Assembly: GCA_025594325.1 (NCBI GenBank) | Contig: JANHCV010000002.1 | Coordinates: 248,001-312,000, forward strand | Direction: 5' to 3' | Origin: Blastocladiella emersonii ATCC 22665 | Taxonomy: Eukaryota; Fungi; Blastocladiomycota | DNA: 64,000 bases | Notes under the pieces: model-generated | Seen by the model: the letters and a program-made list of their open reading frames with translations, nothing else | Database searches by the model: none | Told to the model about the DNA's origin: nothing | Program-made: the position numbers and the translations under genes | Part shown: one piece after another, positions 1-64,000 of the stretch | How positions within the stretch are numbered: position 1 is the stretch's first letter | How the letters are laid out: the number at the start of each line of letters is the position of its first letter

Positions 1-1460
1 TGCGCCATCGCACGCCGTGCTTGAGTCTCAACTCCCAGGGCTCGCTTCGCATCGAGGTTCAGCCCAAGTCGACCCCGCTTGATCTTGCGGCCTTTGCGTC
101 GTGGCTTCGTGAGCAACTCGGCGAGTTTGGCGAGCTGCGCTCGTTTACACAGGTCGAGGAAGCGTCGCGCCAGTACGCGATTTGTACTCGTACTGCCACC
201 GCACGCTGGGCTAACGATCACTCTCCCGGATCGTGTAGTGGGTTGCTGGTCGCCTTCGTCGAGTTCTTTGACGGCCGCGATCGGATCAAAGCGTGCACGG
301 AACTGAGCGAGGCGCGGTTCGACGGATTCACCATCGATGTCCAGTTTGCGTGGGATCAGTCGAGCGTGCACGTGTCTCCCTTCCTTACCTTCGTGTGACG
401 CGGCAACCTACACTGATCCGCATCTCATCTTAGTGATATCACGGAGAACATCTTTAACCATTGTGTCGAGCTCCCGATACGACTTCTTCCGAAATGGGCC
501 AGATCACTTCTCAATCCCACCGACGACGAGGAATACCAACACGAGTTGGAGTTTGCTTCGCGTCGCGCCAGCGCCATCACTCTCGAGGAGCTGAGGGGCG
601 GGTCCGACCCGCTTCGTTCTCGCCCGCAATCCCGCTCTCGCTCACGTTCTCAGTCTTGTTTGGAGTCCCGCTCTCGCTCTCACACTCGCTCTCCCTCGAA
701 CGATGCGGGTGCTTGCATCAACCAGCCTGTACCGGCGCGAGGCCACGATCCAGCACAGTATGGGTACTCGACGCCCCGCGACCATTCGCGCGGGCGGTCG
801 CGCCGCCGTAGCCGCTCACCGCGCGATTCGCGCGGCCGTAACAGTTCCGACGACCGGGATCGGCGCGCCCATCGCGACCGCGACTACGGATACGAGAGCC
901 GCGGCCGGTCTCGGTCGCCCTCGCGGCATCGTAACGATTCGTTGTCTAGCTTACCTTCCTTCTCGCCGTCATTCTCGAATTTACACCGCTCCGACTCGCA
1001 CGTTCGCGGGCCGACGAACGAGGTCCATCCTTCGCAGAACTTTTACTCCCCGCCGACGAGCGGATTCGTGCCGCCCTTCAATCCATTTCCTGCGGTCGCA
1101 CCTTATCCCGGAACGCCACCGTTTCCCTTGCTCGCTCAACAGCAGCAGCAGTATCATTTCGCCCACGCGCTTGCGCTGCAGGCATCGTTCGCGGCGGCCG
1201 TCGCGTCCGACCCGCCGCTCTACTCTTCCTTGATGGCCTTTGGTTTCGGCGGTATCGCTTCGGTGCCGGCCGAGTTCACAGCGAATAGCCCAATGTTTGC
1301 AGCTGCTTCCGCTCCACAGCCTGTGGGTGAGCCGGCGCACAAGCCCGTTGGGGAGTCCACACCGCCTTCGATTCCGAGTGGTGGTGGCGGCGAGGAATCA
1401 AGTTCGACGGCGGTCCCGCACCCGAATGAGCGGGATCAGGCCGAAGAGGCGGGTAACTAG
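1..1460 (+). CDS. SR1: Mei2-like tandem-RRM + RS + Pro/Gln protein, 5' partial
   Basis: Spliced model: ..172 / 239-367 / 434-1460. Reads GSLRIEVQP..FGELRSF, then LVAFVEFFDGRDR..FAWDQSSV, then DITENIFNHCVELPIRLLPKWAR, RS repeats and a Q/A tail. Intron 3 has a GC donor. Confidence 0.85.
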
Positions 1461-1986
1461 GTGCGTTGTTGGTTTGATGGTGAGAAAATGGTGATGGAGA
1501 TACGCGAGAGCAGTTTGATGGAGCGGGGAGGCATGGCGAGCTCCTCGCCGCCATCGAGGTCGAGTGCGTAATAAACTTGTAACTGTCGAGCTCGCTAGGC
1601 TCTTTGGAGAGATAGAGCTCCGCTGAGGCGTCTCTGGTTTCATCGCACTCTCGTTCTCGAAGCCGTATCGTTCAGCGACACAGACAACACTGGTCGACTC
1701 AAGCACACGACCTCGGTGCGAAGAGAGCTTGGGGATGCGGCGATGAGTGATTGTTAGGCTGATGGGTTCGCGGGACGCGTGTTGTTGACGCAGGGCAAGG
1801 TCGCGAGAAGTAGAGGGACGGGCTCGGTAAAAATCCCGGTAGCCAGCGGCGGGCGGGAGACGCTACGCGACGCGTTCGAGCAACGCGAGAGACACGTGTG
1901 GATGATACAGCGACGTTGCAAGTTGGGCGACCGGTCAAGTGGCGCCACTCCCTGACTCCGCTTCCGCTCTCCACCCGCAACTCTCC

Positions 1987-2030
1987 ATGGAACTGATGAA
2001 CAGCGGCCGCAACGTGTAACTTGCTGCAAT
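1987..2030 (+). promoter_or_regulatory. SR-family leader: uORF MELMNSGRNV* + TAACTTGCTGCAAT box
   Basis: ATG 1987, TAA 2017-2019, 11 nt before main ATG 2031. Confidence 0.7.
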
Positions 2031-4162
2031 ATGAGTGATTCTCGGGCGAAACCGCCGAGCAAGGTCTCGCTTCTCCCAAACGCGGAAATGGCCCGAGGTG
2101 ACGCCACGACTTCAGCCGCCGAGGGCCTGTTCCCGCCGAGCCGGTCGATTCGCTTGTGGTGGACGACTGACACGGAAGACAAGGCCGTCGACTACCGCCG
2201 GGAGCTTCTGAGGCAGTCCCCCGGCTCGTACGAAGCGCGTGTCTCGAGGACCCGGATTGTCCTCGACGGGCACTCGTCGGAGTGCCAGCTCGCCATTATC
2301 AGCTTTGTATGCGCAGTTTCGATTGTTCACCGCTCAGCAGTTCCGCTCACCGGCGATCGGCATCTGTAGCACGACATCCGCGACGCCCAGGCGGCCATGA
2401 AGTACTGGAACGGGCGCAAACAGTGGGGCGTCAAAATCGAGGCCCACTTCCTGATTCCGAAGACGCCCGCGCACGAGCGCACGCCGTGTTCTTCTCCAAA
2501 CAACGAGGGCTCGCTTCGCATCGACCTGCGCCCACAGGCAGCCATGCCCGCGGACTCGAGCCGAACTTGGTTGCGCGAGTTTTTAAGCAAGTTTGGCGGA
2601 ATTCGCTCGTTTGACGTGACCCAAGAGTCTCGCGAGTTCGTATCTCCCGTATCACTTCTGATCCAGACTTCCGCGGCTGACCGTTGCTCGCTTGTCCTGT
2701 AGCGGCTCCCTGGTCGCGTTTGTGGAATTTTACGACAACCGCGCCCGCCTCGAAGCTTGCGAAAAGCTGAACAATATGCTTTTCAGGGACTATACGATCC
2801 GCGCCGAGCTCGCGTGGGATGCGGCTTCAGTGTACGTCACTAATCCTTTTGATGCCCGGGCTTTGTACTGACGTCCATCTATCTTGATGTAGCGACATTG
2901 TGAAACGGATCATGAGCCGGTCCGTCGCCGTGGCACAGGGTCTTGTTCCGAAATGGGCCAGGTCGTTTGTCGTCTCAAGCCCGAGCGCGGGCGAGCAACC
3001 CGCGGGCAACGCTTCTCATGACCTGCATCAACCGGAAGGTCGCGGCTCCTTGAGCAGTCGCAGCGACGTGCGGCGTCCTAGCTCGCCTTCGCACTCCAGT
3101 CGTCGGTCGCGGTCCCGCTCTCGCTCTCATTCTCGCAGCTCTCAATCCCGCAGCTCTCATTCTCGTAGCCGTGATTTGCAGCGCCGCAGCCGCGATTCCG
3201 ACCGTACGATGAAATCATCGCGCGGTTCCCGCAGCCGCTCGCCGCGCAGTTCGCGCAGTTCGCGCATCTCGCGCGATCAGGCCAAGTCTTCCGACCAAAC
3301 CCGGCGTCGCAGCCGCTCGCGCGACACCCGCAGCAGCGAGCACGAGCCTCGCCGTCGATCGCAATCGCGAAGCAAACGCTTTTCGCGTTCTTCGCGGTCG
3401 GACGCTCGTTCTCGTTCCAGCTCCGGTTCTCGTTCTCGCCGCCGCGAATCCCCGCGTTCCCGTGCTAGCGAATCTACTGCCGAGGCCAATTCTGCTTCGT
3501 CCTCGATCGCTGTAAGCGACTCTATCCCGGCTCTCAACGCGCTTGCTGGTGCGCCCGCGCCCGCGGGTCCATCGTTCATTGTGCTGCCCGCGTCGGCTCT
3601 GGCGTCGCTCATCCAGTATCAACAACAGCCGCAGCAGCTCCAATATCCTCAGCTACAGCTCGAGCAGCTTCACCAACCGCAGCAGCTTTACCAGCCGCAC
3701 CTCCAGCTCCAGCAGCCGTTCCACCACCCCCAATTACAGCTTCAGCAGCAGCAGTCGAACGTCGCTCAGCCGCTCCAGCTGCAGTTTCACCAACCTCAAC
3801 CGCAGTTGCAGCTCCAGCAACAGCTTCTTCATCCGCAGCTACATCTTCAACAGCAGCAGCCGAACGTCGCCCAGGCGCTGCAGCTGCATGCGTCGCTCGC
3901 GGGCGCCAACAACTCGATGCTCCTCTCGTCCATGATAGCACAGGGCCTCGCTGGCGGCGGCGGCACTGGCGCGTATCTCGCGGGCAACCCGCTGCCCATG
4001 GTTCCCGCGGCCCCGCAGATGCAGTTGCAGATCCAGCCGCTCCAAGGGATGGGCATGGCGTCGCACCAGCTCCTGCCCTTGGTTCACGGCGGCAGCGCCA
4101 ACGGTGCAGGTGTTAGCGTTTCGGCGGCGAAACGTCTGAGCAAGTCGGCTTCGCGAAAGTAG
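2031..4162 (+). CDS. SR2: Mei2-like RRM1-RRM2 + RS + poly-Q protein (4 exons)
   Basis: FPPSRSIRLWW..LAIISF | HDIRDAQAAMKYWNG..HFLIPK..NNEGSLRIDLRP..FGGIRSF | GSLVAFVEFYD..ELAWD | DIVKRIMSRS..VPKWAR, then RS and Q-rich regions. The pattern PSR..DIRxA..HFxIP..N[EQ]G[ST]L..F[VI]EFYD matches the Mei2-like RRM pair as I recall it. Confidence 0.85.
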
Positions 4163-5159
4163 GATTGGAGCCGAGATAACCTCGAGTAAGGGGCTTTGTG
4201 ACGCCCGAGAGTATATATATATAAGTTTGTTAGTGATCGGCTTGAACTAGGTGCTCTGCTTGGTCAGTTGGTCGGGACGCGCATGAGCGACGCGTCGCGT
4301 TTCGCGTGGCGCACCACACACTTGAGCCGCGCGTGCATCGGGCACTTGTCCACCGCCCTCCCCTTCGCCGTGCGCGATGAAGCTGATGAGCGCGTAACTT
4401 GTGGCAAGCCGTCTACCGTGAGAGCGAGATCATGGATTGGGCGAGGTCACGCCCAGGTGCCACTGCTCCCAACGCGGAACGGGCGCCGTGAGCTCGATGA
4501 GCACGTTGGCGCGAGCAGCGCGCGCCGCCCATGCGAACGAAAGGCAAGTGTTAGCTCGAAACAGCCGCTGACCAAGTCAAGCTTTCGCGTGTTACCTCGC
4601 TGTGGTCCGCGATTCGCCGAAGCCGCTTCTGCTCGCGCCTTCGCAGTCAAAGCTCTTCCCATCCTCGTCTAGCTCGTGATCTCGGGACCGAGACTTTCGC
4701 CCGCTATTGCGCGACCACGACGTCCTCGGAATCGCTGAACGACAGCCGCCGTCGCCACCGGCCACCGCCAGAAGTGGCAGACCATGTACATGCCGGCCGC
4801 GTCAAGTTCGCTTGCGCGGTACTAATAGACTCGCATGCATCCGATCCTGTTCCCATTGCGAACTCGCTCGAGTGTCCGTTGCTGCAGCATGGGGTCGGCT
4901 CGTGCTCTTGAGCGCTGCTCTCAGGGCTTTCGTCGCGTCGTCCAAGCGCGACTCGTGCGCGCGTTGGGCCGCTCGATTTCCCTCGAGATCCTTCCTGACA
5001 TTGTTCCGGCATGAATTTGCATCTGAGCGACGCTTGCGGCAGACGCAGGGGCTTCGGCGAGTCGGAGGGGCGACGCGACGCGACGCGACGCGGCTGATGC
5101 GGTGAGTCAGACTTTCCACGGCCGCGCCCACCGGCGTTCTGCTCTCGGTCCGCCGCTTG

Positions 5160-5203
5160 ATGAAGCCAATGAACGACTGCCCTCGGGCTTAACTTGCTGC
5201 AAC
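5160..5203 (+). promoter_or_regulatory. SR-family leader: uORF MKPMNDCPRA* + box
   Basis: ATG 5160, TAA 5190-5192, main ATG 5204. Confidence 0.7.
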
Positions 5204-6916
5204 ATGGACCCGAACGAGGAACAGTCCCCGGAGCGGGCGCCGCTTCCCTCAAACTCGTCGCAGGCCGAAGCCGAACCCGAGATGCCGCCGAGCCGCTCGA
5301 TCCGCCTGTACTGGCCGGGCGACGCGCGAAGCCCCGTCAACTACCGCCGTGAGTTGGAGGATCAGTGCCCCAACGCGTACCAGGTCCACGTCTCGAGCGC
5401 ACTGATTCGGACTGGCCAAGACTCAGACGTCTACGAACGTCAGCTCGCGATCCTCGACTTTGTGCGGACTTTCTTGCTTGCATCCGACCGAGTGCGTACT
5501 CGAGCTTACCACTTACGGCGCGACTAGTATGACATCCGCGATGCCCAGGCGGCGCTCAAGCGCTGGAACGGGCGGACGGAATGGGGCGTGCGCGTTGAGG
5601 GCCACTACATGCTTCCTGACATGCCCGCGAAGGAGCGCACGCCATGCAAGAAGCCAGGCAACCAGGGCTCGCTCCGCATCGATGTGCGGCCGCGAGGACC
5701 CACCGCCGCGTGCCCTTGCCCCAATCTAATTCGTGACCACTTGAAAACGTTTGGCGAGCTGCGGTCGTTTGACGTGGTCCAGGAGCAGGGAAAGTACGTT
5801 GTTCTCGCACTCCACTCACTTCTCCCACTACTCGCGCTCGAGCTGACGATACTTTCGTGTTTTACCGCGCAGCGGGTCCCTGGTCGTGTTCGCCGAGTAC
5901 TTCAGCAAGCGCGAACGGCTGATTGCGCTCAAGGCGCTGGAGCGCGAACGGTCAGGGGACTATACGATCCACGTTCAACTTGCGTGGGATCAGTCCAGCG
6001 TGTACGCCACCTGCGTTTGCGACGCGCAAACACGCTGACTCCCGACGCTCGCCATTGTAGGGACATTGTGAGGCGGATTTTGGACCGTTCGGTCACCTTC
6101 TCGACCCCGGGACTGCTTCCTAAATGGGCCAGGGGACCGCCGTCGCACAGCGGCTCTACCGCGAGCGCCATGTCGCGCGGGAATACCGATCCGCAGCACC
6201 CTCGCACGCGTCTCCGCTCTCGTTCTCGCTCTCCTAGCCGTAGCCGTAGCCGGCACGGCTCGGCCCACGGCCACAACCGAGGGCGGGACGAGCGTAACCG
6301 CTCGCCACCTGGGCGATCCCGCCGCAACACCCCTTCGCCACGCCGTCCGCGCGACTCGCATGATCCTGTTCGGCACCGTCACAGCGCTCGCGATGACCGT
6401 GGCTCTAGCCGCGAACGCCATGAGCGCGTTTTGCCGCCGCGGACCCGCTCTCGCTCTCCTCGTCGCGACCCGCGCAGCGCTCGTACTCGCAACCCGACCC
6501 GCAAGGCCAAACCGGTTTCCGCGGTCGGAACTACCGAGGAAATAACGCTGCCGCCGAATCCTTTCCTTGCGCCGCCGCCAGCCACGCTGCTGGACATGCC
6601 CGTGTTTCCGTTTCCGCCGCAACAGCAGCAGCAGCAGCCCGATTTTGCGCAAGCGCTTCAGCTAGTCTCTCTCGCGGCCATCAACCCGTACTTCTTCTCG
6701 CTCGCGCAGGCGCAGGGTCTCGGCGCGCTCTTCCCTGCTCCCATGCCCACGCCTACCGCGGGTCAGCCGCTCCAGTTTCCGGGGATGCCGCTCATGCCGC
6801 CGCCGCCGATTTCGCTCCCGCCGGTCGTCACCGGCGGTGAACGCAACGTTGGGTCGACTGCGGCGGCGAGCGAGCACGGTGGCGCGCAGGTGATTCCGAA
6901 CTCCAGACGCGGGTGA
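5204..6916 (+). CDS. SR3: Mei2-like RRM-RRM-RS protein
   Basis: MDPNEEQSP..PPSRSIRLYW..LAILDF | YDIRDAQAA..NQGSLRIDVRP | GSLVVFAEYF..LAWDQSSV | DIVRRILDRS..LPKWAR; same three intron positions and phases as the other copies. Confidence 0.85.
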
Positions 6917-7164
6917 GTAAGGCGACGAAGTCGGGTGTGAGGAAGCAGGGTCCGTGTGAATGTAACAACAGTTCAGAGTCGCTCAGTGTCGATCAGTTGA
7001 TGGTCAGAGCGCAGCCGCGAGCCGGTTGAAACCACGTCAGCGAGTCGGCGGCCCAGACGAACGACGCGTCGCGTTTCAGGTCCGAGGAATAGGTGCTTCG
7101 GGTCGAGCTCGCATGTCATTGGTCTTCGATAGATGCTTGCTTTCGGAACAATAGCGTCGAGTGC

Positions 7165-7640
7165 GAGCTGACGCGTTTTCTGGCGTAGCGACAAGGTCAA
7201 ACAGCTGCTGGACCAGGCCGTGATGTTTTTTCTGCGCTTTCTTCCGTGGTGAGCGCAACTGATCGGCAAGTCATCGCCGCCCTCGAACTATGGCCAGAGC
7301 CGACCCATTGACTCGGAGCAGGAGTTTGATTTCCGGCAGCTCACTCCATGTCCGCGGTCATGGCCATGGTTGCGCTCACGCTCCCGCTCCCGCGAGTATC
7401 ACAACCACGATCACCATGACAACCACCGCGACTGCTTGCGCAGCTGATCCCTGTCGCCTCGCACTCGGCCTGCTTCTTGTGATGCTCAACGAAAAACGCG
7501 TCGTGACCATGGACGCCGGTGGCTCATCGCTCTCACTCTTGTACCGATACCCGCTCGCGCGCTGACTCGTGCTCCAGCAACGAGTTTTTCGTCCCGTCAC
7601 TCACTTGCTCGCGCACTCTCACTCCCATTTGCGTTCCGAC
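7165..7640 (+). pseudogene. Relic of SR-family intron 3 end and exon 4
   Basis: Branch point GCTGAC and acceptor TAG (7186-7188), then DKVKQLLDQAVMFFLRFLPW*, then RSRSRSRE.. with further stops and frameshifts; no exons 1-3 seen upstream. Confidence 0.65.
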
Positions 7641-7728
7641 TGGTGCGAGGCAGACGCGAAGTGGGAGATGACTCCCGCGAGCCCTCATCGTCTTCGCCAC
7701 TGCCGCCACTGGTCGACGCTCCCGGCTT

Positions 7729-7781
7729 ATGAAGTCGATGAAGCGAATGAACGCGAACCGCGATACATAACTTGCTGCAAC
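7729..7781 (+). promoter_or_regulatory. SR-family leader: uORF MKSMKRMNANRDT* + box
   Basis: In-frame ATGs at 7729, 7738 and 7747; TAA 7768-7770; main ATG 7782. Confidence 0.7.
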
Positions 7782-9619
7782 ATGGATAAATCCGAGTCGC
7801 AGCCTTCTCCTGCCTCGCTCCGCCCGAATGCTGAGCCAAAGCGAGGGTCGGGTTTGGGGGTGGCGACTGCCGCAACAGCTGACCCGCGGACTGCATTTCC
7901 TGCGAGCCGTGGGATCCGCTTGCGTTGGATGCCCAAATCAGACGATATATCCGATATCAGCCGCGAGCTTTGGAAGCTGTATCCTCGAGCTTACGCGATT
8001 TCCATGAAGAGCGCCACGGTCACCCGGGATGGGCGCTCTGATCAGCGGTGCCAGTTTGCAATCCTCAACTTTGTATGTTTCTGGGGCATCTACCTTTAAA
8101 CTTCATGTCCTTGTCCGGCTCAACGTGCTTATTTGTAACTCCGTGGGACACACTGTAGCATGATCTGCGCCACGCTCAGGCGGCCCTGGAGCAATGGCAC
8201 GGGCGCGAGCTGTACGGGAATCGCATCGAGGGCCATTACATGATTCCATGCGAGCCCGTGCAGCAACGCACGCCGTATAACTTCAAGAAGGGCCAGGGCT
8301 CGCTTCGCATCGAGCTGCGGCCGCGGAAAGCTGCGCCCGAGTACCCGAGCCATGGTCGGCTTCATCAACGCTTGTGCAGCTTTGGCGATTTGCGCTCGCT
8401 CGACGTGACCCAGGAGCGTGACGGGTATGTGGTTTTGAGCCCAAAGGCTCACACTGGAACGCGAGCTTACAACCACTCGTCACTTAGCGGCCCTCTTGTT
8501 GCCTTCGCCGAGTATTTCGATTCACGTTCTTGTCTTCGTGCCCGTGACGACTTGAACAAATCCAGGTTCGAGGGCTACACGCTCTACACTGAGCTCGCGT
8601 GGGACCAATCCTCGATGTCCGCCTCCGCCATTGCAACGGACATTTCTCTTGCTGACGCGCCGTCCACGTCTAGTGATATCGTGAAGCAGGTGCTGGACCG
8701 GTCGATTACTGTCGCCTCACACTTTCTACCTCCGTGGGCTAAGCTGGCCGACCCGACGCAACCTGCCGCCCGTGTACAGCGCCAGTCTCGCGGATCAGCA
8801 GGTCGCGCGAAGGACCAGCGCCGACTGCCTGCTTTGGGCGACCACAATCATTCACGGATTCCCCATCGCACTCGTTCACGCTCTCGCGCACGCTCCCGTT
8901 CTCATTCGCGAATCCGTCGTGCTGAACCTCGAGATCGCTCGCTCAGCTGTTCCCGCCGTCGGAGCAAATCGCCGCGACCCAGTCCTCGCAGTCAAACCAA
9001 CGATATTGATCAGGGTCGGCGTCGCGACCGTACGCGTGCCACCCGGCGGAGCTCGAGTCCGCCATCACGGCGCGCCTCTCGCTCGCCTCCGCCCTCTAGC
9101 TCTCGTTCTCGCCGCCGCACTCGAACTCTTTCGGGATCCTGGTCTCGTTCCCGCGCTCCTGAACTTGTTTCGCGGAGTTCGCGTGACGCCAAGCCAGACA
9201 GCGGTCCCCTTGTGCCTTCGATTCCGACAGCCAGCTTCATCCCAACGCTTGACATGCTCGCTTCCGCAGCACCGTCGGCCATGGAATCATCCTACATCGT
9301 TGTGCCCGCGGCTGCGCTGCCCTCTCTCATCCAGCAGTACAACCTCGCCCAGACCCTCCAGTTCCAGCAGGCCTCACTCGCGGCGGCGACCGCGAGTCCG
9401 ATGCTGCTCACGAATAACCTTGGCCTCGGTGGCGGCGGCAGTCTCGCACAGCTCAACCCCATGTACTCGATGGCTGCGGTCCCCGGTGCACCGTTGCAGC
9501 AGTTCCAGGGCACGATGCCGCTCCCCGTAATGCCAGCGCCGCCTCAGAGAGGGTTTGACCCAATTGCGATGCAGCAGCTTCGGTACATCTTTGGCAGTGC
9601 GGGAATGCCAGGGAAGTAG
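7782..9619 (+). CDS. SR4: Mei2-like RRM-RRM-RS protein
   Basis: FPASRGIRLRW..FAILNF | HDLRHAQAA..GQGSLRIELRP | GPLVAFAEYFD..LAWDQSS | DIVKQVLDRS..LPPWAK; introns 8425-8487 and 8617-8673. Confidence 0.85.
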
Positions 9620-9947
9620 TGAGAGGCGGCTCATGCGGCTGCGGAAATCTGGGTCTTGGAGCATCAGTTTTCGCATCGAGTTCCATGTCGGCTCGATCCT
9701 AACTTGTATCCATACATTTGGTCCTTTCTTCATCGACTTAAGTTCCCTGTTGCTTCCTGTACGTTGCTGTTCGCGCTCCTCTCGCGCAACGTCAGTGACG
9801 CATCCTTGCGCGTGAGCGCTTTGAACTCGACGAAACGCGGTCTTGGGAGGTGCGAGTCCCGCCATTTGCACTTGTGTGGTCCCTCGCTAAAGGTGTGGGC
9901 CGGGTGGCGCGAGGTGAGACGCGGGGCGAGGTGAGACGCTTCGCAAG

Positions 9948-9968
9948 ACGCGTCGAGAAAACATGTGA
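9948..9968 (+). promoter_or_regulatory. 21-bp ACGCGW-N8-CATGTGA upstream motif
   Basis: ACGCGTCGAGAAAACATGTGA, ~140 nt upstream of the protease ATG; near-copies at 25024, 26862 and 62881 (-). Confidence 0.5.
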
Positions 9969-10109
9969 CGGCCGGGGTGGCTGTTGAGGGCTTGCGGAGA
10001 AGGCTTCTGGATTCTGTCAGCGAGGAATCGGGCGTCGCGATGCGCCACCACGAATCCTCCCCTATCTCTCCCTTCGTCATCAGAAAAGCAACGTCAGTAC
10101 TAGAAACCC

Positions 10110-11516
10110 ATGCATCACACTTGCTGCAGTGCGCAGCTGGCGCGCTCCCTGACCCTCGTGCTGGTCGTTGCCGCCGCCGCCGCGCTGGTCGCGACGGCAG
10201 CCCCCCTCGAGAAGCGGCAGACCGCCTCGGCTGCGCCGGCCGCCTTCCAGCTGTCCTTTACCTGCGACGCCACCGCGCCCGTCTTCTGCGCGAAAGCCGA
10301 GCGCGCCCTGCAGCGAGCCGCGCGGCGCATCACGCAAGAGTTCCGGTTCCGCCGCACCGTGACGTGCGCCGTCACCTTCTTCCTGCCGTGCGGGTCCGCG
10401 TCGCCGCCCGCGAGCTGCTCCGAGACGCGCCTGCTCGGGTCCGCCACGCCGACCGCCTTCTACCCGGTCCGCCTCAAGGACGACGGCCAGCTCTACACGG
10501 TGCCGTCGGCGCTGCTCAAGCAGTTTGACCATCCCGAGCTCGACGACGCCAGCCGCGTCGCGTACCCGGCGTTCGACCTGCGCGCGCGGTTCAACGCGGC
10601 GCGCACGTGGTGGTTTGCCGAGGACGGCGACCCGCCCGGCGGGAACGGGACGCTCGCGCAGAACACGTTCGACCTCGAGCGCGTCGCCACGCACGAGCTG
10701 CTGCACGGCCTCGGGTTCGGGAGCAACGTGCTGCTGGGCTTGCCGATTGCGAGCGATACGAAGCCGGCGTTCATCTTGCCGCAGTACGAGTCGAGCCCGC
10801 CGTCGACGCCGCCCTCCCTCGGCGTCGTCATGAGCGCCGACCCGTTCTACCGCTTCGCGCACCCGGGCTTGTGGGACCGCTTCACCGTCTTCTCCAACGG
10901 CGTTCCCGCGACCGCGTACGGCGCCAACATCACGCGCGCGTTCGACCGGCTCGTCGCTGCGGGCACCATCAAGCCCGCCGGTTCTTCGGGCGGCGCGAGC
11001 TACTACAACCCGCAGGCCGTGGTCGATGCGCTGGCCGCCGACCCCGACGCGTCGTCGGCGATGCAGGCGCTGGCCCGGTTCGGCACCACGCGCGAGTCGC
11101 TGGTCTTTGACACGGACGCGTGGCCGCCCAGCTCGGCGGCGTCGCCGAACTCTGCCGTCAAGTACCCGCTCGAGACGGGGCTCGCGCCGTTCACGCCCGG
11201 CAGATCGGCCGTGCACCTCGCCGACACGGTGGCGCGGAACGCCGACTTTCTCATGGTGTGGGCGTCGAACCGGCAGACGTACGGCTCCATGATCGCCGCG
11301 ACGCAGGCGCCCGAGTCGGGGCTGGGACCCGCCACGGTCGCCATTCTCACGGCGCTCGGGTACGCGCGGAGCAGCGCGACTGGGTTCACGAGCCGCGCCA
11401 ACTTGATCGAGCTGGTCCCTGAGACGTTCGGGACCGTCTCTCACGCGGCTGCGTTCGCGGCGCCCAGCGTGTGGACCTGCACTGCCGTTGTGATGGCACT
11501 CGCTCTCTCACTGTGA
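10110..11516 (+). CDS. Secreted, probably GPI-anchored zinc metalloprotease-like protein, copy 1
   Basis: Intronless 468 aa ORF; N-terminal hydrophobic signal; ATHELLHGLGFG (HExxHxxG); downstream SAVHL candidate third ligand; hydrophobic C-terminal tail. Confidence 0.75.
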   Translation: MHHTCCSAQLARSLTLVLVVAAAAALVATAAPLEKRQTASAAPAAFQLSFTCDATAPVFCAKAERALQRAARRITQEFRFRRTVTCAVTFFLPCGSASPPASCSETRLLGSATPTAFYPVRLKDDGQLYTVPSALLKQFDHPELDDASRVAYPAFDLRARFNAARTWWFAEDGDPPGGNGTLAQNTFDLERVATHELLHGLGFGSNVLLGLPIASDTKPAFILPQYESSPPSTPPSLGVVMSADPFYRFAHPGLWDRFTVFSNGVPATAYGANITRAFDRLVAAGTIKPAGSSGGASYYNPQAVVDALAADPDASSAMQALARFGTTRESLVFDTDAWPPSSAASPNSAVKYPLETGLAPFTPGRSAVHLADTVARNADFLMVWASNRQTYGSMIAATQAPESGLGPATVAILTALGYARSSATGFTSRANLIELVPETFGTVSHAAAFAAPSVWTCTAVVMALALSL

Positions 11517-11916
11517 ACCCATGCCTAGTTTCTAGTTTCGGGCACGAATAGAACCATTTTTGTACAATCAAAGCTGTTGATCTCTCACCGTTGTCACTCT
11601 TGCTTGCTCAGACATGCTTCTTTGGTCGCGGATCGGTACGACGCGCGTGATGGCTCGCGCGATCCCGTCGTTGTATGGCGGTAGCTAGGGCGCACGCCAA
11701 ACTTCCTCGATATCCAGCTGCCCGGATAGGGATCCGGTCAAGCCGGGTCTTGTGGGAGATGTTTGCGGCAGTCACTGAGGGTCGGGCGAGGGAGATGCAG
11801 GTCAGGAGGCAGAGCTGGGCGACGCGCTTGAGGACGCGACGCGACGCGGTTGGCGCGATGAGTCAGACATATCGCGGACGCTGCCTGTTGGCCGTTCGCT
11901 CCCGGCGCACCACCCC

Positions 11917-11960
11917 ATGAATCCAATGAACACTTACCCTCGAGCTTAACTTGCTGCAAC
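11917..11960 (+). promoter_or_regulatory. SR-family leader: uORF MNPMNTYPRA* + box
   Basis: ATG 11917, TAA 11947-11949, main ATG 11961. Confidence 0.7.
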
Positions 11961-13701
11961 ATGGACCCGAACGAGGAGCAATCGCCGGCAGAGGCCCCGC
12001 TTCCCTCGAACTCGTCGCAGGCCAACGTCGATGTACCCCCGAGCCGCTCGATCCGCCTGTATTGGCCGATGGATGCGCGCAGCACCGGCGACTACCAACG
12101 AGAGTTGGGGGATCTGAACCCCAAAGCGTACCAGGTGCATGTCTCGAGCGCGTTACTTTGCGTGAGTCCGGACACGCCCGCCCGCGATTTGTACCTCGCG
12201 ATTCTCGACTTTGTACGGACTGCCTTGCCTGCATTTGGATCGTCCGGCAGCTTATCACATACGGCGCGAGTAGTGCGATATCCGTGATGCCCAAGCGGCC
12301 TTCGAGCGCTGGAACGGGCGGGTGCAGTGGGGTGTGCTTGTCCAGGCCCACTACATGCTTCCACGCACGCCTGCGCAGGAGCGCACGCCCTGCATGCATC
12401 AAGGCAATCAGGCCTCACTCCGCATCGAGGTGCGCCCGCGGGCGGCCGCGTCCGCGTGCCCCGGCCGCGACTTGCTTCGCGGCCACCTGGAAACGTTTGG
12501 CGAGCTGTATTCGTTTGACGTGGTCCATGAATCGCAGGAGTAAGTCGCTTTCGCTCCTTCTCGACTCGGTTCCGCCCGGACTGACGAGCGTTTCGCGATC
12601 CACCGTGTAGCGGGTCCCTGATCGTGTTTGTCGAGTACTTCAAGAAGGGCCGCGCACAGATCGCACTCAATGCGCTGGAGCGCGAACGGTCGGAGGACTA
12701 TACACTCGACGTTGAGCTCGCATGGGATCAATCGAGCGTGTACGTAATCGCGCGGCTCTTGCACTACCGACGCGCGACGACGCTGACCCCTCGATTCTCC
12801 TCCCCGTAGGGACATCGCGAAGCGGATTTTGACCAACTCAGTCGATCTTGTGACCCCGGGGCTGTTCCTGAAATGGGCCAGGTCACCACAGTCGCGTCAC
12901 GGCGACGGTTTCGCAGACGTTGCTCCTAGCAGGAAGGCTGATTCGTGGCGCCCTCCCACGCAGACCCGTTCTTCTTCTCGCACACGGGTCCGCTCTCCTC
13001 CTCGCACGCAGGCTCGCTCTCCTTCTCGCACGCAGGCTCGCTCTCCTCCTCGCCATCGCAGCCAGAGCCAGAACGGCTCGGCGCACGGCCGCAACCGAGG
13101 ACGAGACGAGCGGGACCCACCGCGCGACCGCACGACCGAGCGATCTCGTCGGCGCGCAGATTCGCCACGCCGGTCGCGCACTTCGGATGACCAAGGTCGG
13201 CACCGCGACCGCGCTCGTGACAAGCGGAGCCGCAGCCGTGGTCGCGAGCGCCGTGACCAGCACCGATCGCGGTCCCGCTCACGCTCGCGCTCGCGTCGTC
13301 GCGAGCCGCGCAAGTCTCGTACCCGCGGCTCGGCCCCGGCCCGCGAGACCAAACCGGTTTCCGCTGCGGCACCTGCGGATGAGCCCGCGCCACCGCTCGC
13401 GCTGCCGCCGCCGATGCCTCCGTTCCCGCAGCAGCTCCCGCAGCCCGAATTTCTTCAAGCGTTCCAGCTGGCCTCGCTCGCGGTCGCCGCCCCGCTCCTC
13501 CTCTCGTTCATGCAGCAGGCCCAGACTCTCGCTTCGCTTCCGCCGCAGCTCTTCCCCAACCCTGTGCCGATCATGCCGCCGCCGCCGCCCAGTTTGCTCC
13601 CGCCGGCCGTCATCGGCGGTGCACGCAGCAACGCTGGGCCGAGTGCCACTGTCAACGAGCACAACGGTGCGCAGGAGGTGCCCAAGTTCGAGGAATTGTG
13701 A
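11961..13701 (+). CDS. SR5: Mei2-like RRM-RRM-RS protein (closest paralog of SR3)
   Basis: MDPNEEQSP start shared with SR3; same exon structure; NQASLRIEVRP, LIVFVEYF, LAWDQSS, DIAKRILTNS..LKWAR. Confidence 0.85.
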
Positions 13702-13942
13702 GTACAGCGGCGGAAGCCGGGTGTGTGGAAGCAGGGGATCGTGTGAATGTAACAGCGTCTCATCGGTGTCGTTGAGTGTCAAGCGGGTGATGGCCAAGTT
13801 CCGAGTATGGTGTTCGCCGTGAGAGCAACGCGACGCGACGCGACGCGTCGAGCGGGTGAGACGTGAGACATGGTGCCGCCACACGCGTTCACTTTCTTGG
13901 ACGCGCGTTCGCCTCGCTCTCCTTCTCCGCGCACCCTTGCCC

Positions 13943-13987
13943 ATGAAGCTGATGAACGCTGATTGCGACGGTTTACTTGCTGCAAAT
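13943..13987 (+). promoter_or_regulatory. SR-family leader with stop lost (TAA to TTA), fused in frame to SR6
   Basis: ATG AAG CTG ATG AAC .. GGT TTA CTT GCT GCA AAT ATG; 12-nt gap makes MKLMNADCDGLLAAN an N-terminal extension. Confidence 0.65.
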
Positions 13988-15886
13988 ATGGACCGATTCG
14001 AGGATAACTTGCTGGCCGAGTCCAACGACACGGTCCCGATGCCTTTGGACGCGAAGCAGGCGCTGGGAGTCAGCCCCCCGCCTCACCCAACCTCGGTGTT
14101 CCCGCCGAGCCGCTCAGTCCGCTTCCACTGGGTGCCCAAGGTCGGGGATACTTGCGATCATCGGGATGAGCTAGTCGAGCTGTACCCTAAAGCTTTCAGC
14201 GTGATGGCAAAGAGCGCCTTCATCCACACGGACGGACGCGACACACTGTGCCGCTATCTCATCCTCGACTTTGTACGACTCAGAGATAACTCATCTGGGC
14301 GAGAAGCAACTTACTCACCAGCACCCGTGTAGTACGATATTCGCGATGCTCAAGCGGCAATCGAGCTGCTGCACGGGCACGAGCGGTGGGCCACTCGCAT
14401 CATGGGTCACTTTATGATTCCTCGCGAGCCAGTGCGAGAGCGTGTCCCACATCACTTCCCGACGGGCGAGGGCTCGATTCGGCTTGTTCTTCAGCCGCGA
14501 ACGGCGTCGCCCGGTTCGCCGGGCCACGATCAGCTCCACGCACTTGTGAGCAAGTTTGGCGAGCTGCGCTCGTTCCACCTGAACAAGGACTCGAAAGGGC
14601 ACGTTTGTTGAAACAGTTTGCTGTCGTCGATGCAGCTGACCTTTCCTCTTTTTCTTTTAGAGACTTTTTGCATGTGTTCGCCGAGTTTTATGATTCTCGC
14701 TCGAGGGTTCGTGCGTGCAGTGCGTTGGATGGAACTCGATTCGAGGGCTACATGCTTCGGGCCGCGCTAGCATGGGATCAGGCTTCGATGTACGTCGCCC
14801 GCAAGCGACAGAGCGGTGAGCAACTTCTGACACTTTTCTTGCTGTAGCGACATTGTCAAACGGCTGCTCGACCGGTCCATCAAAGTCCCGCACGGCTTCC
14901 TTCCGCGATGGGCTCATCCGGTAGACAAGCCTGCTTCTTGGTCTTCAAACCGCAGCCAGCGGCGCTCGCTTGAAGCGGGGAACCGGGTCGATGCCCGGCA
15001 GCTCTTCTTGGTCTCGGACCTGCGAACGCGATCGTGGTCGCGCTCCCCTTCGCCTAGTATGGGCACTCAAAATGGCAAGCATCGTGGCTCGGGCCGCTCG
15101 CGCAACCGTTCTCCACCCCGGCGTGCTGCGAAGGAGGCCGATTCATCCGAAAGGTCATGGGATCGGGATCGCGATCGCGACCATGGCAGCCGTCGGAGCC
15201 CAAGTCGTGATCGCGACCGTGGCCGTGACCGTGACCGCAGTCGGCAGCACTTTCACTCGCGGGAAAGCTCTTGGGCGCGGACCGCGTCTCGCTCACGCGC
15301 GTATTCACGCTCGCGTCGTGACTCTCATTCGCGCACCAAGACTCGATCGCGCTCTGACGCTGCTTCTCGGACTGGCTCTCGTTCGTCTACTTCTTCTCGC
15401 AAGCGCGGATCCCGTCGCTCAAGCAACAAAGAAGCTAACACCAACTCTCAATCGACCGGCTTCGCCGCTCCTCCCGCAAGCGGGCTCCTGCCGACGCTGA
15501 GCGCGCTCGTTACGGCGCCTGTTGCCGCGAGCCAGTCGTACGTTGTGGTGCCTGCAGCGATGCTCTCCGCTGTAGTCAATCAACAGCAGCAGCAACAACA
15601 GCAACAGCAAGCCCTCGCCAATCTGCTCTCAATGCAGCAGATGCCGCTCGTAACCAATGCTAACACGAGGTTTCTCCCGTCAACGCATGGAATCGGCAGT
15701 GGTATTGCTTTCCTGAATCCCGTTTACATGGCGGGCGGAGCCAACCCGGTGCCGCTTCTGGTGCAGCAGCCGCGCGCCCACACCATGCCGCTATCGATCT
15801 CAGGCGTCAACTTCGGGCAAGCAGCGTTGCAACAGCAACAACAGTGGTTTGGCGATGCTCTCAGCAACTCTGAGCAGCCACGGTGA
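13988..15886 (+). CDS. SR6: Mei2-like RRM-RRM-RS protein
   Basis: FPPSRSVRFHW..LILDF | YDIRDAQAA..GEGSIRLVLQP | (GC donor, intron 14599-14660) DFLHVFAEFYD..LAWDQAS | DIVKRLLDRS..LPRWAH, RS, poly-Q. Confidence 0.8.
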
Positions 15887-16275
15887 TCGCATCTCGTTGT
15901 GGTGCATATCCTTGCCCGAGAGTGTTGTCCTCGTTGAGGATGTAGTCAATAAGAGATCAGTTCCTGCCTGCTCTAATTCTTGCGCATCAGCGCAAACTGG
16001 TTGAATCTCACCGTTACGATGGCTGTCGTGGTTTGAGCTGAGCGAGTGGTCCAGCTCTCGCGACCTGGATTGAGGTCCTTGGCGCACGATTGTCTTAAAA
16101 TTTTTGCAAACCTTCTTGAGCAAGGGGCGCGGCGGGGGCAACGACGCGATGACGCGGACAAGGTCGCGTTGGTCACATCACGCCACCTCGTCCGCCGCGG
16201 CTTCCCACCGCTCCCTCCCCGGCGGAACACAACGAAGCGAAGGAAGATTGAACACACTCTCTAACTCGATGCAAC

Positions 16276-18145
16276 ATGGATGAAATGCAGCCCGTATCGT
16301 CTCCCGGGGATCACCTCGAGGCCCCGCTTCCTTCGCCCTCGGCTCCCGCGCCAGGGCCGACGCAGACGGCCACTGATCTTTTCCCTCCGAGCCGTTCGAT
16401 TCGATTGCACTGGATGGTGGAGCCGGGAGACACCGCCAATCGCCAGGCCGTCGTGCAGACTTTGACTCCAAGCGCTTACTTGGTCAGGGTCAAGACGTCC
16501 AGTGCCAAACTGGACGGCCGGAGGCACCTTCTCCGCTCTGCTCTGCTTGATTTTGTGCGCATAAACCATGCCGGTCGTGGCGGCGGCGCACAATGTCCTC
16601 ACTCATCCGGTTGTATGTAGGCCGATCTCCGCGATGCCCAGGCCGCGCTTGTGTACTGGCAGGGCCGGGAGCTCTGGGGTACGCGCGTCGAGGCCCATTT
16701 CATGATCCCGAGCGAGCCCGTGCAGTCTCGGACGCCGTACAGGAATGCGCGGGGCGACGCGTCGCTGCGCATCGAGCTGCATCGGCGAAACGGTCCGCCC
16801 GTGGAGAACCCGCAGGAGCTTGACGAGCTGTGGACTCTGTTGGCCCGCTTTGGCGATCTACGCTCGTTGGACCCGTTTCAAGAGCTACCGGGGTGCGTCG
16901 TTTCGTGCCGCCTTCAGCAGCGAGCTCCACAATGACTGAAAAACAACGTATTTGAATCTGAAGCGGTGCTTTGCTTACATACGCCGAGTACTTCAGCAAT
17001 GCCAATCGCTTCACCGCGTCGCAGGCGCTGCACCTCTCGCAGTTCAAGGACTACGAGGTCTACGCCGAGCCCGCGTGGGATCAGTCGTCGCTGTGCGTTT
17101 GTCTCGCCCGCCCTGGTAATGATTTCCGACTGACGTACACATCCCACTGCATAGTGACATTGTGAAGCAGGTGCTCGACCGATCCATCACCATTCCGCGC
17201 CACCTTCTTCCGGTCTGGGCGAGATCGCTGGACAACGCTTATGGTCCGCCCACGCCATCATTGAAACCCGCTCACAAGGCTCCCGCGCGCCGAAGCGACT
17301 TGCCGAAACCGATAGCGCGCGCTCGCTCCCGCAGCCGCGACGCGACGCGCCGTCGCCAGCGCGAGTCCCCATCTCGCGGACGCGATTTGCGTCGGGATGT
17401 GAGCTCGCGCCGCAGGCCTTCGCGCAGCCGCTCTCGTTCCCGCGCTCGCCATTGGAGTCGTTCGCCGCGCCGTTCCCGGCACCAGAGCAAATCGCGCGAC
17501 CGCAGCGGACGCCGTGAGCGAAACGTCAAGGATCGCTCCACTTTGCGCTCGCCTTCACGCTCGCGATCCCGTTCGCGGTCTCGTTCGCGGCGCCATCGCG
17601 ACCGACGCCGTTCCGCATCATCTTCGTCGCGCTCTAGTTCTATCTTGCGGTCCCGCTCGCCGTCGCGCTCAACCCGCCGCAGCCGCGAAAATGACGGCGA
17701 CCGTGACCCGATCCTTCCCGAAGCGCCGTCGGCGAGTAACGTCGCGCCGCTGACGCCCGCGGTCGGTCCGGGATACGTCGTCGTGCCCATGGCGGCGCTC
17801 TTCCAGCCCCAGTTCGCGGCCCTTGCGTCGCCGCAGCCCACCGTCGCGTCGCTCGCCGACAATCCGATGCTGCTGCTGTCGTCGATGTTGGGCCAGGGCC
17901 AGGGTCTCGGGACGATGCTACCGAGCCCTGCGTATACGCCGACTGCAACGGGAGCCGCAGCTGCGCCGTTCCCGATGTCGCTGCCGTTCGCACTCTCGCT
18001 CGGTCTTCCTCCGCTCCAGTCGCCGATCCCGAGTGGCGCGGCTCGTCCGAGCGAGACTCCTCCAGTCACGCCAGCGCCAACCAAGAAGCCATGGACCCGC
18101 ACCAAGGCCTCGGCCAAGAAGACGTCGGCCAAGTCGTCCGAGTGA
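16276..18145 (+). CDS. SR7: Mei2-like RRM-RRM-RS protein
   Basis: FPPSRSIRLHW..ALLDF | ADLRDAQAA..GDASLRIELH | ALLTYAEYF..PAWDQSS | DIVKQVLDRS..LPVWAR. The leader keeps the TAACTCGATGCAAC box but has lost the uATG. Confidence 0.85.
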
Positions 18146-18826
18146 GTTTGCCGATTGGTTCAATACAGAGTATGGGCCAAGACCAGCTATCGTCGCCGTC
18201 GCCACGCGCGAACGAGCCAGGGTCTGGCAAACCCGTGGAAGACGTAAACCCTTTTCGAATTTGTTGTTTGTCGCCTAATTTTGTGGATCGAAATGATAGA
18301 ATATAATTCTAACTAGGATTTTACTGTGATGAATCCCGCGAGGGAGTGGCGGTGATGAACAATGTCTCGCGACGCGTCTCGCATCTCCCACGTGCCTGGT
18401 CACGCCATTTCGCGACGCGTCTTTCCTCTGCTCCTATCTGTCTCCCGTGGTCGTTTAAAAAGCGCGATTTCGCGAAATCTGTAAGAAAAGGACAAAAGAA
18501 TGAAGAAACAAATCCCAAAAGAATAAGTGAGCGATCAATGCGTCAAGGCGGAAGGAGGGTTCGCGAGGGCAGAGGAGTACCAGCCAGAGCTCGGAGATAA
18601 TGACAAGATTTGAATTGGACCGATTGTAGTCGATCTGTCCCCAGGAATATCCCCAGACGTGTCGCGTTTGATCACCCGTCCTTGCCGCTCCGCTCGCGCT
18701 CACGCGAGGGTTAGTAACAAACTCAGGCAAAGAGCACCTGGCCCGCTGTCATGAGATCCTTATTCTATGCTAATATAAAGAATTGGCGACCGGTAGCGTT
18801 AGGAACTGCTCCCCTCCGTGCTGGGA

Positions 18827-18900
18827 CCCCCACCCACCCCCCACCCACCCCTCACCCTCCCCCACCCTCCCCCGCCCAACTCAACCTCAACTCAACTCAG
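18827..18900. repeat. C-rich low-complexity tract (G-quadruplex-type on minus strand) followed by CTCAA repeats
   Basis: CCCCCACCCACCCCCCACCCACCCCTCACCCTCCCCCACCCTCCCCCGCCC, then AACTCAACCTCAACTCAACTC. Confidence 0.7.
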
Positions 18901-20209
18901 CCCTTCAGCGCGTCAATGAAAGATACATACGCTGCGGCGTCGTATTTGTAAAGAAATACGTGCGATTAGTGAGGGATCAGAGAAGCAATCAGTTTAAGCA
19001 AGCAGAGAAAGTATAACGTGCTCGGCGCGTTGGTTTAGCAAGTGAAGCGTACGGACGCTGGACAGCGTGACATGGCTGCGAAGACGACAAACTCACGAAT
19101 CCTGAACGCGTTGCAAGGGTAGCGCGAGCGCAGCAAAAGCTCAGCGGCGTGAAGAGACCAGCGACGATGGCCTGGAAGGCTCCCGATTCGGTCACGTTCA
19201 CAGAGATCGACGCGGCCGCGATGGTCTGCTCGCCGTTCCAATGTGGGAAGTTGGAGCGGGGGACCGAGTTGTGCCCGTTGCAGTTGACCTCGAAATTGCC
19301 GCGCATCTGCTCGAGTGCGATGGCGATGAGCTTGAGCAACGTTGCGCCGTCACCCAGGGCGAGCCCAATGCGAACACCGTCCACGATCGCGACCATGGGC
19401 GGCTTCTGCACTGAGTTGGGTGCTTCTAAAGCGCCTTCGCGGCCTTTTTTTGGGAAAACGAGCGCCTTCTTCGAGATGGCGACGGCGGGAACGTCGTCCA
19501 TGGCGCGGAACGCGATGCAAGAGCCGGCCAGCCTGGCAAACCGCCGACCGCGACCAGATGCGCCGTAGCACGCTTCCAGCTGCTCGAGACAGGCGTGTGC
19601 CGCGTCGGAGCCCCAAACAAGCAAATGGTGACGAGTCCCACCACATGGCCGTCAGAATTGTCGCGAAACCGCTGTTCCGCTTCGCGGACCAGCTGCTCCG
19701 TCTGCTCGAGCGTGGGCAGCGGGGGCGGGAAGGACTCGGCCAAGTTCGCAGTGGCGATTGGGGGCAGCAGGCCCGCGGTGCTCCGCTCGGAGCGACGAGC
19801 GCCTCAACGGCGTTGCGCCGCGCAAGAAAAGCGACAAAATCCACGATCACGCCCCGCTGGAGTGGCCAGGCGGGGCTTGGCGGCTGCCGAGCATGATCGT
19901 CGCGGCCCTCCGCCTCTGCTTCACAAGCCCAAGTGCATGCGATCCTTCAGCCTCGGAGCGAACTTGCAGCACTCATGTGAGGCAAGCGTTTAGACTCACA
20001 TGCGGGTAGTTGTCTGTGCGAAGAGCGTGTATCGACAGGCGGTGCGCGCGGCAACTCACGTCAAGGTTCATCCTTCTCATCGACAGCTCCCAGTCGCTCA
20101 AGCTCAGGAACGACGGAGACGTCCAGCGATGGCAGCACTCGTGCCGACAAGCAGTTGCGCCCCCAGCGCTGGTGCCACACACAAGCCGCCGTCTTGCCAT
20201 CAGCGGCCC

Positions 20210-20694
20210 GAGCTTCAGTTCATGACTGTCGCCCATTCTCGGCAGCGGCGGATCACGGTCCTGCCCCAACGCCCAACCCGTCCGCGGCCATAGGTGCCTC
20301 GTTTGTGACTGTGCCTGTGTCCTCCCTGCCCGCGATCGCCCACGCGGTCCAAATGCAGCAGCAGGCGTCGCTCACAGCTATGGCCGCACCGAACCCAATG
20401 CTTCCCGCGTTCCACTATGGCGGCGGCGGCGCGTATGCGAACCACATGCACGCGATGGCTGCGCCCGCGAGCATCAACGCGCAGTTCCACAGCATGTCGC
20501 CGCACGTACCGGTTCCTTACGTTGCGGGCGGCGGCTACAACTTGTTCGGGGTGGATCAGTATCAGCATCAGCCCGCCGCTGGGTATGGAGGCCTGCCACC
20601 GTCGCTGCCGAAGTGGACGGAAATGGAGAGAGCAAGCATGCTACACCCAATGTATCGATTATTCATCTGTTTCGCCTCGCGAACCGGAGAGTGA
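20210..20694 (+). pseudogene. Orphan 3' tail of an SR10-like gene
   Basis: GPAPTPNPSAAIGASFVTVPVSSLPAIAHAVQMQQ..NPML is nearly identical to the SR10 tail (56687-57070, minus strand); no RRM exons upstream. Confidence 0.65.
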
Positions 20695-20816
20695 TTGAGG
20701 AGGGATCAGCACCGCGCCGTGCTTTTGAGTCGTGGCGCGCAGTGGGCGAGGATGAACGACGCGACCACCGCCTCGGTTCCGATACCCGCCTCTCCGCCTC
20801 ATCCACCGCGAAGGGA

Positions 20817-20851
20817 ATGAACTCTGGTCGCGACATTTAACTTGCTGCAAT
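20817..20851 (+). promoter_or_regulatory. SR-family leader: uORF MNSGRDI* + box
   Basis: ATG 20817, TAA 20838-20840, main ATG 20852. Confidence 0.7.
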
Positions 20852-22572
20852 ATGGACAGTATCAGGCCGCAGTCGCCTCGCAATGGTGCTCGCCGCCCCA
20901 ACGCGGACAAGGCGAATGGAGCCACCAGCATCTCGTCAGCGGCGCCGTGCTACTTCCCGCCCAACCGCTCAATCCGGCTACACTGGATCCCGGTCCCAGG
21001 CGATTCCAACTCTCATCAATCCTACATCGCAGACCAGAGCCCAAACGCTTACGCAATCAAGGTCGCAATTACCAGGTTCCAGGTCGACAGGCAGCCCGTG
21101 ACAGGCCGGCTCGCCATTCTCAACTTTGTACGCCGCCCATCGTTGGCTGAGCGACAGATCCATGCTCGCTGAATCACTCATCTTAATGCGTCCGCATGCG
21201 TAGGACGACCTGCGCGACGCGCAAGCCGCACGCGAGTACTGGAACGGTCGGGCGTGCTGGGGCACGCGCGTCGAGGCGCAGTTCCTGATTCCGACCGAGC
21301 CCGTGCGGCAGCGCACGCCGTACGAGCACCGGCGCAGCGAGGGCTCGCTGCGCATTGAGCTGCGGCCGTCGGCCAGTTCGCCCGAACCGCCGAGCGACAG
21401 CCAGCTGCGCGAGCTGCTCGCCGGATTTGGGGAGCTCCGCTCGCTTGACCGCCTCCAGGAGCAGAGCGGGTGCGTTCGTGGTTTGCGTGGAGCTTGAGAA
21501 CGCGGCTGACGCTTCGCCCCATGTAGCGGCGCGTTCTTCACGTTTGTCGAGTACTTCAACCATCGGGCTCGGCTTCGTGCGTACGATGCCCTCCTCAAGG
21601 CTCAGTTCGGTGACTACACGCTGCGCACTGACCTCGCGTGGGACAAGTCGTCCATGTACGCTGCTCATCCATCGCGGAGCTCTTCCTCTCCCTCTCTGAC
21701 TCTCGGATTTCCACTGTAGAAAGATTGTGCGGCAGCTACTCAACCGATCGATTGTCGTGCCGAAGTGCGTGCTTCCGACTTGGGCAAAAGTGCATGGCGT
21801 TCATTACCGCCCTGACCGTGACAACGGCGTCGCGCGCCTTGCTGGGTCACATGCGCATGCGGCGCGCTCGCGATCCCGCTCACGCGGCCGTGACGCGCGC
21901 TATCATGGCAGTCGGCCTCGCTCCCGCTCACGCAGCCCTTCGCGTCATCGCTATCGCGGCCGCAGCCGCAGTTGTAGCCGACCGCCGCCCCGCTTGCGCG
22001 ATCGAAGCAGCTCCCGCGACAACAACCGACGCGCCCGTCGGTACCGCAGGTCTGCTTCTCCTTCTCGCTCGCGCGCCCGCCCTCGGGATCGCTCTCACTC
22101 TCGGTCGCGATCTCGGTCGCGTCCACGCCGCTCTCGTCGACGCACTCCATCCTCATCTCCGTACCGCTCACGCTCGCCTCCGCCTCACCATAGCCACGGC
22201 TCGTTCTGGACTAGCGTGCCGCCACCGCCGCTGCCAATGACGCCCATGGGCGCGCCGTACATGGCGCACCCGATGGCCGCACTCGCGCAGTACCAGCAGC
22301 AGCAGTACTTGGCCGCGATGCAGGCCGCGTCATCGCTTTCCGCCGCCCCGAACCCGATGTTGCTCTCGCCCGTCGTGACGCAAGGAATCGGCGGCGCGGG
22401 CGGTCCGTACCCGTACCCGAGCCCCATGTACACGCCGACGGCAGCCGCGGGCCCCTTCGAGATGCCGTCGCAGCCGTACTTGATGATGTCGCCGATGCCA
22501 AACAGCGGCGGCGGGACGAACGCGCTTCAGCTGTACGCCGCGGGTTTGGGTCCGCCTGGTCTGCCAAAGTAG
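20852..22572 (+). CDS. SR8: Mei2-like RRM-RRM-RS protein
   Basis: FPPNRSIRLHW..LAILNF | DDLRDAQAA..SEGSLRIELRP | AFFTFVEYFN..LAWDKSS | KIVRQLLNRS..LPTWAK. Confidence 0.85.
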
Positions 22573-22745
22573 TGGTCTGTAAGAATATAAACAGAGCCGA
22601 TGGTGTTTTAGCAGCACGAGGCCGTTGAGAGGGAGGGGAAACCGGCGAGGGACGCGACGCGGCGGCCACACGCATGCGCCACCGCGTGCCGCCTGCAGGT
22701 CAGCGACGCGGACGCTTTGGGCCAATGCTCTCGCCACCTCGCACC

Positions 22746-22789
22746 ATGGAACTCATGAACGGCAGCCGCGCAACCTAACCTGCTGCAAC
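22746..22789 (+). promoter_or_regulatory. SR-family leader: uORF MELMNGSRAT* + box
   Basis: ATG 22746, TAA 22776-22778, main ATG 22790. Confidence 0.7.
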
Positions 22790-24741
22790 ATGAAGAAGGG
22801 CGCAAAGAAAAGGCAGACCAAGGCCAATGCCCTGCGCCAACCCGGTCCGGGCCGAGCTCCCGCAGCAGACGCAGCAGTGTCGCAGACGCCGTCCGTGATC
22901 CCCGTGAGCCGCTCGATCCGCCTGATGTGGCTGTTGACCCCGAACAGCGGGGTGGACTACCACTACGAGCTGTCCGACGCGAGCCCCAGCCCGTACCGGG
23001 TGCAGCTGAACACGGCGCGCATCGCTTCGCGCATGTACCAGGTCGCTATCATTGACTTCGTACGTCGTCGGGGCGTCTCCGGGTTACTCTGAGTCGTTCA
23101 CGCGTTTGATCACACCCGCCCGGCCTCCCGTAGCACGACGTCCGCGATGCGAAAGCCGCGCTTGACCGGTATCACGGGCGCACGCACTGGGGCGTCCAGG
23201 TCACGGGCCACTTCATGCTCCCGAACGAGCGCGTGGAGTACCGCACGCCGTGCGTGCAGCCCAACAGCCAGGCGTCGCTCTGCGTCATGGTGCAGCCGCA
23301 GCGGTCCGCCGCGCCCCAGGACCCGAGCCGCGAGCGCTGGCTCCGCCGCCAGCTGGAAAGGTTTGGCGAGGTGCGCCCGTTTGACCTCGCCCAAGAGTCC
23401 ACCGAGTGCGTTATCCAATACGCGCTTCCGGAATTGACGACACAGCTGACTCATCCTCGACCTGCCCTGTAGTGGCTCCCTGGTCGCGTACGTCGAGTAC
23501 TTTGACGCGCGCGACCGCGGGCGGGCATTCACCAACCTGTCCAAGAAGAAGTTTGACGGCTTGTCAATGACCATTCAGCTCGCGTGGGACCAGTCATCTG
23601 TGTACGGTCGTCTTGTTTGCGTCGACAATGTCTTTGCTGACCTTCAGCGCGTCGTAGTGACTTTGTGCGAGACCTCGTAAACGGCGTCATCAGCGTTCCA
23701 GCGCGGTTCCTCCCGAGGTGGACCAGATCTCGCGGTGGCTCAGTCCCCGACGAACCTGGGTTTGATGATCCTCGCGGTCCTCCTCGCGCAGACGCTGCGG
23801 AATCGTTGCGCGGCCCACGGCGCTCGCTTCCTCGCCCACAGTCCCGCTCTCGCTCACGCTCTCGCTCTCATACCCGTGATGCCCGCTTTGACTCGAGACT
23901 GGACCACCGCTATCCAAACCCGCCAGGCGATCTGGGCAGCCGATCCCGCCGCCGTCGCAGTCGCAGCCGCAGTCCGCGGAGCGACCGCGCTGATCGCGGC
24001 CGCGACCGCTCGCCAAGTCCATTATCCCGCAGCAGTCGGCGGTTCGATGACCACATGCGGGGCAGCAGAAGCCGCAGTCGCGACCGCGAGCCGCGCCGTC
24101 GATCTCGCTCACGATCCCGGCGTCGTCGCTCTCGTTCGCGCTCTCGTTCGCGCTCACCTACTTCTCGCCGCCGAGATGCGCGTCGGTCCCGCGCTTACGA
24201 CGAGCTCGCTCCCTTTTCACCCGCCGCGGCAGGGCTCATGCCGCCGCACCTCAACCCGCTTGCGTCCTCTCAGTTTGTCTCAGTGCCCATCTCCACGCTC
24301 AACGCTCTCACCCAGCAGCAGTACGCGCTCGCGCAGGCGTTCCAGATCCAGCAGCAGCAGCAGCAGGCGGCGGCGCTCGCGGGCGCCAACCCAATGCAGG
24401 CGTCGTCGCTCGCGAACCCGATGCTTCTCGCCTCAATGATGGGGCAGGGCGGTACGGGCCCGCTCCCCGGGGTGTACTACGCGCCCTCGGCAGCCCAGCA
24501 GCAGCAGATGCAGTCGATGCAGATGCAGATGCAGCAACAGCAGTTACAGCAGTTACAGCAGCAGCACGTGCAACAACCGCCAATGCAGCAGCAGCAGCAG
24601 CCGATGCAGTTCCACGGCATGGGGATGGGGATCGGCCAGATACCGCAGCAGCAGCACCTCGCGTTCCCTTCGTTCGTCGGCGGAAACTCTAGCGGTGGGT
24701 CGTTGGCGCAGCCGCCTGGCCAGCCCGGAGCTTCGCTTTGA
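22790..24741 (+). CDS. SR9: Mei2-like RRM-RRM-RS + poly-Q protein
   Basis: IPVSRSIRLMW..VAIIDF | HDVRDAKAA..SQASLCVMVQP | GSLVAYVEYFD..LAWDQSS | DFVRDLVNG..LPRWTR. Confidence 0.85.
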
Positions 24742-25023
24742 GCGATGAGCCTTGTGAGGTCCGATACACGCGCGCGAGTCTTTGAAAAACACTCAAAAGT
24801 GAGTGATAGACACAGTTAAAGGGCCGGTTGGTCCTCACCGCGGCCACACGGTTCGACGTCAGCGCGTGGATCAGTCTCGCGTGGTTCGCGGCGCGCAACG
24901 AGACTTGAGTGAGGCGTAACGGCTTCGCTCGCGCGGAGATGATTGATCTGGGGGCTTCACCCGACGGCTCTTAACCGAAAACTGGGCAGTCGCGTCCGGC
25001 CGACATCAGCGCGAGCGTCGGAG

Positions 25024-25044
25024 ACGCGACGGGAAATCATGTGA
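25024..25044 (+). promoter_or_regulatory. 21-bp ACGCGW-N8-CATGTGA upstream motif
   Basis: ACGCGACGGGAAATCATGTGA, 137 nt upstream of the B1 ATG. Confidence 0.55.
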
Positions 25045-25180
25045 GGTTCCCGTGAGGCCGGAGGTGTGGCGTTCACAATTTTGACCTGCGCGTTCTCCGA
25101 AACGGCAGCCCCCTCCCCGCTCGTCGCTCGCTTCGGCCAACGCTCTCGCTCCCGCCCTACTGCGCGGACTGCTCTCCAGC

Positions 25181-26662
25181 ATGAAGCAAATGAAACGAGG
25201 CGGCAAACGCGCCCGCGGCGGCAAGGCTGGCAGCGCTCAGCGCCCTTCCGCAGCTTCGCGGGACTCGCACCTGACCGCGGAAGCTTCCGCCGCACCCGCA
25301 GGCATGATGATCCTCCCTGCGCCCGAAGAGTACCGCTACGTCGGCACCGGCGACATCGAGTCGCACGATCTCTCCGCCAACGAGTTATTCCGCGACACGG
25401 TGCTTCCGGGCATCAACGCTCGCTTCACGACGCGCAAGGAGATCGTGCTCTTCCTCAAGAAGCTTAGCGATAGTGCGCGGCAGCTCCAAACCGAGGTGGC
25501 CGGCGTCTTCCGCCATTTTGCGCGCCTTCACGGCCAGCACGGGCTCGCTACCCTTCTCGAGTCTCGCTCAAACATCGAGGCCGTCTTCCGCGCTGTCCTC
25601 GACCCCAACTCAATGGACTACTTCGAGGCGCTTTCGGATCCGCGACTTCAGGCGGCCGTTGTCGCGCACCGCCGTTCCGCGTCGCGCAAGCCCATCTTTT
25701 GCCCTGCGGGTTCGGACGAGTTCTACCGCGAGGTTGCCGACGTGTTCTGCGGCGCCATCGCCTTCACCGCCGACCAGGTCTTCCAGTCGTTCATGATGCG
25801 ACTTACCGAGTGCCTGGCGGGTCACTTTCTCAAAACCATGGATCCGCAAGCTCGCAATGCCATGCTGCAAGCCGACACGGAAGCGAGCTCTTCACACGCG
25901 GCCATGGACGTTGTCGAGCTCAAGATGTTTCAGCGCGCTACGCAGCAGATCAAGTTTGACATCCAGAAGGGTCTCGTCAACGCGAACGGCAACCACCACC
26001 CGCTGCAGGTCATCGCTGTTCTTCCCGATCTCGTCACCGGTTACGCGCGGGTCGGTGCTGTTCCCCGCGGCCTACCTTACCCCAAGCTTATCCCGACGGT
26101 CAACGAGCTCGGTCCTTACGCACCGCTCTCCTTCAAGAGTTTTTGCGGCCTCTTCCTCGACGGCCCACTCTTGATTCCCGAGCTCCCGCCTGTGCTGCCT
26201 TGCCCCGTCGACGCCATCAAGACCCTGATTGGTACCAAGGATTCGCCGCCCGTGGCCATCGAAGCCATCAAGGAGTCCGACGTGGAGCAGGTCGAGGCTT
26301 GGCTTCGCGCAGGCGTTGTGCACGGACTCGCATCGTGGGACGTCGTGCTTGGCGTCCTTCACCACTTTATCAAGCCCGAGCACTTGTGGAAGCAAGTCTC
26401 GATCGACGGCGAGACTCGCTCTCAGCGCTCGCTTGTGGATCCGATCATGATCAACGGCAAAAACCTCCAGATTCACTCGCACCACAGCGGGATCCGGGCG
26501 AGCGTCCGCGCTTTCATGTTCCCGCCTGAGCCCATGGAGGCGCTCGTCGCTCGCATCGACGAGTGGCGCGCGCACCGGGATCAGGGCCAGCTCGCGCTCC
26601 AGGTCGAGTCCATGACGCTGCACGACTCGGACGACGCCAGTGTCACTGCGAGCTTGGAGTAA
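25181..26662 (+). CDS. Orphan family B member B1 (493 aa, function unknown)
   Basis: Intronless ORF; shares LFRxTVLPG, WLRxxxxHGLAxWD, KPEHLW and RxxEW with three other ORFs in the window. Confidence 0.8.
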   Translation: MKQMKRGGKRARGGKAGSAQRPSAASRDSHLTAEASAAPAGMMILPAPEEYRYVGTGDIESHDLSANELFRDTVLPGINARFTTRKEIVLFLKKLSDSARQLQTEVAGVFRHFARLHGQHGLATLLESRSNIEAVFRAVLDPNSMDYFEALSDPRLQAAVVAHRRSASRKPIFCPAGSDEFYREVADVFCGAIAFTADQVFQSFMMRLTECLAGHFLKTMDPQARNAMLQADTEASSSHAAMDVVELKMFQRATQQIKFDIQKGLVNANGNHHPLQVIAVLPDLVTGYARVGAVPRGLPYPKLIPTVNELGPYAPLSFKSFCGLFLDGPLLIPELPPVLPCPVDAIKTLIGTKDSPPVAIEAIKESDVEQVEAWLRAGVVHGLASWDVVLGVLHHFIKPEHLWKQVSIDGETRSQRSLVDPIMINGKNLQIHSHHSGIRASVRAFMFPPEPMEALVARIDEWRAHRDQGQLALQVESMTLHDSDDASVTASLE

Positions 26663-26861
26663 CTCTTCCAACGTTCCCGCGATGTTCTTGTCGCCTTTTG
26701 TTGTGCTTTGCCCGCGTGTCTATATTCCTCAAATGAGCCATTTGCACTCCCTCTCGCTGCTCGATTCCGCTTTTTCGGACGCGTCTGGTGGATTTCTGCA
26801 CTGAAACAAGCATTGGTGCAGCACGAAGGATGAGCGGAGCGGCGTCAGGCGTGCCGTGGAA

Positions 26862-26882
26862 ACGCGACGAGAAATCATGTGA
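26862..26882 (+). promoter_or_regulatory. 21-bp ACGCGW-N8-CATGTGA upstream motif
   Basis: ACGCGACGAGAAATCATGTGA, ~100 nt upstream of the B2 ATG. Confidence 0.55.
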
Positions 26883-26983
26883 GGCTCTGCTGATGCAAGC
26901 CACTCATGTTGAACGCTTATTCGCTCGAGGCTGCCCGCCCTCCGCCCTTTCCCTCACCATCGTAAGACGTAGCGAATGAACAA

Positions 26984-28618
26984 ATGACTCGAAGCAACGG
27001 TAAAGACAAAGGCGACTTCAACTGGTACTCGAGCTCGGACCTTCCGCGGGGCCCGCCCCCCGACTACCTTGGAACCGCTGCGCTTCCAGCGCCCGATGAC
27101 CACCGCCGCCCCGGCTCCGGCAGGAAGGTGTCGACCTACATGCCGTTCGAGGACTTGTTCCGCAAGACGGTGCTTCCCGGCTATCCCGTTCGCTTCGAAA
27201 CTCGCGGCGCCATCGTCGCCGCCCTCAAGAAGCTTAGCTTGGGCGCCAAGGAGTGCCCGAAGGAAGTGTCGCGCGTCTTGCGCCGATACAGCCACCTCCA
27301 CAGCCCGCGAGAGCTCGCGCTTCTGCTCGAGTCACAGAAGCGGTTTGATACCGTCGTCCGTGCTGTTTCGGGCCCCGCGTGGATCAAAAATCGCGATCTA
27401 GTACCAGATCTACGCATCCGCTCCGCCGCCACCCCTCAACGCCCAGTCAATCCTAGCCAGCGCAAGTATCTTCCTCATCTTGCCGGCTCACTGGCCTTTT
27501 ATAGCGATTTTGCGACAGCTCTGCGTTCCGAACTTGTTCTTGCTGCTGAGCGTGATATGCGCAGTTTCTTAAACGGACTCGCCGACGACCTGGCCCGCGA
27601 TCACTTCTTTTACCTCTACCCAAGCGCCGCCTTTGAAGAGTCGTCCTTTCACCACGCAAAGGCAATGAAGCCCATGTCCAAGCTTTTCAAGAAGCAAATC
27701 CATGCTGATCTGATGACTTTGCTCAAGGACACGGCTGACATGGACTTCCCATTGCGCCTCTTTGCCGTACTGCCCAACTTTGTGAAGCTTTACGTCGAGA
27801 GCGGCCTCATTCCCAAGGCTTACGAGTATCCGAGCCTCAATCGCACCTCCCAAAAGATTGACCTACCGACTCGCGTCTCGTTTGAATGCTTTCGCGACAT
27901 GTTTGTGATTGGACACAAGAAGGCCTCAGGGATTCCACGCGTAGTTCCGGCTCCCGAGGAAGCCATTGCCCGCCTCATCGGATCCGAAAGCGCCCTGCCT
28001 GCAGCTCTCGAGGCCGTCTCGCCGGTTGATGTGGAGCAAATCGAAAACTGGCTCCGCGTCGCCATCGCGCACGGACTTGCGTCGTGGGATCCAATGCTGC
28101 GCGTCATGTACCACTTTGTCAAGCCGGAGCACCTGTGGCGCGAGCAAACGGTCGTCGTCGATGGCTCAACCGAGACGCGAAAGCTGCGGTGGTTTACTGA
28201 CCCGCTCATCTTGCACGGGAACCACGTTCGCGTCTACTCCTACCAAGACGGCGTGCGCTCGTCCCGCCCTGGGTTCCCACTCCTTTCGCACAAGAACATG
28301 AACGCGATCGTTACGCGTCTTGACGAATGGCACGCGTACCGCGACCAGCTCGCGCGCCAGCTCGAGGCCATGGCGTTGCACGGATACGGGCCGGGCTACG
28401 TTAACGGCGTGTTCTACGGCCACACCGGACCCGCGCTTCCGTTTGCTGGTGGCCCCACCGTTCCCGCCCCCCTCATCGAAAATGGTCGGCTAGCAGTCGA
28501 TGACAGCGGCCACAACTGCGCCGCTAACGCGAACGAGCTGCTTGCTCGCGACACTTCCGACGACGAGGTGCCCGAGGCCGCCCACATCCCGTGGCTCGAC
28601 GCCGACGGCGAGTCCTGA
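26984..28618 (+). CDS. Orphan family B member B2 (544 aa)
   Basis: Intronless ORF; LFRKTVLPG, WLRVAIAHGLASWD, FVKPEHLW, RLDEW; ends HIPWLDADGES. Confidence 0.8.
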   Translation: MTRSNGKDKGDFNWYSSSDLPRGPPPDYLGTAALPAPDDHRRPGSGRKVSTYMPFEDLFRKTVLPGYPVRFETRGAIVAALKKLSLGAKECPKEVSRVLRRYSHLHSPRELALLLESQKRFDTVVRAVSGPAWIKNRDLVPDLRIRSAATPQRPVNPSQRKYLPHLAGSLAFYSDFATALRSELVLAAERDMRSFLNGLADDLARDHFFYLYPSAAFEESSFHHAKAMKPMSKLFKKQIHADLMTLLKDTADMDFPLRLFAVLPNFVKLYVESGLIPKAYEYPSLNRTSQKIDLPTRVSFECFRDMFVIGHKKASGIPRVVPAPEEAIARLIGSESALPAALEAVSPVDVEQIENWLRVAIAHGLASWDPMLRVMYHFVKPEHLWREQTVVVDGSTETRKLRWFTDPLILHGNHVRVYSYQDGVRSSRPGFPLLSHKNMNAIVTRLDEWHAYRDQLARQLEAMALHGYGPGYVNGVFYGHTGPALPFAGGPTVPAPLIENGRLAVDDSGHNCAANANELLARDTSDDEVPEAAHIPWLDADGES

Positions 28619-28841
28619 CTGTAACTGCTACAGGGAATACACGTTTGACAAGCAAAACGCATCGCGTCAACTGAGTGAGGCTTAGGCTGGCGGCGCAGGC
28701 TTCTGGACGACGTCAGACTCCTGGATTCTGTCTGGGAGGCATCGGATGGCTTCGCGCTGCGCCACCACGTTTCGCCGCCACCCTCCGCCCCTCCCTCTCC
28801 TCGTCAACATCCCAACAACGCAACGTCAATACTAGAAACCC

Positions 28842-30248
28842 ATGCATCACACTTGCTGCAGTGCGCAGCTGGCGCGCTCCCTGACCCTCGTGCTGGTCGT
28901 TGCCGCCGCCGCCGCGCTGGTCGCGACGGCAGCCCCCCTCGAGAAGCGGCAGACCGCCTCGGCTGCGCCGGCCGCCTTCCAGCTGTCCTTTACCTGCGAC
29001 GCCACCGCGCCCGTCTTCTGCGCGAAAGCCGAGCGCGCCCTGCAGCGAGCCGCGCGGCGCATCACGCAAGAGTTCCGGTTCCGCCGCACCGTGACGTGCG
29101 CCGTCACCTTCTTCCTGCCGTGCGGGTCCGCGTCGCCGCCCGCGAGCTGCTCCGAGACGCGCCTGCTCGGGTCCGCCACGCCGACCGCCTTCTACCCGGT
29201 CCGCCTCAAGGACGACGGCCAGCTCTACACGGTGCCGTCGGCGCTGCTCAAGCAGTTTGACCATCCCGAGCTCGACGACGCCAGCCGCGTCGCGTACCCG
29301 GCGTTCGACCTGCGCGCGCGGTTCAACGCGGCGCGCACGTGGTGGTTTGCCGAGGACGGCGACCCGCCCGGCGGGAACGGGACGCTCGCGCAGAACACGT
29401 TCGACCTCGAGCGCGTCGCCACGCACGAGCTGCTGCACGGCCTCGGGTTCGGGAGCAACGTGCTGCTGGGCTTGCCGATTGCGAGCGATACGAAGCCGGC
29501 GTTCATCTTGCCGCAGTACGAGTCGAGCCCGCCGTCGACGCCGCCCTCCCTCGGCGTCGTCATGAGCGCCGACCCGTTCTACCGCTTCGCGCACCCGGGC
29601 TTGTGGGACCGCTTCACCGTCTTCTCCAACGGCGTTCCCGCGACCGCGTACGGCGCCAACATCACGCGCGCGTTCGACCGGCTCGTCGCTGCGGGCACCA
29701 TCAAGCCCGCCGGTTCTTCGGGCGGCGCGAGCTACTACAACCCGCAGGCCGTGGTCGATGCGCTGGCCGCCGACCCCGACGCGTCGTCGGCGATGCAGGC
29801 GCTGGCCCGGTTCGGCACCACGCGCGAGTCGCTGGTCTTTGACACGGACGCGTGGCCGCCCAGCTCGGCGGCGTCGCCGAACTCTGCCGTCAAGTACCCG
29901 CTCGAGACGGGGCTCGCGCCGTTCACGCCCGGCAGCTCGGCCGTGCACCTCGCCGACACGGTGGCGCGGAACGCCGACTTTCTCATGGTGTGGGCGTCGA
30001 ACCGGCAGACGTACGGCTCCATGATCGCCGCGACGCAGGCGCCCGAGTCGGGGCTGGGACCCGCCACGGTCGCCATTCTCACGGCGCTCGGGTACGCGCG
30101 GAGCAGCGCGACTGGGTTCACGAGCCGCGCCAACTTGATCGAGCTGGTCCCTGAGACGTTCGGGACTGTCTCTCATGCGGCCAGCTTGGCGAAAACCAGT
30201 GCGTGGACCTGTGCTGCCGTCGCGCTCTCAATTGTACTCGCGGTGTGA
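28842..30248 (+). CDS. Secreted HExxH metalloprotease-like protein, copy 2
   Basis: Near-identical to 10110-11516 (offset 18732); differs at GSSAVH vs GRSAVH and in the C-terminal tail. Confidence 0.75.
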   Translation: MHHTCCSAQLARSLTLVLVVAAAAALVATAAPLEKRQTASAAPAAFQLSFTCDATAPVFCAKAERALQRAARRITQEFRFRRTVTCAVTFFLPCGSASPPASCSETRLLGSATPTAFYPVRLKDDGQLYTVPSALLKQFDHPELDDASRVAYPAFDLRARFNAARTWWFAEDGDPPGGNGTLAQNTFDLERVATHELLHGLGFGSNVLLGLPIASDTKPAFILPQYESSPPSTPPSLGVVMSADPFYRFAHPGLWDRFTVFSNGVPATAYGANITRAFDRLVAAGTIKPAGSSGGASYYNPQAVVDALAADPDASSAMQALARFGTTRESLVFDTDAWPPSSAASPNSAVKYPLETGLAPFTPGSSAVHLADTVARNADFLMVWASNRQTYGSMIAATQAPESGLGPATVAILTALGYARSSATGFTSRANLIELVPETFGTVSHAASLAKTSAWTCAAVALSIVLAV

Positions 30249-30543
30249 GCCCATCCCCAGAGTTCCAAGCACCAATAGAACCATTTTTGTCCTTCGAAAG
30301 TCGCCGTGTTGTGCCTGCTTGCGCAAACATGCGTGTCCGCCGCCGCGGATCGGGACAAGGCGCGATGACCGCCCTTGTCTCGCACCTGGTCGGAGACAAC
30401 ACGTGATAACGCGACGCGTCCGCGGCCTCGTGTCGCTCCGCTGTCTGTTGGTGGGAGCCTTCTCGCTGCACTCGTTAATCCTAGGCACTCCGTGCACTTG
30501 ATCATCGAATGCATGGGCAGGCCCCAGAACGGGAAATGACAAC

Positions 30544-33500
30544 ATGAAGTTTGGACGAACATGGACCCCGGTCCTCGTCGTGCTCTGCGCGCTCCAATGG
30601 ATGCACCATGTAAGCGCCGTGGCCGAGTTCAAGATTTCGGTCAACCTACCTTTTGACTATCCCAGTACGCGCCTCTCCGCCGCCGCGTTCAGCGCAACAC
30701 CCCGCTCACTCTGCGCGGACGTTCAGGCCTCGGACAGTCGGTGACGGGCATCACCGACTTTCTCGACCTGATCGCGCCCTCGCTCAATGCGACCGAGCCC
30801 TCGGGTAACGCCACGTTCAAGATCGTGCGACACAACACAAAGTATACGAACCTGGGCAGCACGCAGGCTGCGCAGGCGGCGATCCTCGACAGCGGCGCGC
30901 ACGCGCTCATCACCGAGTTTGCCTCGAGCAACACGATCCCGGCGGTGCTCGCGAGTGCGCGGTACAACGGCTGGACGTGCTCGGGCTCGGCCACGTCGAT
31001 CCTGCTCAATAACAAACTCGAGTACCCGACGTTTCTCCGCACGATCGCGCCGGACGATGTGCAGGGATACATCCTCGCCAAGTTCATGCAGCACATGGGC
31101 TGGGCGCGCGCGTGTGTGCTGGCCAGCAGCGACGCCTACGGAAGCAGTGGTGCGTCTGGCCCGTCGACTGGTCTCTCCGCGGTTTCTCATCTCTCCCGCA
31201 CGTAGTCTCGTCCGTGTTCCTCGCCAACGCACCGCATTTTGGGATCACGGTCGCGTCCAACCAGGTCTTTGACCTGTCGCTCCAGGACTTTACGCTTATT
31301 CTCGACAACATTGTCGCGTCGAACGCGAACATCATTGCAATCTTCGCCGTCCCGGACGTGCTGCAGAACCTGATGCGCCAGGCCAAGTACGTGTGCTGCT
31401 TCTTGGTCCGAGCCGCGCTCCACTAACCCCCCGTTTCCGTGTAGAGCGCGCGACATCATCTCCGACTCGTACGTGTGGCTCGGCCCCGAGGCATGGTCGT
31501 TTTTCGGCTCGCTGTCCGATCTCACCGAGCAAGACCGTACCAACGCGAACGGCGTGCTGTACGTGACCCCGCGCGAGGAGGCGCTGTCGGCGCGGTACAA
31601 CGCGAGTCTCGCGCTATGGAGCGCGACGTACCCGGGCCGCCTGCTACCCGCGTACTCACACTTCTTCATGGACTGCGCGACGGCGCTCGCGCGCGGGCTC
31701 GTGCGGCTGTCGCGCAAGTTCGGCGCGGATCGCGTCCTCGCGCGCAACTACACGGCGAACCTCGCCGACTTTCTCGCGCCGTTCGAGGGCGTGTCGGGCG
31801 ACGTCGAGTTCGACGCCATCGGCAACCGCAAGTCGTACTTTTCCGTGTACAACCTGTACGGTGGCACGTCGCAGGTCGTGTACGAGATCGGGCCCGACCT
31901 GTCCATCACGAACAAGGCGCCGCCGCGCTTCTACTCGGGGACCAGCGTCGTGCCGCGCGACAGCACCATCAAGCGTGCGCTGTACCTCGACTGGAACCTC
32001 CCCGGCGCGCTGGCCCTGGTCGCGCTCGACTGCGCGGCCATCGTCCTGATCGTCGTCACGGTCGCGTACCTGCACCGCCACCGCGCGTTCCCGGACATCA
32101 AGAACCTGTCGTTCCCGTTCCTCGTGCTCATCTGCGTCGGCTGCGTGCTCGTGCTTGCGAGCAACCTCGCGGATATCGGGCAGCCATCGACGGCATCGTG
32201 CATCGTCTCGAACACCGCGTTCGTGCTCGGGTTCAACCTGGTCATCGCGGCGGCCGCGGCCAAGGCGTACCGCCTGTGGCGCCTGCTCGACACCAAGAAG
32301 GCGCTCGTGACAAGCGGCAGCTACGCGAACCGCAAGCTGTTCCGCGGGATCGGCGCGTGTCTCGCACTGCAGGCCATCATCCTGGTCGTGTGGACGACGG
32401 CGTACCCGTTTGGCCCCGCGGTCATCTCGGCGCGCACGTACTACTATTACCGGTGCCGCAGCAGCAACGACACGCTGCAGACGCTCGCGACGGGCGTGAC
32501 CTTCTCGTTCAACGCGGCCCTCGTCGTCGCCCTCGTGCTACTCGGCTACAAGACACGTAACGCGGTCAGCCGGTTCCGCGAGTCCATCTTCCTGCTCTCG
32601 GTCGGCCAGAACATCACCATCTCGGCGCTCGTCGTTGCGCCGTTCGCGTACTTTGACTTTGGCGCGAGCACGCTCGAGGCAGCGTACATCAAGCACGTCA
32701 TGATCATCTACGGCGTGCTGTTCGCGTTCGTCGCGCTCGCCGGCCGCCTCGTCGTCCCCGTGTACCGCGCGCGCGGTATCCTCGGCGGCAACGGCGTCCG
32801 CATCAACTCGAGCGCCAGCGAGCAGAGCCAGCAGCAGCAGCAGTCGCCGCAGATCCAGGTCCCGCAGGTGCTCCGGCCGTACGCCTTCTCGCGACGAGAG
32901 CCGGCGAAAGCGGAAGCCGCGGCGCACGGCGCGAGCACGACCGTTGGCGTGGCCACGGCCGCGACGACGGGAGGCGGGACTGGCGGCGGGCCGGGCGACG
33001 TCAGCGATATTCTGCTCACGCAGGAGGACCTGCACGACGGCGACTTTGGGACCGTGGTTAATGGCGTGTTCCCAGTCCGCTTCGCGGCGGGTGACGGGAC
33101 GCCGGCGATCGACGTGGCCACGCTGCACCATGTCGAGCTCGACACGGTCCGCGGTACGTCGTTCGCGCGCGCTCGGCTGACTAAGATGGCCACTGACGCG
33201 AGCTCAACTGTAGCGCGCGTGGTTCTACTCCCAGACGACCCGAGCAAGACGGAGGGCGTCGCGCTGCGGCTCGCCGCGCCCGTCGAGCTGATCGAGCGGC
33301 CCGACGGCCACGTCGACCGCGTGCGGATCTCCATCGGTCCGCGACACTGGGAGATCTGGTTCGCGTCGCAGCCTGAGGCCGAGCGGTGGTACCTCTTGTT
33401 GCGGATACCTTTCTTTCGGCAGCACGGCGGCGGCCGTGGCGAGTCCGCGGTGCACGGCGCCGGCGGCCAGCAGCGCAGGTCGGCATCCGGATCCGTTGGC

Positions 33501-33617
33501 GGGAGCGGGATGCTTCACGTCAACGACGCGTCGAATCCGCGCGGGCTGTATACGCTGTCGTTCGTCTCGATTGCCGAGGAGACGAGCCGAGGGTCTTCAC
33601 AATCTCGGCAGAGCTGA
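30544..33617 (+). CDS. Class C (GABA-B/mGluR-like) GPCR: Venus-flytrap domain + 7TM + C-terminal PH-like region; 3 introns near 5' end
   Basis: Signal peptide; LEYPTFLRTIAPDDVQG and MGWARACVL (ANF-receptor-like); GVSGDVEFDAIGNR; seven hydrophobic segments (IKNLSFPFLVLICVGCVL..); late FASQPEAERWYLLL helix. Confidence 0.85.
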
Positions 33618-33830
33618 TGGTCAGAATACATGCACATCTCGCGACAGCGTCAAGAACTTGGCCGCGACCGTGGCCGCGCATCACGCGCTTGTCAAGCGCG
33701 TACACTTTCGCTTCCGCTACACTCAAGATGAGAAATGTTCGAGGATGAGAGAGCAAGATATAGATTTTATACGACATCAAAACCATTCTACGCCGCGACG
33801 CGATCCCACACGAATCATCGTCATCACACC

Positions 33831-35281
33831 TTAGAAGCCGCCGGGGCACCAGTAGTTGGGAATGTACGCGCCGCCGACGTACCGGCCGCGAGCACCGCCA
33901 GCCTCCTTGCCGTTGGTCATGGGCTCAGCGGCGGCCGCGACGGGGACGGGCACGGGGACGGGCACGAACTGGACGGGCGGGGCGCCGCAGTGCCAGCACG
34001 GCGAGTGGTCGTAGGCGGACATGGCCGGCTCCGCGTCAGCGTCGGCGCCGTTCTTCTTGGCGTCGGCGGCGCCGCGAGGGGCCCAGCTGGGCCGCCCGCC
34101 GTAGCCCCAGCACGGGTCGTAGGTCCACGACATGGGCGGCGGCGGCGGGCCCTGGTTGGCGCTGCCCGACGGCATGGGCGGAGGAGGCGGGTACGGGTTG
34201 CACGGGTCAAAGGTCCAGCCGGGACCGAACGGGTTGCCGCCGCGCGAACCGCCCCACCCGCCATTCGAGAACGGGTGGCCCTGGTAGTGGCGCGAGCCGC
34301 CCCAGCCGCCGTTCGAGAAGGGGTGGCCCTGGTAGTGGCGCGCGCCGGCGTACGGGATGAAGTACGGGTAGCCGCGGAACGGGACCTTGCGGGCGGCGTC
34401 GGCCTCGGCGGCCTCGGCGGCAGCGGGCGCGGGCGCGGCGGCGTCCTGCTTCTGCTCCTCGGCCGAGGCGAACGGGTTGACGTTGGAGGCGAACTGCGAG
34501 CCCTTGGTCGAGTTGGTGAAGGTGCCGACGGGCGCGAAAGCGGGCGTGTAGAGGGCTATTGGGCGGAGGAACGAAGTCGGGAGTGAGTGAACTGGTCGTG
34601 AACATGAGCGAGAGCGAGAGCGAGAATGAAAGTACCGCCGGGAATGTTGGTTGACAGGACTGGCTTCTGCGAGCGCATGTTGTCGTACTCGTCGATGAGC
34701 GGGACGGCGTCGATCCACGAGATGCCGTTGTTTTCGGCGAGGACGCGCATGATGGCCGAGGTGAAGACGCCGCCGGTGGTGAACCCCATGGACTCTTGCG
34801 AGTCGAGCGCCGCCGACAGCGCGACGATCTCGGCCTGGAGCTCGTGCGTGTTGTTCTCGAGGTCGACCATGGTGCCCGAGTGGCAGCAGTCGAAAACTAG
34901 GACCATGCGGCAGCCCGCGGGGAGGCACGCGAGCAGGGCGCGCACCTCGTCGTCGAGGATCATGCCGTCGGCGCACACGAGGAACTCGTCGGCGCCGTCG
35001 TACTCGTCGCCCGACTCGTCCTTGGTCTGGCCGCCGTGGCCGGCGTACGAGAAGAGCAGCGTGTCGCCGGCGCACGCGTTGTAGACCATGTCCTCGAGGG
35101 CGCCGAGGATCTGGGCGCGAGTGATGGGCGCCTCGTCGTCCTTGTAGACGACCACGTCCTGGATGCCCATCATGCGGGCGATCTTGCCCATGTTGTCGGC
35201 GTCGACGTCGCAGCCTGGGATCGGGTTGGCGCCCTGGCCGGTCGGGTACGAGAGGCCGAAGCAGCGAGCCTTGTTGCCCAT
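33831..35281 (-). CDS. Metacaspase (peptidase C14B) with C-terminal Pro/Gly/aromatic-rich extension
   Basis: YAGHGGQ and FDCCHSG catalytic dyad; intron 34556-34635 joins ..NIPG|ALYTP.. to the 3' part of ORF 33831-35531. Confidence 0.85.
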
Positions 35282-36168
35282 GGTGTTGGTTGGTTGATGC
35301 GTAGCGGTGGGACTCGATCGGTCGGTCGAACGGGTCGTGAGGAGAGCGAGGACGGCGGGCGGGGGTCCTTGCCAACTTTATAGGCCTCAGCTCGCCCGTT
35401 GGGTGCGCGAGCTGGGGCGCGAGTGTGCCGAGGCAAACGGCGAGCGAGCGACCGGAGCGAGCGCTCGCGTTTGCGTTCCGACCCGGCCGCTCCCCGTTCG
35501 CGCGGCCTGCCATGTCGGGCAAGTCGCTCACCGTTTCCGTCCTTCCACTCTCCTCGACGTCGACGAACCTTCCTCGCCGAAGCGTAGAGCTCGAGCGCTC
35601 GTCCTGGATGCTCGCGGGTATAACGGCTCACGGATCAGCGATGCACACGCCACGTTTGCTTCATGTGATCCGGGTGAGCGTTGAGCTTCATCATGACGTG
35701 GTGGGTCCAGCATTGCATAGAGCGCGAGCACGGCGGTCCTGGAGAGGCTGGGCGGGTTGAGCGACGATGAGGAGCGCGAGTAAGCGAAACGGGAGGCGAG
35801 AGACAAAAGTGTCTCGCGCCACACGTGATGCTTCGTCGCGTCGCGGAGGAAGTCGCCCGCGGCCGGCTCTCCGCTGGCGAAGCCGCTCTCGTCCAGCATC
35901 GTCGGTGCACGGTCTCGTCTCCACTTCAAGCGAGGCTGCATCCTGGCTGCGCCTTGGGAAACGTACGTCGGCACTCGGTCGTGTTGAGGCGGCCACAGAA
36001 CCCTGTGTGCGACATCGCGATGAGGTGGGTCCGTTGCTGCCGTCCGAGCCATGCTGCGAGAGAGGGTCGCATCGTAGAGCGGGCTGTGAGTTGCGACTTG
36101 TAAGAAGCACGGAGGCCGCTCGCCTCCCGACTTCTCCCTCGCCGATCTCGTCCCGTCTCGGCGAGCCC

Positions 36169-36183
36169 ATGTAACTTGATGCA
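36169..36183 (+). promoter_or_regulatory. Start-stop uORF + TAACTTGATGCA box before delta-tubulin
   Basis: ATG TAA CTTGATGCA ATG; resembles the SR-family box. Confidence 0.35.
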
Positions 36184-37495
36184 ATGCCACCGACCCGCCG
36201 ACCACGACCCGCTTCCACATCGGCCCAGCCGAACGCCGTCGTCGCCACCGTGCCTGCGCCGTCACCATCACCGTGGCTGCAGGTCCTGATCGGGCAAGGC
36301 GGGATCCAGGCGTTCCGCCCTCCCACGTCCTCCTCATCCTCGCTCGCAGTCCTATCCGTCGACACCGAGCCCAAAACACGTCCGTCGGTCCTCCTCGGCA
36401 CCGCCGGGTGCGGCAACAACTGGTCGACGGGGTACACGCTCGCCCCTTCGCGTGTGCTTTCGGCGATCCGGTCGCACGTCGAGCGCGACGACACGTGGCA
36501 CGGGTGCGTCGTGGCGTTCTCGGCGGCGGGCGGGACGGGCAGCGGGGTCGGGTCGCGCACCCTCGTCGAGCTGCGCGACGCGTACCCGAAGGCGCGGCTC
36601 GTTGCGGCCACGGTGCTCCCGTTCGCGCAGGTCGGCGAGACCGCGGTCGCCGCGTACAACAGCGTGCTGGCGATCGCGACGGCGGTCGAGAGCGCGGACG
36701 CGGTGGTCACGCTCGCCAACGACCACCTCGACTTGGTCGCAGGCGGCAAGGGGTGGGACGCGATGAACGCGGTCGCGCGCGCCGTCATGGACGACGCGAT
36801 CTTGTCGCTCGCGGGCACGCGCGGGAGGGCCGACTGGATCCCGCAGGTGTGTCCGCTCGCGGCGTGTAACGTGCTGAACGTCGGCTGGGCTGGGTACACC
36901 CGCGTTTGGTTCACATGGCGGAGGATGGCGCTGACGCGGACCATGTGTAGGCCGTACAAGGTGTACCCGTCGCAGCCGCCAGACACGCTCGCGGCAGTAA
37001 AGTCGCTGTGCCGCAACACGCGCGCGGTTCGAAGCGAGCCGGCGAGGCCAGGGTAAGTCCGGTCACGGCAACCTTACGCTTCGCGCTCTAACACGTCGTG
37101 ATGGGTGTAGGTGCATCGCCGCGCTCCTCGCAGCGAGCGACCACTTCCCGTTGTCGCCCTCATGGTCGTCGCCGCTCGTCGAGAAAAAGCTCGCAACACG
37201 CCTCTTCTTCGCGCCACACCTCGCCGCCGAGCACGGAACTGTCCCGCTGTACCATTGCGAGCAGCGCGCGCGGCGGCGCCCGACCGCGTCGCTCGCGGTC
37301 GTGCACAACTCGGCGGCGACGGTGACGGCGGACCTCGCACACGTCGCGGTCTCGGCGACGCGCCGGTGGCACGCGCGCGCGTTCCTGCACCAGTACCCGG
37401 ACAGCGTCGCGCAGGGGTGGATCCCCGAGGCGTGCGAGAAGGTGTGGGAGGTGGCCGACGCGTACCGCTGGGTCACGGCTCCCGAAGCTGGGTGA
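36184..37495 (+). CDS. TUBD1: Divergent delta-type tubulin (spliced)
   Basis: VLIGQGG, VDTEPK, GCGNNWSTGY, AGGTGSG, GETAVAAYNSVL, LAND; C-terminal RAFLHQY in the 37151-37495 frame. Exact 3' introns uncertain. Confidence 0.7.
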
Positions 37496-37599
37496 TGGGC
37501 TCACGAGTGAATGAAATTATAAGCACCCTGACTCTATGCAACAAAGTATGGCAGACACGACGGCTAGTGTGACGCAGGAGCCCGCGCCGCAGCGGAATA

Positions 37600-38382
37600 A
37601 TGTTGGGATTCGGTGGGAGGTGTGCGAGAATCCGCTGAGCGCTCTCCGCGTCGCGGCCCCCCGCTCACTCTCGTCAACCGACGGGTAGAACTTTTACGAG
37701 ACGTACGCGCCCATCTCGTCGATCGAGGCCGTCGACTCCCCGTTCGTGTACCAGGAGCTCCTGCAGGAGCTGGTGCGCGAGCACCGGCACGACCCGGACC
37801 GGCTGGTCGCGGTACCGCCCGGCGGCGACCCGCTCGTGTGGCAGTACGAGCATCTGCGGTGCGTTTCTATTGACTAGATGTGAGGATGGGGAAGGAGACT
37901 GACGCGACGGTGCGGGGTGTAGGCAATTCTGCGTCGAGCTGAGCGACTTTGTGGTGGCGCTCGACCCCGAGTGCTCCGAGCATACGTGCCCGCAGATGAA
38001 GGCCAACGAGTGGCAGTACCTGTGCGCGGCGCACTCGCAGCCGCAGAACGTACGTCTGCTGGCGTCACACGCCATGCTGTGCAACTGACCTCAAAGCAAC
38101 TCCTAGTGCTGCGCGTTCGACTACGTGGTGCACACGCTAGACGGCGCGTGCTGCCTGCTCAACAACGCCAAGTTCTTCCCGTCGCGCGTGACCATGTCGG
38201 CGGCGTCGGCGCAGCAGTTCAGCAACATTGCGCGGCGGCTGTACCGGGTGTTCGCGCACGCCTACTTCCACCACCGCGCCGTGTTTGACCAGTTCGAGGC
38301 CGAGACGGCGCTGTACGCGCGGTTCCTCAAGTTCATCACCAAGTTCGACCTCATGGGCAAGGACACGATCCTGATCAAGTGA
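37600..38382 (+). CDS. MOB4: MOB4/phocein (STRIPAK subunit), multi-exon
   Basis: VWQYEHLR|QFCVEL..CPQMKANEWQYLCAAH..DYVVHTLDGACCLLNN.KFFPSR..RRLYRVFAHAYFHH. Confidence 0.9.
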
Positions 38383-38416
38383 AACGGGTTCATGGAGAGC
38401 GGGATTAATACAGGAA

Positions 38417-38747
38417 TCACGAGCTGCCCTTGAGCCCGGACGTGGTCGACTTGAGGTTCTGGATGTACTTGACGAGCATCTCGTTCTCGGCCTGGCCCGC
38501 CTCGTACTGCGACTTGACCGTGTCGAGGCGGTTGAGCAGGTCTGGTGGCGGGGCGGGTCGTCAGCGGGGCGCGGGCGATGAGCGTTATCAGCGACGCAGC
38601 GTACCCTTGACCGACTCCTGGAGCGTCTGGACGTTCCTGGAGGGGGGACACGCGGACGGGTCAGTAGTGGCACATCGCGGCGACGGCACGAGGCGTGAGC
38701 GCGCACAGGATGACGGTCTCGCGCGAGGGTTGTGGTGCATCGGCCAT
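38417..38747 (-). CDS. SCOC: Short coiled-coil protein (SCOC/Slo1-like), 3 exons
   Basis: MADAPQPSRETVIL|NVQTLQESVK|DLLNRLDTVKSQYEAGQAENEMLVKYIQNL.. matches the SCOC pattern LxxRVDxVK..ENxxLxxYIxNL. Confidence 0.65.
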
Positions 38748-39000
38748 GGTGTGGGTTGGTTGCATCGACTGAGAGTTGCTCGAGGAGGCTGAGAGCGGTG
38801 CAAGGCCGGGTGGCGCGAGCACGGCACGGCGAACGCGTCGAAGCAGGGCCACGCGATGCGTGTGCCACGCCCGTCGGTCGAGCTCTCCCTCCCTCTCCCT
38901 CTCCCTCCCTCACCTCGCGCGCTCCCCCTCTTCCCCTCTCCTCCCTCGCCCAACGAACGGACGAATCAAACGGATCAAGACCACTTTCTGCACTGTGACC

Positions 39001-40462
39001 ATGTCGAACGTGTCGCCACCATCGCCCGACCCGCGCCGCGCCGGCGCCGACTACGACGACGATGACGAGGAGGCCGAGTTCGAGGACTTTTCCATGGTCA
39101 ACCGCGACCAGCTGCCCGACGCGCCCGCCGCCGGGGGCGAGGCGCAGCGCGTGAGCGAGGCCGACGACGACGACGACCTGGCGCTGTTTGGCGAGGACCG
39201 TCCCGCGAGCGACCACGAGGACGAGGACGCGGCGCTGTTCGGGTACGTGACCTGGGGGTCGGTGTGTGGCACGAGTGCTGATGGCATGGACCGCATGTAG
39301 TAAGGACGACGACGAGGACGACGACCTCGACGCGCAGCGCGACCGGCAACCGCAGTACGGCGACGACGCGTACGGCGGCACGACCGAGGATCGCGACGAG
39401 GAGGGCATGGACGAGGATGCGCCCGAGCCCGTGGACGTGAACGTGCTGCACCTGCCGTCGCTCGACGCGTCGCTCAAGGTGCAGCAGCTGGACCTGCCGA
39501 CGATGCTGCGGGTCGAGGCGCAGGCCTTCGACCCGAACCTGTACGAGGGGCTCGACCCGGAGACGGTCGACGAGCACGAGCTGCGGCTGCACCTCGAGAG
39601 CACGGTGCGGTGGCGGTACATGCTCGACGAGCACAACAACACGGTCATGGACTCGAACGCGCGCCTGGTCCAGTGGTCCGACGGGTCGTGGTCGATTGTC
39701 GTCGGCGACGAGCTGCTCGACGTGACCGTGGCCCCCAACGCCGACTTCCAGCACCTCGCGCAGATCCAGGCCGGCCCGGGCATCCTCGTCACCGAGGCCG
39801 CACTCCCCGAGAAGCTCCTCGTCAAGCCGTCGGGCGTCGGTGGCGGCCGCGCCCTGTCGGCCAAGCTCGCCGCCGCCGACAAGTTCAAGCGCACGGGCGG
39901 GACCAAGGTGGTCGACCTCGACCACGACCCGGACGAGGAGCATGCGCGCGCCCTCAAGGCCGAGCAGGAGAAGCTCAAGGCGCAGCGCCGCATGGAGTCG
40001 CGCAAGCGCCAGGTCGCCGGCCGGTACGGCGCCGGGTCCCGCGCCAACCGCCGCAACTCGCGGTCGCAGGGCGACGACTACGACATGGACGACGAGGACC
40101 TCGAGGAGGAAGATCTCGACGCGTACGGTAGCGACGACGACGGCGGCGCGTCCAAGTCCCGCCCGCGCCGGTCCGGCCGGTCCAATGCGGCGGACGCCGA
40201 CGACCTCGGCGACTTTGTCGTCAACGACGACGAGGACGTGGTCCAGTACACGGCCGAGGACGACGAGGAGGAGCTCGAGCGCGCTACCCGCCTCATGGAC
40301 GCGCGCCGTGGCGCAGGCCGGAATCGCGTCGAAAAGGCTCTCTCGCAGCGCCGCGCCAGCGACGTGGTCGACGACGACGGCGAGGGGTACGACGACGCGG
40401 CCGCCGCGCCGCGGTCTAGCCGTCGCCGCACCGCCGCCGTCCTCAGCGACGATGACGATTGA
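39001..40462 (+). CDS. LEO1: Paf1 complex subunit Leo1 (1 intron)
   Basis: Acidic N- and C-termini; TVRWR..DSNARLVQWSDGSWSIVVGDELLDV. Confidence 0.9.
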
Positions 40463-40926
40463 GGCCGGGGTCGGGAGAGTGAATACATGTCATGCATCTG
40501 ATCGATCACGTTCACGTCCGCTCGCTATGGGGTCCCCCGCACCGCGGTTTTGCGCAGATGGGCGACGGGGAAGGTCGATGGCGGTGCACATCGGGTCTCA
40601 CGACGAGGGTCGGCACGCAAAAACGAAGGCGCTGCGAGACGAACGACGCGTCGGCGGCGGATAATCACATGACGGCGCCCTCGGACGCGTCTCGCACCCG
40701 CCCGTCCTGCGCGCGTGTCTCCGCTCGCCACACCTCAAAGAAAGAGCCTGCCGACTGATCACCAGAGCGCGCGAGGCCTCGCCGGGAGCAGACGCACGCG
40801 GAGCGCTGTGTATGCATCGAGAATTTGGCGACCCGCGCTCCCTCGGCGCCTGTATCCGACTCGACTCCCCGCATCGCGCCCGCCCCGCGACGACTGCTCA
40901 TCAGCCAACACACCAACCCCCGCACC

Positions 40927-43900
40927 ATGATCGACCACGGCGAGGACAAGTTCCTCCGGCGCCAGCCGCTGCCGCTCGCGTCCATCCTGCTCGCCACGGT
41001 GCACTCGGGGATCCGCGTCACGACGCCGGCCCCCGCGCCCGTGCCGGGGAACCCGGACCCGCCGCTGCCGCCTGGTAGCGCCGGGTCCACGGGCCGCCCG
41101 TGCTCGCTGCGCGACGCCGCCATGGCGCACCATCTGCGCCAGGTCCACCTGCTCGTCGACTCGTTTGCGCGCGTCTCGGCGACCTCCGCGGCCGCGCGCC
41201 CCCGCGCGAGCACCCCTAGCACGCCCTACGACCGCAGCACCGCGAGCATAGCCGGCGGGCTCAACCGGTCGGCGGGAGGCGGGCCGCCCGAGTCGCCGCT
41301 CGCCAAGGCCATGATGGCCAACGCGTACCGCGCCGGCGCGGTCGCGCCGACCCGCACCGGGGCTATCACGCCCACCCGCCCCGGAGCCGTCACTCCGACC
41401 AGCCCGAACGCGTCGTCCAACCAGCTCGCGGCGCCGCGTTCATCGGGCGGTGGTGGGGGCGGCGGCGGCAGTGCCAGCGCGCCGACCACGCCCACGCGCG
41501 GTGCCGGTTCCAGCCCTGGTGTGGCGCCCGCGGCCAGCACCATGGTCAAGCAGCGGTCGTACGTTGCGCCGCCGCGGATCGCCGAGGACGAGGACGACGC
41601 GGACGAGTTCGAGGACGCGGTCGACGGCGGCGGCAAGTCGCGCGCTGTCCCGCAGCCCGCATTCACCGTCTTCCACGCGCGCGCCGACTCGTCAACGGAG
41701 TCGTCCGCGTCCATGGCCAGCAGCAGTGGCGCGCCGCGCGGGACGTCGTCGGCGTACCTGTTCGACGCGGCGGGCGGCACGTCCGGGTCCGTCATGGACT
41801 CGGTGCTGTCGACGACGGCCGCGCCCGCGGTCCACGACGAGCGCATGCTGTCCGAGTTTAACCGGTCCATGTCGGGCGTGCCCGAGTCGATGCTCGGCCA
41901 CCCGATGCAGCGCCAGCTGCTGCTGTACCACATGGCGCGGTACCTGTTCTTTGCGGCGGTCGAGTCGCCGCAGCCCACGTCGCCGCCGCCCGAGCCCGAG
42001 GTGTACGCGGGAGGGGAGAACAAGCTCCGCGCCACGACGGCGCCCGTCATGCTCAACTCGGACAGCCTCGAGACCGCGTTCACGGTGCTCGGCGACGCGC
42101 TGCGCAACCCCAACGACCCGTCCATTGCCCTGGCCGCAGCCATCGCGCAGTGGCTGACGGGCGACATCGAGGACGCGCAGGCGTGGTTCAACGACACGTT
42201 CAACACGGTCTACGGGTCGGTAGACGACACGCTGGTCCCCGGCGCGGCGATCGAGGGCGACCGCGTGCTGTCCGAGTGGTGCCAGTTCCTGACCACGTTC
42301 AAGTGCCGGCTCGAGCGCATCACGGGCGACATCATGGCGCTCGAGCAGACGCTGCGCAAGTGGCAGCACGCCCTGCACAGCGTGCTGCGCAAGGCGCACA
42401 ACCGCAAGCTCGACGAGGCCCAGCCGCCCACGGTCCCGCCCGTCTCGCCCGCGTCCACGTTCGCGCGGCGCGCCAGTGCCCCCGTCGCGCGGTCCTCGGG
42501 CATGGCCAACGCGGCCGACCTCGGGCGCACCCTCGACACGCTCGCGCTCGAGCAGGACCTCGAGATCGTCACGTTTGTGCGGCACCTCGTCCTCGCCGAG
42601 GCGTGGGACGACCAGGGCAACTTCCACGCGGCGCGCCTGCACTGGCTCAAGCTGTTCCCGCTCGTGTTCCGCAACGTGACGCCGAGCGACAGCGCGCTCA
42701 ACGAGGTCGAGGACGAGATCCTCGAAATGTCGCGCAGCAACCTCGACCTCGCGGGCAACCTGCGCCTGCAGGGCGTCGCCGTGCACCGGATCCCGCCCGG
42801 ACTTCCCGAACACAGCGTCGAGCGGCTCGTCTACCACCTCGTCCAGACCACGTCCGTGTCCTACGCCTACAACTCGCTGCTCGAGCTCGTCTCCGTCTAC
42901 AACCTCGGCCTCGCGCCCTTCTCGTTCCTCCTCAGCCTCCTCGCCCTGAGCCTCGGCCGGCACGACGCGGCCGAGAACTACACCAAGGTGTACGCCCGCA
43001 AACGTCGCATCAACGAGGACTGGAACACCATGTGGGCGCCGCTCGTCAGCGCGTGCGGGCTCAAGCAGGTCACCGACTCGGACGAGCTCGCCGCAGCCGT
43101 CGCCGAGGCCGCCGCCGCAGGCAGGCGGAGCGCCGCCGCCGTGAACAGCAACGCCCGGTCCCTGTCGCCGTCGCGGTTCAGCCTCGCCGCGAGCAAGCGG
43201 TTGGGGCTCAACGCATCTTCGGCGTCGACTTCCGCGCTCGCCCCGGCGCGCGCGAAACGCACCGAGTCCGACTTCCCGACGCAGCGCACGCACCGGCGGA
43301 TCCCGCTCGACGCGGTCGAGACGCAGCTCCTCGACCAGCTCGCCCTGCACCTGCGCACGCACGGCCACCTGCACTCGGTCTCGTTCGTCCTGCGCAACGC
43401 CGACACGGCGTGCCCGACGCTGTATCGCACGCTGCACGGGTTCGACGTCGAGCTGTCGAATGCCGCGGGCTTGCTGCGCATGGCGTCGCGGCTCGCGTTC
43501 GATGTCAATGGGCAGTTCCTCACCCCGCACGTTCTCCTCGACCAGCGCGCGGATACCGGGCTCGCGACACTGCAGGACCCCGTCGTGCTCGAGTCTGTCG
43601 TCGTACCGCCGCCTGCTCTACCGGGATCGTCGCTCGCGCCATCGGTACGGCCATCTGGTGCATCGATGATCGCGTCCGCTGACCGCTGATCCAACGTGTA
43701 GAAACCACCACCCGGCGGACCGGCCATGTACCGCTCGCTCGTCCTGTGGTTCGATACGCTGCTCATTGTCGACACGCTCATCGACGGCGGCAACGAGACG
43801 TCGGTCGTGGCCGAGGCGCGGTCGGTGCACGACGTGGTCATGGAGCAGTGCAAGCTGCCCAAGGTCCCGCCGAGCGCCGCGGTCGTGTCGGCAGACGCCG

Positions 43901-45261
43901 ACGACGACGGCCCGCCGTCACCCCAAGAACCGCTCGGCCCGCCGCGCGTCTTCCTCGAGCAAAAGTACCGGTGGACCGAGGGCGTCGTGTCGCTCATGGG
44001 CAACCTGCAGTGGACGGGCGCGGCCGCCGAGGAGATGGAGCCCGTCAACTTCTTCGTGTCCATCAACCTGCTGCTGCCCTCCATGGTCACGGGCGGCGGG
44101 CCGCGGCTCATCCTGACCCCGGCCAAGCCGCCCACGCCCGTCCCCGAGGCGTACGTCGAGTTCCTCATGGACCCGCCGCGCAACGTGTTCGTCGACAACA
44201 CGATCCGCGCGCCGCTGACGCCCGCCGCGTCCACGGTGGCCGACCCGGAGCCCGTCAAGTACCCGCCGGCGGTCGGCGTGACCATGTCGTGGGAGACGGA
44301 CGCGTCGACCGGCAAGCGCCGGTACACGTCGCACGTGTTCCACATTGACCGGGTGACGGGGACGTTTGTGCCCGTCGACGTGCTCGTCAACTTCCGCGTG
44401 TGCATCGCGCTCGCCGATCAGTGGACGCTCGGCCTGATCCCGGGCAGCCGGCCGCAGATCATCAAGCTCGACCGCAAGAACCGCGAGATGCACCGCGTCC
44501 CGGCGGCGACGCTCGGGCCCGTGCACCCGCCAACGGTTGGCGTCCCGATCGTCAGCACGGGCGGGTCCGCGAAACCCGCGAAACCCACGCCGCCGTGCGC
44601 GCTCGTGTACTGGGCCGAGGTCAACTGCGTGGTCTTCGTGGCGTTCACGACGGTCGTCGTGTTCGCCGTCGACACGCTCGAGACGGTACTGCAGCTCGAG
44701 TTCTCGGGCGCCAACAACCCGCGCGAGGCGATCCAGGAGTCGCACCTGACGTGCCCGAGCCACTCGGCGTCGCACGCCGTCATCGCGTCCGGCCGCAACG
44801 TGTTCGTCCTGCACGCGCCGCGCGACGACCCGCTCGCCGGCATGTCCCTCGCGTGCTTCCTCCCGCTCCCCGCCCTGCCCAACCACGTCTACTGCGAGAT
44901 CGCGCCCGAGTCCGGCGCTATCGACATGGTGCACGTCCTCACTTCGGCCACCGGCGGGTCGCACTACCTGCGGTTCGGGCTCGCCAAGGCGCCCGCGCCA
45001 CCCGCAAGTACAAGCAATAGCGAGGACGACAACGGCGCCGCAAGCACCGAGGAGGCGTCGACGGTCGTCACAGTGCAGGGCTCCATGGCGCTCGCCGGGT
45101 GGAACGCGTGCACGACGGTCGGCGACCACTTTCTCGCCATCACGGACCCGTCGGGCGCATTCCTCATCGAGGCGCGTATCCAGGAACCGCTCGCGGGAGC
45201 GCCTGGCGCCGGGAACGCGTTTCGAACCATTGCGCCGGTCCACTCGACCACGTTGCTGTGA
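40927..45261 (+). CDS. Large unknown protein; possible PH-like then CNH-like C-terminal region
   Basis: ORFs 40825-43689 and 43726-45261 are joinable by a GTACGG..GCTGAC..TGTAG intron near 43645-43700; strongly coding codon pattern. Domain calls rest on weak motif resemblance only. Confidence 0.55.
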
Positions 45262-45985
45262 AAAGGACGGAGGAAATACATTTAGGCTTTGACAACAATC
45301 TGACGGCGACCGGGATTTGCGCGGGCTTTGCACCCCCTCGAGGGATCTCGTGTGCGGGAGACGACTCGGGTTCGCCACGTGGACGCGCGATATCGCAGCG
45401 GAGAGTGGATCGCAGCTGTGCTGACGATGAGGGGAGCCGGCCGCCAACGCGGATCGACGCGGACGCTGGGAGAGCGCGATGGCCACGGAGGCCTGCAAAA
45501 GACACATGGGAACTCGGGGGAAGCGGACATCCCCATGCCGGTCGCCTCCCCGCTCGAACAGAGATTCGCAACGATCCTTGCGCGATCCTCGAGGACCCTG
45601 CCAAGATTAATTAGTGCTAGCTCAGAAATATATATCTTGGAAGCTTTAGGCTCTGTTTTTTATGAGCTGAACCAACGAGTTTTGCGCCGTGTCTCCCGTG
45701 GCGCGACGCGTCTCGCACCTGCCACGTGACCGCTCCGCGAGACGCGTGCCTCACTGTGACGCGTCGCGTGTCATCTCCGGCGCGCCCTTGTCTCCCTGCG
45801 AAACAAGAAAGGCGTTCCGCCGGCCACCATCGTGAATCGCCGCGGCGCGGTACGCGGGTATGCGCAGCGAGCACTCGCGCGGACATCCAGAACCGTCCGC
45901 CGCGCGGCGTCGCGATCACATGCGATCTTGGCGCCCCTGGCCGTACATACCCTCCGCGTCACTGTGGCTCACAGACACCCACCGG

Positions 45986-48900
45986 ATGGATGCGCACATG
46001 AACGGACGGGGGGAAGTGGGAGCAAAGGCCCCCGCGGAGCAATCGCCGCTGCCGCGCACCCCGCCGGCCGCCACCGCTGTGGCACGCGGTGTCTCCAACA
46101 GAGTTGTCCGCCAGCAGCAGCAGAACGGCGCAGCACAGCCACGTCGCGCCAGCACCAACAGCCCGACGGCCACGGGGAACGTCACCGTGACTGACATTGT
46201 GGCGCAGTGCCGAATCTTCGCGTCGCGTTCTGGGTCGACGTCCGCCGAGCAGCCGCCGGCCTCGCGACACGGCCGCCGCAAGTCAAGAGACATTACGAGC
46301 TCGCACTCGCTCGTCGACGGTACGCGCGCCCCTCGCTCGGCACCTACCCCCTTCCCCCGGTCCGAAAACGTCTCCATCCCTGCCATCGCCCACTCGACCA
46401 TCTCGAACTCGGCACGTCACGGGCCTGCTCCACCTTCCACGATCCACTTCACGCTTCGCGACTTGAATCGCACGATCCTGCCTCCCATCCAATCTTCCTC
46501 TCTCCTCGCAGTCCTCCCGTGATCACCGGCGTAGCCCTTGCAGTAACGCAGACCGTGTCGCTGTCGCGTAGACGCCAGCGACTCGTCGCGCCCGCCCAAC
46601 TCGGACCCGCTCCTCGTGCACGCCGACTCGGCCGGCGCACCGTCCATTGTCGTGTGGACCTCTGCCCCGCAGCTCTCCGAAGCCGAGCCGGGCCCGGCCC
46701 CTGATCGCGCCGTCGCACACGCTTCCTCCGCGTCATCTACCTCTACCTCGGCACCGGCACCGGCTCCGGCCCCGCCGCAACATAACATCAACACCATGCC
46801 GCCCGCGCTCGGCCATGGCCAGTCGCAGTCCGACACCCGCATCGCCGTCATGGACACGAGCAGCACGCTGCCGCACCCAAGGCGGGGTGCGGGCGACTCG
46901 CCGCCCGCGCCGTCCCGGTCGGCCCTCACCGCGAGCTCGGCCGTCGGCGGCGCCATGACCACGATCCCGCGCCGCGTCAGCGCGCCCATGGAGCTGCTCG
47001 TCGGTCCGGCGCTGACCGACAGCTCTGGCCTGTCGACGATCGCCAGTAGCCGCGCGACGCCGAGCCCCGTCACGACCATGGGCCGCGGCGTCACCGTGTT
47101 CCGTTCCGGGTCCGACGAGAGCCTGACGCTACACGACACAACGGGCCGCATGGCCGTGCTGTCCGTCAACCCGCCCATGGCCGCCACGTCGTCGGCGGCC
47201 GGCCACGGCCACCACAGCAACCCGCGCCCGCTTGACTATATCACGTCGGCGCTGACGCCGCTGTCGCGCAAGTCGCAGTCCAACAACAACTCGTTCCAGC
47301 AGTCGGGGACCAGTCTGACGAGCATCACCGAGGACCACGACGAGGCCGTGCCCGCCCCGAAGCGCAACAACACGGACCCGTGGTCGTCCGGATCCACCAA
47401 CGGGTCCACGGCGCAGACCACGTCGCAGCCGCGTACCACGTCGCCGACCTACTACACGGCGCCGCTCGGGCTCGGGTTCCCGCGCAGCGGGACCATCGCG
47501 ACGTCCGGGCGCAACTCGCTGCGCGTCGAGGACGGATCCAGCAACACGGACAACATGAACACGTCGCCCAACTCGTCCATCGCCACGTTCCAGTCGACGG
47601 CGTGGAACTCGCCCACGGGCAGCAAGGCCGCGGCCTCGGCCTCGGCCAGCAGCATCATTGCCGGTCCGAGCGACAAGCCCATGTCCGCGCGGCGCACCGC
47701 GCCCGCGTCCGCGTCGTCGGTCCTCGCGCGCATCGAGGCGGGCGGCGGCTCGCCAACACCGCCGACGCGCGTGCGCAGCAACTCCAAGTCGGCGTCGCAC
47801 AACATCGCGCCGCTCGTTCCGCCGTCGCTGTCGATCATGCGCTCGACGGGCGACGTGTCGCCCCTCCCCGGCAGCACACCCGCGATTGGCCCGAGCGTTC
47901 CCGGGAGCAAGGACATCAGCGGGTCTCGCGCACCCAGCGACGTATCGCAGTCCGATATCAAGGCGTCGGCGGACGCGAGCGACCTGGGCGAGGAGAGCGG
48001 GGCCGAGGACCCGCCGGACCACGATCTCGTCGGGCTCGAGCGGCGCGACTGGCGCGAGCTGCCCGTGATCCGGCCCGTGTTCCGCTTCTTCTACCTGCGG
48101 CTGTGGCTGCCGGTGTCGGAGCTGTGCGCGAAGCACGTCGGGTACGCGATGCAGCACCCGGAGGCGCGCGTGTGGGGCATCATGGATATCGTGTCGCGGC
48201 TGCTCGACATGTTCTACCTCATGGTCACGCCGGTGCTCGTCGCGTTCATCTGCGACCTCTCGCACACGTACATCAAGGTGTTCCTCGCGCTCGACGTGCT
48301 CCTGACCGTGTCCGTGTTCCTCGACTACGTGCGGCCGCGGTACGACCAGTACGGCGAGCTGCTCACCGAGTCGACGCGGAAACGGAAACTCTTCTTCAGC
48401 AAGTGGACCAACTGGCTCGAGCTGCTCAGCGTGCTGCCCGCCGACTGGTTCGTGCTCGCGGCGAGCCCGTACTTTTCGGGCCACGTGCACTTCTGCGAGA
48501 ACCCGCGGTACGTGTATGAGGTGGCAGGCGTGTTCTCGACGTCGCCGCTCAACCACATGCACGAGGAGCCGCGGCTCCGCTACATGTACCACGAAGAGTA
48601 CGTTCTCCCGACGCGGTTGCACCACACGTTTCGCTCTTCTCATCCTCACCAGCCCTCCGCGACGTGCGTGCGTGTAGCGATATCGCGAGCATCGTCGTCA
48701 TCTACTCGGGCCTCCGCGCGATCCGCATGCTGCACACCATCAAGACCGTGTTCTGGGTCAAGGACACCAAGATCCCGTTCCTGCGGCGCGCCGTCTCGCG
48801 GCTCGCCAAGAACCTGCTCACGGCCATCTACATCTCGCACTGGAACGGCTGCGTGTTCTGGTTCCTCGACACCCAGCTCGCCGAGGAGAAGCGGTTCATC

Positions 48901-50585
48901 GACCAACGGCTCACGGACCACCACGGGCTGCCGTCCAGCTTCATCTACCGGTTCATCTTCAACTAGTACGTTGACCACCTTCGTTCTTGCTCGGGCGTCG
49001 CACTGACACACTCGGTTCGTGTAGCGTGGACGCGCAAAAGGCGCTCTTCTTCCTCCTGCGCGAGGTCGAGCTGCTGCCCGAGGTCACGTACCAGGCCGTG
49101 GAGATGCTGATCGCGGCCGTGATCTACGGCTCCATCTTCGGAAACCTCGTGTCCATTGTCCGCTCGTTTGACGACCAGGCCGCCTTCGACAAGACGAGTA
49201 CGTGTTCGCTGAGCGGGTTGTTGTCGCGTTGGCTGACACCTCGCCGTGTAGTCAAGAGCCGCAACTTCAAGACGATGCTGCTGCGCAACTACCTGCGCGA
49301 GAACAAGTTCCCGCCACGGCTGCAGCGCAAGATTCTGGACCAGGGTACGCGTCATGGTGGCCGTGGCCATCTTCTCGGCGCTGACTGACTCGAGCTTGTA
49401 GAGGAGTTCGACTTTCTGCACAAGAAGGGCATGGACACGGAGGAGCTGTTTGTCGGCCTCCCGCGGCCGCTGCGGCAGGAGGTCGGGATCCACCTGTACC
49501 TCGAGCTCGTCAACAAGGTGCCGCTGTTCGCCAAGACGGACGACTCGTTCAAGGTGGCGCTGACGGAGCGGATCACGACCATCTCGGTGCCCGCGGGCTT
49601 CTACGTACGTTCGTCGCCGTCTGCTACTCGATGTGCGGACACTGACGCGCCCACTCGCGTGTAGATCTGCAAGGCGGGCGACCCGGGCACGGAAATGTAC
49701 TTTATCCGGCAAGGGTCCGTGGACATCATGCCGGCGGACGAGTCGCGGGTGTTCGTGACGCTCAAGGCCGGGGCCTTCTTTGGCGAGATCGCGCTCATGG
49801 GTACGTGGGCGGCCCAGTGCCGAGTGTCGCCATCAGCTCACCCTGCATCGACGGCGGACATAGAGGACTCGCGGCGCACGGCGACGGCCAAGACGGCCGA
49901 GGTGACGCAGCTGTGCGTGCTCAGCAAGCAGGACTTCAAGGAGATCATGCAGGCGTTCCCGACGATTGCCGAGATGCTGTACAAGCACGTGCAGGATACC
50001 AAGGAGCAGGACGCGAAGCGCAAGCTCGCCGAGGCCGCCGAGAAGCTGCGCAAGGAGCTCGAGGAGGCCGAGAAGGCCAAGCTGCGCAAGTCGCGCCGCA
50101 GCTACATGAGCGGGTCCAAGGACAGCAAGGGTATCCTGCCGCGCATCGTCTCGGGCGCGTCGCGCCGCGTCGGCGCGTCCCGCCGCAGCATCCTCAACTC
50201 GATGCGGTCCGTCGGCGGCACGGGGACGGGCACTGCACACAGTACGGCGACCGGGTCCTCGCTCAACCCCGACGACCGCCGCGACAGCATCAACGCCGGC
50301 AGCGCGGCCGCCGGGCTCGCGCTCCTCCCCACGACCGGGTCCAGCGACTCGAGCAGCCTCGGCGCCGGCGAGCACACGTCCGTGTCGCGCAAGGTGCTCA
50401 CGGCGCTCACCACGCCGCTGTCGGGCATCGCGTCGTCGCAGTCCCCACCGTCCCTGCACAACACGCTGTCGCGGAACGGCGGCGACGGCGTCCGCGGCCG
50501 CCCGCTGCTCGAGCCGGTGCCCGCGGCCGAGGACCACGAGCGGTCGGCCGCGTCGATATACCAGGACTCGAGCAGGGAGCACTAG
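45986..50585 (+). CDS. Cyclic-nucleotide-binding-domain (CNG/KCNH-like) 6TM channel with long low-complexity N-terminus
   Basis: S1-S3 helices; S4 LRAIRMLHTIK; S5 ISHWNGC; S6 MLIAAVIYGSIFGN; C-linker; CNBD ICKAGDPGTEMYFIRQG..FFGEIAL..RRTAT. Multiple short introns; 5' exon 45986-46319 is tentative. Confidence 0.85.
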
Positions 50586-50767
50586 CGTAGACCAGGGGAT
50601 AGAGTAATAACATAGGCATCACATTTTGGGACTGGCGTGTTCATGAAGAGGGGGGAGGGAGAGAGCGGGAGCGCGAAACGGGGCGAGCGGCTTCCTAAGT
50701 CGCGCGCGACCCTCGCCTCAGGCTCTCGCTCTCCAACCAGCAGACTTCCCATGCAAACTTGAATCTC

Positions 50768-51673
50768 ATGTCCGGACGAAACAACCTGTACCCGTTCGGC
50801 CCGACGGCGCTGCCGGGCGAGCTCATCGAGGCAATCGCGGTGCGCGTCGCGCTCGTGCACGACTGGTTCGCGCTGGCGCGCACGTCGCGCACCATGTACG
50901 CGCTGCTGGTCGGCGACCGCCTCAACGTGCAGCGGTGGCTCGCGCGCAACGCGTGGCGCGCGTCGCTCGTGCAACCGGCGTCGACGGACCGTCTCGGCGC
51001 CGGGTGGGACGCTGCAGCGTCGCCCGTGCTTCGCTTCGCCAACCTCGAGGACGTTGTGCTCTCCGCGAGCCAGCCGCGGCAGCACCCGGCAAACACGGCA
51101 CACACGGTCGTCCAGCTCGCGACACACGCCGGCGTCCGGCTCCCGTACGCGCGGCTGCTCGAGTTCTGCGCGCCCGACGCGGTCACGGCGCACTCGGGGC
51201 GAGTCAACAACCGCGCGCTCGAGTACTCGGTGCACCTGCTCGGCCGCGTGCTGCCCGCGGTCCTGCGGCATATTTTGGAATTGGCGCCCGTCGTCGACGA
51301 CGCGGTGCTCGACCGGGTCGCGGCGTGGCTCGGGTCTGAGGACGTGTCTGGTGCGGCCATGGGGCGGCCCATGGAGACGGTGCCGGCGGACGCTGGCGAG
51401 CCGATGCACGCGACGCTCCTGCCGTACTTTTGCGACACGCAGCTATCGTGGCACGCGCACCGGTACCAGTACGAGACCTTTGTCGTGCCCGTGTTCCGCA
51501 CCGCGTTCAGCGGGTTGCACGCGGCGAGGGAGCGGCGCGGGCTCGCGCGGATCGATGACGCGGTCCCGAAGCGCGCGAGGGCGATGGTGCGCCGCCGGAT
51601 CAACCACACGCAGTCGTACGACTACGACACGGGCGAGTACCTGACGGTCGACGAGCTGCCGCAGTGGGATTGA
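50768..51673 (+). CDS. F-box-like protein
   Basis: LPGELIEAIAVRVALVHDWFALARTSRTMYALL resembles an F-box; remainder unrecognised. Confidence 0.5.
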   Translation: MSGRNNLYPFGPTALPGELIEAIAVRVALVHDWFALARTSRTMYALLVGDRLNVQRWLARNAWRASLVQPASTDRLGAGWDAAASPVLRFANLEDVVLSASQPRQHPANTAHTVVQLATHAGVRLPYARLLEFCAPDAVTAHSGRVNNRALEYSVHLLGRVLPAVLRHILELAPVVDDAVLDRVAAWLGSEDVSGAAMGRPMETVPADAGEPMHATLLPYFCDTQLSWHAHRYQYETFVVPVFRTAFSGLHAARERRGLARIDDAVPKRARAMVRRRINHTQSYDYDTGEYLTVDELPQWD

Positions 51674-51703
51674 TTGGTATACATGTATTGCTCCTCTTCC
51701 CGC

Positions 51704-52114
51704 CTAAACGCGCTTCCCGTTGGCGTCGTAGAGCACGGCGCGCGCGTGGCTGCGGCACAACTTGAAGGCGGCAGAGATCGTGCCAACGAACTCGTACTCC
51801 TCGCGGAACTGCGTGTTGTACCAGGTGGTGAAGTTAGACCATCCCTTGGCGTACCGGTCCGCGACGTAGATGGACGCGCACGTGTTGCTGAACTCGGACG
51901 GCTCGCGCGTCGCGCCCAGGTACACCTTGTACACCTTGCCGTCCTCGGGGAACAGCACCGAGACCTCGGTCACGGCGCCGTTCGACTCGACCCACAGCCG
52001 CTCGAGCGTCTCGGTCAGGTGGATGAAGTTGTAGACGAGATCGGTCGAGCCTGGGTGCAGCCGCACGTCGGGCGCGGTCCTGACCATCTGGATCACGGCG
52101 TCGGCGTGGCACAT
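51704..52114 (-). CDS. Small hypothetical protein (~136 aa)
   Basis: CACCATG context, GC3-rich codons, MCHADAVIQMV..DANGKRV. Confidence 0.55.
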   Translation of the reverse strand: MCHADAVIQMVRTAPDVRLHPGSTDLVYNFIHLTETLERLWVESNGAVTEVSVLFPEDGKVYKVYLGATREPSEFSNTCASIYVADRYAKGWSNFTTWYNTQFREEYEFVGTISAAFKLCRSHARAVLYDANGKRV

Positions 52115-53342
52115 GGTGGTGCTGGTTCGTTGCGGATGTGGGGCGGAGCTTGAGTCGAGGACGACCACGACAGCGGTACTTGAGGGGCACGCGGTGCGTC
52201 GGCTTCATGCGGCACGCGCCCAGATCGCGCTCGACTGCCTGGGCGGGTAGCGGCCTAGTGCCTGGCTGCCGCAGCCGAGCGCGGAGAAGAAGCAGGACGA
52301 GGGCCAAAGTAGCAAAACATCCTCGTGCGAGGCAATGAAGATATCTTCGAGACGTTTAAAACACGACACCCTGCTGATGATACGGGTGGATGCTGTAAGA
52401 CGCTCGTGGTCGTAGACATAACGTTCAGCAGAGGTAGTGGGCCGTGGAGCCGTCTCCACGTTGGCCGGTCGATCGACATGGACTTCATGCGAGTGCGAGT
52501 TCGGATGTGCTTCCACAACGGACCGTTGGCGCCAGCGGGAGTGCGGCACGAGGTCGGCGGGCGAAGGCGCGGGGCGGTGGGCGGAGGAGCAACAGAGGTT
52601 GGGGACACGGTCAGGCGATTCCACGCGACGTGGTTGCCATGCGCCACAATGGCGTCACTCTGCCGAGGCGCGTCGCGCGGTCGCAGTCGCGTTTGCCGCT
52701 TGTCGCCGAGGTGTGGCGCGCCCGTATCCGCCCGCTGTACGTCACCGCCGCTGCTGCAACGCATCAACGACCGCCGCAACTTGGTGCACTGTGCCGTGCC
52801 GTGCCCGCCGTCCCGAGCCGCCCCATCGCGCCGGACCGTGCCCCGTCACCGCGAAAGCAAGCGAGCTGTATCATCGCAGCCGTATCCGCGCTCCCTCGCT
52901 ACCGCCGCCAGCCACGACGCGACCTTGCTCCGTGGCTTTCATTGCATCACCGCGACCGCTCCCGGCATAGCGTTTCTCCGCGCCCGTGCCACCCCCGCGC
53001 ACACATCACCGCGCGATCAGGCTCCTCCTGCCCGCTGGTTGTCAACACCTGCCTCTGCCGACGGTGCGCTTCCTCTCTCTCTCTCCGCTGCCCTACTCCT
53101 CATCCAGCACAACTCCACGGTGTGTCATCTGCCTGCTGCGCGAAATGAAGGCGTCGCCGGCTTTGCCCGACCAGCATGGGTCCTCGCCCAGAACAGCGCC
53201 ACGAGGCAGGCGACCGACCGACCGCGAAATGAAGTTGCTAACCTCCACCGCCGCCTGTTCTCTCTCTCTCTCTCCCTGTGTCTAGTCTTCCACAACAAAA
53301 CCCACTCGTTCCCGTAACCGACCACCGAGACCGCCCGCCACC

Positions 53343-55955
53343 ATGACGACGCTACTCTACGACGTCCTGGGGTGGATCTTCTCCTTTGTGATCGGCATCT
53401 TCTTCCGCGAGATCAAGGCCCGCGGCGCCCAGAACATCCCCAAGTTCGGGCCCGTCATCTTCGTTGCGGCCCCGCACCACAACCAGTTTGTCGACCCGCT
53501 CATGCTCATCAAGACGGCGCGCCGCCGCCTCGGCTTCCTCTCGGCCCAGAAGACCATGGACCGCAAGTGGGTCGGCAAGGCCGCCAAGGCCTTTGGCGCC
53601 ATCGGCGTCACCCGCACCCAGGACATTGCCGTGCGCCTGCCCGCCAACCTGCACCTCGCCGACCCCGTCAACGCGCCCGACCTGCTCACCCTCGTCGGCG
53701 GTCCCACCCTCGACGACATGATCGCCAAGGGCGCCGTCCAGCCCGGCTTCTCGCTCCTCTTCACCCTGCCGCTCCAGGGCAACCGCGGCGGCGACATCAC
53801 CGCCGAGATCGCCGACGTCGTCAACCCGACCACCCTGCGCGTCCGCCGCGCCATCACCGACCCGGACCTCGTCGCCGCCCTCGCCTTCCCCGGCGGGTTC
53901 AAGGCCAAGGTTGCCGCCAAGGTCGACTACAACCAAATGTACGAGGCCGTCTTCGAGCGCCTCAACGACGGCCGCTGCATCGGCATCTTCCCCGAGGGCG
54001 GCTCGCACGACCGCTCCGAGCTGCTCCCCTTCAAGGCCGGCGTCACCATCATGGCCCTCGGCGCCATGGCGAAATACCCCGGCCTCGACGTCAAGCTCGT
54101 CCCCGTCGGCCTGTCCTACTTCCACGCCGACCGGTTCCGGTCGCGCGCCGTGGTCGAGTATGGCGCCCCGATCACAGTCCCCAAGGAGCTCGTCGACCAG
54201 TACAAGGCCGGCGGGAACGACAAGCGCAACGCGTGCAAGGCCCTGCTCGACGTGGTCCAGGCCGCCGTCGCCAACGTGACCGTGACCGCGCCCGACTACG
54301 GCACCCTCATGGTCGTCCAGGCCGTCCGCCGCCTGTACCGCCCGCTCAACCGCAAGCTCACGCTCGTCCAGAAGCTCGAGCTCACGCGCCGCCTCATGAA
54401 GGGGTACACGCAGTACCGCGACGACCCGCGCGTCCGCGACCTCGAGCAGAAGGTCCAGTACTACAACCAGCTGCTCGCCTACTACGGCCTCCAGGACCAC
54501 CAGGTCGAGCGCACCGCGATCGGCGGGATGCGCGCCCTCTCGCTCCTCGTCCAGCGCCTGTTCCTGCTCGTCATCATGGCCATTGTCGCCCTCCCCGGCA
54601 CCCTGCTCAACGCGCCCATCGCCATCGCCGCGTCCAAGATCTCGACCCAGAAGGCCAAGGAGGCCCTCGCCGCGTCCACCGTCAAGATCGAGGGCCGCGA
54701 CGTGCTCGCGACCTGGAAGCTGCTCGTCACGCTGGTCCTGGTCCCGCTCACGTACCTGCTGTACACGTTCGCGACGTGGGTCCTGGTCCGGTTCGTGCTC
54801 GTGCTCGCGTCGCCGTGGACGTGGCTCGTGCCGCTGCTCGTGTTCGGCGGGCTCCCCTACCTGTCCCTGATCGCGCTGTCGTGGGGCGAGACGGGCGCCG
54901 ATATCTACAAGTCGCTGCCGCCGCTCTTCTTCTCGATCCTGCCCACGCGCTGGCACTCGTCGCACAACCTCCGCCAGGTCCGCGCGCAGCTCGCGCGCGA
55001 CCTCAACGATATCATCAACGAGCTCGGGCCCACCATGTTCCCCGACTTCAAGACCTTCTTCCTGAAGGATACCGAGATCCCCGCCACCCAGCAGTCCGCT
55101 GCCGGCCTCAAGCGCGTCTCGTCGTGGGTCTCGTCGTGGCTCGTCCAGCAAGGCGTCGCGCCCTCGTCCAAGTCGGGGATCAACCTCGCCCTCGGCCTGC
55201 CCAGCGACGGCAGCGTGCCCGGCGCCAAGTCCGGGCTCGGCCTGCACCTCACCGTACCCGGCTCGGCCCCGCCCAGCCGCACCGGCTCCGAGATCGAGGC
55301 CACGCACGACCTCACCAAGTACTTTGTATCGAGCCCCATCACCCCGGTCGCGTCGCACTCGCTGCTCAGTGATGCGGCGTCGACGTCCTCGGCGTCGTCG
55401 TCGTCCGTGTCCCCGTCCTCGCCAACAGGCGCCGCCGCCGCGCTCAACCGCGCGCACGGCTCGTCGTCGTCCATGGCGTCGACCAAGTCCAAGGTCGTCG
55501 TCGTTCTCTCGAGCAACGGCACCACGACTACGACGACTACGACGTCGTCGTCGAGCAGCGGTGGCCGCACCACGTCTCCGCTCGCCACCTCGGCCTCGGC
55601 CGGCAGCCCCGACTCTGTCGACTCGGACGACGAGGGCATCGTCGTGATCAAGGCCTCGGACGTGCTCAAGAACACCACCACCGCCGTCAACCGGAGGCCC
55701 AACGCGACGGGCTCCGCGGACGAGAGTACGGGCGAGGCGGCGGCGTCCTCGTCCTCGTCGGCCGCGCCGGTGGCGGCTCCCGGCCCCGTCCCTGCGCCTG
55801 CGCCTGCGCCCGCGGCTCCCGCCCCCGTCCCCGCCGTCGTGTCCGAGGACAAGCCGGCGAAGAAGGCCAAGAAGAGCAAGAAGTCGGACAAGGACGGCTC
55901 GTCGTCGTCGTCCTCCTCATCCTCGTCGTCGTCGTCCGGCTCGGACTCGGATTAG
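53343..55955 (+). CDS. SCT1: Glycerol-3-phosphate/DHAP acyltransferase (fungal Sct1/Gpt2 family)
   Basis: FVAAPHHNQFVDP (HxxxxD), GIFPEGGSHDR, KIEGRDVLATWK, TM segments, Ser-rich tail. Confidence 0.92.
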   Translation: MTTLLYDVLGWIFSFVIGIFFREIKARGAQNIPKFGPVIFVAAPHHNQFVDPLMLIKTARRRLGFLSAQKTMDRKWVGKAAKAFGAIGVTRTQDIAVRLPANLHLADPVNAPDLLTLVGGPTLDDMIAKGAVQPGFSLLFTLPLQGNRGGDITAEIADVVNPTTLRVRRAITDPDLVAALAFPGGFKAKVAAKVDYNQMYEAVFERLNDGRCIGIFPEGGSHDRSELLPFKAGVTIMALGAMAKYPGLDVKLVPVGLSYFHADRFRSRAVVEYGAPITVPKELVDQYKAGGNDKRNACKALLDVVQAAVANVTVTAPDYGTLMVVQAVRRLYRPLNRKLTLVQKLELTRRLMKGYTQYRDDPRVRDLEQKVQYYNQLLAYYGLQDHQVERTAIGGMRALSLLVQRLFLLVIMAIVALPGTLLNAPIAIAASKISTQKAKEALAASTVKIEGRDVLATWKLLVTLVLVPLTYLLYTFATWVLVRFVLVLASPWTWLVPLLVFGGLPYLSLIALSWGETGADIYKSLPPLFFSILPTRWHSSHNLRQVRAQLARDLNDIINELGPTMFPDFKTFFLKDTEIPATQQSAAGLKRVSSWVSSWLVQQGVAPSSKSGINLALGLPSDGSVPGAKSGLGLHLTVPGSAPPSRTGSEIEATHDLTKYFVSSPITPVASHSLLSDAASTSSASSSSVSPSSPTGAAAALNRAHGSSSSMASTKSKVVVVLSSNGTTTTTTTTSSSSSGGRTTSPLATSASAGSPDSVDSDDEGIVVIKASDVLKNTTTAVNRRPNATGSADESTGEAAASSSSSAAPVAAPGPVPAPAPAPAAPAPVPAVVSEDKPAKKAKKSKKSDKDGSSSSSSSSSSSSSGSDSD

Positions 55956-56263
55956 CCGAGCCCTGGCGTCGGTCCTTCGCGTGTGTCTGTGTCTGTGTGT
56001 GATTTGCGTAATAATTACCCCTCCCCCTTCTTATATCGATCGCTCTCGCGTCCTTGCAACACCGGTTCGGCAGCGTTTGCGAGCTTTGGTCGATCACGTC
56101 GAGCGAGGTGGAGCGACGCGCTGAGCCACCCGGCACGGCTGCGCCACCATCCTCAACCTGAAGCCCCAGCCGCGGCATCTCACTGATCTCATTCCCGTTG
56201 CATTCAGAGGTTCGCGCACGCGTGCATCGCGCGTGTATCAGGCGCCCGACGAAACTTATCCGT

Positions 56264-56610
56264 CTATCGCAGCGCGCCCACGGCGGGCAGCGGATGGAGC
56301 GGCACTGACCCTTGGGTGAGGCCACTCGCCAATGCCGCCAGCTCGGCGGCAGTGGAAGATGCGTCGCATGGGTGCCGAGGACAGCTCGATTGTAAGCTTG
56401 ATCGTGAGCGGGAGCGAGAGCTGGAGCAAGACCTGGCGCCGCGACTGCGACAACCGCGACCGCGAACGAGACCGCGAGCTCGAACAAGACCACGAGCTTG
56501 AGCGCGATGGCGCCGACTGTGTTTGGGCGATTTGCTTCGTTGTCGCGGGTGGTGTGAATGGAGGGAGCGGGCGTGGGAACGGGAGCGTGTGAGCGTGCTC
56601 AAGAGCGCGG
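56264..56610 (-). pseudogene. Frameshifted RS-domain relic downstream of SR10
   Basis: RSSSWSCSSSRSRSRSRLSQSRR and RSCSSSRSRSRSS lie in different frames, followed by ASSTAAELAALA; no RRM exons. Confidence 0.5.
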
Positions 56611-56686
56611 TTCCCTGCGAGGCGACGTTTCGCTGCATAGCCTGAATCCGTGTATTGTCAGCGCAAGCATCTCCTCCCCAGCACTC

Positions 56687-58499
56687 TCATGTCTGTTTAG
56701 GAGGCGATGGGCACCCGGAACCAGCAGCAGGCTGATGCTGCATCATCTGATACATCTCGTGCGAGTTACGGCCGCCGCCAGCGTGCGGCGTCAAGTTCTG
56801 GAACTGCGGGTTCATGCCCGCGGCCGCGGCCGCGGCCATCGCGTGCATATGGCTCGCGTACGCGGCGCCGCCGCCACCGGATTTGAGCGCGAAGAGCATC
56901 GGGTTTGCAGCTGCTGCGGCTGCGAAAGACGACGCCTGTTGCATATGGAACGCGTGGGCGATCGCGGGCAGGGAGGACACGGGCACAGTCACGAACGAGG
57001 CACCCACACCCATGGCCGCGGACGGGTTGGGCGTTGGGGCTGGACAAATGTCCGCCGCCGTCGAAAATGAACGACGGTCGCGACTCGAGTAAGCGTCGCG
57101 AGAGTAACGGGAGCCACGGCTATGAGAGCGCGAACGGGAAAGTGACCGCGAACGAGGGCGTGAGCGAGAGCGATAAGTGCGCCGTGTCCGCCGCCTGGCT
57201 TCGCGTGCGCGGCTCACGCTTCGCCGCCCACGGCGACTACGATCGCGACTATGACCACGAGAGTCGAGTCGAGCGGGCGAACGCCTGCGTCGGCGAGAAC
57301 GCCTGCGCGAGCGTCGTGAATCGTTGCGCTGATGGCGCGGGACAGTGCGGTTGCGTGAACGTGAACGAGAACGAGAGCGCGACCGTCGATTTGAGCGAGA
57401 AGCGGTCGACTCGAACGGGGACCTCGAATGGCGACCACGGTTCGCGGGCTTTCGCGTCGCCGGCTTCGAAGTCGGCATGGTGGCAATCGTCCGACCCCAC
57501 TTGGGAAGAAAGCGCGGGCTGACCGTGACAGATCGGTTCAAAATCTGCCTCACAATCTCACTACACAAGAGTCGATGCGTCAACGAAAGCCCATCACTGG
57601 GGCAGGCGGAACGTACATTGACAATTTGTCCCACGCAAGCTCAACGTGAAGCGCGTAGTCTTCAAACCGAGTCCCGTACAAACCACGGAGCGCAAGGAGT
57701 CGACATTGGGTGTCAAAGTACTGGAAAAACACGACCAGCGGGTCGCTGGAAGTAACCGAGGGTCAGTTAACCTGAGTCTCCGCCGTTCGTCCAGTGGCAT
57801 TGAGAAACGTACCTACTCGACTCTCGAATGAGCTCAAACGAGCGCACCTCGCCAAACTCGGTCAGGAGATCGCGAGGCAGATCGCGGCTCGGGTCCGCGG
57901 GCTCGGCCGTTCGCGGGCGCAGCTCGATGCGCAGCGAGCCTTCGCACTCTTGGTGTGCTGGTACGGGGTGCGATGCTCAACGGGGATCCCGGGAATCATG
58001 AAGTGCGCGTAGACGCGAACCGCCAACGCTCACGCCCGCTCCACTGCGCAAGTGCTGCAATAGAGTCGCGGATGTCGTGCTACGAGAGTAATCGGGTCGA
58101 TGAGGGAAGGGCGGGGCCGGGAACAACACGAGAACGTACAAAGTCAAGTAGTGCGACATGACGTTGCATGCGACGCCCGCTGTAAATGACATAATCTGAG
58201 CTCCGTGTGGTGACGCTGAAGGCGAGAGGATGCAGCTCAGCCAGCTCCTTGCGGCGGTCCGGCATCCTTCCAGGCTCGGTGACCCACATCAGTCGAATCG
58301 TGCGGCTTGGAGGAAAAATGGCCGTGTTCTCCGCGTCTGCGTCTGATGCCGAGGTTACAGCTGATATGCACGTCTCCGGCGCTGCTGGTACAGCCGTCAT
58401 TGCCGCAAGTTCGGGCACGTTCGCCCGCTCCGAGTTTGGAAGAAGCGGAGTCGTGCGGCGCGCATCGTCGGCTGGCATTGATGTGTTCGGATGGTCCAT
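56687..58499 (-). pseudogene. SR10: SR-family gene with two frameshifts in exon 2
   Basis: Exon 2 HDIRDSIAALAQWSGRERW slips by 1 nt at ~58021 (TGA follows) and again at ~57944 before EGSLRIELRP; other exons intact. Confidence 0.7.
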
Positions 58500-58543
58500 G
58501 TTGCAGCAAGTCAAACCTTGCCGCAAGTGTTCATTGGCTTCAT
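58500..58543 (-). promoter_or_regulatory. SR-family leader: uORF MKPMNTCGKV* (TGA stop) + box
   Basis: ATG 58543, TGA 58513-58511, main ATG 58499. Confidence 0.7.
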
Positions 58544-58901
58544 CGACGGGGTGCAGAGAGAGAGGGCGGCGAGGCCCGACTCGTCACGCCCAACGCGTCG
58601 CTCACGAGTGGCGTGGCTCACGTGACTAACGCCACACAAAAACCCTGCAAGAAACGCAAGGGCCGCTTCCTGATAGTTTTGGCTATGACCGTGGTCCAAA
58701 ATAGGTTGAATGACGCGTCATTCGATTCTCGAACGTGCCAAACACACTGCGCGTCGGTTGATGGCCATCGTGATGGTCGCAGCTGTACGTGGGCCATGTC
58801 CGAGCTTACCTCGTTAGTTCGGTCGTGGTTTCGCTTTGTTCGTGCGTCATAGACATAAACTCATACGCTGTATATTCATACATCTTTCTCCGCGCTCCCT
58901 C

Positions 58902-60656
58902 TTAGTTGGGTGGGGCTGGAAAGGTCGGGTGCTGCATCAACATCACGCCGCCAAGGCCGCTGAACCCGCCCCGACTCGTGTACTGGAACAGCTGTGGTGT
59001 CGTGTTCACTCCCTGAAGCTGAATTGGTGGAGCTGCAGCGGCCGTGTAAAAGGGATTCGTCGCGACAAACTGAGGAACAAGCGGACCCAGGCCGCCACCG
59101 AAGCCCTGAGCCACCGCGGGCGCGTGAAGAATGGGGTTATTCGTAGCCGCGAGCGATGACTGCGGTTGAAGCATTTGGGCAAGATTTTGCTGCTGGGTAA
59201 ACGAAGAAAGCGCTGTCGCAGGAAGGATCATAAACGAAGGAGCAGCTGTCGTTGCTAGCACGCTTGGAGGAACCAAGGGTGCTGAAGCAGCATTCATGTC
59301 GCGAGCTGGTTCATGTCCGCGAGTGCGCCGAGAATCGCGACGACGAGAGCGCGAGCGTGGCTGAGGGCTTCGATGAGAGCGCGAGCGGGACCGCGGGCGC
59401 GAAGTGCGCGAACGACGAGTGTTTGATCGCGAGCGCGAGCGGCGGCGTTCGCGGGTGCCCCCATGTGGATGTGGTTGAGTACGATCGCGAGGACGGCTGC
59501 GGCTCCGCGCCGCTCGCGACGTATGGTTGCGATGGCGATCACGCGAGCGGCTGCGCGAGGGGTCGCGAGATGCGCTCTCTCGGCCCGCGTCACGGCCTCG
59601 GATCGAAGCATCCTGGTCGCGATCCCGAGCGTCAAGGCCCTTCGAATTGGAGCGAGTGCGCGGAGTTATGCTGGCCGGGCGCGCTGCAGCGGACCGGACA
59701 AGCGAGCTGGCCCATTTCGGCAACACGCCTGAAGGCAAGTTGATCGGCCTGTTTAACAGCTTCTTGACAATGTCGCTACACCGAGTCCGTGGTTAAGTGC
59801 AGGCACATGGCGAGCTCATGGGCGGGAAAAACGTGCATTGATGTCTGATCCCACGCAAACTCGACGTGGAGCCTGAAATCTCCAAGCTCGCTCAAGTTCA
59901 GAGCCCTGCATGCCCTGAGTCGATCCCGGTCGTCAAAGAATTCAACAAAAATGGCCAAGTATCCGCTACACGGCCAGAATTCAGACGAGTGTTAGCTAAG
60001 TTTTGGGTTGTAGGGCTGAGAGTGTGACGGAAACGGACCTGCTCGACGTTTGAAAGCGGCCGAGCGAGCGTAACGGGCCAAACTCCAAGAGCCGCTCGCG
60101 CAGCCGATCGTAACCGAGCGGCGTTGGCAATCTTTTCCACGGGCGTAACTCGATCAGTAGCGAGCCCTCGCCCGTGTGGTGGTAGTGCGGCGTGCGGTGT
60201 TGCACAGGCTCTCCAGGGATCATGTAGTATCCTTGGATACGACTGCCCCACTGCTCCCGCCCGTGCCAATGTTCCAGCGCCGCTTGCGCGTCGCGTATGT
60301 CGTTCTACAGGGATCCATATTCGGATGAGACAAAACATCGCCTGGTTTGCGGCGGAAGAGCATGGACGCACAAATTCAAGGATTGCGAGCTGGTACAGTT
60401 GCGACCGGCCGTCAAGTCGGAGAAGCGCACTGTTGACTTTGACTGAGTACGCCTCGCGACACTGTTGCTGCAGCTCAAGCCGGTAATCGGTGACATCCTC
60501 CGAGCGTTGCTTCCAGTACAAGCGAATCCTCCGCATCGGAGGGAAGCCAAATGGCGATAGGGGCGCGTCGCCGCCCCCGCTCGCTGACGATGGAGTCGGA
60601 TCGAGCGGGGCCTGTCGCTCAGTCGCTGACGATGATTTCGGCCTCGGTCCGTCCAT
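58902..60656 (-). CDS. SR11: Mei2-like RRM-RRM-RS protein
   Basis: FPPMRRIRLYW..LAILEF | NDIRDAQAA..GEGSLLIELRP | YLAIFVEFFD..FAWDQTS | (GC donor) DIVKKLLNR..LPKWAS. Confidence 0.85.
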
Positions 60657-60691
60657 TTTGCAGCAAGTTAATCGCGTTGAGGTTAATCCAT
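60657..60691 (-). promoter_or_regulatory. SR-family leader: uORF MD* plus the conserved downstream TAA box
   Basis: ATG GAT TAA CCT CAA CGC GAT TAA CTTGCTGCAAA ATG. Confidence 0.6.
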
Positions 60692-61103
60692 TCGCTTCGT
60701 TGTGAGGTGGCGGTGGGAGAACAAGTTGGCGTCGCGCCGCGGTCGCGCTTTTCGCTCGGCTGACCGCGTTGGTCATGCGCGACTCGCGGCCCCCCTCCGA
60801 TGCTCGCCGGCGTCGGACTTGCGCCGGTCGCCGCCGTCTCTCTCCACACTCCCTTTTGCTGCTCTACCGCGTCCAAACTGCTCTATTGCGAGCAGACTGA
60901 AGAGCGAGCGATCCGCGAGCAACGTGGAGTTACGTCTTGCGCGAAGCTGCAGGCCATCTTAGGTATTCATCATGATGGCCATCAGCAACACACTGGTTCA
61001 GGACGAGACACGACCTGTATACGATGGTTATGACAGCGAGGAATAGAAAATAGCCTTCCTATTGGTAACCAATCACAACAAGCTGCTCGTGTTACTCGCG
61101 GCC

Positions 61104-62757
61104 CTACGAGCGATCCACGATGCCTTTGTAGCCGCGGCGATGCGCTTCAAGCGACAATAACTTGGCCTCCTGCATGATCTGCTCCCAGACCGGGCACCAC
61201 TCGTCGATGCGAGCAACAAGCGCCCGCATGTCGTTGGGCGGAAGATCGTATGACTTGGCAGCTGCCCGCACCCCGCCCTCGCAGCCGTGGATGGTGTAAG
61301 TGCGCTCAATCAACGTGATTTCTCCGACAAGCCAGCGTCGGCGACGGGTCGTGGCCGGGCCTGAGTGCTCTTGCTTCCACAAGTGCTCGGGCTTGACGAG
61401 GTGGTTCATGACGCGAAGGTCCGCGTCCCAGCGCGCAAGTCCGTGGACGACGCCCGCGCGTAGCCACGTCTCGGCCTCTTCCACGTCGCGCCGACAAAGC
61501 TTGTCCATGGATTTGGGTGGTCGGCTCTTGGATCCGATCAGGGCCTCGATGGCGTCCGTGGGACAAGGCAGTACAGGCGGAAGCTCGGGGGCAGGAAGCG
61601 GGTTGGCGAGGAAGAGGTCGCACAAGGCATCAAACTTGAAAGTCGTGAACCAGCCGAACATTTCAACATCGGGGATGAGCTCGGGGCAATAGTAGTCGCG
61701 GGGAAGGGCGCCGACCTTGATGTAGTCGTTGACAAGCTCTGGGATGACAGCAATGATCTGCAACTCGCCAGTCGTGTGAAAGGGCTGCTTGAGGTGCTTG
61801 GAAAAGTCGAGAATGCGCTGTTCCGTGACGGCCTCCACGACCAGCACCTTGCAGGCTTCAACCATGGTGTCCTCGTCGACGATCAAGCCGTGATACTTTT
61901 GCTCAAGCTTCTTGGCAAGAGCATCTTCGAGTTTTGGGACATAGTAGCGCATCAGGTCGGAGTCGAGCTTCTCGAGGAAGGCAGGAAGAAACTTTTGAGT
62001 GAGGTTGCACAGGGCGCGAAAGAGCGCGTCAGCCGCGTCAAGGTAAAATAGACCTTTCCGACCGCCCCCACTGTGTGGCTGAAACGCCACCACGTGAGAC
62101 GATCCCCTTGCGATGCGGTGCGGGTTTTCCCCCCAGCGCCGCTCACATGATGACACCGCCCGGGCACAAGCCTCGGCCTGGGGGGACAGTCGGAAAGGTG
62201 AATTCCTCCGAGCCCGCCGGGCGGAAGAGTGGCGGCAGCAAGCCAAACCGGCGGTGCGCAACGACAGCAGCTCGAAGTCGCGGGTCGGGAATACGCTCGG
62301 GGCTCGTCTTGGACTCGGAGTCAAGGATGGCATGGTAGACGGACTCGAGGTTTTTGCGGGTCCCAATGAACGAAGCGGTCGCGCGAGCTCCGTTGAGACG
62401 CTGGTAATGGTGAAGGACGCTGTTTACCTCAGCGTGGCATTGCTTGGCGCTCTCGGCAAGCTTCTCCAAGACGTTCGCGATCTCCTCGCCCGTCTTGTAG
62501 CGGGCGGCGATTCCGGGAAGCACCGTCTCGCGAAAGAGGTCGCGAGCAGCGAGGTCGCGCTTGGCGTATGTGCCACTGCCGACCCAACGGTGTTCGTCGG
62601 GACTCGGGAGGTCGTCTGATGCACAAGTCACGCTCGAAGCGGCGACGGGCTCCGTTGGAGGTTGAGTCGCGCGCAAAGGAGCGGGCGCGGGACGGGCGCC
62701 CCTGTCGCGGCCACGGCCACGGCCACGGCCACGGCCGCGTTTGCCGTTACTTTTCAT
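61104..62757 (-). pseudogene. Family B member B1', disrupted by a MITE
   Basis: ORFs 62143-62766 and 61104-62366 are the N- and C-halves of a B1-like protein in different frames; removing 154 nt restores PAGSEEFYLDAADA (cf. B1 PAGSDEFYREVADV). Confidence 0.8.
62050..62200. mobile_element. ~150 bp MITE-like non-autonomous DNA transposon
   Basis: Perfect inverted repeat ACCTTTCCGAC (62052-62062) / GTCGGAAAGGT (62189-62199), extending imperfectly to ~18 bp; flanking AAT direct repeats at 62047-62049 and 62201-62203. Confidence 0.8.
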
Positions 62758-62880
62758 TCGATTCACTGTGTAGGTTCGTCTCGGTCTCTGCGGAGTTCGG
62801 AGCCAGCGACAACGGCGGCAGCCTGGGTGGCAGCCTCAGCGAAACCCAACGAGCTCAGCGGGCTTGAAGTCACATGCGCG

Positions 62881-62901
62881 TCACATGTTATCGAAACGCG
62901 T
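62881..62901 (-). promoter_or_regulatory. 21-bp ACGCGW-N8-CATGTGA upstream motif
   Basis: Minus strand ACGCGTTTCGATAACATGTGA, ~120 nt upstream of the B1' ATG. Confidence 0.5.
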
Positions 62902-63334
62902 CTCGCAGCTTGATCTCGAGACATCGCGCAAACCGTTTCGTGGAGGCTCCAGTATGATACGGAGATGTTTCGCGAGTCCACGGTTAATACCTACGTTATG
63001 AGTGTCGCTGTGGTACATTGCGCGGGCATTATGAAACGCGTCGTTGGGGCGTCCGTGCAAGCGGACCGCGCGGAGAAGCCAAAAATGCGAGGAGCACGAG
63101 CACAGAATATTTGCGTCATGCTTCATTCTTCGGGACCATGGTAGCGCCGGGGGAGAAACAACAACGGAGCGACGACACGCGCGACGGCTCGAGGCACACC
63201 AAAATCTGATTCCGCGACGCGTCCGACATGTCTCGCGGACGATCGCGCGGATTTCAAACGTACATTCGTCACAAGGAGGTGGGAACAAAGGTATTGATAT
63301 TACACTCACCGACTCGCGCCCACGTTCACTCGAT

Positions 63335-64000
63335 CTAGTCGAGCCACGGGATCTGGTGCGCGGGAGGATCTGGCGGGAGCGCTGGCCCAGAGCCCCGAAT
63401 CTCGGCCGCCCGCCCGTCAACCTTCGCTGCCGGCGGCAGGACGGTGTTGGTAACATCCTTGCCGGCCTCGCGTTTGGGCTGCATGACCGGCGCAGCGCGG
63501 TAGCCGTTCTGGCCCTTGGTCGCGCGCGCGGGCGCCGCGGCGCGCGGGTCTTCGTCGTCGCTGGCTTCGTCGCTGTCATCAGAATCGTCGTGGCCGAGCC
63601 CGTAATCGTCGTCGCCTCCGTACGAGTAGGCGTACGCGTCGTCGATGGTGGCGGTCGCGTGCTCGTAGACGTCGCGCGGGACCGAACCACTCGCGTGCAG
63701 GGACATGGCGCCGAATTGGTGCGCAAGCGGGCCGGCGCGGTACGCGTACCACTCGTTGATGCGGGCACGCAGCTCGAACGGCGACAGGTCCGAGACGCCC
63801 GAGCACGGCCGCACACCGCCGTGGTACGACTCAATCCGGACCGTCATCCGGTTGATCGACGTGATGTAGCCCGCGAACCAGCGGAGCTTGCGCGTCTCGA
63901 GCCGCCCGTTGACGATAATCGCTTGGTCCTTCCAGAGGTGTTCGGGCTTGACGAAATGATACATGACTGAAAGCATCGCGTCCCAGGAAGCAAGGCCGCG
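63335..64000 (-). CDS. Family B member B2', 5' partial
   Basis: GLASWDAMLSVMYHFVKPEHLW..ETRKLRWF..RINEW..IPWLD*; closest to B2. Confidence 0.8.
   Translation of the reverse strand, partial: RGLASWDAMLSVMYHFVKPEHLWKDQAIIVNGRLETRKLRWFAGYITSINRMTVRIESYHGGVRPCSGVSDLSPFELRARINEWYAYRAGPLAHQFGAMSLHASGSVPRDVYEHATATIDDAYAYSYGGDDDYGLGHDDSDDSDEASDDEDPRAAAPARATKGQNGYRAAPVMQPKREAGKDVTNTVLPPAAKVDGRAAEIRGSGPALPPDPPAHQIPWLD

Follow-up and report, generated by a model that had tools for sequence, protein, structure and literature searches.

Gene copies in the window

The stretch analysed, referred to here as the window, comprises 64,000 nt of contig JANHCV010000002.1 from Blastocladiella emersonii ATCC 22665, a water mould-like fungus. 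With one copy as a tblastn query, 12 related places were found in the window (E = 1e-7 to 1e-25), and splice-aware modelling gave nine plus-strand copies, two minus-strand copies and one 3' relic (Table 1). An earlier note on this DNA had described nine copies on the plus strand and two on the minus strand together with relics; both copy counts were reproduced, and one relic, c8, was found. The verified family numbers at least 17 and includes, within the window, ten copies with an intact reading frame (502-646 codons), one frameshifted copy and one relic; four further copies lie directly upstream of this stretch, and contig 3 carries at least three. The array is confirmed as a real, tandemly duplicated gene family of B. 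emersonii.

Table 1. Family members in the window, with their predicted exons (positions in nt from the start of the window).
Copy	Public model	Position	Strand	Protein (aa)	Exons	Remark
c1	P0001 (partial)	3..1460	+		exon 2 part 3-172, exon 3 239-373, exon 4 434-1460	Partial; 5' end upstream of window edge
c2	H9P43_002026	2031..4162	+	646	2031-2306, 2370-2635, 2703-2831, 2893-4162	
c3	H9P43_002027	5204..6916	+	502	5204-5461, 5528-5793, 5873-6001, 6061-6916	
c4		7782..9619	+	543	7782-8072, 8159-8424, 8488-8616, 8674-9619	
c5		11961..13701	+	512	11961-12212, 12274-12539, 12611-12739, 12810-13701	
c6		13988..15886	+	572	13988-14272, 14333-14598, 14661-14789, 14848-15886	
c7	H9P43_002029	16276..18145	+	556	16276-16554, 16621-16892, 16964-17092, 17155-18145	
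c8		20215..20619	+			Relic; C-terminal tail is the sole surviving part
c9	H9P43_002030	20852..22572	+	507	20852-21127, 21204-21469, 21527-21655, 21720-22572	
c10	H9P43_002031	22790..24741	+	584	22790-23059, 23134-23405, 23473-23601, 23658-24741	
c11		56687..58499	-		exon 1 58140-58499, exon 2 57813-58079, exon 3 57617-57745, exon 4 56687-57560	Probable pseudogene
c12		58902..60656	-	517	60372-60656, 60039-60304, 59837-59965, 58902-59775	

According to the predicted splice sites, three intron positions, in phases 0, 2 and 2, are common to all copies, as the earlier note had stated from the DNA. Predicted introns are 56-86 nt long and are bounded by GT-AG, save for two with GC-AG (intron 2 of c6 and intron 3 of c12). 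Eight copies have an exon 2 of 266 nt; its length is 272 nt for c7 and c10, and 267 nt for c11. Exon 3 measures 129 nt throughout, with the exception of c1 (135 nt). All 33 predicted splice junctions are kept in the window copies. The predicted sites match the published features of B. emersonii introns, and all three junctions coincide with those of the public gene models. Introns 2 and 3 of c4 are in frame and contain no stop codons.

A conserved leader box carrying a short conserved uORF marks exactly the 10 predicted starts and is absent from the rest of the window; the uORF lies 12 nt ahead of the start codon. Both elements are conserved as DNA, whereas the adjacent coding sequence is not. 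In c6 the uORF has lost its stop and continues in frame into the CDS, and in c7 the uORF ATGs have been lost.

The public gene models splice out the RS domain described below and so hide the architecture of the proteins. Additionally, model H9P43_002030 wrongly joins the relic c8 to c9, and the model of c10 (H9P43_002031) is fused with the following gene. Because RS domains are spliced out and neighbours are fused in the public annotation, the family is invisible in protein databases and re-annotation is needed.

Protein layout and kinship

A protein alignment of the copies gave a common layout, which agrees in order and motifs with that described from the DNA: a remodelled RRM1, an RRM2 ending in AWD, a DIV...LPxWAR element, an RS domain and a Q/P/A tail. 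The RS domain spans 116-205 aa with at least 40% R+S; 38-62% of the residues in the best 50-aa windows fall in RS/SR dipeptides, and (RS)n runs reach 12 aa. It is internal and is followed by a long, low-complexity tail of 130-180 aa.

Structure and profile work was based on single exons, read-through frames and public partial models. AF2 models of P0008 (pLDDT 85) and c2 (pLDDT 82.6) contain two RRM folds, each a beta-alpha-beta-beta-alpha-beta domain, followed by a helix. Matches of a sequence profile in the PDB were all RRMs, but weak and generic. Pfam RRM_1 exceeded its threshold in one tested family member, P0005 (31.9 bits), and stayed below it in c4 and P0008, while single exons of c4 gave no significant Pfam match. 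A PDB fold search returned only generic tandem-RRM proteins (TM no higher than 0.34), and the ESM Atlas only generic RRM clusters under the trust level. In both RRMs of the family the beta1 Phe is replaced by Arg, and in RRM1 the RNP1 Phe is replaced by Ile or Leu. Because the beta1 aromatic is lost in both domains, RNA binding by the family RRMs appears open to doubt.

A family profile was searched against 1.84 billion representative proteins. B. emersonii proteins alone were recovered down to 2.5e-14, and the next matches belonged to a two-RRM family that we call FAWD, from Catenaria (8.3e-13) and Sorochytrium (1.3e-12). The family itself was not found outside B. emersonii among these 1.84 billion proteins, consistent with the lineage-specific family proposed in the earlier note. 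A protein homology search with the open frame of c4 gave no matches, and one with the family alignment was dominated by low-complexity words and gave only three proteins, all of the same genome. In hhalign comparisons, the family matched the FAWD family at 99.6% (7e-25) and the MEI2-like pair at 98.3% (E = 1.3e-14) over 118 columns. The Catenaria RRM pair in turn matches MEI2-like proteins carrying PF04059 at about 1e-25; PF04059 was present in 0 of 97 further profile matches. Among Swiss-Prot models, both domains superpose together only on MEI2-like proteins (TM 0.49-0.52, rmsd 4.8-8.4 A).

Gene structure points the same way. Introns 1 and 2 lie at identical sites and in identical phases in the Catenaria and Sorochytrium orthologs, in the FAWD arrangement, where the phase 0 intron precedes YD(I/L)R and the phase 2 intron precedes beta3 of RRM2; neither ortholog has intron 3. 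The tree unites the family in a single clade (100/100), whose stem measures 1.56 substitutions per site, and groups it with the four blastoclad canonical proteins (89/79). We regard this grouping with the blastoclad orthologs, which involves a long stem, as only moderately supported.

On the basis of the profile searches, the profile-profile comparison, the fold comparison and the two common intron positions, the origin of the family is a two-RRM FAWD protein that is single-copy and found across the fungi, with orthologs in Catenaria, Sorochytrium and Paraphysoderma. The nearest relatives of that protein are the true MEI2-like proteins. The earlier note had recognized an RRM1-RRM2 pair of Mei2 type without RRM3. 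Profile searches, the motif series, hhalign and the two-domain superposition all uphold the pair, and the absence of PF04059 from the tested members and from the 97 further matches upholds the missing RRM3. Its overall interpretation is supported in part. What it missed is that the direct ancestor is not Mei2 itself but the conserved FAWD protein, already without RRM3. The blastoclad FAWD protein also already has a weak RS stretch and introns 1 and 2 of the family.

Age, selection and competing explanations

The copies are old, with dS of 0.6 to more than 2, and share 30-57% amino acid identity. Only the youngest pair, c3/c5, can still be aligned as DNA (75%), in keeping with the strong divergence of N-termini, RS lengths and introns remarked on earlier. 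In this pair dN/dS is 0.16-0.53 in the core and about 0.9 in the tail; the N-terminal and RS regions are almost free to change. Purifying selection acts on the folded core, at a dN/dS of about 0.2-0.5, with dS near saturation making most such values rough. A recent burst was rejected since dS is too high, and concerted evolution since the copies are only 30-57% identical.

c11 carries two frameshifts, both in exon 2, while its exon 4 is still open. The frameshifts recur without differences in Logan contigs of three DNA runs, which share their sample with the assembly and are therefore no independent evidence. The tail of c11 and the relic c8 are 62% identical as protein and 77% as DNA. Young pair, frameshifted copy and relic together bear out the birth and death suggested in the earlier note. 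The outcomes it had set against its own reading were a grouping with ordinary SR proteins, one-to-one orthologs in relatives and a dN/dS near 1; we found no such grouping, one canonical gene in each relative and a core dN/dS that stays below 1.

Our preferred explanation, held with slightly better than even confidence, is an old tandem family that arose from the blastoclad FAWD ortholog and encodes putative SR-like adaptors. That ortholog belongs to the single-copy two-RRM proteins found across the fungi, whose pair is of Mei2 RRM1-RRM2 type. Along the family stem, the RRM core evolved very fast: Arg replaced the beta1 Phe of both RRMs, the RNP1 aromatic of RRM1 disappeared, and a long beta2-beta3 hairpin arose in RRM1. 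The third intron was gained on the same stem, a new helix and the LPxWAR element were added after RRM2, and the weak ancestral R/S stretch expanded to a full RS domain. Later, the copies diverged through birth and death, while purifying selection acted on their folded core. In the nucleus, the proteins may serve as SR-like adaptors during the processing of pre-mRNA or mRNPs. A phosphorylated RS domain could direct them to the nucleus or to speckles and make RS-RS contacts, the RRM pair could provide copy-specific recognition of RNA or protein, and the conserved motifs of the Q/P/A tail could make additional contacts. The conserved short uORF may hold translation of most copies under common control. 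We infer this splicing or mRNP role from the architecture only.

Several other readings were weighed. Instead of being splicing factors, the proteins could regulate mRNPs or granules in the cytoplasm, a lesser but real possibility. The Mei2-type pair would then be a protein- or granule-targeting, translation-repressing module, and the RS and Q/P/A regions would drive condensation, for example to keep stored zoospore mRNAs silent. The missing RRM3, the loss of the canonical RNP aromatics and the long, low-complexity tails fit this reading, as does a precedent in fission yeast, where RRM1 of Mei2 serves P-body recruitment and translational repression independently of RNA binding by RRM3 (PMC12951761). 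However, the aromatic RRM1 residue required in Mei2 is not retained in the family. RS domains also usually send proteins to the nucleus. That most copies are decaying or functionless, the array being a by-product of unequal crossing-over under little selection, we consider unlikely. One copy is indeed frameshifted and another a relic, the tail of the youngest pair has a dN/dS of about 0.9 with N-terminal and RS regions nearly free, and a genome of about 63% GC makes long open frames easier to obtain by chance. Yet 10 of 12 copies retain frames of 502-646 codons despite their dS. Every splice junction and the lengths of exons 2 and 3 have been held, core dN/dS is low, and the leader box and uORF are conserved as DNA next to coding sequence that is not.

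A selfish or conflict-driven expansion, such as an arms race with a virus or a meiotic driver, seems more improbable still. It would suit a large, clustered, lineage-specific family with fast-evolving termini and gene turnover, but the array has no transposon or viral features, its duplicates are old instead of a recent burst, and selection on the core is purifying, not diversifying. Finally, the genes might be ordinary SRSF-type splicing factors that merely look odd, since N-terminal RRMs precede a dipeptide-rich RS domain. This is barely credible and already contradicted: the all-protein profile search yields the Mei2-related FAWD family and not SR proteins, SR-protein RRMs among PDB sequences reach only E = 0.07-0.9 against the family, the two-domain arrangement fits MEI2-like models, and introns are shared with FAWD orthologs.

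Beyond the preferred explanation of putative SR-like adaptors, we tentatively raise a wider and rather speculative reading. B. emersonii may have built from a Mei2-type pair its own repertoire of RS-domain RNA regulators, probably of at least 30 genes. This second, convergent SR-protein system would have arisen independently of the classical SR proteins, and stage-specific copies (zoospore, germling, sporulation) would govern either splicing or how mRNAs are stored and released. RS-domain proteins are central to splicing control, and at least 17 genes on another RRM scaffold would amount to an independent origin of the SR-like architecture. B. emersonii is known for stress-sensitive splicing (PMC2773782), which makes the splicing link testable. 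The family would also offer a natural experiment in the growth of RS domains and the re-tooling of RRM surfaces. Independently of function, it gives access to the little-understood Mei2 RRM1-RRM2 module and to a conserved protein found across the fungi; no paper on fungal FAWD proteins or on the B. emersonii family turned up in literature searches.

Comparison with FAWD, MEI2-like and SR proteins

FAWD proteins are exemplified by Catenaria anguillulae ORZ32542.1 (P0010), Sorochytrium milnesiophthora KAL7748110.1 (P0011) and Paraphysoderma sedebokerense KAI9143643/4 (cluster of P0017), and occur, uncharacterised, in Basidiomycota, Mucoromycota, Glomeromycota and chytrids as well. Common to them and the family are PSR..., (F/Y)YD(I/L)R.A, (I/V)H(Y/F)S(I/L)P, a conserved Cys, QG(T/S)L, F.E(F/Y).D.R and (F/L)AWD; like them, the family lacks RRM3 and has two Mei2-type RRMs, with the Cys preceding QG(T/S)L and with RRM2 ending in (F/L)AWD. 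Blastoclad members further resemble the family in an R/S-rich stretch (95-100 aa) and a Q/P/A/M-rich tail with an AQ..Q..L motif, while FAWD proteins outside the blastoclads have no RS domain. In contrast to the family, FAWD proteins lack the third intron and the DIV...LPxWAR element and keep the canonical RNP aromatics. The searches run gave one canonical protein per relative species against at least 17 copies in B. emersonii. The family is thus neither single-copy nor equipped with canonical RNP1/RNP2 aromatics.

MEI2-like proteins (S. pombe Mei2, Arabidopsis AML1-5, rice OML, TEL) have an RRM1-RRM2 pair homologous to that of the family, in which the pair is likewise N-terminal, and they are the best Swiss-Prot model match to its predicted placement of the two domains. 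RRM3 (PF04059), the defining, RNA-binding domain of Mei2, sets them apart: PF04059 (RRM_2) is absent from c4, P0005 and P0008, and in the alignment RRM2 is followed only by the RS domain and a low-complexity tail. Membership in Mei2 was rejected. Relative to MEI2-like proteins, the family has added an RS domain and lost the RNP aromatics.

For SR proteins, our criteria were one or two N-terminal RRMs and a downstream RS region that is 50 aa or longer, has an RS content above 40% and contains RS/SR dipeptides in succession, reportedly the definition of Manley and Krainer from 2010. The family has N-terminal RRMs, as judged by the AF2 folds, the PDB profile matches and the RRM_1 score of P0005, and its RS domain has the length, RS content and dipeptide runs of this usual definition. 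In this it resembles SRSF proteins, S. pombe Srp1/Srp2 and plant SR proteins, in which the RRM(s) precede an RS region of more than 50 aa with more than 40% R+S. A survey that quotes the general definition counts 18-25 SR genes in plants, which are multi-copy like the family, and two in S. pombe, the sole fungus included (PMC3173450). The RRMs belong to no SRSF/SR subfamily and are nearest to FAWD and MEI2-like proteins; classical SR membership was rejected. Additionally, the RS domain is C-terminal in classical SR proteins, whereas in the B. emersonii family it is internal.

Copies and gene structure in the window

With one copy as the tblastn query, 12 related places (c1–c12; E = 1e-7 to 1e-25) were found in the window, where GC content is 59–72%. 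Splice junctions were modelled with the help of a reference copy, against which each GT/GC...AG pair was scored. The tandem family that an earlier note had read from the sequence is real, comprising nine plus-strand genes, two minus-strand genes and one relic (c8). As that note had also described, all copies have three introns at common positions, in phases 0, 2 and 2. These positions are before (H/Y)D(I/L)RDAQ, before beta3 of the second domain and after AWDQSS. Eight copies have an exon 2 of 266 nt, ten have an exon 3 of 129 nt, and open frames of 502–646 codons are present in ten copies. Exon 2 of c11 carries two frameshifts, and the c11 region shows zero differences in Logan contigs from three DNA runs on the sample that also gave the assembly.

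The modelled introns (56–86 nt; donors of GT(A/G)CG type, acceptors mostly (C/T)GTAG) fit the profile reported for B. emersonii (PMC2773782), in which introns are mostly 60–79 nt, of GT-AG type, and have a branch site resembling CTAAC. Two of the modelled introns, intron 2 of c6 and intron 3 of c12, are GC-AG. Introns 2 (8425–8487) and 3 (8617–8673) of c4 are stop-free multiples of three whose retention would preserve the frame, and c1 intron 2 is likewise a multiple of three lacking stop codons. Positions 18200–20100, where the 5' two-thirds of c8 would be expected, show no similarity to the family, a lower GC (0.586) and a positive AT skew. A 1.5 kb segment is duplicated at 10055–11563 and 28784–30290 (96.6% identity), one copy lying within the array between c4 and c5; it encodes a 468-aa protein with a signal-like N-terminus, an HExxH motif and a weak Matrixin match (E = 0.04).

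Coordinates of family genes, relic, related loci and leader boxes (window positions unless a locus or contig is named)
Feature	Position	Strand	Method or contig
c1–c7, c9, c10 (nine genes)	3–24741	+	splice modelling
c11	56687–58499	-	splice modelling
c12	58902–60656	-	splice modelling
c8 relic, C-terminal tail only	20215–20619	+	
Leader box	2017–2033, 5190–5206, 7768–7784, 11947–11963	+	
Leader box	13973–13990, 16262–16278, 20838–20854, 22776–22792	+	
Leader box	60670–60654, 58513–58497	-	
Four-copy sub-array	locus L002 1384–11929 (contig about 219.8–230.3 kb)	-	JANHCV010000002.1
Basal-subtype copies	locus L003 9832–11646, 12160–13200, about 14371		JANHCV010000003.1

The window genes are annotated as H9P43_002026 to 002031 on contig JANHCV010000002.1, and our junctions match the public models wherever those are usable. 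The public models of family genes are systematically wrong. The RS domain is removed as a false "intron" in P0002, P0003 and P0007; P0003 also joins the c8 relic to c9, P0004 joins c10 to a neighbouring gene, and P0009 joins a family gene to a LIM/RapGAP gene (L003 4001–11156). The RS region is coding, since in every copy it is a single open frame running from the conserved LPxWAR element into the tail, which is also conserved, and since its 400–700 nt far exceed B. emersonii intron lengths.

An RRM pair of Mei2-related origin

Searches of Pfam with single copies detected little, RRM_1 exceeding its threshold in P0005 only (31.9 bits, cut-off 20.7), and sequence profiles of PDB entries matched RRM proteins only, weakly (best E = 0.005). 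In AlphaFold2 models there are two complete RRM folds, after which the DIV element forms a helix (P0008 residues 1–250, pLDDT 85, pTM 0.73; c2, pLDDT 82.6, with a long beta2-beta3 hairpin in the predicted RRM1). A PDB fold search found no solved structure matching the RRM pair. All matches among Swiss-Prot models were tandem-RRM proteins, and both domains superposed together only on the MEI2-like proteins AML1/3/4/5 and OML2/5 (TM 0.49–0.52, rmsd 4.8–8.4 Å over 180–206 residues), the others reaching TM 0.26–0.43 at 13–25 Å.

To place the family, we compared a profile of exons 2 and 3 with 1.84 billion representative proteins. The nine best matches (2.6e-54 to 2.5e-14) all come from B. emersonii ATCC 22665 and are annotated as hypothetical proteins. 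The following 98 (8.3e-13 to 9e-4) are mostly fungal where the source was checked, and most have two RRMs, ending (F/L)AWD; Pfam scanning of 97 of the next matches found RRM_1 in 92/97 and PF04059, the Mei2 RRM3, in 0/97. Among these matches, the blastoclads Catenaria, Sorochytrium and Paraphysoderma are represented by one protein each. Using the Catenaria RRM pair as query, we recovered orthologs in Basidiomycota, Mucoromycota, Glomeromycota, chytrids and an aphelid, and then, at about 1e-25, true MEI2-like proteins that carry PF04059.

Profile-profile comparison agrees with the Mei2-type RRM pair proposed in the earlier note (probability 98.3%, E = 1.3e-14 against the MEI2-like pair) and sharpens its origin: the pair is Mei2-related, and its nearest relative is the (F/L)AWD two-RRM protein (99.6%, 7e-25), which itself matches the MEI2-like pair at 100% and 1e-49. 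The group consensus lines have a motif series in common, and the family-specific changes are TLFVRN to SIRLxW, Phe to Ile/Leu in RRM1 RNP1, and GTLF to GSLR.

Gene structure is independent evidence on the origin. Like the family, the Catenaria and Sorochytrium genes have a phase 0 intron before YD(I/L)R (the intron 1 site) and a phase 2 intron before QRF(V/I)E (the intron 2 site), with an exon 2 of 87–88 codons; unlike the family, they lack an intron at the intron 3 site. In a careful maximum-likelihood tree, the 13 B. emersonii sequences form a single clade (100/100) with a stem length of 1.56. This clade joins the four blastoclad canonical proteins (89/79); the remaining fungal orthologs, which mostly fall in one clade (98/93), stand apart from it, as does the MEI2-like outgroup (100/100). 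A quick tree of 98 rows agrees. The exact attachment is not certain because of the long stem. In origin, the family is an offshoot of a Mei2-related two-RRM protein that occurs across fungi, and it has radiated and evolved fast.

Family size, turnover and leader sequences

Four further full copies (H9P43_002016 to 002019), one with a long acidic D/R/H-rich N-terminus, lie just upstream on the opposite strand, three unrelated called genes separating them from the window start. The end copy, H9P43_002016, is sister to c1 (100/95), suggesting an inverted duplication. At least three further copies, of a basal subtype, are on contig 3; they keep a more canonical RRM1 beta1 (PTRTLLFRV) and already have intron 3, LPPWV and the RS domain.

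Core pairwise dS runs from 0.6 to above 2, which makes these old duplications; DNA-level alignment survives for c3/c5 only (75%). In this youngest pair, used for segment dN/dS, the ratio is 0.16 in the C-terminal half of RRM1, 0.40 in RRM2, 0.48 in the DIV-WAR element, 0.53 in the RS region and 0.92 in the tail. Turnover is by birth and death, as the earlier note had suspected, with two dead copies (the relic c8 and the probable pseudogene c11, mutually closest relatives) and a young pair.

At the start codon, ten copies have the box TAACTTGCTGCAA(C/T)ATG, which is absent from the rest of the window, from the upstream sub-array and from the contig 3 copies. Its TAA terminates a uORF, which spans 10–13 codons in six copies and usually starts M(K/E)xMN. 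In c6, TTA replaces this TAA, so that the uORF stop is lost and the uORF is fused to the coding sequence; c7 has lost the uORF ATGs, and the c12 uORF has two codons. MCB-like ACGCG/GACGCG runs occur about 150–250 nt upstream of the starts of c2, c3, c5, c6, c10, c11 and c12. Conservation of box and uORF as DNA, beside diverged coding N-termini, argues for a function and probable common control of the copies.

Protein layout and possible function

Protein alignment reproduced the domain layout of the earlier note. About 40 variable N-terminal residues precede domain 1 (FPPSRSIRLxW...), the linker H(F/Y)M(I/L)PxEPVxxRTPC and domain 2 (QGSLRIEL...FGELRSF...LVAFVEYFD...LAWDQSS); (V/I)DIVKxxLxRS...LPxWAR and the RS domain follow, and the tail conserves SY(I/V)VVPAAAL, LAQALQ and NPMLL. 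In every window copy R+S is at least 40% across 116–205 aa, and RS/SR dipeptides make up 38–62% of residues in the best 50-aa windows. A weaker R/S stretch (95–100 aa) is present in the Catenaria and Sorochytrium orthologs and none in those of basidiomycetes, indicating that the RS domain predates the radiation and was enlarged during it.

Our literature search found no paper describing the family, and the B. emersonii genome paper says nothing about RRM proteins. Judged by their architecture, the proteins are most likely SR-like adaptors in nuclear RNA processing. A role in cytoplasmic granules or translation may be suggested instead, by analogy with Mei2, whose RRM1 is responsible for recruitment to P-bodies and for repression (PMC12951761). 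As for SR genes, the classical ones number 2 in S. pombe and 18–25 in plants (PMC3173450), counts beside which a fungal family with at least 17 members is unusual.

Follow-up and report, generated by a model that had tools for sequence, protein, structure and literature searches.

A conserved two-module 5' leader of SR-like genes in Blastocladiella: a candidate upstream open reading frame that ends 11 nt before the main start codon

The question raised by this locus is whether the conserved sequence directly upstream of the SR-like genes of Blastocladiella is read by the ribosome, as a short upstream open reading frame (uORF), or by the transcription machinery. The window, i.e. the whole stretch of 64,000 nt that was analysed, contains ten SR-like genes with a visible 5' end, eight of which carry the full two-part leader. 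The setting is an early-diverging fungus, and the control of stored mRNAs at the level of translation is a classic subject there, unsettled in its molecular detail. In the literature searched, nothing was found on stored mRNA, uORFs or transcription start sites of Blastocladiella.

The SR-like proteins consist of a probable RRM and an RS tail. The RS repeats are directly visible, and the RRMs are split by introns. The RRM_1 profile reaches 19.8 bits (E 7.5e-4; cut-off 20.7) on 8159-8614 and an E-value of 0.2 on 5528-5793. Searches of Pfam and PDB with single exons were mostly blank, the domains being split by introns. A word search with the exon-2 ORF of SR3, and with its RRM part alone, gave no match in the collections searched. 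The FYDIRDA and NQGSL motifs of the SR-like proteins presumably recall Mei2.

Architecture and conservation of the SR leader

In 5' to 3' direction the SR leader reads ATGAAGCnAATGAAC, 15 variable nt, T(A/G)A, the box CTTGCTGCAAY and the main ATG (Table 1). The box pattern CYTGCTGCAAH followed by ATG has eight exact matches within the window. With up to two mismatches there are 11 matches compared to 1.4 expected, a number reached in 0 of 100 shuffles. Scanning metagenomes with the full composite pattern gave two matches in unrelated sequence without leader-like context, which are judged to be chance matches.

Table 1. Leaders of the SR-like genes and occurrences of their modules at other genes (window coordinates)
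Feature	Span	Strand	Upstream ATGs	Stop	Box	Main ATG	Remarks
SR2	1987..2033	+	1987, 1996	TAA 2017-2019	2020-2030	2031	
SR3	5160..5206	+	5160, 5169	TAA 5190-5192	5193-5203	5204	
SR4	7729..7784	+	7729, 7738, 7747	TAA 7768-7770	7771-7781	7782	uATGs in frame, 9 nt apart
SR5	11917..11963	+	11917, 11926	TAA 11947-11949	11950-11960	11961	
SR6 (variant)	13943..13990	+	13943, 13952	changed to TTA 13973-13975	13976-13987	13988	one extra A in box; uORF in frame with main ATG
SR7 (variant)	16231..16278	+	lost (ACG 16232, AGG 16241)	TAA 16262-16264	CTCGATGCAAC	16276	spacing retained; two box changes give a new out-of-frame ATG
SR8	20817..20854	+	20817 (uATG2)	TAA 20838-20840	20841-20851	20852	uATG1 position is GCG
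SR9	22746..22792	+	22746, 22755	TAA 22776-22778	22779-22789 (CCTGCTGCAAC)	22790	
SR10	58497..58543	-	58543, 58534	TGA 58513-58511	58510-58500	58499	
SR11	60654..60701	-	60691 (uATG2)	TAA 60670-60668	60667-60657	60656	uATG1 position is ACG; uATG2 gives just ATG-GAT-TAA; conserved TAA and box retained
Decayed extra SR 5' end	4377..4434	+			CTTGTGGCAAG (degraded)	4432	uORF 12 nt shorter (MKLMSA-stop); broken frame after ATG
P family, motif 1	25180..25195	+					start of ORF 25181-26662; ATGAAGCAAATGAAA forms the first five codons
P family, motif 1	26966..26986	+	26977			26984	before ORF 26984-28618; frame ATGAACAAATGA from ATG 26977 ends in a TGA that overlaps the main ATG
P family, motif 1	62752..62767	-				62757	start of third P-family gene
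Tubulin, box	36169..36186	+					ATG-TAA-CTTGATGCA-ATG; start-stop and box directly before tubulin-domain ORF 36184-37056

The mean pairwise nucleotide identity of the ten copies is 0.72 for motif 1, 0.87 for the stop and 0.89 for the box. The 15-nt spacer is at background (0.34). The flanks are saturated by divergence, with values of 0.33 for positions -100..-60 and 0.38 for positions +7..+60 of the coding sequence. The blocks are thus conserved while the exon-1 proteins are only 29-43% identical (one pair 68%), which points to purifying selection on the leader. Gene conversion as the source of the conservation is ruled out, as the spacer between the blocks is not homogenised. The analysis adds that the leader consists of two separable modules, the conserved blocks; the distance between them does not vary, and the spacer is free of constraint.

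The second upstream ATG (uATG2) is present in nine of the ten copies. The T of the first (uATG1) is the least conserved base of the motif 1 block (7/10 copies). A stop is found at the fixed site in nine copies, as TAA in eight and TGA in one; in the tenth the uORF is fused in frame. The spacing of 15 nt is also unchanged in SR7, which has no upstream ATG, and in SR11, where the uORF stops after two codons. The single nucleotide inserted into the SR6 box is the sole indel among the intact SR copies.

These data bear out the descriptive part of an earlier note on this DNA. It had claimed a uORF in eight of the ten copies, and all of its upstream ATGs (1987, 5160, 7729/7738, 11917, 20817, 22746, 58543(-), 60691(-)) are found where it placed them. 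The proposed gap of 11 nt between stop and main ATG is seen in all eight canonical copies, and the change from TAA to TGA in SR10 and the shorter uORFs of SR8 and SR11 are likewise reproduced. The five variable codons were said to differ freely without indels; the spacer indeed has constant length at 34% identity. The leader had also been described as better conserved than the adjacent coding sequence, which holds for the blocks (0.72-0.89 versus 0.38). Aligning the ten leaders of the window, a check that the note suggested for all genomic copies, returned conserved blocks and a spacer of fixed length at background identity.

Several other identities of the leader were considered and rejected. 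A structured RNA element is ruled out: RNAalifold predicts 0 pairs for the SR leaders, and z-scores of single-sequence folds range from -2.0 to +1.6. The likeness of TAAC to a CTRAC branch site suggested a branch point or the 3' end of an intron; both are ruled out by the lack of a conserved AG downstream and by the introns of the SR family, which end in TAG. The same two points rule out a splice acceptor in the 5' UTR at the GAAG past the CT-rich tract. An N-terminal extension in the main frame was discarded; this frame is open upstream in most copies, as expected at 65% GC, without an in-frame ATG. CCAAT occurs in only three of ten copies, which dismisses an NF-Y box. A conserved uORF peptide was looked for and not seen; with the spacer codons at 34% nucleotide identity, the peptides differ freely.

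The modules at unrelated genes

Both blocks are present individually at genes unrelated to the SR-like family within the same 64-kb window: motif 1 at three P genes, the box at one tubulin gene and the core of the box at two protease-like genes. The P genes form a family of their own that is interleaved with the SR-like genes. An exact look-up of a P-family ORF matched no record. Motif 1, (C/G)ATGAAGCnAATGAAC, corresponds to the start-codon region of the P genes. Its position weight matrix (PWM) gives 16.5-19.0 bits at each of the three P-family starts that are visible, and no more than 12.4 in the background. The first 120 codons of the third P gene contain no Met other than the ATG at 62757, and the SNGK codons of two P paralogues differ at synonymous sites only. 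The second ATG of motif 1 thus appears from the sequence to be the main start in the P genes. Transcription of these genes would then begin upstream of it. By analogy, motif 1 probably lies within the SR mRNAs, too.

The box preceding the tubulin-domain ORF scores 21.7 bits with the second PWM; apart from two family-derived sites, the background does not exceed 8.7 bits. In the duplicate genes for secreted protease-like proteins at 10110 and 28842, a single ATG is usable, and the exact 10-nt core ACTTGCTGCA lies 9 nt downstream of it.

A proposed translated uORF and its rivals

At a probability of about 0.5, we propose that the SR leaders are transcribed two-module 5' leaders in which a uORF sets the output of the family and the main frame is reached mainly by leaky scanning. 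Module 1, the start-codon motif, and module 2, T(A/G)A-CTTGCTGCAAY abutting the main AUG, would be held 15 nt apart. The uORF that they jointly make up comprises 7 codons, or 10 when counted from the first uATG, and its peptide is not conserved. The AUGs of the uORF are in a weak context (C at -3, A at +4) and the main AUG is in a strong one (A at -3, G at +4). The stop is always followed by C and lies 11 nt upstream of the main AUG. The leaders are predicted to be unstructured, which is compatible with scanning. A fraction of the scanning ribosomes would initiate on the uORF. The 11-nt gap is probably too short for efficient reinitiation, and the mRNA stretch occupied by a ribosome terminating at the stop would overlap the one needed by a ribosome that assembles on the main AUG. 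For these two reasons the main ORF would be reached chiefly via leaky scanning. The uORF would determine how much protein the whole family makes, and could modulate this amount. The additional conserved bases are probably recognition sequences, either of initiation, termination or reinitiation factors or of the transcription machinery; the last may coexist with a uORF.

Besides the analogy with the P genes, three observations lend indirect support to a translated uORF. The stop is preserved in SR10 by the change from TAA to TGA. The loss of the stop in SR6 is accompanied by a 1-nt insertion, resulting in an in-frame fusion. The tubulin gene has the arrangement ATG-TAA-box-ATG. Furthermore, the dead copy at 4377 carries a degraded leader, which is counted for the uORF and for selection.

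Several observations count against it, the low conservation of the T of uATG1 among them. The conserved sequence (about 30 nt and an exact 15-nt spacing) exceeds the approximately 6 fixed nt that a uORF needs. Indels of 3n, which a uORF would tolerate, are absent. SR11 and SR7 retain TAA, box and spacing without using them as the end of a uORF. ATG, stop and a spacing that is a multiple of three are no test of the uORF, because these features prompted the hypothesis. The absence of a stop from the spacer in eight of nine copies equals the chance expectation estimated from base composition. Neither codon bias nor stop avoidance is informative for the five codons of the spacer, whose GC3 is 23/40.

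The same observations can be read as a bipartite core-promoter DNA element composed of an initiator-type block and a second block, with about 31 bp between their centres. ATG and TAA would then be mere letters of the motif, and the uATGs would be untranscribed or the uORF an unselected passenger. An invariant-length, freely varying spacer between conserved blocks is what protein-DNA geometry leads one to expect, and the spacing and TAA persist in SR7 and SR11, where they do not serve a uORF. A CT-rich tract immediately precedes the blocks, and ACGCG and TGAGTCA sites lie about 50-100 nt upstream of them. Each block recurs singly at unrelated 5' ends, motif 1 at those of P genes and the box at that of the tubulin gene, and the third 9-nt ATGAAG repeat unit of SR4 resembles arrays of binding sites. 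However, the motif 1 ATG as the main start of the P genes would be transcribed there and could not be a -30 element, and at 10110 and 28842 ACTTGCTGCA is downstream of the only usable ATG, which argues against a transcription start inside the box at these genes. A pure DNA motif also does not predict the stop-preserving change in SR10, the frame-restoring insertion in SR6 or the ATG before TAA at the tubulin gene. To our knowledge, no described fungal core-promoter motif matches the blocks. We regard this explanation as possible but somewhat unlikely, and it may coexist with a uORF. The translational reading of the earlier note thus fits the sequence and gains support from the P genes, SR10, SR6 and the tubulin gene, but the core-promoter alternative, which the note itself had raised, is still a strong rival. 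The switch for stored mRNAs of zoospores that the note suggested is speculative.

A more specific form of the uORF proposal regards the box T(A/G)AC-TTGCTGCAAY as a Blastocladiella cassette of termination and start. Such a cassette would couple a short frame to a main AUG 11 nt away by hand-over or blockade of ribosomes. It would be modular, with the SR-like family and a tubulin as users, and stage-specific, e.g. for mRNAs stored in zoospores. This extension is unlikely as it stands.

Alternatively, a trans-acting protein may bind the blocks as RNA sites within the 5' UTR, be it one of the SR-like RRM proteins in autoregulation or a stage-specific repressor, with no role for the uORF. What is conserved is the sequence itself, within a probably transcribed region, the genes encode probable RRM proteins with RS tails, and a protein on the box, which adjoins the AUG, would block initiation. 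On the other hand, there is neither conserved secondary structure nor covariation, these blocks are also found on unrelated genes and the stop-preserving and frame-restoring variants are left unexplained, so that RNA sites are quite improbable. It is highly improbable that the uORF is a relic, i.e. a P-type promoter and start captured before the ancestral SR gene, with the old frame closed by a stop and the block inherited: motif 1 is indeed common to the interleaved P family, but identities of 0.33-0.38 for flanks and spacer versus 0.72-0.89 for the blocks, in genes whose proteins are only about 35-40% identical, point to selection rather than inheritance, and the leader of the single dead copy has decayed.

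Should the uORF be translated, one translational throttle with an unusually rigid geometry would be common to a whole lineage-specific family of RNA-binding proteins, and the leaders would provide a compact natural system for the effects of termination beside a start codon on initiation. If they belong to the core promoter instead, the blocks would count among the first start-site motifs defined for Blastocladiomycota. On either reading, the two PWMs describe a concrete, testable pair of motifs.

Comparison with known systems

Fixed-spacing core promoters are Inr+DPE in animals, INR+FPR in oomycetes and TISU in mammals. These likewise consist of two short blocks at a rigid distance at gene 5' ends. 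The TISU element includes the start codon, and CAACATGGAC resembles SAASATGGCGGC. The SR blocks differ from all three in consensus, and motif 1 probably lies inside the mRNA in the P genes.

The arginine attenuator peptide of CPA1/arg-2 is a fungal uORF of the conserved-peptide type. It is likewise conserved across homologues, whereas the SR spacer peptide is not conserved. Start-stop uORFs, exemplified by plant NIP5;1, are matched by the tubulin copy at 36169, which reads ATG-TAA followed by the box. The SR uORFs comprise 7-10 codons (2 in SR11), and a start-stop is found at the tubulin leader only.

In systems of the GCN4 type a short uORF likewise depends on the surrounding sequence, which makes conservation of the flanks expected. 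For reinitiation the intercistronic distance must not fall below a minimum, and the outcome depends on cis features that surround the uORF (PMC5972666). DENR-MCT-1 has been proposed to remove this requirement for a minimum distance (PMC5972666). The several uORFs and the long spacer of the GCN4 type are not seen in the SR leaders, which have one uORF instead of four and a gap of 11 nt, far below what reinitiation needs for re-acquisition of the eIF2 ternary complex.

In leaders of the CHOP/GADD34 type, a single inhibitory uORF is bypassed by leaky scanning. There, as in the SR leaders, a uAUG in weak context precedes a main AUG in strong context, and the output reflects the share of ribosomes that skip the uAUG, as it would in the SR genes. 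The SR arrangement differs in that its candidate uORF has a fixed length and a stop that belongs to a conserved 14-nt box and is separated from the main AUG by 11 nt; it is shared by a whole paralogous family.

The SR-like genes and their two-block leader

The window has a GC content of 64.6% and contains eleven copies of the SR-like family (tblastn), ten of them with a visible 5' end. Three core exons are kept in all ten. Exon 1 terminates with ...AILDF and exon 2 opens with (Y/H)D(I/L)RDAQAA; the intron after exon 1 has roughly 65–90 nt and the donor GT(A/G)(C/T)G. Further 3', a second split RRM-like unit is followed by an RS-rich tail. "SR-like" is a fair label because split RRM-like units and an RS-rich tail are present. 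The Pfam profile RRM_1 matches an SR gene with 19.8 bits (E 7.5e-4), just under the cut-off of 20.7, because introns cut the domains. Some of its motifs may point to a Mei2-like affinity of the family. The protein identity of exon 1 to SR3 is 29–43% across the copies, except for SR5 (68%).

The leader consists of motif 1 with two upstream start codons (uATG1 and uATG2), a 15-nt spacer, the stop T(A/G)A, the box CTTGCTGCAAY and the main ATG; uATG2 is situated 35 nt ahead of the main ATG. The earlier note had described a uORF ending 11 nt before the main ATG in nearly every copy, and its uORF coordinates are all correct. The recurrent pattern is real: CYTGCTGCAAH directly followed by ATG has eight exact matches in the window, each in an SR copy, and with up to two mismatches 11 matches compared with 1.4 expected; 11 was reached in none of 100 shuffles. 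The ten leaders align without gaps over a stretch that begins 56 nt before the main ATG and ends 15 nt past the first base of that codon; the sole exception is one A inserted in SR6.

Mean pairwise nucleotide identity over the ten copies is 0.33 at positions -100 to -60, 0.38 in the CT-rich tract, 0.72 in motif 1, (C/G)ATGAAGCnAATGAAC, 0.34 in the 15-nt spacer, 0.87 in the stop, 0.89 in the box and 1.0 in the main ATG. At CDS positions +7 to +60 it is 0.38, which bears out the earlier statement that the leader (0.72–0.89 in the blocks) is more conserved than the coding sequence just after it. Judged by these values, motif 1 and the stop with the box are two islands under purifying selection, held at a rigid distance in surroundings that are saturated by divergence.

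Natural variants differ in which parts of the leader they retain. SR10 carries TGA rather than TAA, as had been noticed before. SR8 is devoid of uATG1 and SR4 has an extra (third) in-frame ATGAAG unit 9 nt farther upstream. In SR11 uATG2 is kept and reads ATG-GAT-TAA; the regular TAA further on, with its box and spacing, is still in place. SR7 is without either uATG (the positions read ACG and AGG) and retains TAA and spacing; two changes in its box generate a new out-of-frame ATG. In SR6, TTA replaces TAA and the box contains one additional A, with no other indel among the intact boxes. The additional A brings the uORF into the frame of the main ORF, so that 15 residues are added to the N-terminus. 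One further SR-type 5' end is decayed: its uORF is shortened by 12 nt, its box is degraded and the frame after it is broken. It lies between SR2 and SR3 in a remnant that also shows ACGCG sites and a CT-rich tract; after its ATG, stops follow in all frames.

Features of the window related to the leader blocks and their host genes
Feature	Position	Strand	Remark
Motif 1 at P-family start	25180-25195	+	PWM
Motif 1 at P-family start	26966-26986	+	PWM
Motif 1 at P-family start	62752-62767	-	PWM
ATG-TAA-CTTGATGCA-ATG	36169-36186	+	start-stop and SR-type box; adjoins tubulin-domain ORF
Decayed SR-type 5' end	4377-4434	+	
Remnant containing the decayed 5' end	4290-5100	+	ATG at 4432
Box-like site in SR10 CDS	58398-58412	-	14.3 bits
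HExxH gene, first copy	10110-11516	+	468 aa
HExxH gene, second copy	28842-30248	+	468 aa
ACGCG run (example)	5060-5110		
ACGCG run (example)	11830-11870		
ACGCG run (example)	13880-13910		

Leader blocks at unrelated genes

Position weight matrices (PWMs) derived from the eight canonical leaders (SR2–SR5 and SR8–SR11) separate true sites cleanly from background. The motif 1 matrix recognises the start of each of the three visible P genes (25181, 26984 and, on the minus strand, 62757) with 16.5–19.0 bits; the background maximum is 12.4 bits. The P family is unrelated to SR and interleaved with it. P-family ORFs (493 aa and 544 aa, no significant match in Pfam) start within ATGAAGCnAATGAA, the same motif as the SR uORF start, and their main start codon is the second ATG of motif 1. 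There is no further Met among the first 120 codons of P62757. The SNGK codons after the start differ between P26984 and P62757 only by synonymous changes, which marks these codons as translated sequence. A deletion of 1 nt in P26984 converts the first ATG into a 3-codon uORF (ATGAACAAATGA) with its TGA overlapping the main ATG.

The SR and P families have a common promoter layout. ACGCG runs (GACGCGACGCG...), often accompanied by TGAGTCA or CACGTG, are located ~90–150 nt 5' of every main ATG, and next comes the CT-rich tract, which ends at motif 1.

The box matrix scores 21.7 bits at 36172 and at most 8.7 bits elsewhere, save for two family-derived sites, one in the decayed leader (4395, 10.6 bits) and one in the SR10 CDS. 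The ORF after the box at 36172 contains a Tubulin domain (PF00091, E 1.6e-20). Its first 66 residues do not match the tubulin profile, and the register of the profile sets the protein start at the ATG abutting the box. The site in the SR10 CDS, where an in-frame ATG comes after the box-like GAACTTGCGGCA, belongs to a segment absent from the other copies and may be the trace of a leader duplicated internally.

The window contains ten instances of the exact box core ACTTGCTGCA, all of them in sense orientation and none more than 20 nt from a start codon. In the two HExxH genes the core makes up codons 4–6, and the only ATG within 400 nt sits before it. The two HExxH copies are 97% identical and encode secreted-looking proteins with a signal-peptide-like start, an HExxH motif and a hydrophobic C-terminus; their upstream similarity ends ~26 nt before the ATG. 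The leader is modular, with motif 1 shared with P genes and the box shared with the tubulin gene; of the new leads, this modularity is the most useful.

Two possible readings: a translated uORF or a core-promoter element

From the sequence, the two-block leader is best read as a translated uORF of fixed geometry within two start-associated motifs, with a probability of about one half. The interpretation given in the earlier note is supported in part. Four observations that did not prompt this hypothesis fit a selected uORF, each modestly (about a three-fold likelihood ratio): the stop-preserving change in SR10, the coupled stop loss and frame restoration in SR6, the ATG right before the TAA of the tubulin box and the decayed leader on a dead copy. 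A spacer free of in-frame stops, observed in 8 of 9 copies, matches the chance value of ~0.88 per copy that follows from base composition. Conservation is weak at the T of uATG1 (7/10), and GC3 of the variable uORF codons is unremarkable (23/40). No conservation of the uORF peptide and no RNA structure was found across the SR leaders. The uORF of the earlier note does not account for the conserved length of ~30 nt and the invariant 15-nt spacer; no 3n spacer indel occurs in the ten SR leaders, though a uORF would tolerate it. Nor does it explain why SR11 and SR7 keep TAA, box and spacing.

The main rival, already named in the earlier note, is a core-promoter element in which the uORF is incidental. 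Two blocks ~31 bp apart (centre to centre) with a free spacer have this look, and the persistence of TAA and spacing in SR7 and SR11 would need no uORF. However, a transcription start inside the box conflicts with the two HExxH genes because their only ATG precedes the core, provided that the core is a genuine instance there. Overall, this explanation is less probable than the uORF, though a serious rival. Both readings can be compatible, as DNA signals around the transcription start could still put a translated uORF in the mRNA. Gene conversion as the source of leader conservation is rejected, since the spacer would be homogenised too.

Transcription of uATG2 in SR genes is favoured by likeness to the P genes. 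Motif 1 holds the working P start codon and therefore P transcription starts upstream of that ATG. In the P genes the start would have to lie within or just past the CT-rich tract, which precedes motif 1 in SR genes too. If uATG2 is within SR mRNAs, it shares the context of a working P start and therefore should be used.

In a metagenome scan the full composite pattern matched only twice (L001:744-781 and L002:1590-1627). Both matches, in unrelated sequence and with no leader-like surroundings, are judged to be chance.

Possible route to the main ORF

Positions -3 and +4, which count under the standard context rules, are C and A around the SR uAUGs, and A and G around the main AUG. The base after the uORF stop is always C. 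The footprint of a ribosome usually covers ~28–30 nt, and the stretches of mRNA needed for termination at the uORF stop and for a complex assembled on the main AUG would overlap. Furthermore, a ribosome that has translated a short uORF needs more than 11 nt to re-acquire a ternary complex (PMC5972666). With this overlap and gap, ribosomes initiating at the uORF would largely be lost to the main ORF, or would block it. Leaky scanning would supply the main ORF, and the output of the whole family would respond to any shift in the stringency of start-codon choice or in the dwell time at termination. A link of the uORF to mRNAs stored in zoospores is speculation; a literature search for Blastocladiella uORFs, transcription start sites and stored mRNA found nothing. 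For very short uORFs, reinitiation of the DENR-MCT-1 type has been proposed to waive the distance rule (PMC5972666). This would be an alternative route to the main ORF and is especially plausible for the start-stop of the tubulin gene.

Follow-up and report, generated by a model that had tools for sequence, protein, structure and literature searches.

A CNG/HCN-type protein of Blastocladiella emersonii with a conserved, arginine-bearing pore loop in place of the glycine filter

Gene H9P43_002039 of Blastocladiella emersonii ATCC 22665 encodes a CNG/HCN-type protein of 1308 amino acids (P0001) whose pore loop contains no glycine. We find that this loop belongs to a large clade in which the cNMP-gating machinery is kept under selection while the glycine filter has been swapped for a conserved, Arg-bearing segment. 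A glycine-based filter is the accepted hallmark of the K+, CNG and HCN pore. Going by its sequence, the product of H9P43_002039 may pass something other than potassium.

Results

Gene structure and the splice through the pore

We analyzed a window of 64,000 nucleotides from contig JANHCV010000002.1, and all positions below are counted from its first letter. Our exon model of H9P43_002039 agrees with the NCBI record across exons 2-7, and the full-length P0001 sequence is the database's own record. The gene is laid out as follows:

46040..46318, + strand: coding exon for the N-terminus, P0001 residues 3-95 (exact peptide-to-genome mapping)
46571..48597, + strand: large exon with the low-complexity N-terminus, then S1-S3 and the long S3-S4 loop (residues: S1 ~629-655, S2 660-684, S3 708-731, S3-S4 loop 732-770); GTACGT donor at 48598
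48598..48677, + strand: intron, GTACGT...TAG
48678..48965, + strand: exon with S4, the S4-S5 linker, S5, turret and pore helix; weak Ion_trans match
48706-48756, + strand: S4, with R784, R787, H790 and K793
48838-48852, + strand: HWNGC of S5 (residues 825-829)
48966..49024, + strand: intron within the pore region, 59 nt, with an in-frame TAG overlapping the donor
49025..49197, + strand: exon that completes the pore helix and runs through the glycine-less loop and S6 into the first residues of the C-linker
49047..49064, + strand: codons F875 F876 L877 L878 R879 E880, which stand in place of the selectivity filter (R879 at 49059-49061)
49074..49169, + strand: S6 (~residues 884-915), containing E886, E893, Y901 and F905
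49252..49344, + strand: C-linker exon
49402..49604, + strand: exon that completes the C-linker and opens the CNBD
49665..49800, + strand: CNBD exon, in which FFGEIALM (49776-49799) is the first half of the phosphate-binding cassette; cNMP_binding at 2.9e-10 from this exon alone
49864..50585, + strand: last exon, with the rest of the cassette (R1073-T-A, 49875-49883), the CNBD C-helix, a KE-rich coiled-coil-like stretch, the low-complexity tail and the stop codon

The pore region, RFIFNYVDAQKALFFLLREVELLPEVTYQAVEMLIAAVIYGSIFGN, is assembled across the intron at 48966-49024. The upstream exon ends ...SSFIYRFIFN and the downstream one carries on as (Y)VDAQKALFFLLREVELLPEVTYQAVEMLIAAVIYGSIFGN. A preliminary description of this DNA had proposed the same pore sequence, coordinates and splice, and the NCBI protein H9P43_002039 has exactly this junction (48965/49025). 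The intron itself, GTACGT...CTGAC...TAG, resembles the five others traced downstream of exon 1, and if retained it would run into a TAG at once.

An unusual loop might reflect a missed exon carrying a normal filter, or a gene no longer under selection. Against a missed exon, the introns carry canonical signals and NCBI's model agrees with ours. Catenaria has the same pore intron, which B. britannica, Allomyces and Sorochytrium lack; these last three encode the stretch from the pore helix through the loop to the start of S6 in a single unbroken exon. No G[YFL]G, [TS][IV]G[EDQ] or T[TVI][IV]G motif is encoded in any forward frame of 48000-50650. Together, the one-exon pores and the empty motif scan exclude a hidden filter exon on sequence grounds. 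Decay of the gene fares no better, since the frame is open for 1308 codons and the loop has changed only synonymously: a comparison of B. emersonii with B. britannica gives five synonymous and no non-synonymous changes in the ten codons of LFFLLREVEL. In the aligned core, pN comes to 0.20 and pS to 0.70, which indicates purifying selection, although the synonymous sites are saturated and dN/dS is therefore qualitative only. We rejected a pseudogene or missed exon as close to refuted by the intron comparison, the motif scan and purifying selection; the chance of either is very slight. We read the product of H9P43_002039 as intact and selectively maintained.

CNG/HCN architecture around a glycine-less loop

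Outside the loop, P0001 resembles known cNMP-regulated channels. Pfam PF00027 (cNMP_binding) matches at 7.1e-20, and Ion_trans reaches 17 bits, under its cut-off, spanning S1-S5 only. In phmmer the S6, C-linker and CNBD portion matches SthK at 5e-31 and CNGA at ~1e-28, with HCN matched too. Searched exon by exon, 48678-48965 alone gave weak matches to the S4-S5/S5 region of GORK/SKOR, and 49025-49197 alone gave weak S6 matches to SthK and hERG, with its first 19 residues finding none; a word search with the S1-S3 part returned P0001 itself as the sole match. The phosphate-binding cassette, FFGEIALMEDSRRTAT, has the G-E ... R-[TS]-A residues, and when S6 is aligned with a canonical CNGA-like protein, Y901 and F905 fall opposite the Phe and Val of its ...LIFATIVGN, the cavity-gate positions of CNG channels. 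The preservation of HWNGC in S5, S6, C-linker and CNBD, anticipated in the preliminary description, is thus borne out, as is an S4 (SGLRAIRMLHTIKTVFW) whose only basic positions are R784, R787, H790 and K793.

An AF2 monomer model of P0001 built from 44 sequences has a pLDDT of 91.6 and a pTM of 0.72, with six helices, a pore helix and S6, and the 9-residue loop is modeled at a pLDDT of ~95. It replaces an earlier run with 19 sequences that packed poorly (pTM 0.52, loop pLDDT 51-66). Foldseek ranked CNGA1/B1, HCN, TAX-4 and SthK as the best matches (E ~1e-25, ~505 columns), with identities of ~19-21% to CNG and HCN structures; full-length HCN1/4 and Eag1 were also matched at E ~1e-25. The predicted fold is that of CNG/HCN. 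On both counts of its architecture, P0001 is a member of the CNBD-channel superfamily (CNG/HCN/KCNH/SthK type).

The filter is where this resemblance ends. The K+ signature G-Y-G or G-F-G is absent from the protein and from the forward frames of the gene region, and we rejected membership in the K+-selective CNBD channels (BeCNG1, SthK, MloK1, HCN). The T-I-G-E(D) signature of CNG channels is likewise missing, its place taken by F-F-L-L-R-E with no glycine. The absence of GYG, GFG and TIGE that had been read from the DNA therefore stands. The loop is indeed shorter than that of CNG/HCN, as had been claimed, by 1-3 residues depending on the alignment rather than by "several". We depart from the preliminary description on register: it set LLRE opposite TIGE, whereas three of four alignments pair F-F-L-L with T-T-I-G, which puts Arg879 directly after the glycine position, in the slot of the CNG glutamate. 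The exact register varies with the alignment, and Arg879 lies at or adjoining the acidic position.

The loop defines a clade

The absence of glycine is common to a whole family rather than private to P0001, as judged from at least 92 representative proteins with a glycine-less "hydrophobic-hydrophobic-x-x-Arg" loop. Those whose taxa we looked up (30 representatives) place Arg-loop proteins in Blastocladiomycota, many chytrid orders and two holozoans, Pigoraptor and Chromosphaera. In our tree, 44 Arg-loop proteins fall together as a single clade (SH-aLRT 100) on a long branch of its own, apart from the sampled TTIGE and GYG channels; the TTIGE sequences form their own separate clade, also with SH-aLRT 100. 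We accordingly rejected membership of P0001 in CNG proper, given this separation and the lack of TIGE(D). The occurrence of the clade in fungi and holozoans suggests that it dates to early opisthokonts. Beyond BeCNG1, we found no description of the Arg-loop family in the literature, and the clade is apparently both old and undescribed. Its members are mostly annotated as "hypothetical" and some wrongly (kif27, Hcn1), because Pfam picks up the CNBD only. The earlier view of a CNG-like channel that had lost its glycine is therefore right about the type and the missing filter; "lost" is too narrow for a loop that is a conserved clade signature.

Within the clade, P0001 falls into one orthogroup with B. 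britannica P0002 and Catenaria P0009 (support 98/99). It carries the full signature: F875, F876, R879, E886 at the start of S6 and E893 seven residues on. B. emersonii has at least four Arg-loop paralogues (P0001, P0041, P0042 and P0076), with many more in Allomyces and chytrids. P0041 (H9P43_002412, loop FFIPRE) is encoded on the same contig of 2.84 Mb, at a distance of 1.09 Mb; it shares the clade and the invariant Arg and Glu pair with P0001 but belongs to a different paralogue lineage, which has Pro before the Arg where the P0001 orthogroup has Leu. At the glycine position, P0001 has Leu and its relatives Pro or Phe.

Constraint is unevenly spread over these proteins. R879, E886 and E893 are 100% conserved across the 92 representatives, and they account for three of only nine invariant columns in the 44-sequence alignment. 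The cassette Gly is another of the nine, and the cassette Glu and Arg are conserved at 90% or more. Mean column information is 0.70 in the loop and 0.79 in S6, compared to 0.55-0.59 in S1-S4. The voltage sensor is the least conserved transmembrane part, the loop ranks with the best-conserved transmembrane segments, and S6 plus the C-linker are the most constrained. S4 is charge-poor, and just two of its arginines are conserved clade-wide.

Discussion

Our preferred reading, to which we assign a rough probability of 0.45, is that P0001 is a cyclic-nucleotide-gated protein with a remodeled, non-K+ pore, drawn from the old Arg-loop clade. P0001 subunits would assemble as a tetramer, the CNBD would bind cAMP or cGMP, and the C-linker would relay this binding to S6, as happens in CNG channels. 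Given the charge-poor S4, a ligand is likelier than voltage to be the main stimulus. The gated element would be a remodeled central pathway lined by side chains, such as an Arg/Glu ring, in place of the glycine-dependent carbonyl cage. With such a lining the pathway would not be K+-selective and may prefer anions or other non-K+ species. A precedent exists in CNGA2, where changing the P-loop Glu (E342R or E342K) leaves a channel that is still cGMP-gated and is anion-selective, with PCl/PNa of 10-14 (PMC2151509). By analogy, the invariant Arg at or adjoining that position lends support to altered selectivity in P0001, one of three options named in the preliminary description, beside a silent regulatory subunit and conduction through the voltage sensor. 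Several points weigh on the other side. The CNGA2 mutants retained the T-I-G backbone and conducted just 1-2 pS (PMC2151509). Four arginines at the pore mouth could block the pathway, or Arg879 may be neutralized by E886, E893 or residue 880, which is frequently acidic. The net acidic charge of the post-loop stretch REVELLPE is also unlike what an anion pore would suggest.

A conserved loop would also fit a conserved plug, and a sealed pore is possible, though we rate it somewhat less likely. P0001 would then be a membrane-anchored cNMP sensor or scaffold, or a modulator co-assembled with glycine-bearing subunits such as BeCNG1, in the style of CNGB or the silent Kv subunits. Replacing the filter glycines of K+ and HCN channels yields non-conducting, dominant-negative subunits (quoted in PMC7306766), the loop is hydrophobic, its one invariant Arg and the two invariant Glu could make closing salt bridges, and the long low-complexity termini could be scaffolds. 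Known modulatory subunits, however, retain the glycine filter and are far closer to their partners than the Arg-loop clade, with its long separate branch and ~19-21% identity to CNG and HCN structures. Also weighing against a sealed pore are the four or more paralogues in B. emersonii, the many in Allomyces and chytrids, and an Arg-loop member in a Gonapodya species, when G. prolifera is reported to lack BeCNG1 (PMC9616733). The strong constraint on S6 and the C-linker is what we would expect for the gating of something.

If the central pore is dead, protons or ions might instead pass through the S1-S4 voltage sensor, an idea already raised in the preliminary description by analogy with HCNL1. 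Zebrafish sperm HCNL1 is a precedent from the same superfamily in a flagellated cell: its pore is dead, its loop is unconserved among orthologues, it is not cNMP-gated, and protons cross the voltage sensor where a Met interrupts a long run of Arg (PMC7306766). P0001 shares the non-canonical pore motif, and has a His at the third basic position of S4. The rest of the analogy weakens on inspection, as the P0001 loop and cNMP-contact residues are conserved, S4 has two conserved arginines only, and the voltage sensor is the transmembrane part that the clade has conserved least. We rejected a close HCNL1 analogy for lack of the long Met-interrupted Arg string and for the constraint on the pore loop, and voltage-sensor conduction strikes us as improbable.

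A bolder extension of the remodeled-pore reading, which we consider rather unlikely, is that the whole Arg-loop clade consists of natural cNMP-gated channels with inverted selectivity, for anions or other unusual species, through the Arg/Glu pair. The invariant Arg would be a natural counterpart of E342R in CNGA2. Wall-less freshwater zoospores and flagellated holozoans would use these channels to turn cAMP or cGMP (for example from rhodopsin-guanylyl cyclases) into anion flux, which could serve depolarization or cell-volume regulation.

Should Arg-loop proteins conduct, they would represent a new solution to selectivity in P-loop channels, and they might be the first naturally occurring anion channels gated by cNMP. 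Zoospore cGMP/cAMP signaling would gain a hitherto unknown branch, and together with rhodopsin cyclases the Arg-loop proteins could serve as optogenetic effectors. Should they be non-conducting, they would be a conserved case in which a channel scaffold has been put to new use as a cNMP sensor.

Comparison with known channels

P0001 can be set beside several named systems. With animal CNG channels (CNGA1-4/CNGB, TAX-4) and SthK, which give its best sequence and fold matches, it shares S1-S6, C-linker and CNBD, a charge-poor S4, an intact cassette (G-E...R-T-A) and hydrophobic cavity-gate residues. Unlike them, it has no T-I-G-E, a Leu at the glycine position, an Arg at or directly after the acidic position, a loop shorter by 1-3 residues, a long structured S3-S4 loop and a place in a separate clade. 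BeCNG1, the cGMP-gated K+ channel behind zoospore phototaxis in B. emersonii, bears the signature GYGD (PMC4046227); it comes from the same organism and superfamily and also has a CNBD, but P0001 has FFLLRE and is the product of a different gene, H9P43_002039. Both would plausibly act downstream of the same cGMP signals. Fish sperm HCNL1/HCNL2 resemble P0001 as CNBD-channel family members with a non-canonical pore motif from a flagellated cell, while P0001 differs from HCNL1 in its strongly conserved loop, charge-poor S4 and intact cNMP-contact residues. Finally, P0001 is like CNGA2 E342R/E342K in placing a positive residue at the acidic position of the P-loop, and the Arg-loop family goes beyond these mutants, which keep T-I-G, by swapping T-T-I-G for hydrophobic residues in a shorter loop.

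Gene structure and the missing filter

The gene lies on the forward strand of the window (64.6% G+C) and has fungal-type introns (GTACGT...CTGAC...TAG). Six exons were traced, all of them 3' of one long first exon.

Exons of the gene located by exon tracing
48678-48965, + strand, exon 2
49025-49197, + strand, exon 3
49252-49344, + strand, exon
49402-49604, + strand, exon
49665-49800, + strand, exon 6, with the cNMP_binding match
49864-50585, + strand, last exon

Searched by word matching, the unspliced reading frame of the first exon led to the hypothetical protein H9P43_002039 of Blastocladiella emersonii ATCC 22665 (P0001, 1308 residues), whose sequence is identical to the traced model at every junction, and full-length analyses were based on this record. 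Residues 1-2 of the NCBI model, M-P, do not map adjoining the exon start at 46040 (window about 45990-46040), and the annotated start may be set wrongly or belong to a very small exon further upstream. The N-terminal ~590 residues are low-complexity and Ser/Thr/Pro/Ala-rich, with no domain detected.

The pore region of P0001 reads SSFIYRFIFN-Y-VDAQKALFFLLREVELLPEVTYQAVEMLIAAVIYGSIFGN. A preliminary description had placed a 59-nt intron here (48966-49024), and P0001 has the same junction. It had also recognized the HWNGC of S5, an S4 whose basic residues are only R, R, H and K (SGLRAIRMLHTIKTVFW) and a conserved cyclic-nucleotide-binding domain (CNBD; phosphate-binding cassette FFGEIALMEDSRRTAT), all of which are present in the protein. 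Its claim that the filter motif is lost is borne out by the absence of GYG, GFG and TIGE from P0001. At the sequence level, the glycine-less pore of H9P43_002039 is confirmed as real.

If retained, the pore intron would introduce an in-frame TAG at once, and the patterns G[YFL]G, [TS][IV]G[EDQ] and T[TVI][IV]G are absent from all forward frames of 48000-50650. Genomic DNA from three relatives encodes the pore helix, loop and start of S6 in one unbroken exon.

Single pore exons in relatives
L004 3331-3501, B. britannica orthologue, reads ...FIMNYVDGQKALFFLLREVELVGEAGYQAGEMLIAAVIYG
L002 3086-3448, Allomyces macrogynus AMAG_03903
L003 2669-3076, Sorochytrium

All five differences between B. emersonii and B. 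britannica across the ten codons of the loop (LFFLLREVEL) are synonymous. On these grounds, a hidden exon with a canonical filter is ruled out for practical purposes.

The pore intron splits the codon of Tyr867. An intron at this site is also found in Catenaria but not in B. britannica, Allomyces or Sorochytrium (loci L001-L004 compared). Because this position and several others vary among relatives of H9P43_002039, intron gain and loss has been active within its gene family.

Superfamily membership and predicted fold

Exon 6 by itself matches Pfam cNMP_binding (2.9e-10). Exon 2 gives a weak Ion_trans match and aligns with plant GORK and SKOR over their S4-S5/S5 region. In exon 3, the first 19 residues had no match in this exon-level search, and the latter half corresponds to S6 of SthK and hERG. 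Through S6, C-linker and CNBD, the core of P0001 (residues 585-1110) scores 5e-31 against SthK and 1e-21 to 1e-29 against CNGA1-4, CNGB, TAX-4 and HCN1-4. In Pfam the CNBD is the sole above-threshold domain, and Ion_trans (17 bits) ends short of the pore. An AlphaFold2 model built from a 44-sequence family alignment (pLDDT 91.6, pTM 0.72) contains S1-S6, a pore helix (859-874), a nine-residue non-helical loop (875-883, pLDDT about 95) and an S6 that extends into the C-linker. Foldseek aligned ~505 columns to CNGA1/B1, CNGA2, CNGA3/B3, HCN1/4, TAX-4, SthK and Eag1 (E about 1e-25). By its domain matches and predicted fold, P0001 genuinely belongs to the CNBD-channel superfamily, as a member whose P-loop is remodelled and bears an arginine.

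At about 40 residues, the S3-S4 loop (window about 48479-48597) is unusually long, and AlphaFold2 places a small three-stranded sheet in it (741-744, 749-751, 763-765). Cys656 after S1 (48251-48253) and Cys737 in this loop (48494-48496) are invariant in a 10-sequence Blastocladiomycota transmembrane alignment (A2), accompanied by a C-x-x-P-x-Y ... R-Y-x-Y pattern. These features could form an extracellular disulfide or small ectodomain fixing S4.

The Arg-loop clade

Word searches returned ~25 close relatives, all from Blastocladiomycota, and every intact one carries (A/S)(L/I)(F/Y)F(L/I/M)-x-R-(E/D). Two are B. emersonii paralogues: P0041 (FFIPRE), which shares the 2.84 Mb contig with P0001, and P0042 (YFMPRE). 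An exhaustive profile search with the transmembrane domain only (A2) found 401 proteins at E ≤ 1e-3. In the profile alignment, 92 distinct representatives combine Arg at 879 with a glycine-free stretch over the six columns before it. All 92 share Arg879, Glu886 and Glu893, while 875 (Phe/Val/Tyr), 876 (Phe/Leu) and 878 (Pro/Leu/Phe) vary. Taxon look-ups for 30 representatives gave Blastocladiomycota (among them P0076, H9P43_001890, a fourth and more distant B. emersonii paralogue), Chytridiomycota of many orders (Polychytrium, Borealophlyctis, Gonapodya, Chytriomyces, Phlyctochytrium, Gaertneriomyces, Cladochytrium, Dinochytrium, Fimicolochytrium, Zopfochytrium) and two holozoans, Pigoraptor chileana and Chromosphaera perkinsii.

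In an S4-to-CNBD tree of 68 sequences, the 44 Arg-loop proteins are monophyletic (SH-aLRT 100) and lie apart from the sampled TTIGE-type and GYG-type channels; P0001, P0002 of B. britannica and P0009 of Catenaria form an orthogroup (98/99). Only nine columns of the 44-sequence alignment are invariant, among them the loop Arg, the cassette Gly and both S6 Glu. Judged from these alignments, the glycine-less loop is a signature of the whole clade. Our literature search found no description of this family; the papers found treat BeCNG1 only.

Pfam finds the CNBD alone in most scanned family members. NCBI names of several members or neighbours look like transferred misannotations: 'Kinesin-like protein kif27' (P0065, P0081, P0087), 'Cyclic nucleotide-gated olfactory channel' (P0083, P0126) and 'anaphase-promoting complex subunit Hcn1' (P0051). 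P0010 (Coelomomyces lativittatus HMI55_001117) has FPFFFFFFFFSFSFRNDT in place of its relatives' loop and S6, probably because the gene model is wrong, for example through an intron being read as coding in AT-rich DNA, and not as a real variant. P0051 (Rhizoclosmatium sp.) and P0054 (Irineochytrium annulatum) represent a second non-canonical chytrid group (TFPLGYK, TFPVTGY). Its position in a small tree, sister to an HCN-like CIGYG sequence, makes it a separate departure from the standard filter.

Loop register and constraint

The acidic position of the CNG P-loop sets cation selectivity. In MAFFT with canonical sequences, the profile alignment and hhalign, F875-F876 align with T-T, L877 with Ile and L878 with the glycine, so that most alignments shift the initial equation of LLRE with TIGE by one residue. 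Arg879, which directly follows L878, falls opposite the CNG Glu or Asp in one MAFFT run and the profile alignment; hhalign instead opens a two-residue gap at E-T, and another MAFFT run deletes G-E. From these differing gaps, the loop is 1-3 residues shorter, depending on the alignment: shortened, as originally proposed, though not by "several" residues. Whichever register is taken, the invariant arginine aligns at or beside the CNG selectivity-setting position.

Mean information per alignment column in the Blastocladiomycota family is 0.70 in the loop, 0.79 in S6, 0.71 in the C-linker and 0.72 in the CNBD, compared to 0.55-0.59 in S1-S4. These values show a pore domain under greater constraint than the voltage sensor, and the cNMP-contact residues are shown to be intact. 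Y901 and F905 align with Phe and Val of ...LIFATIVGN in a canonical CNGA-like sequence, the positions that form the cavity gate in CNGA1 and TAX-4, in agreement with the title of PDB 6WEL, a Foldseek match.

A possible functional pore or plug

We tentatively favor, at a probability of roughly 0.45, a still-functional pore lined by side chains. P0001 would form a tetramer in which cNMP binding is coupled through the C-linker to S6, and its central pathway, lacking the glycine-dependent carbonyl cage, could not be K+-selective. We prefer this reading because the gating apparatus and loop are the most conserved parts, and because the CNGA2 P-loop Glu mutants E342R and E342K keep cGMP gating while being anion-selective (PCl/PNa 10-14, 1-2 pS; PMC2151509). 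A further reason lies in pore-dead HCNL1, whose loop is not conserved and which lacks cNMP gating (PMC7306766).

The main rival, a possible one, is a conserved plug, in which an Arg/Glu salt-bridge ring seals the dead pore of a cNMP sensor or modulatory subunit; the net-acidic stretch after the loop and the invariant Glu partners fit it as well as they fit a functional pore. Conduction through the voltage sensor seems improbable for the sparsely charged S4 of P0001; that of HCNL1 has a long Arg string broken by Met (PMC7306766). An artefact or pseudogene is very hard to credit: the two Blastocladiella orthologues give pN 0.20 vs pS 0.70 overall and pN 0.115 in S6, values that are qualitative since dS is saturated.

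Comparison with known channels

The loop of HCNL1 is unconserved, whereas that of the Arg-loop clade is conserved. BeCNG1, the characterized channel of B. emersonii, is encoded by a separate gene from H9P43_002039 and carries a GYGD filter (PMC4046227). Among the weaker profile matches, P0145, P0170, P0175, P0186 and similar proteins (1300-2400 residues) repeat the channel two to four times in tandem, every copy having both a CNBD and a GYGD-type filter, and resemble the multi-repeat CNGK channels that serve as a comparison point for BeCNG1.
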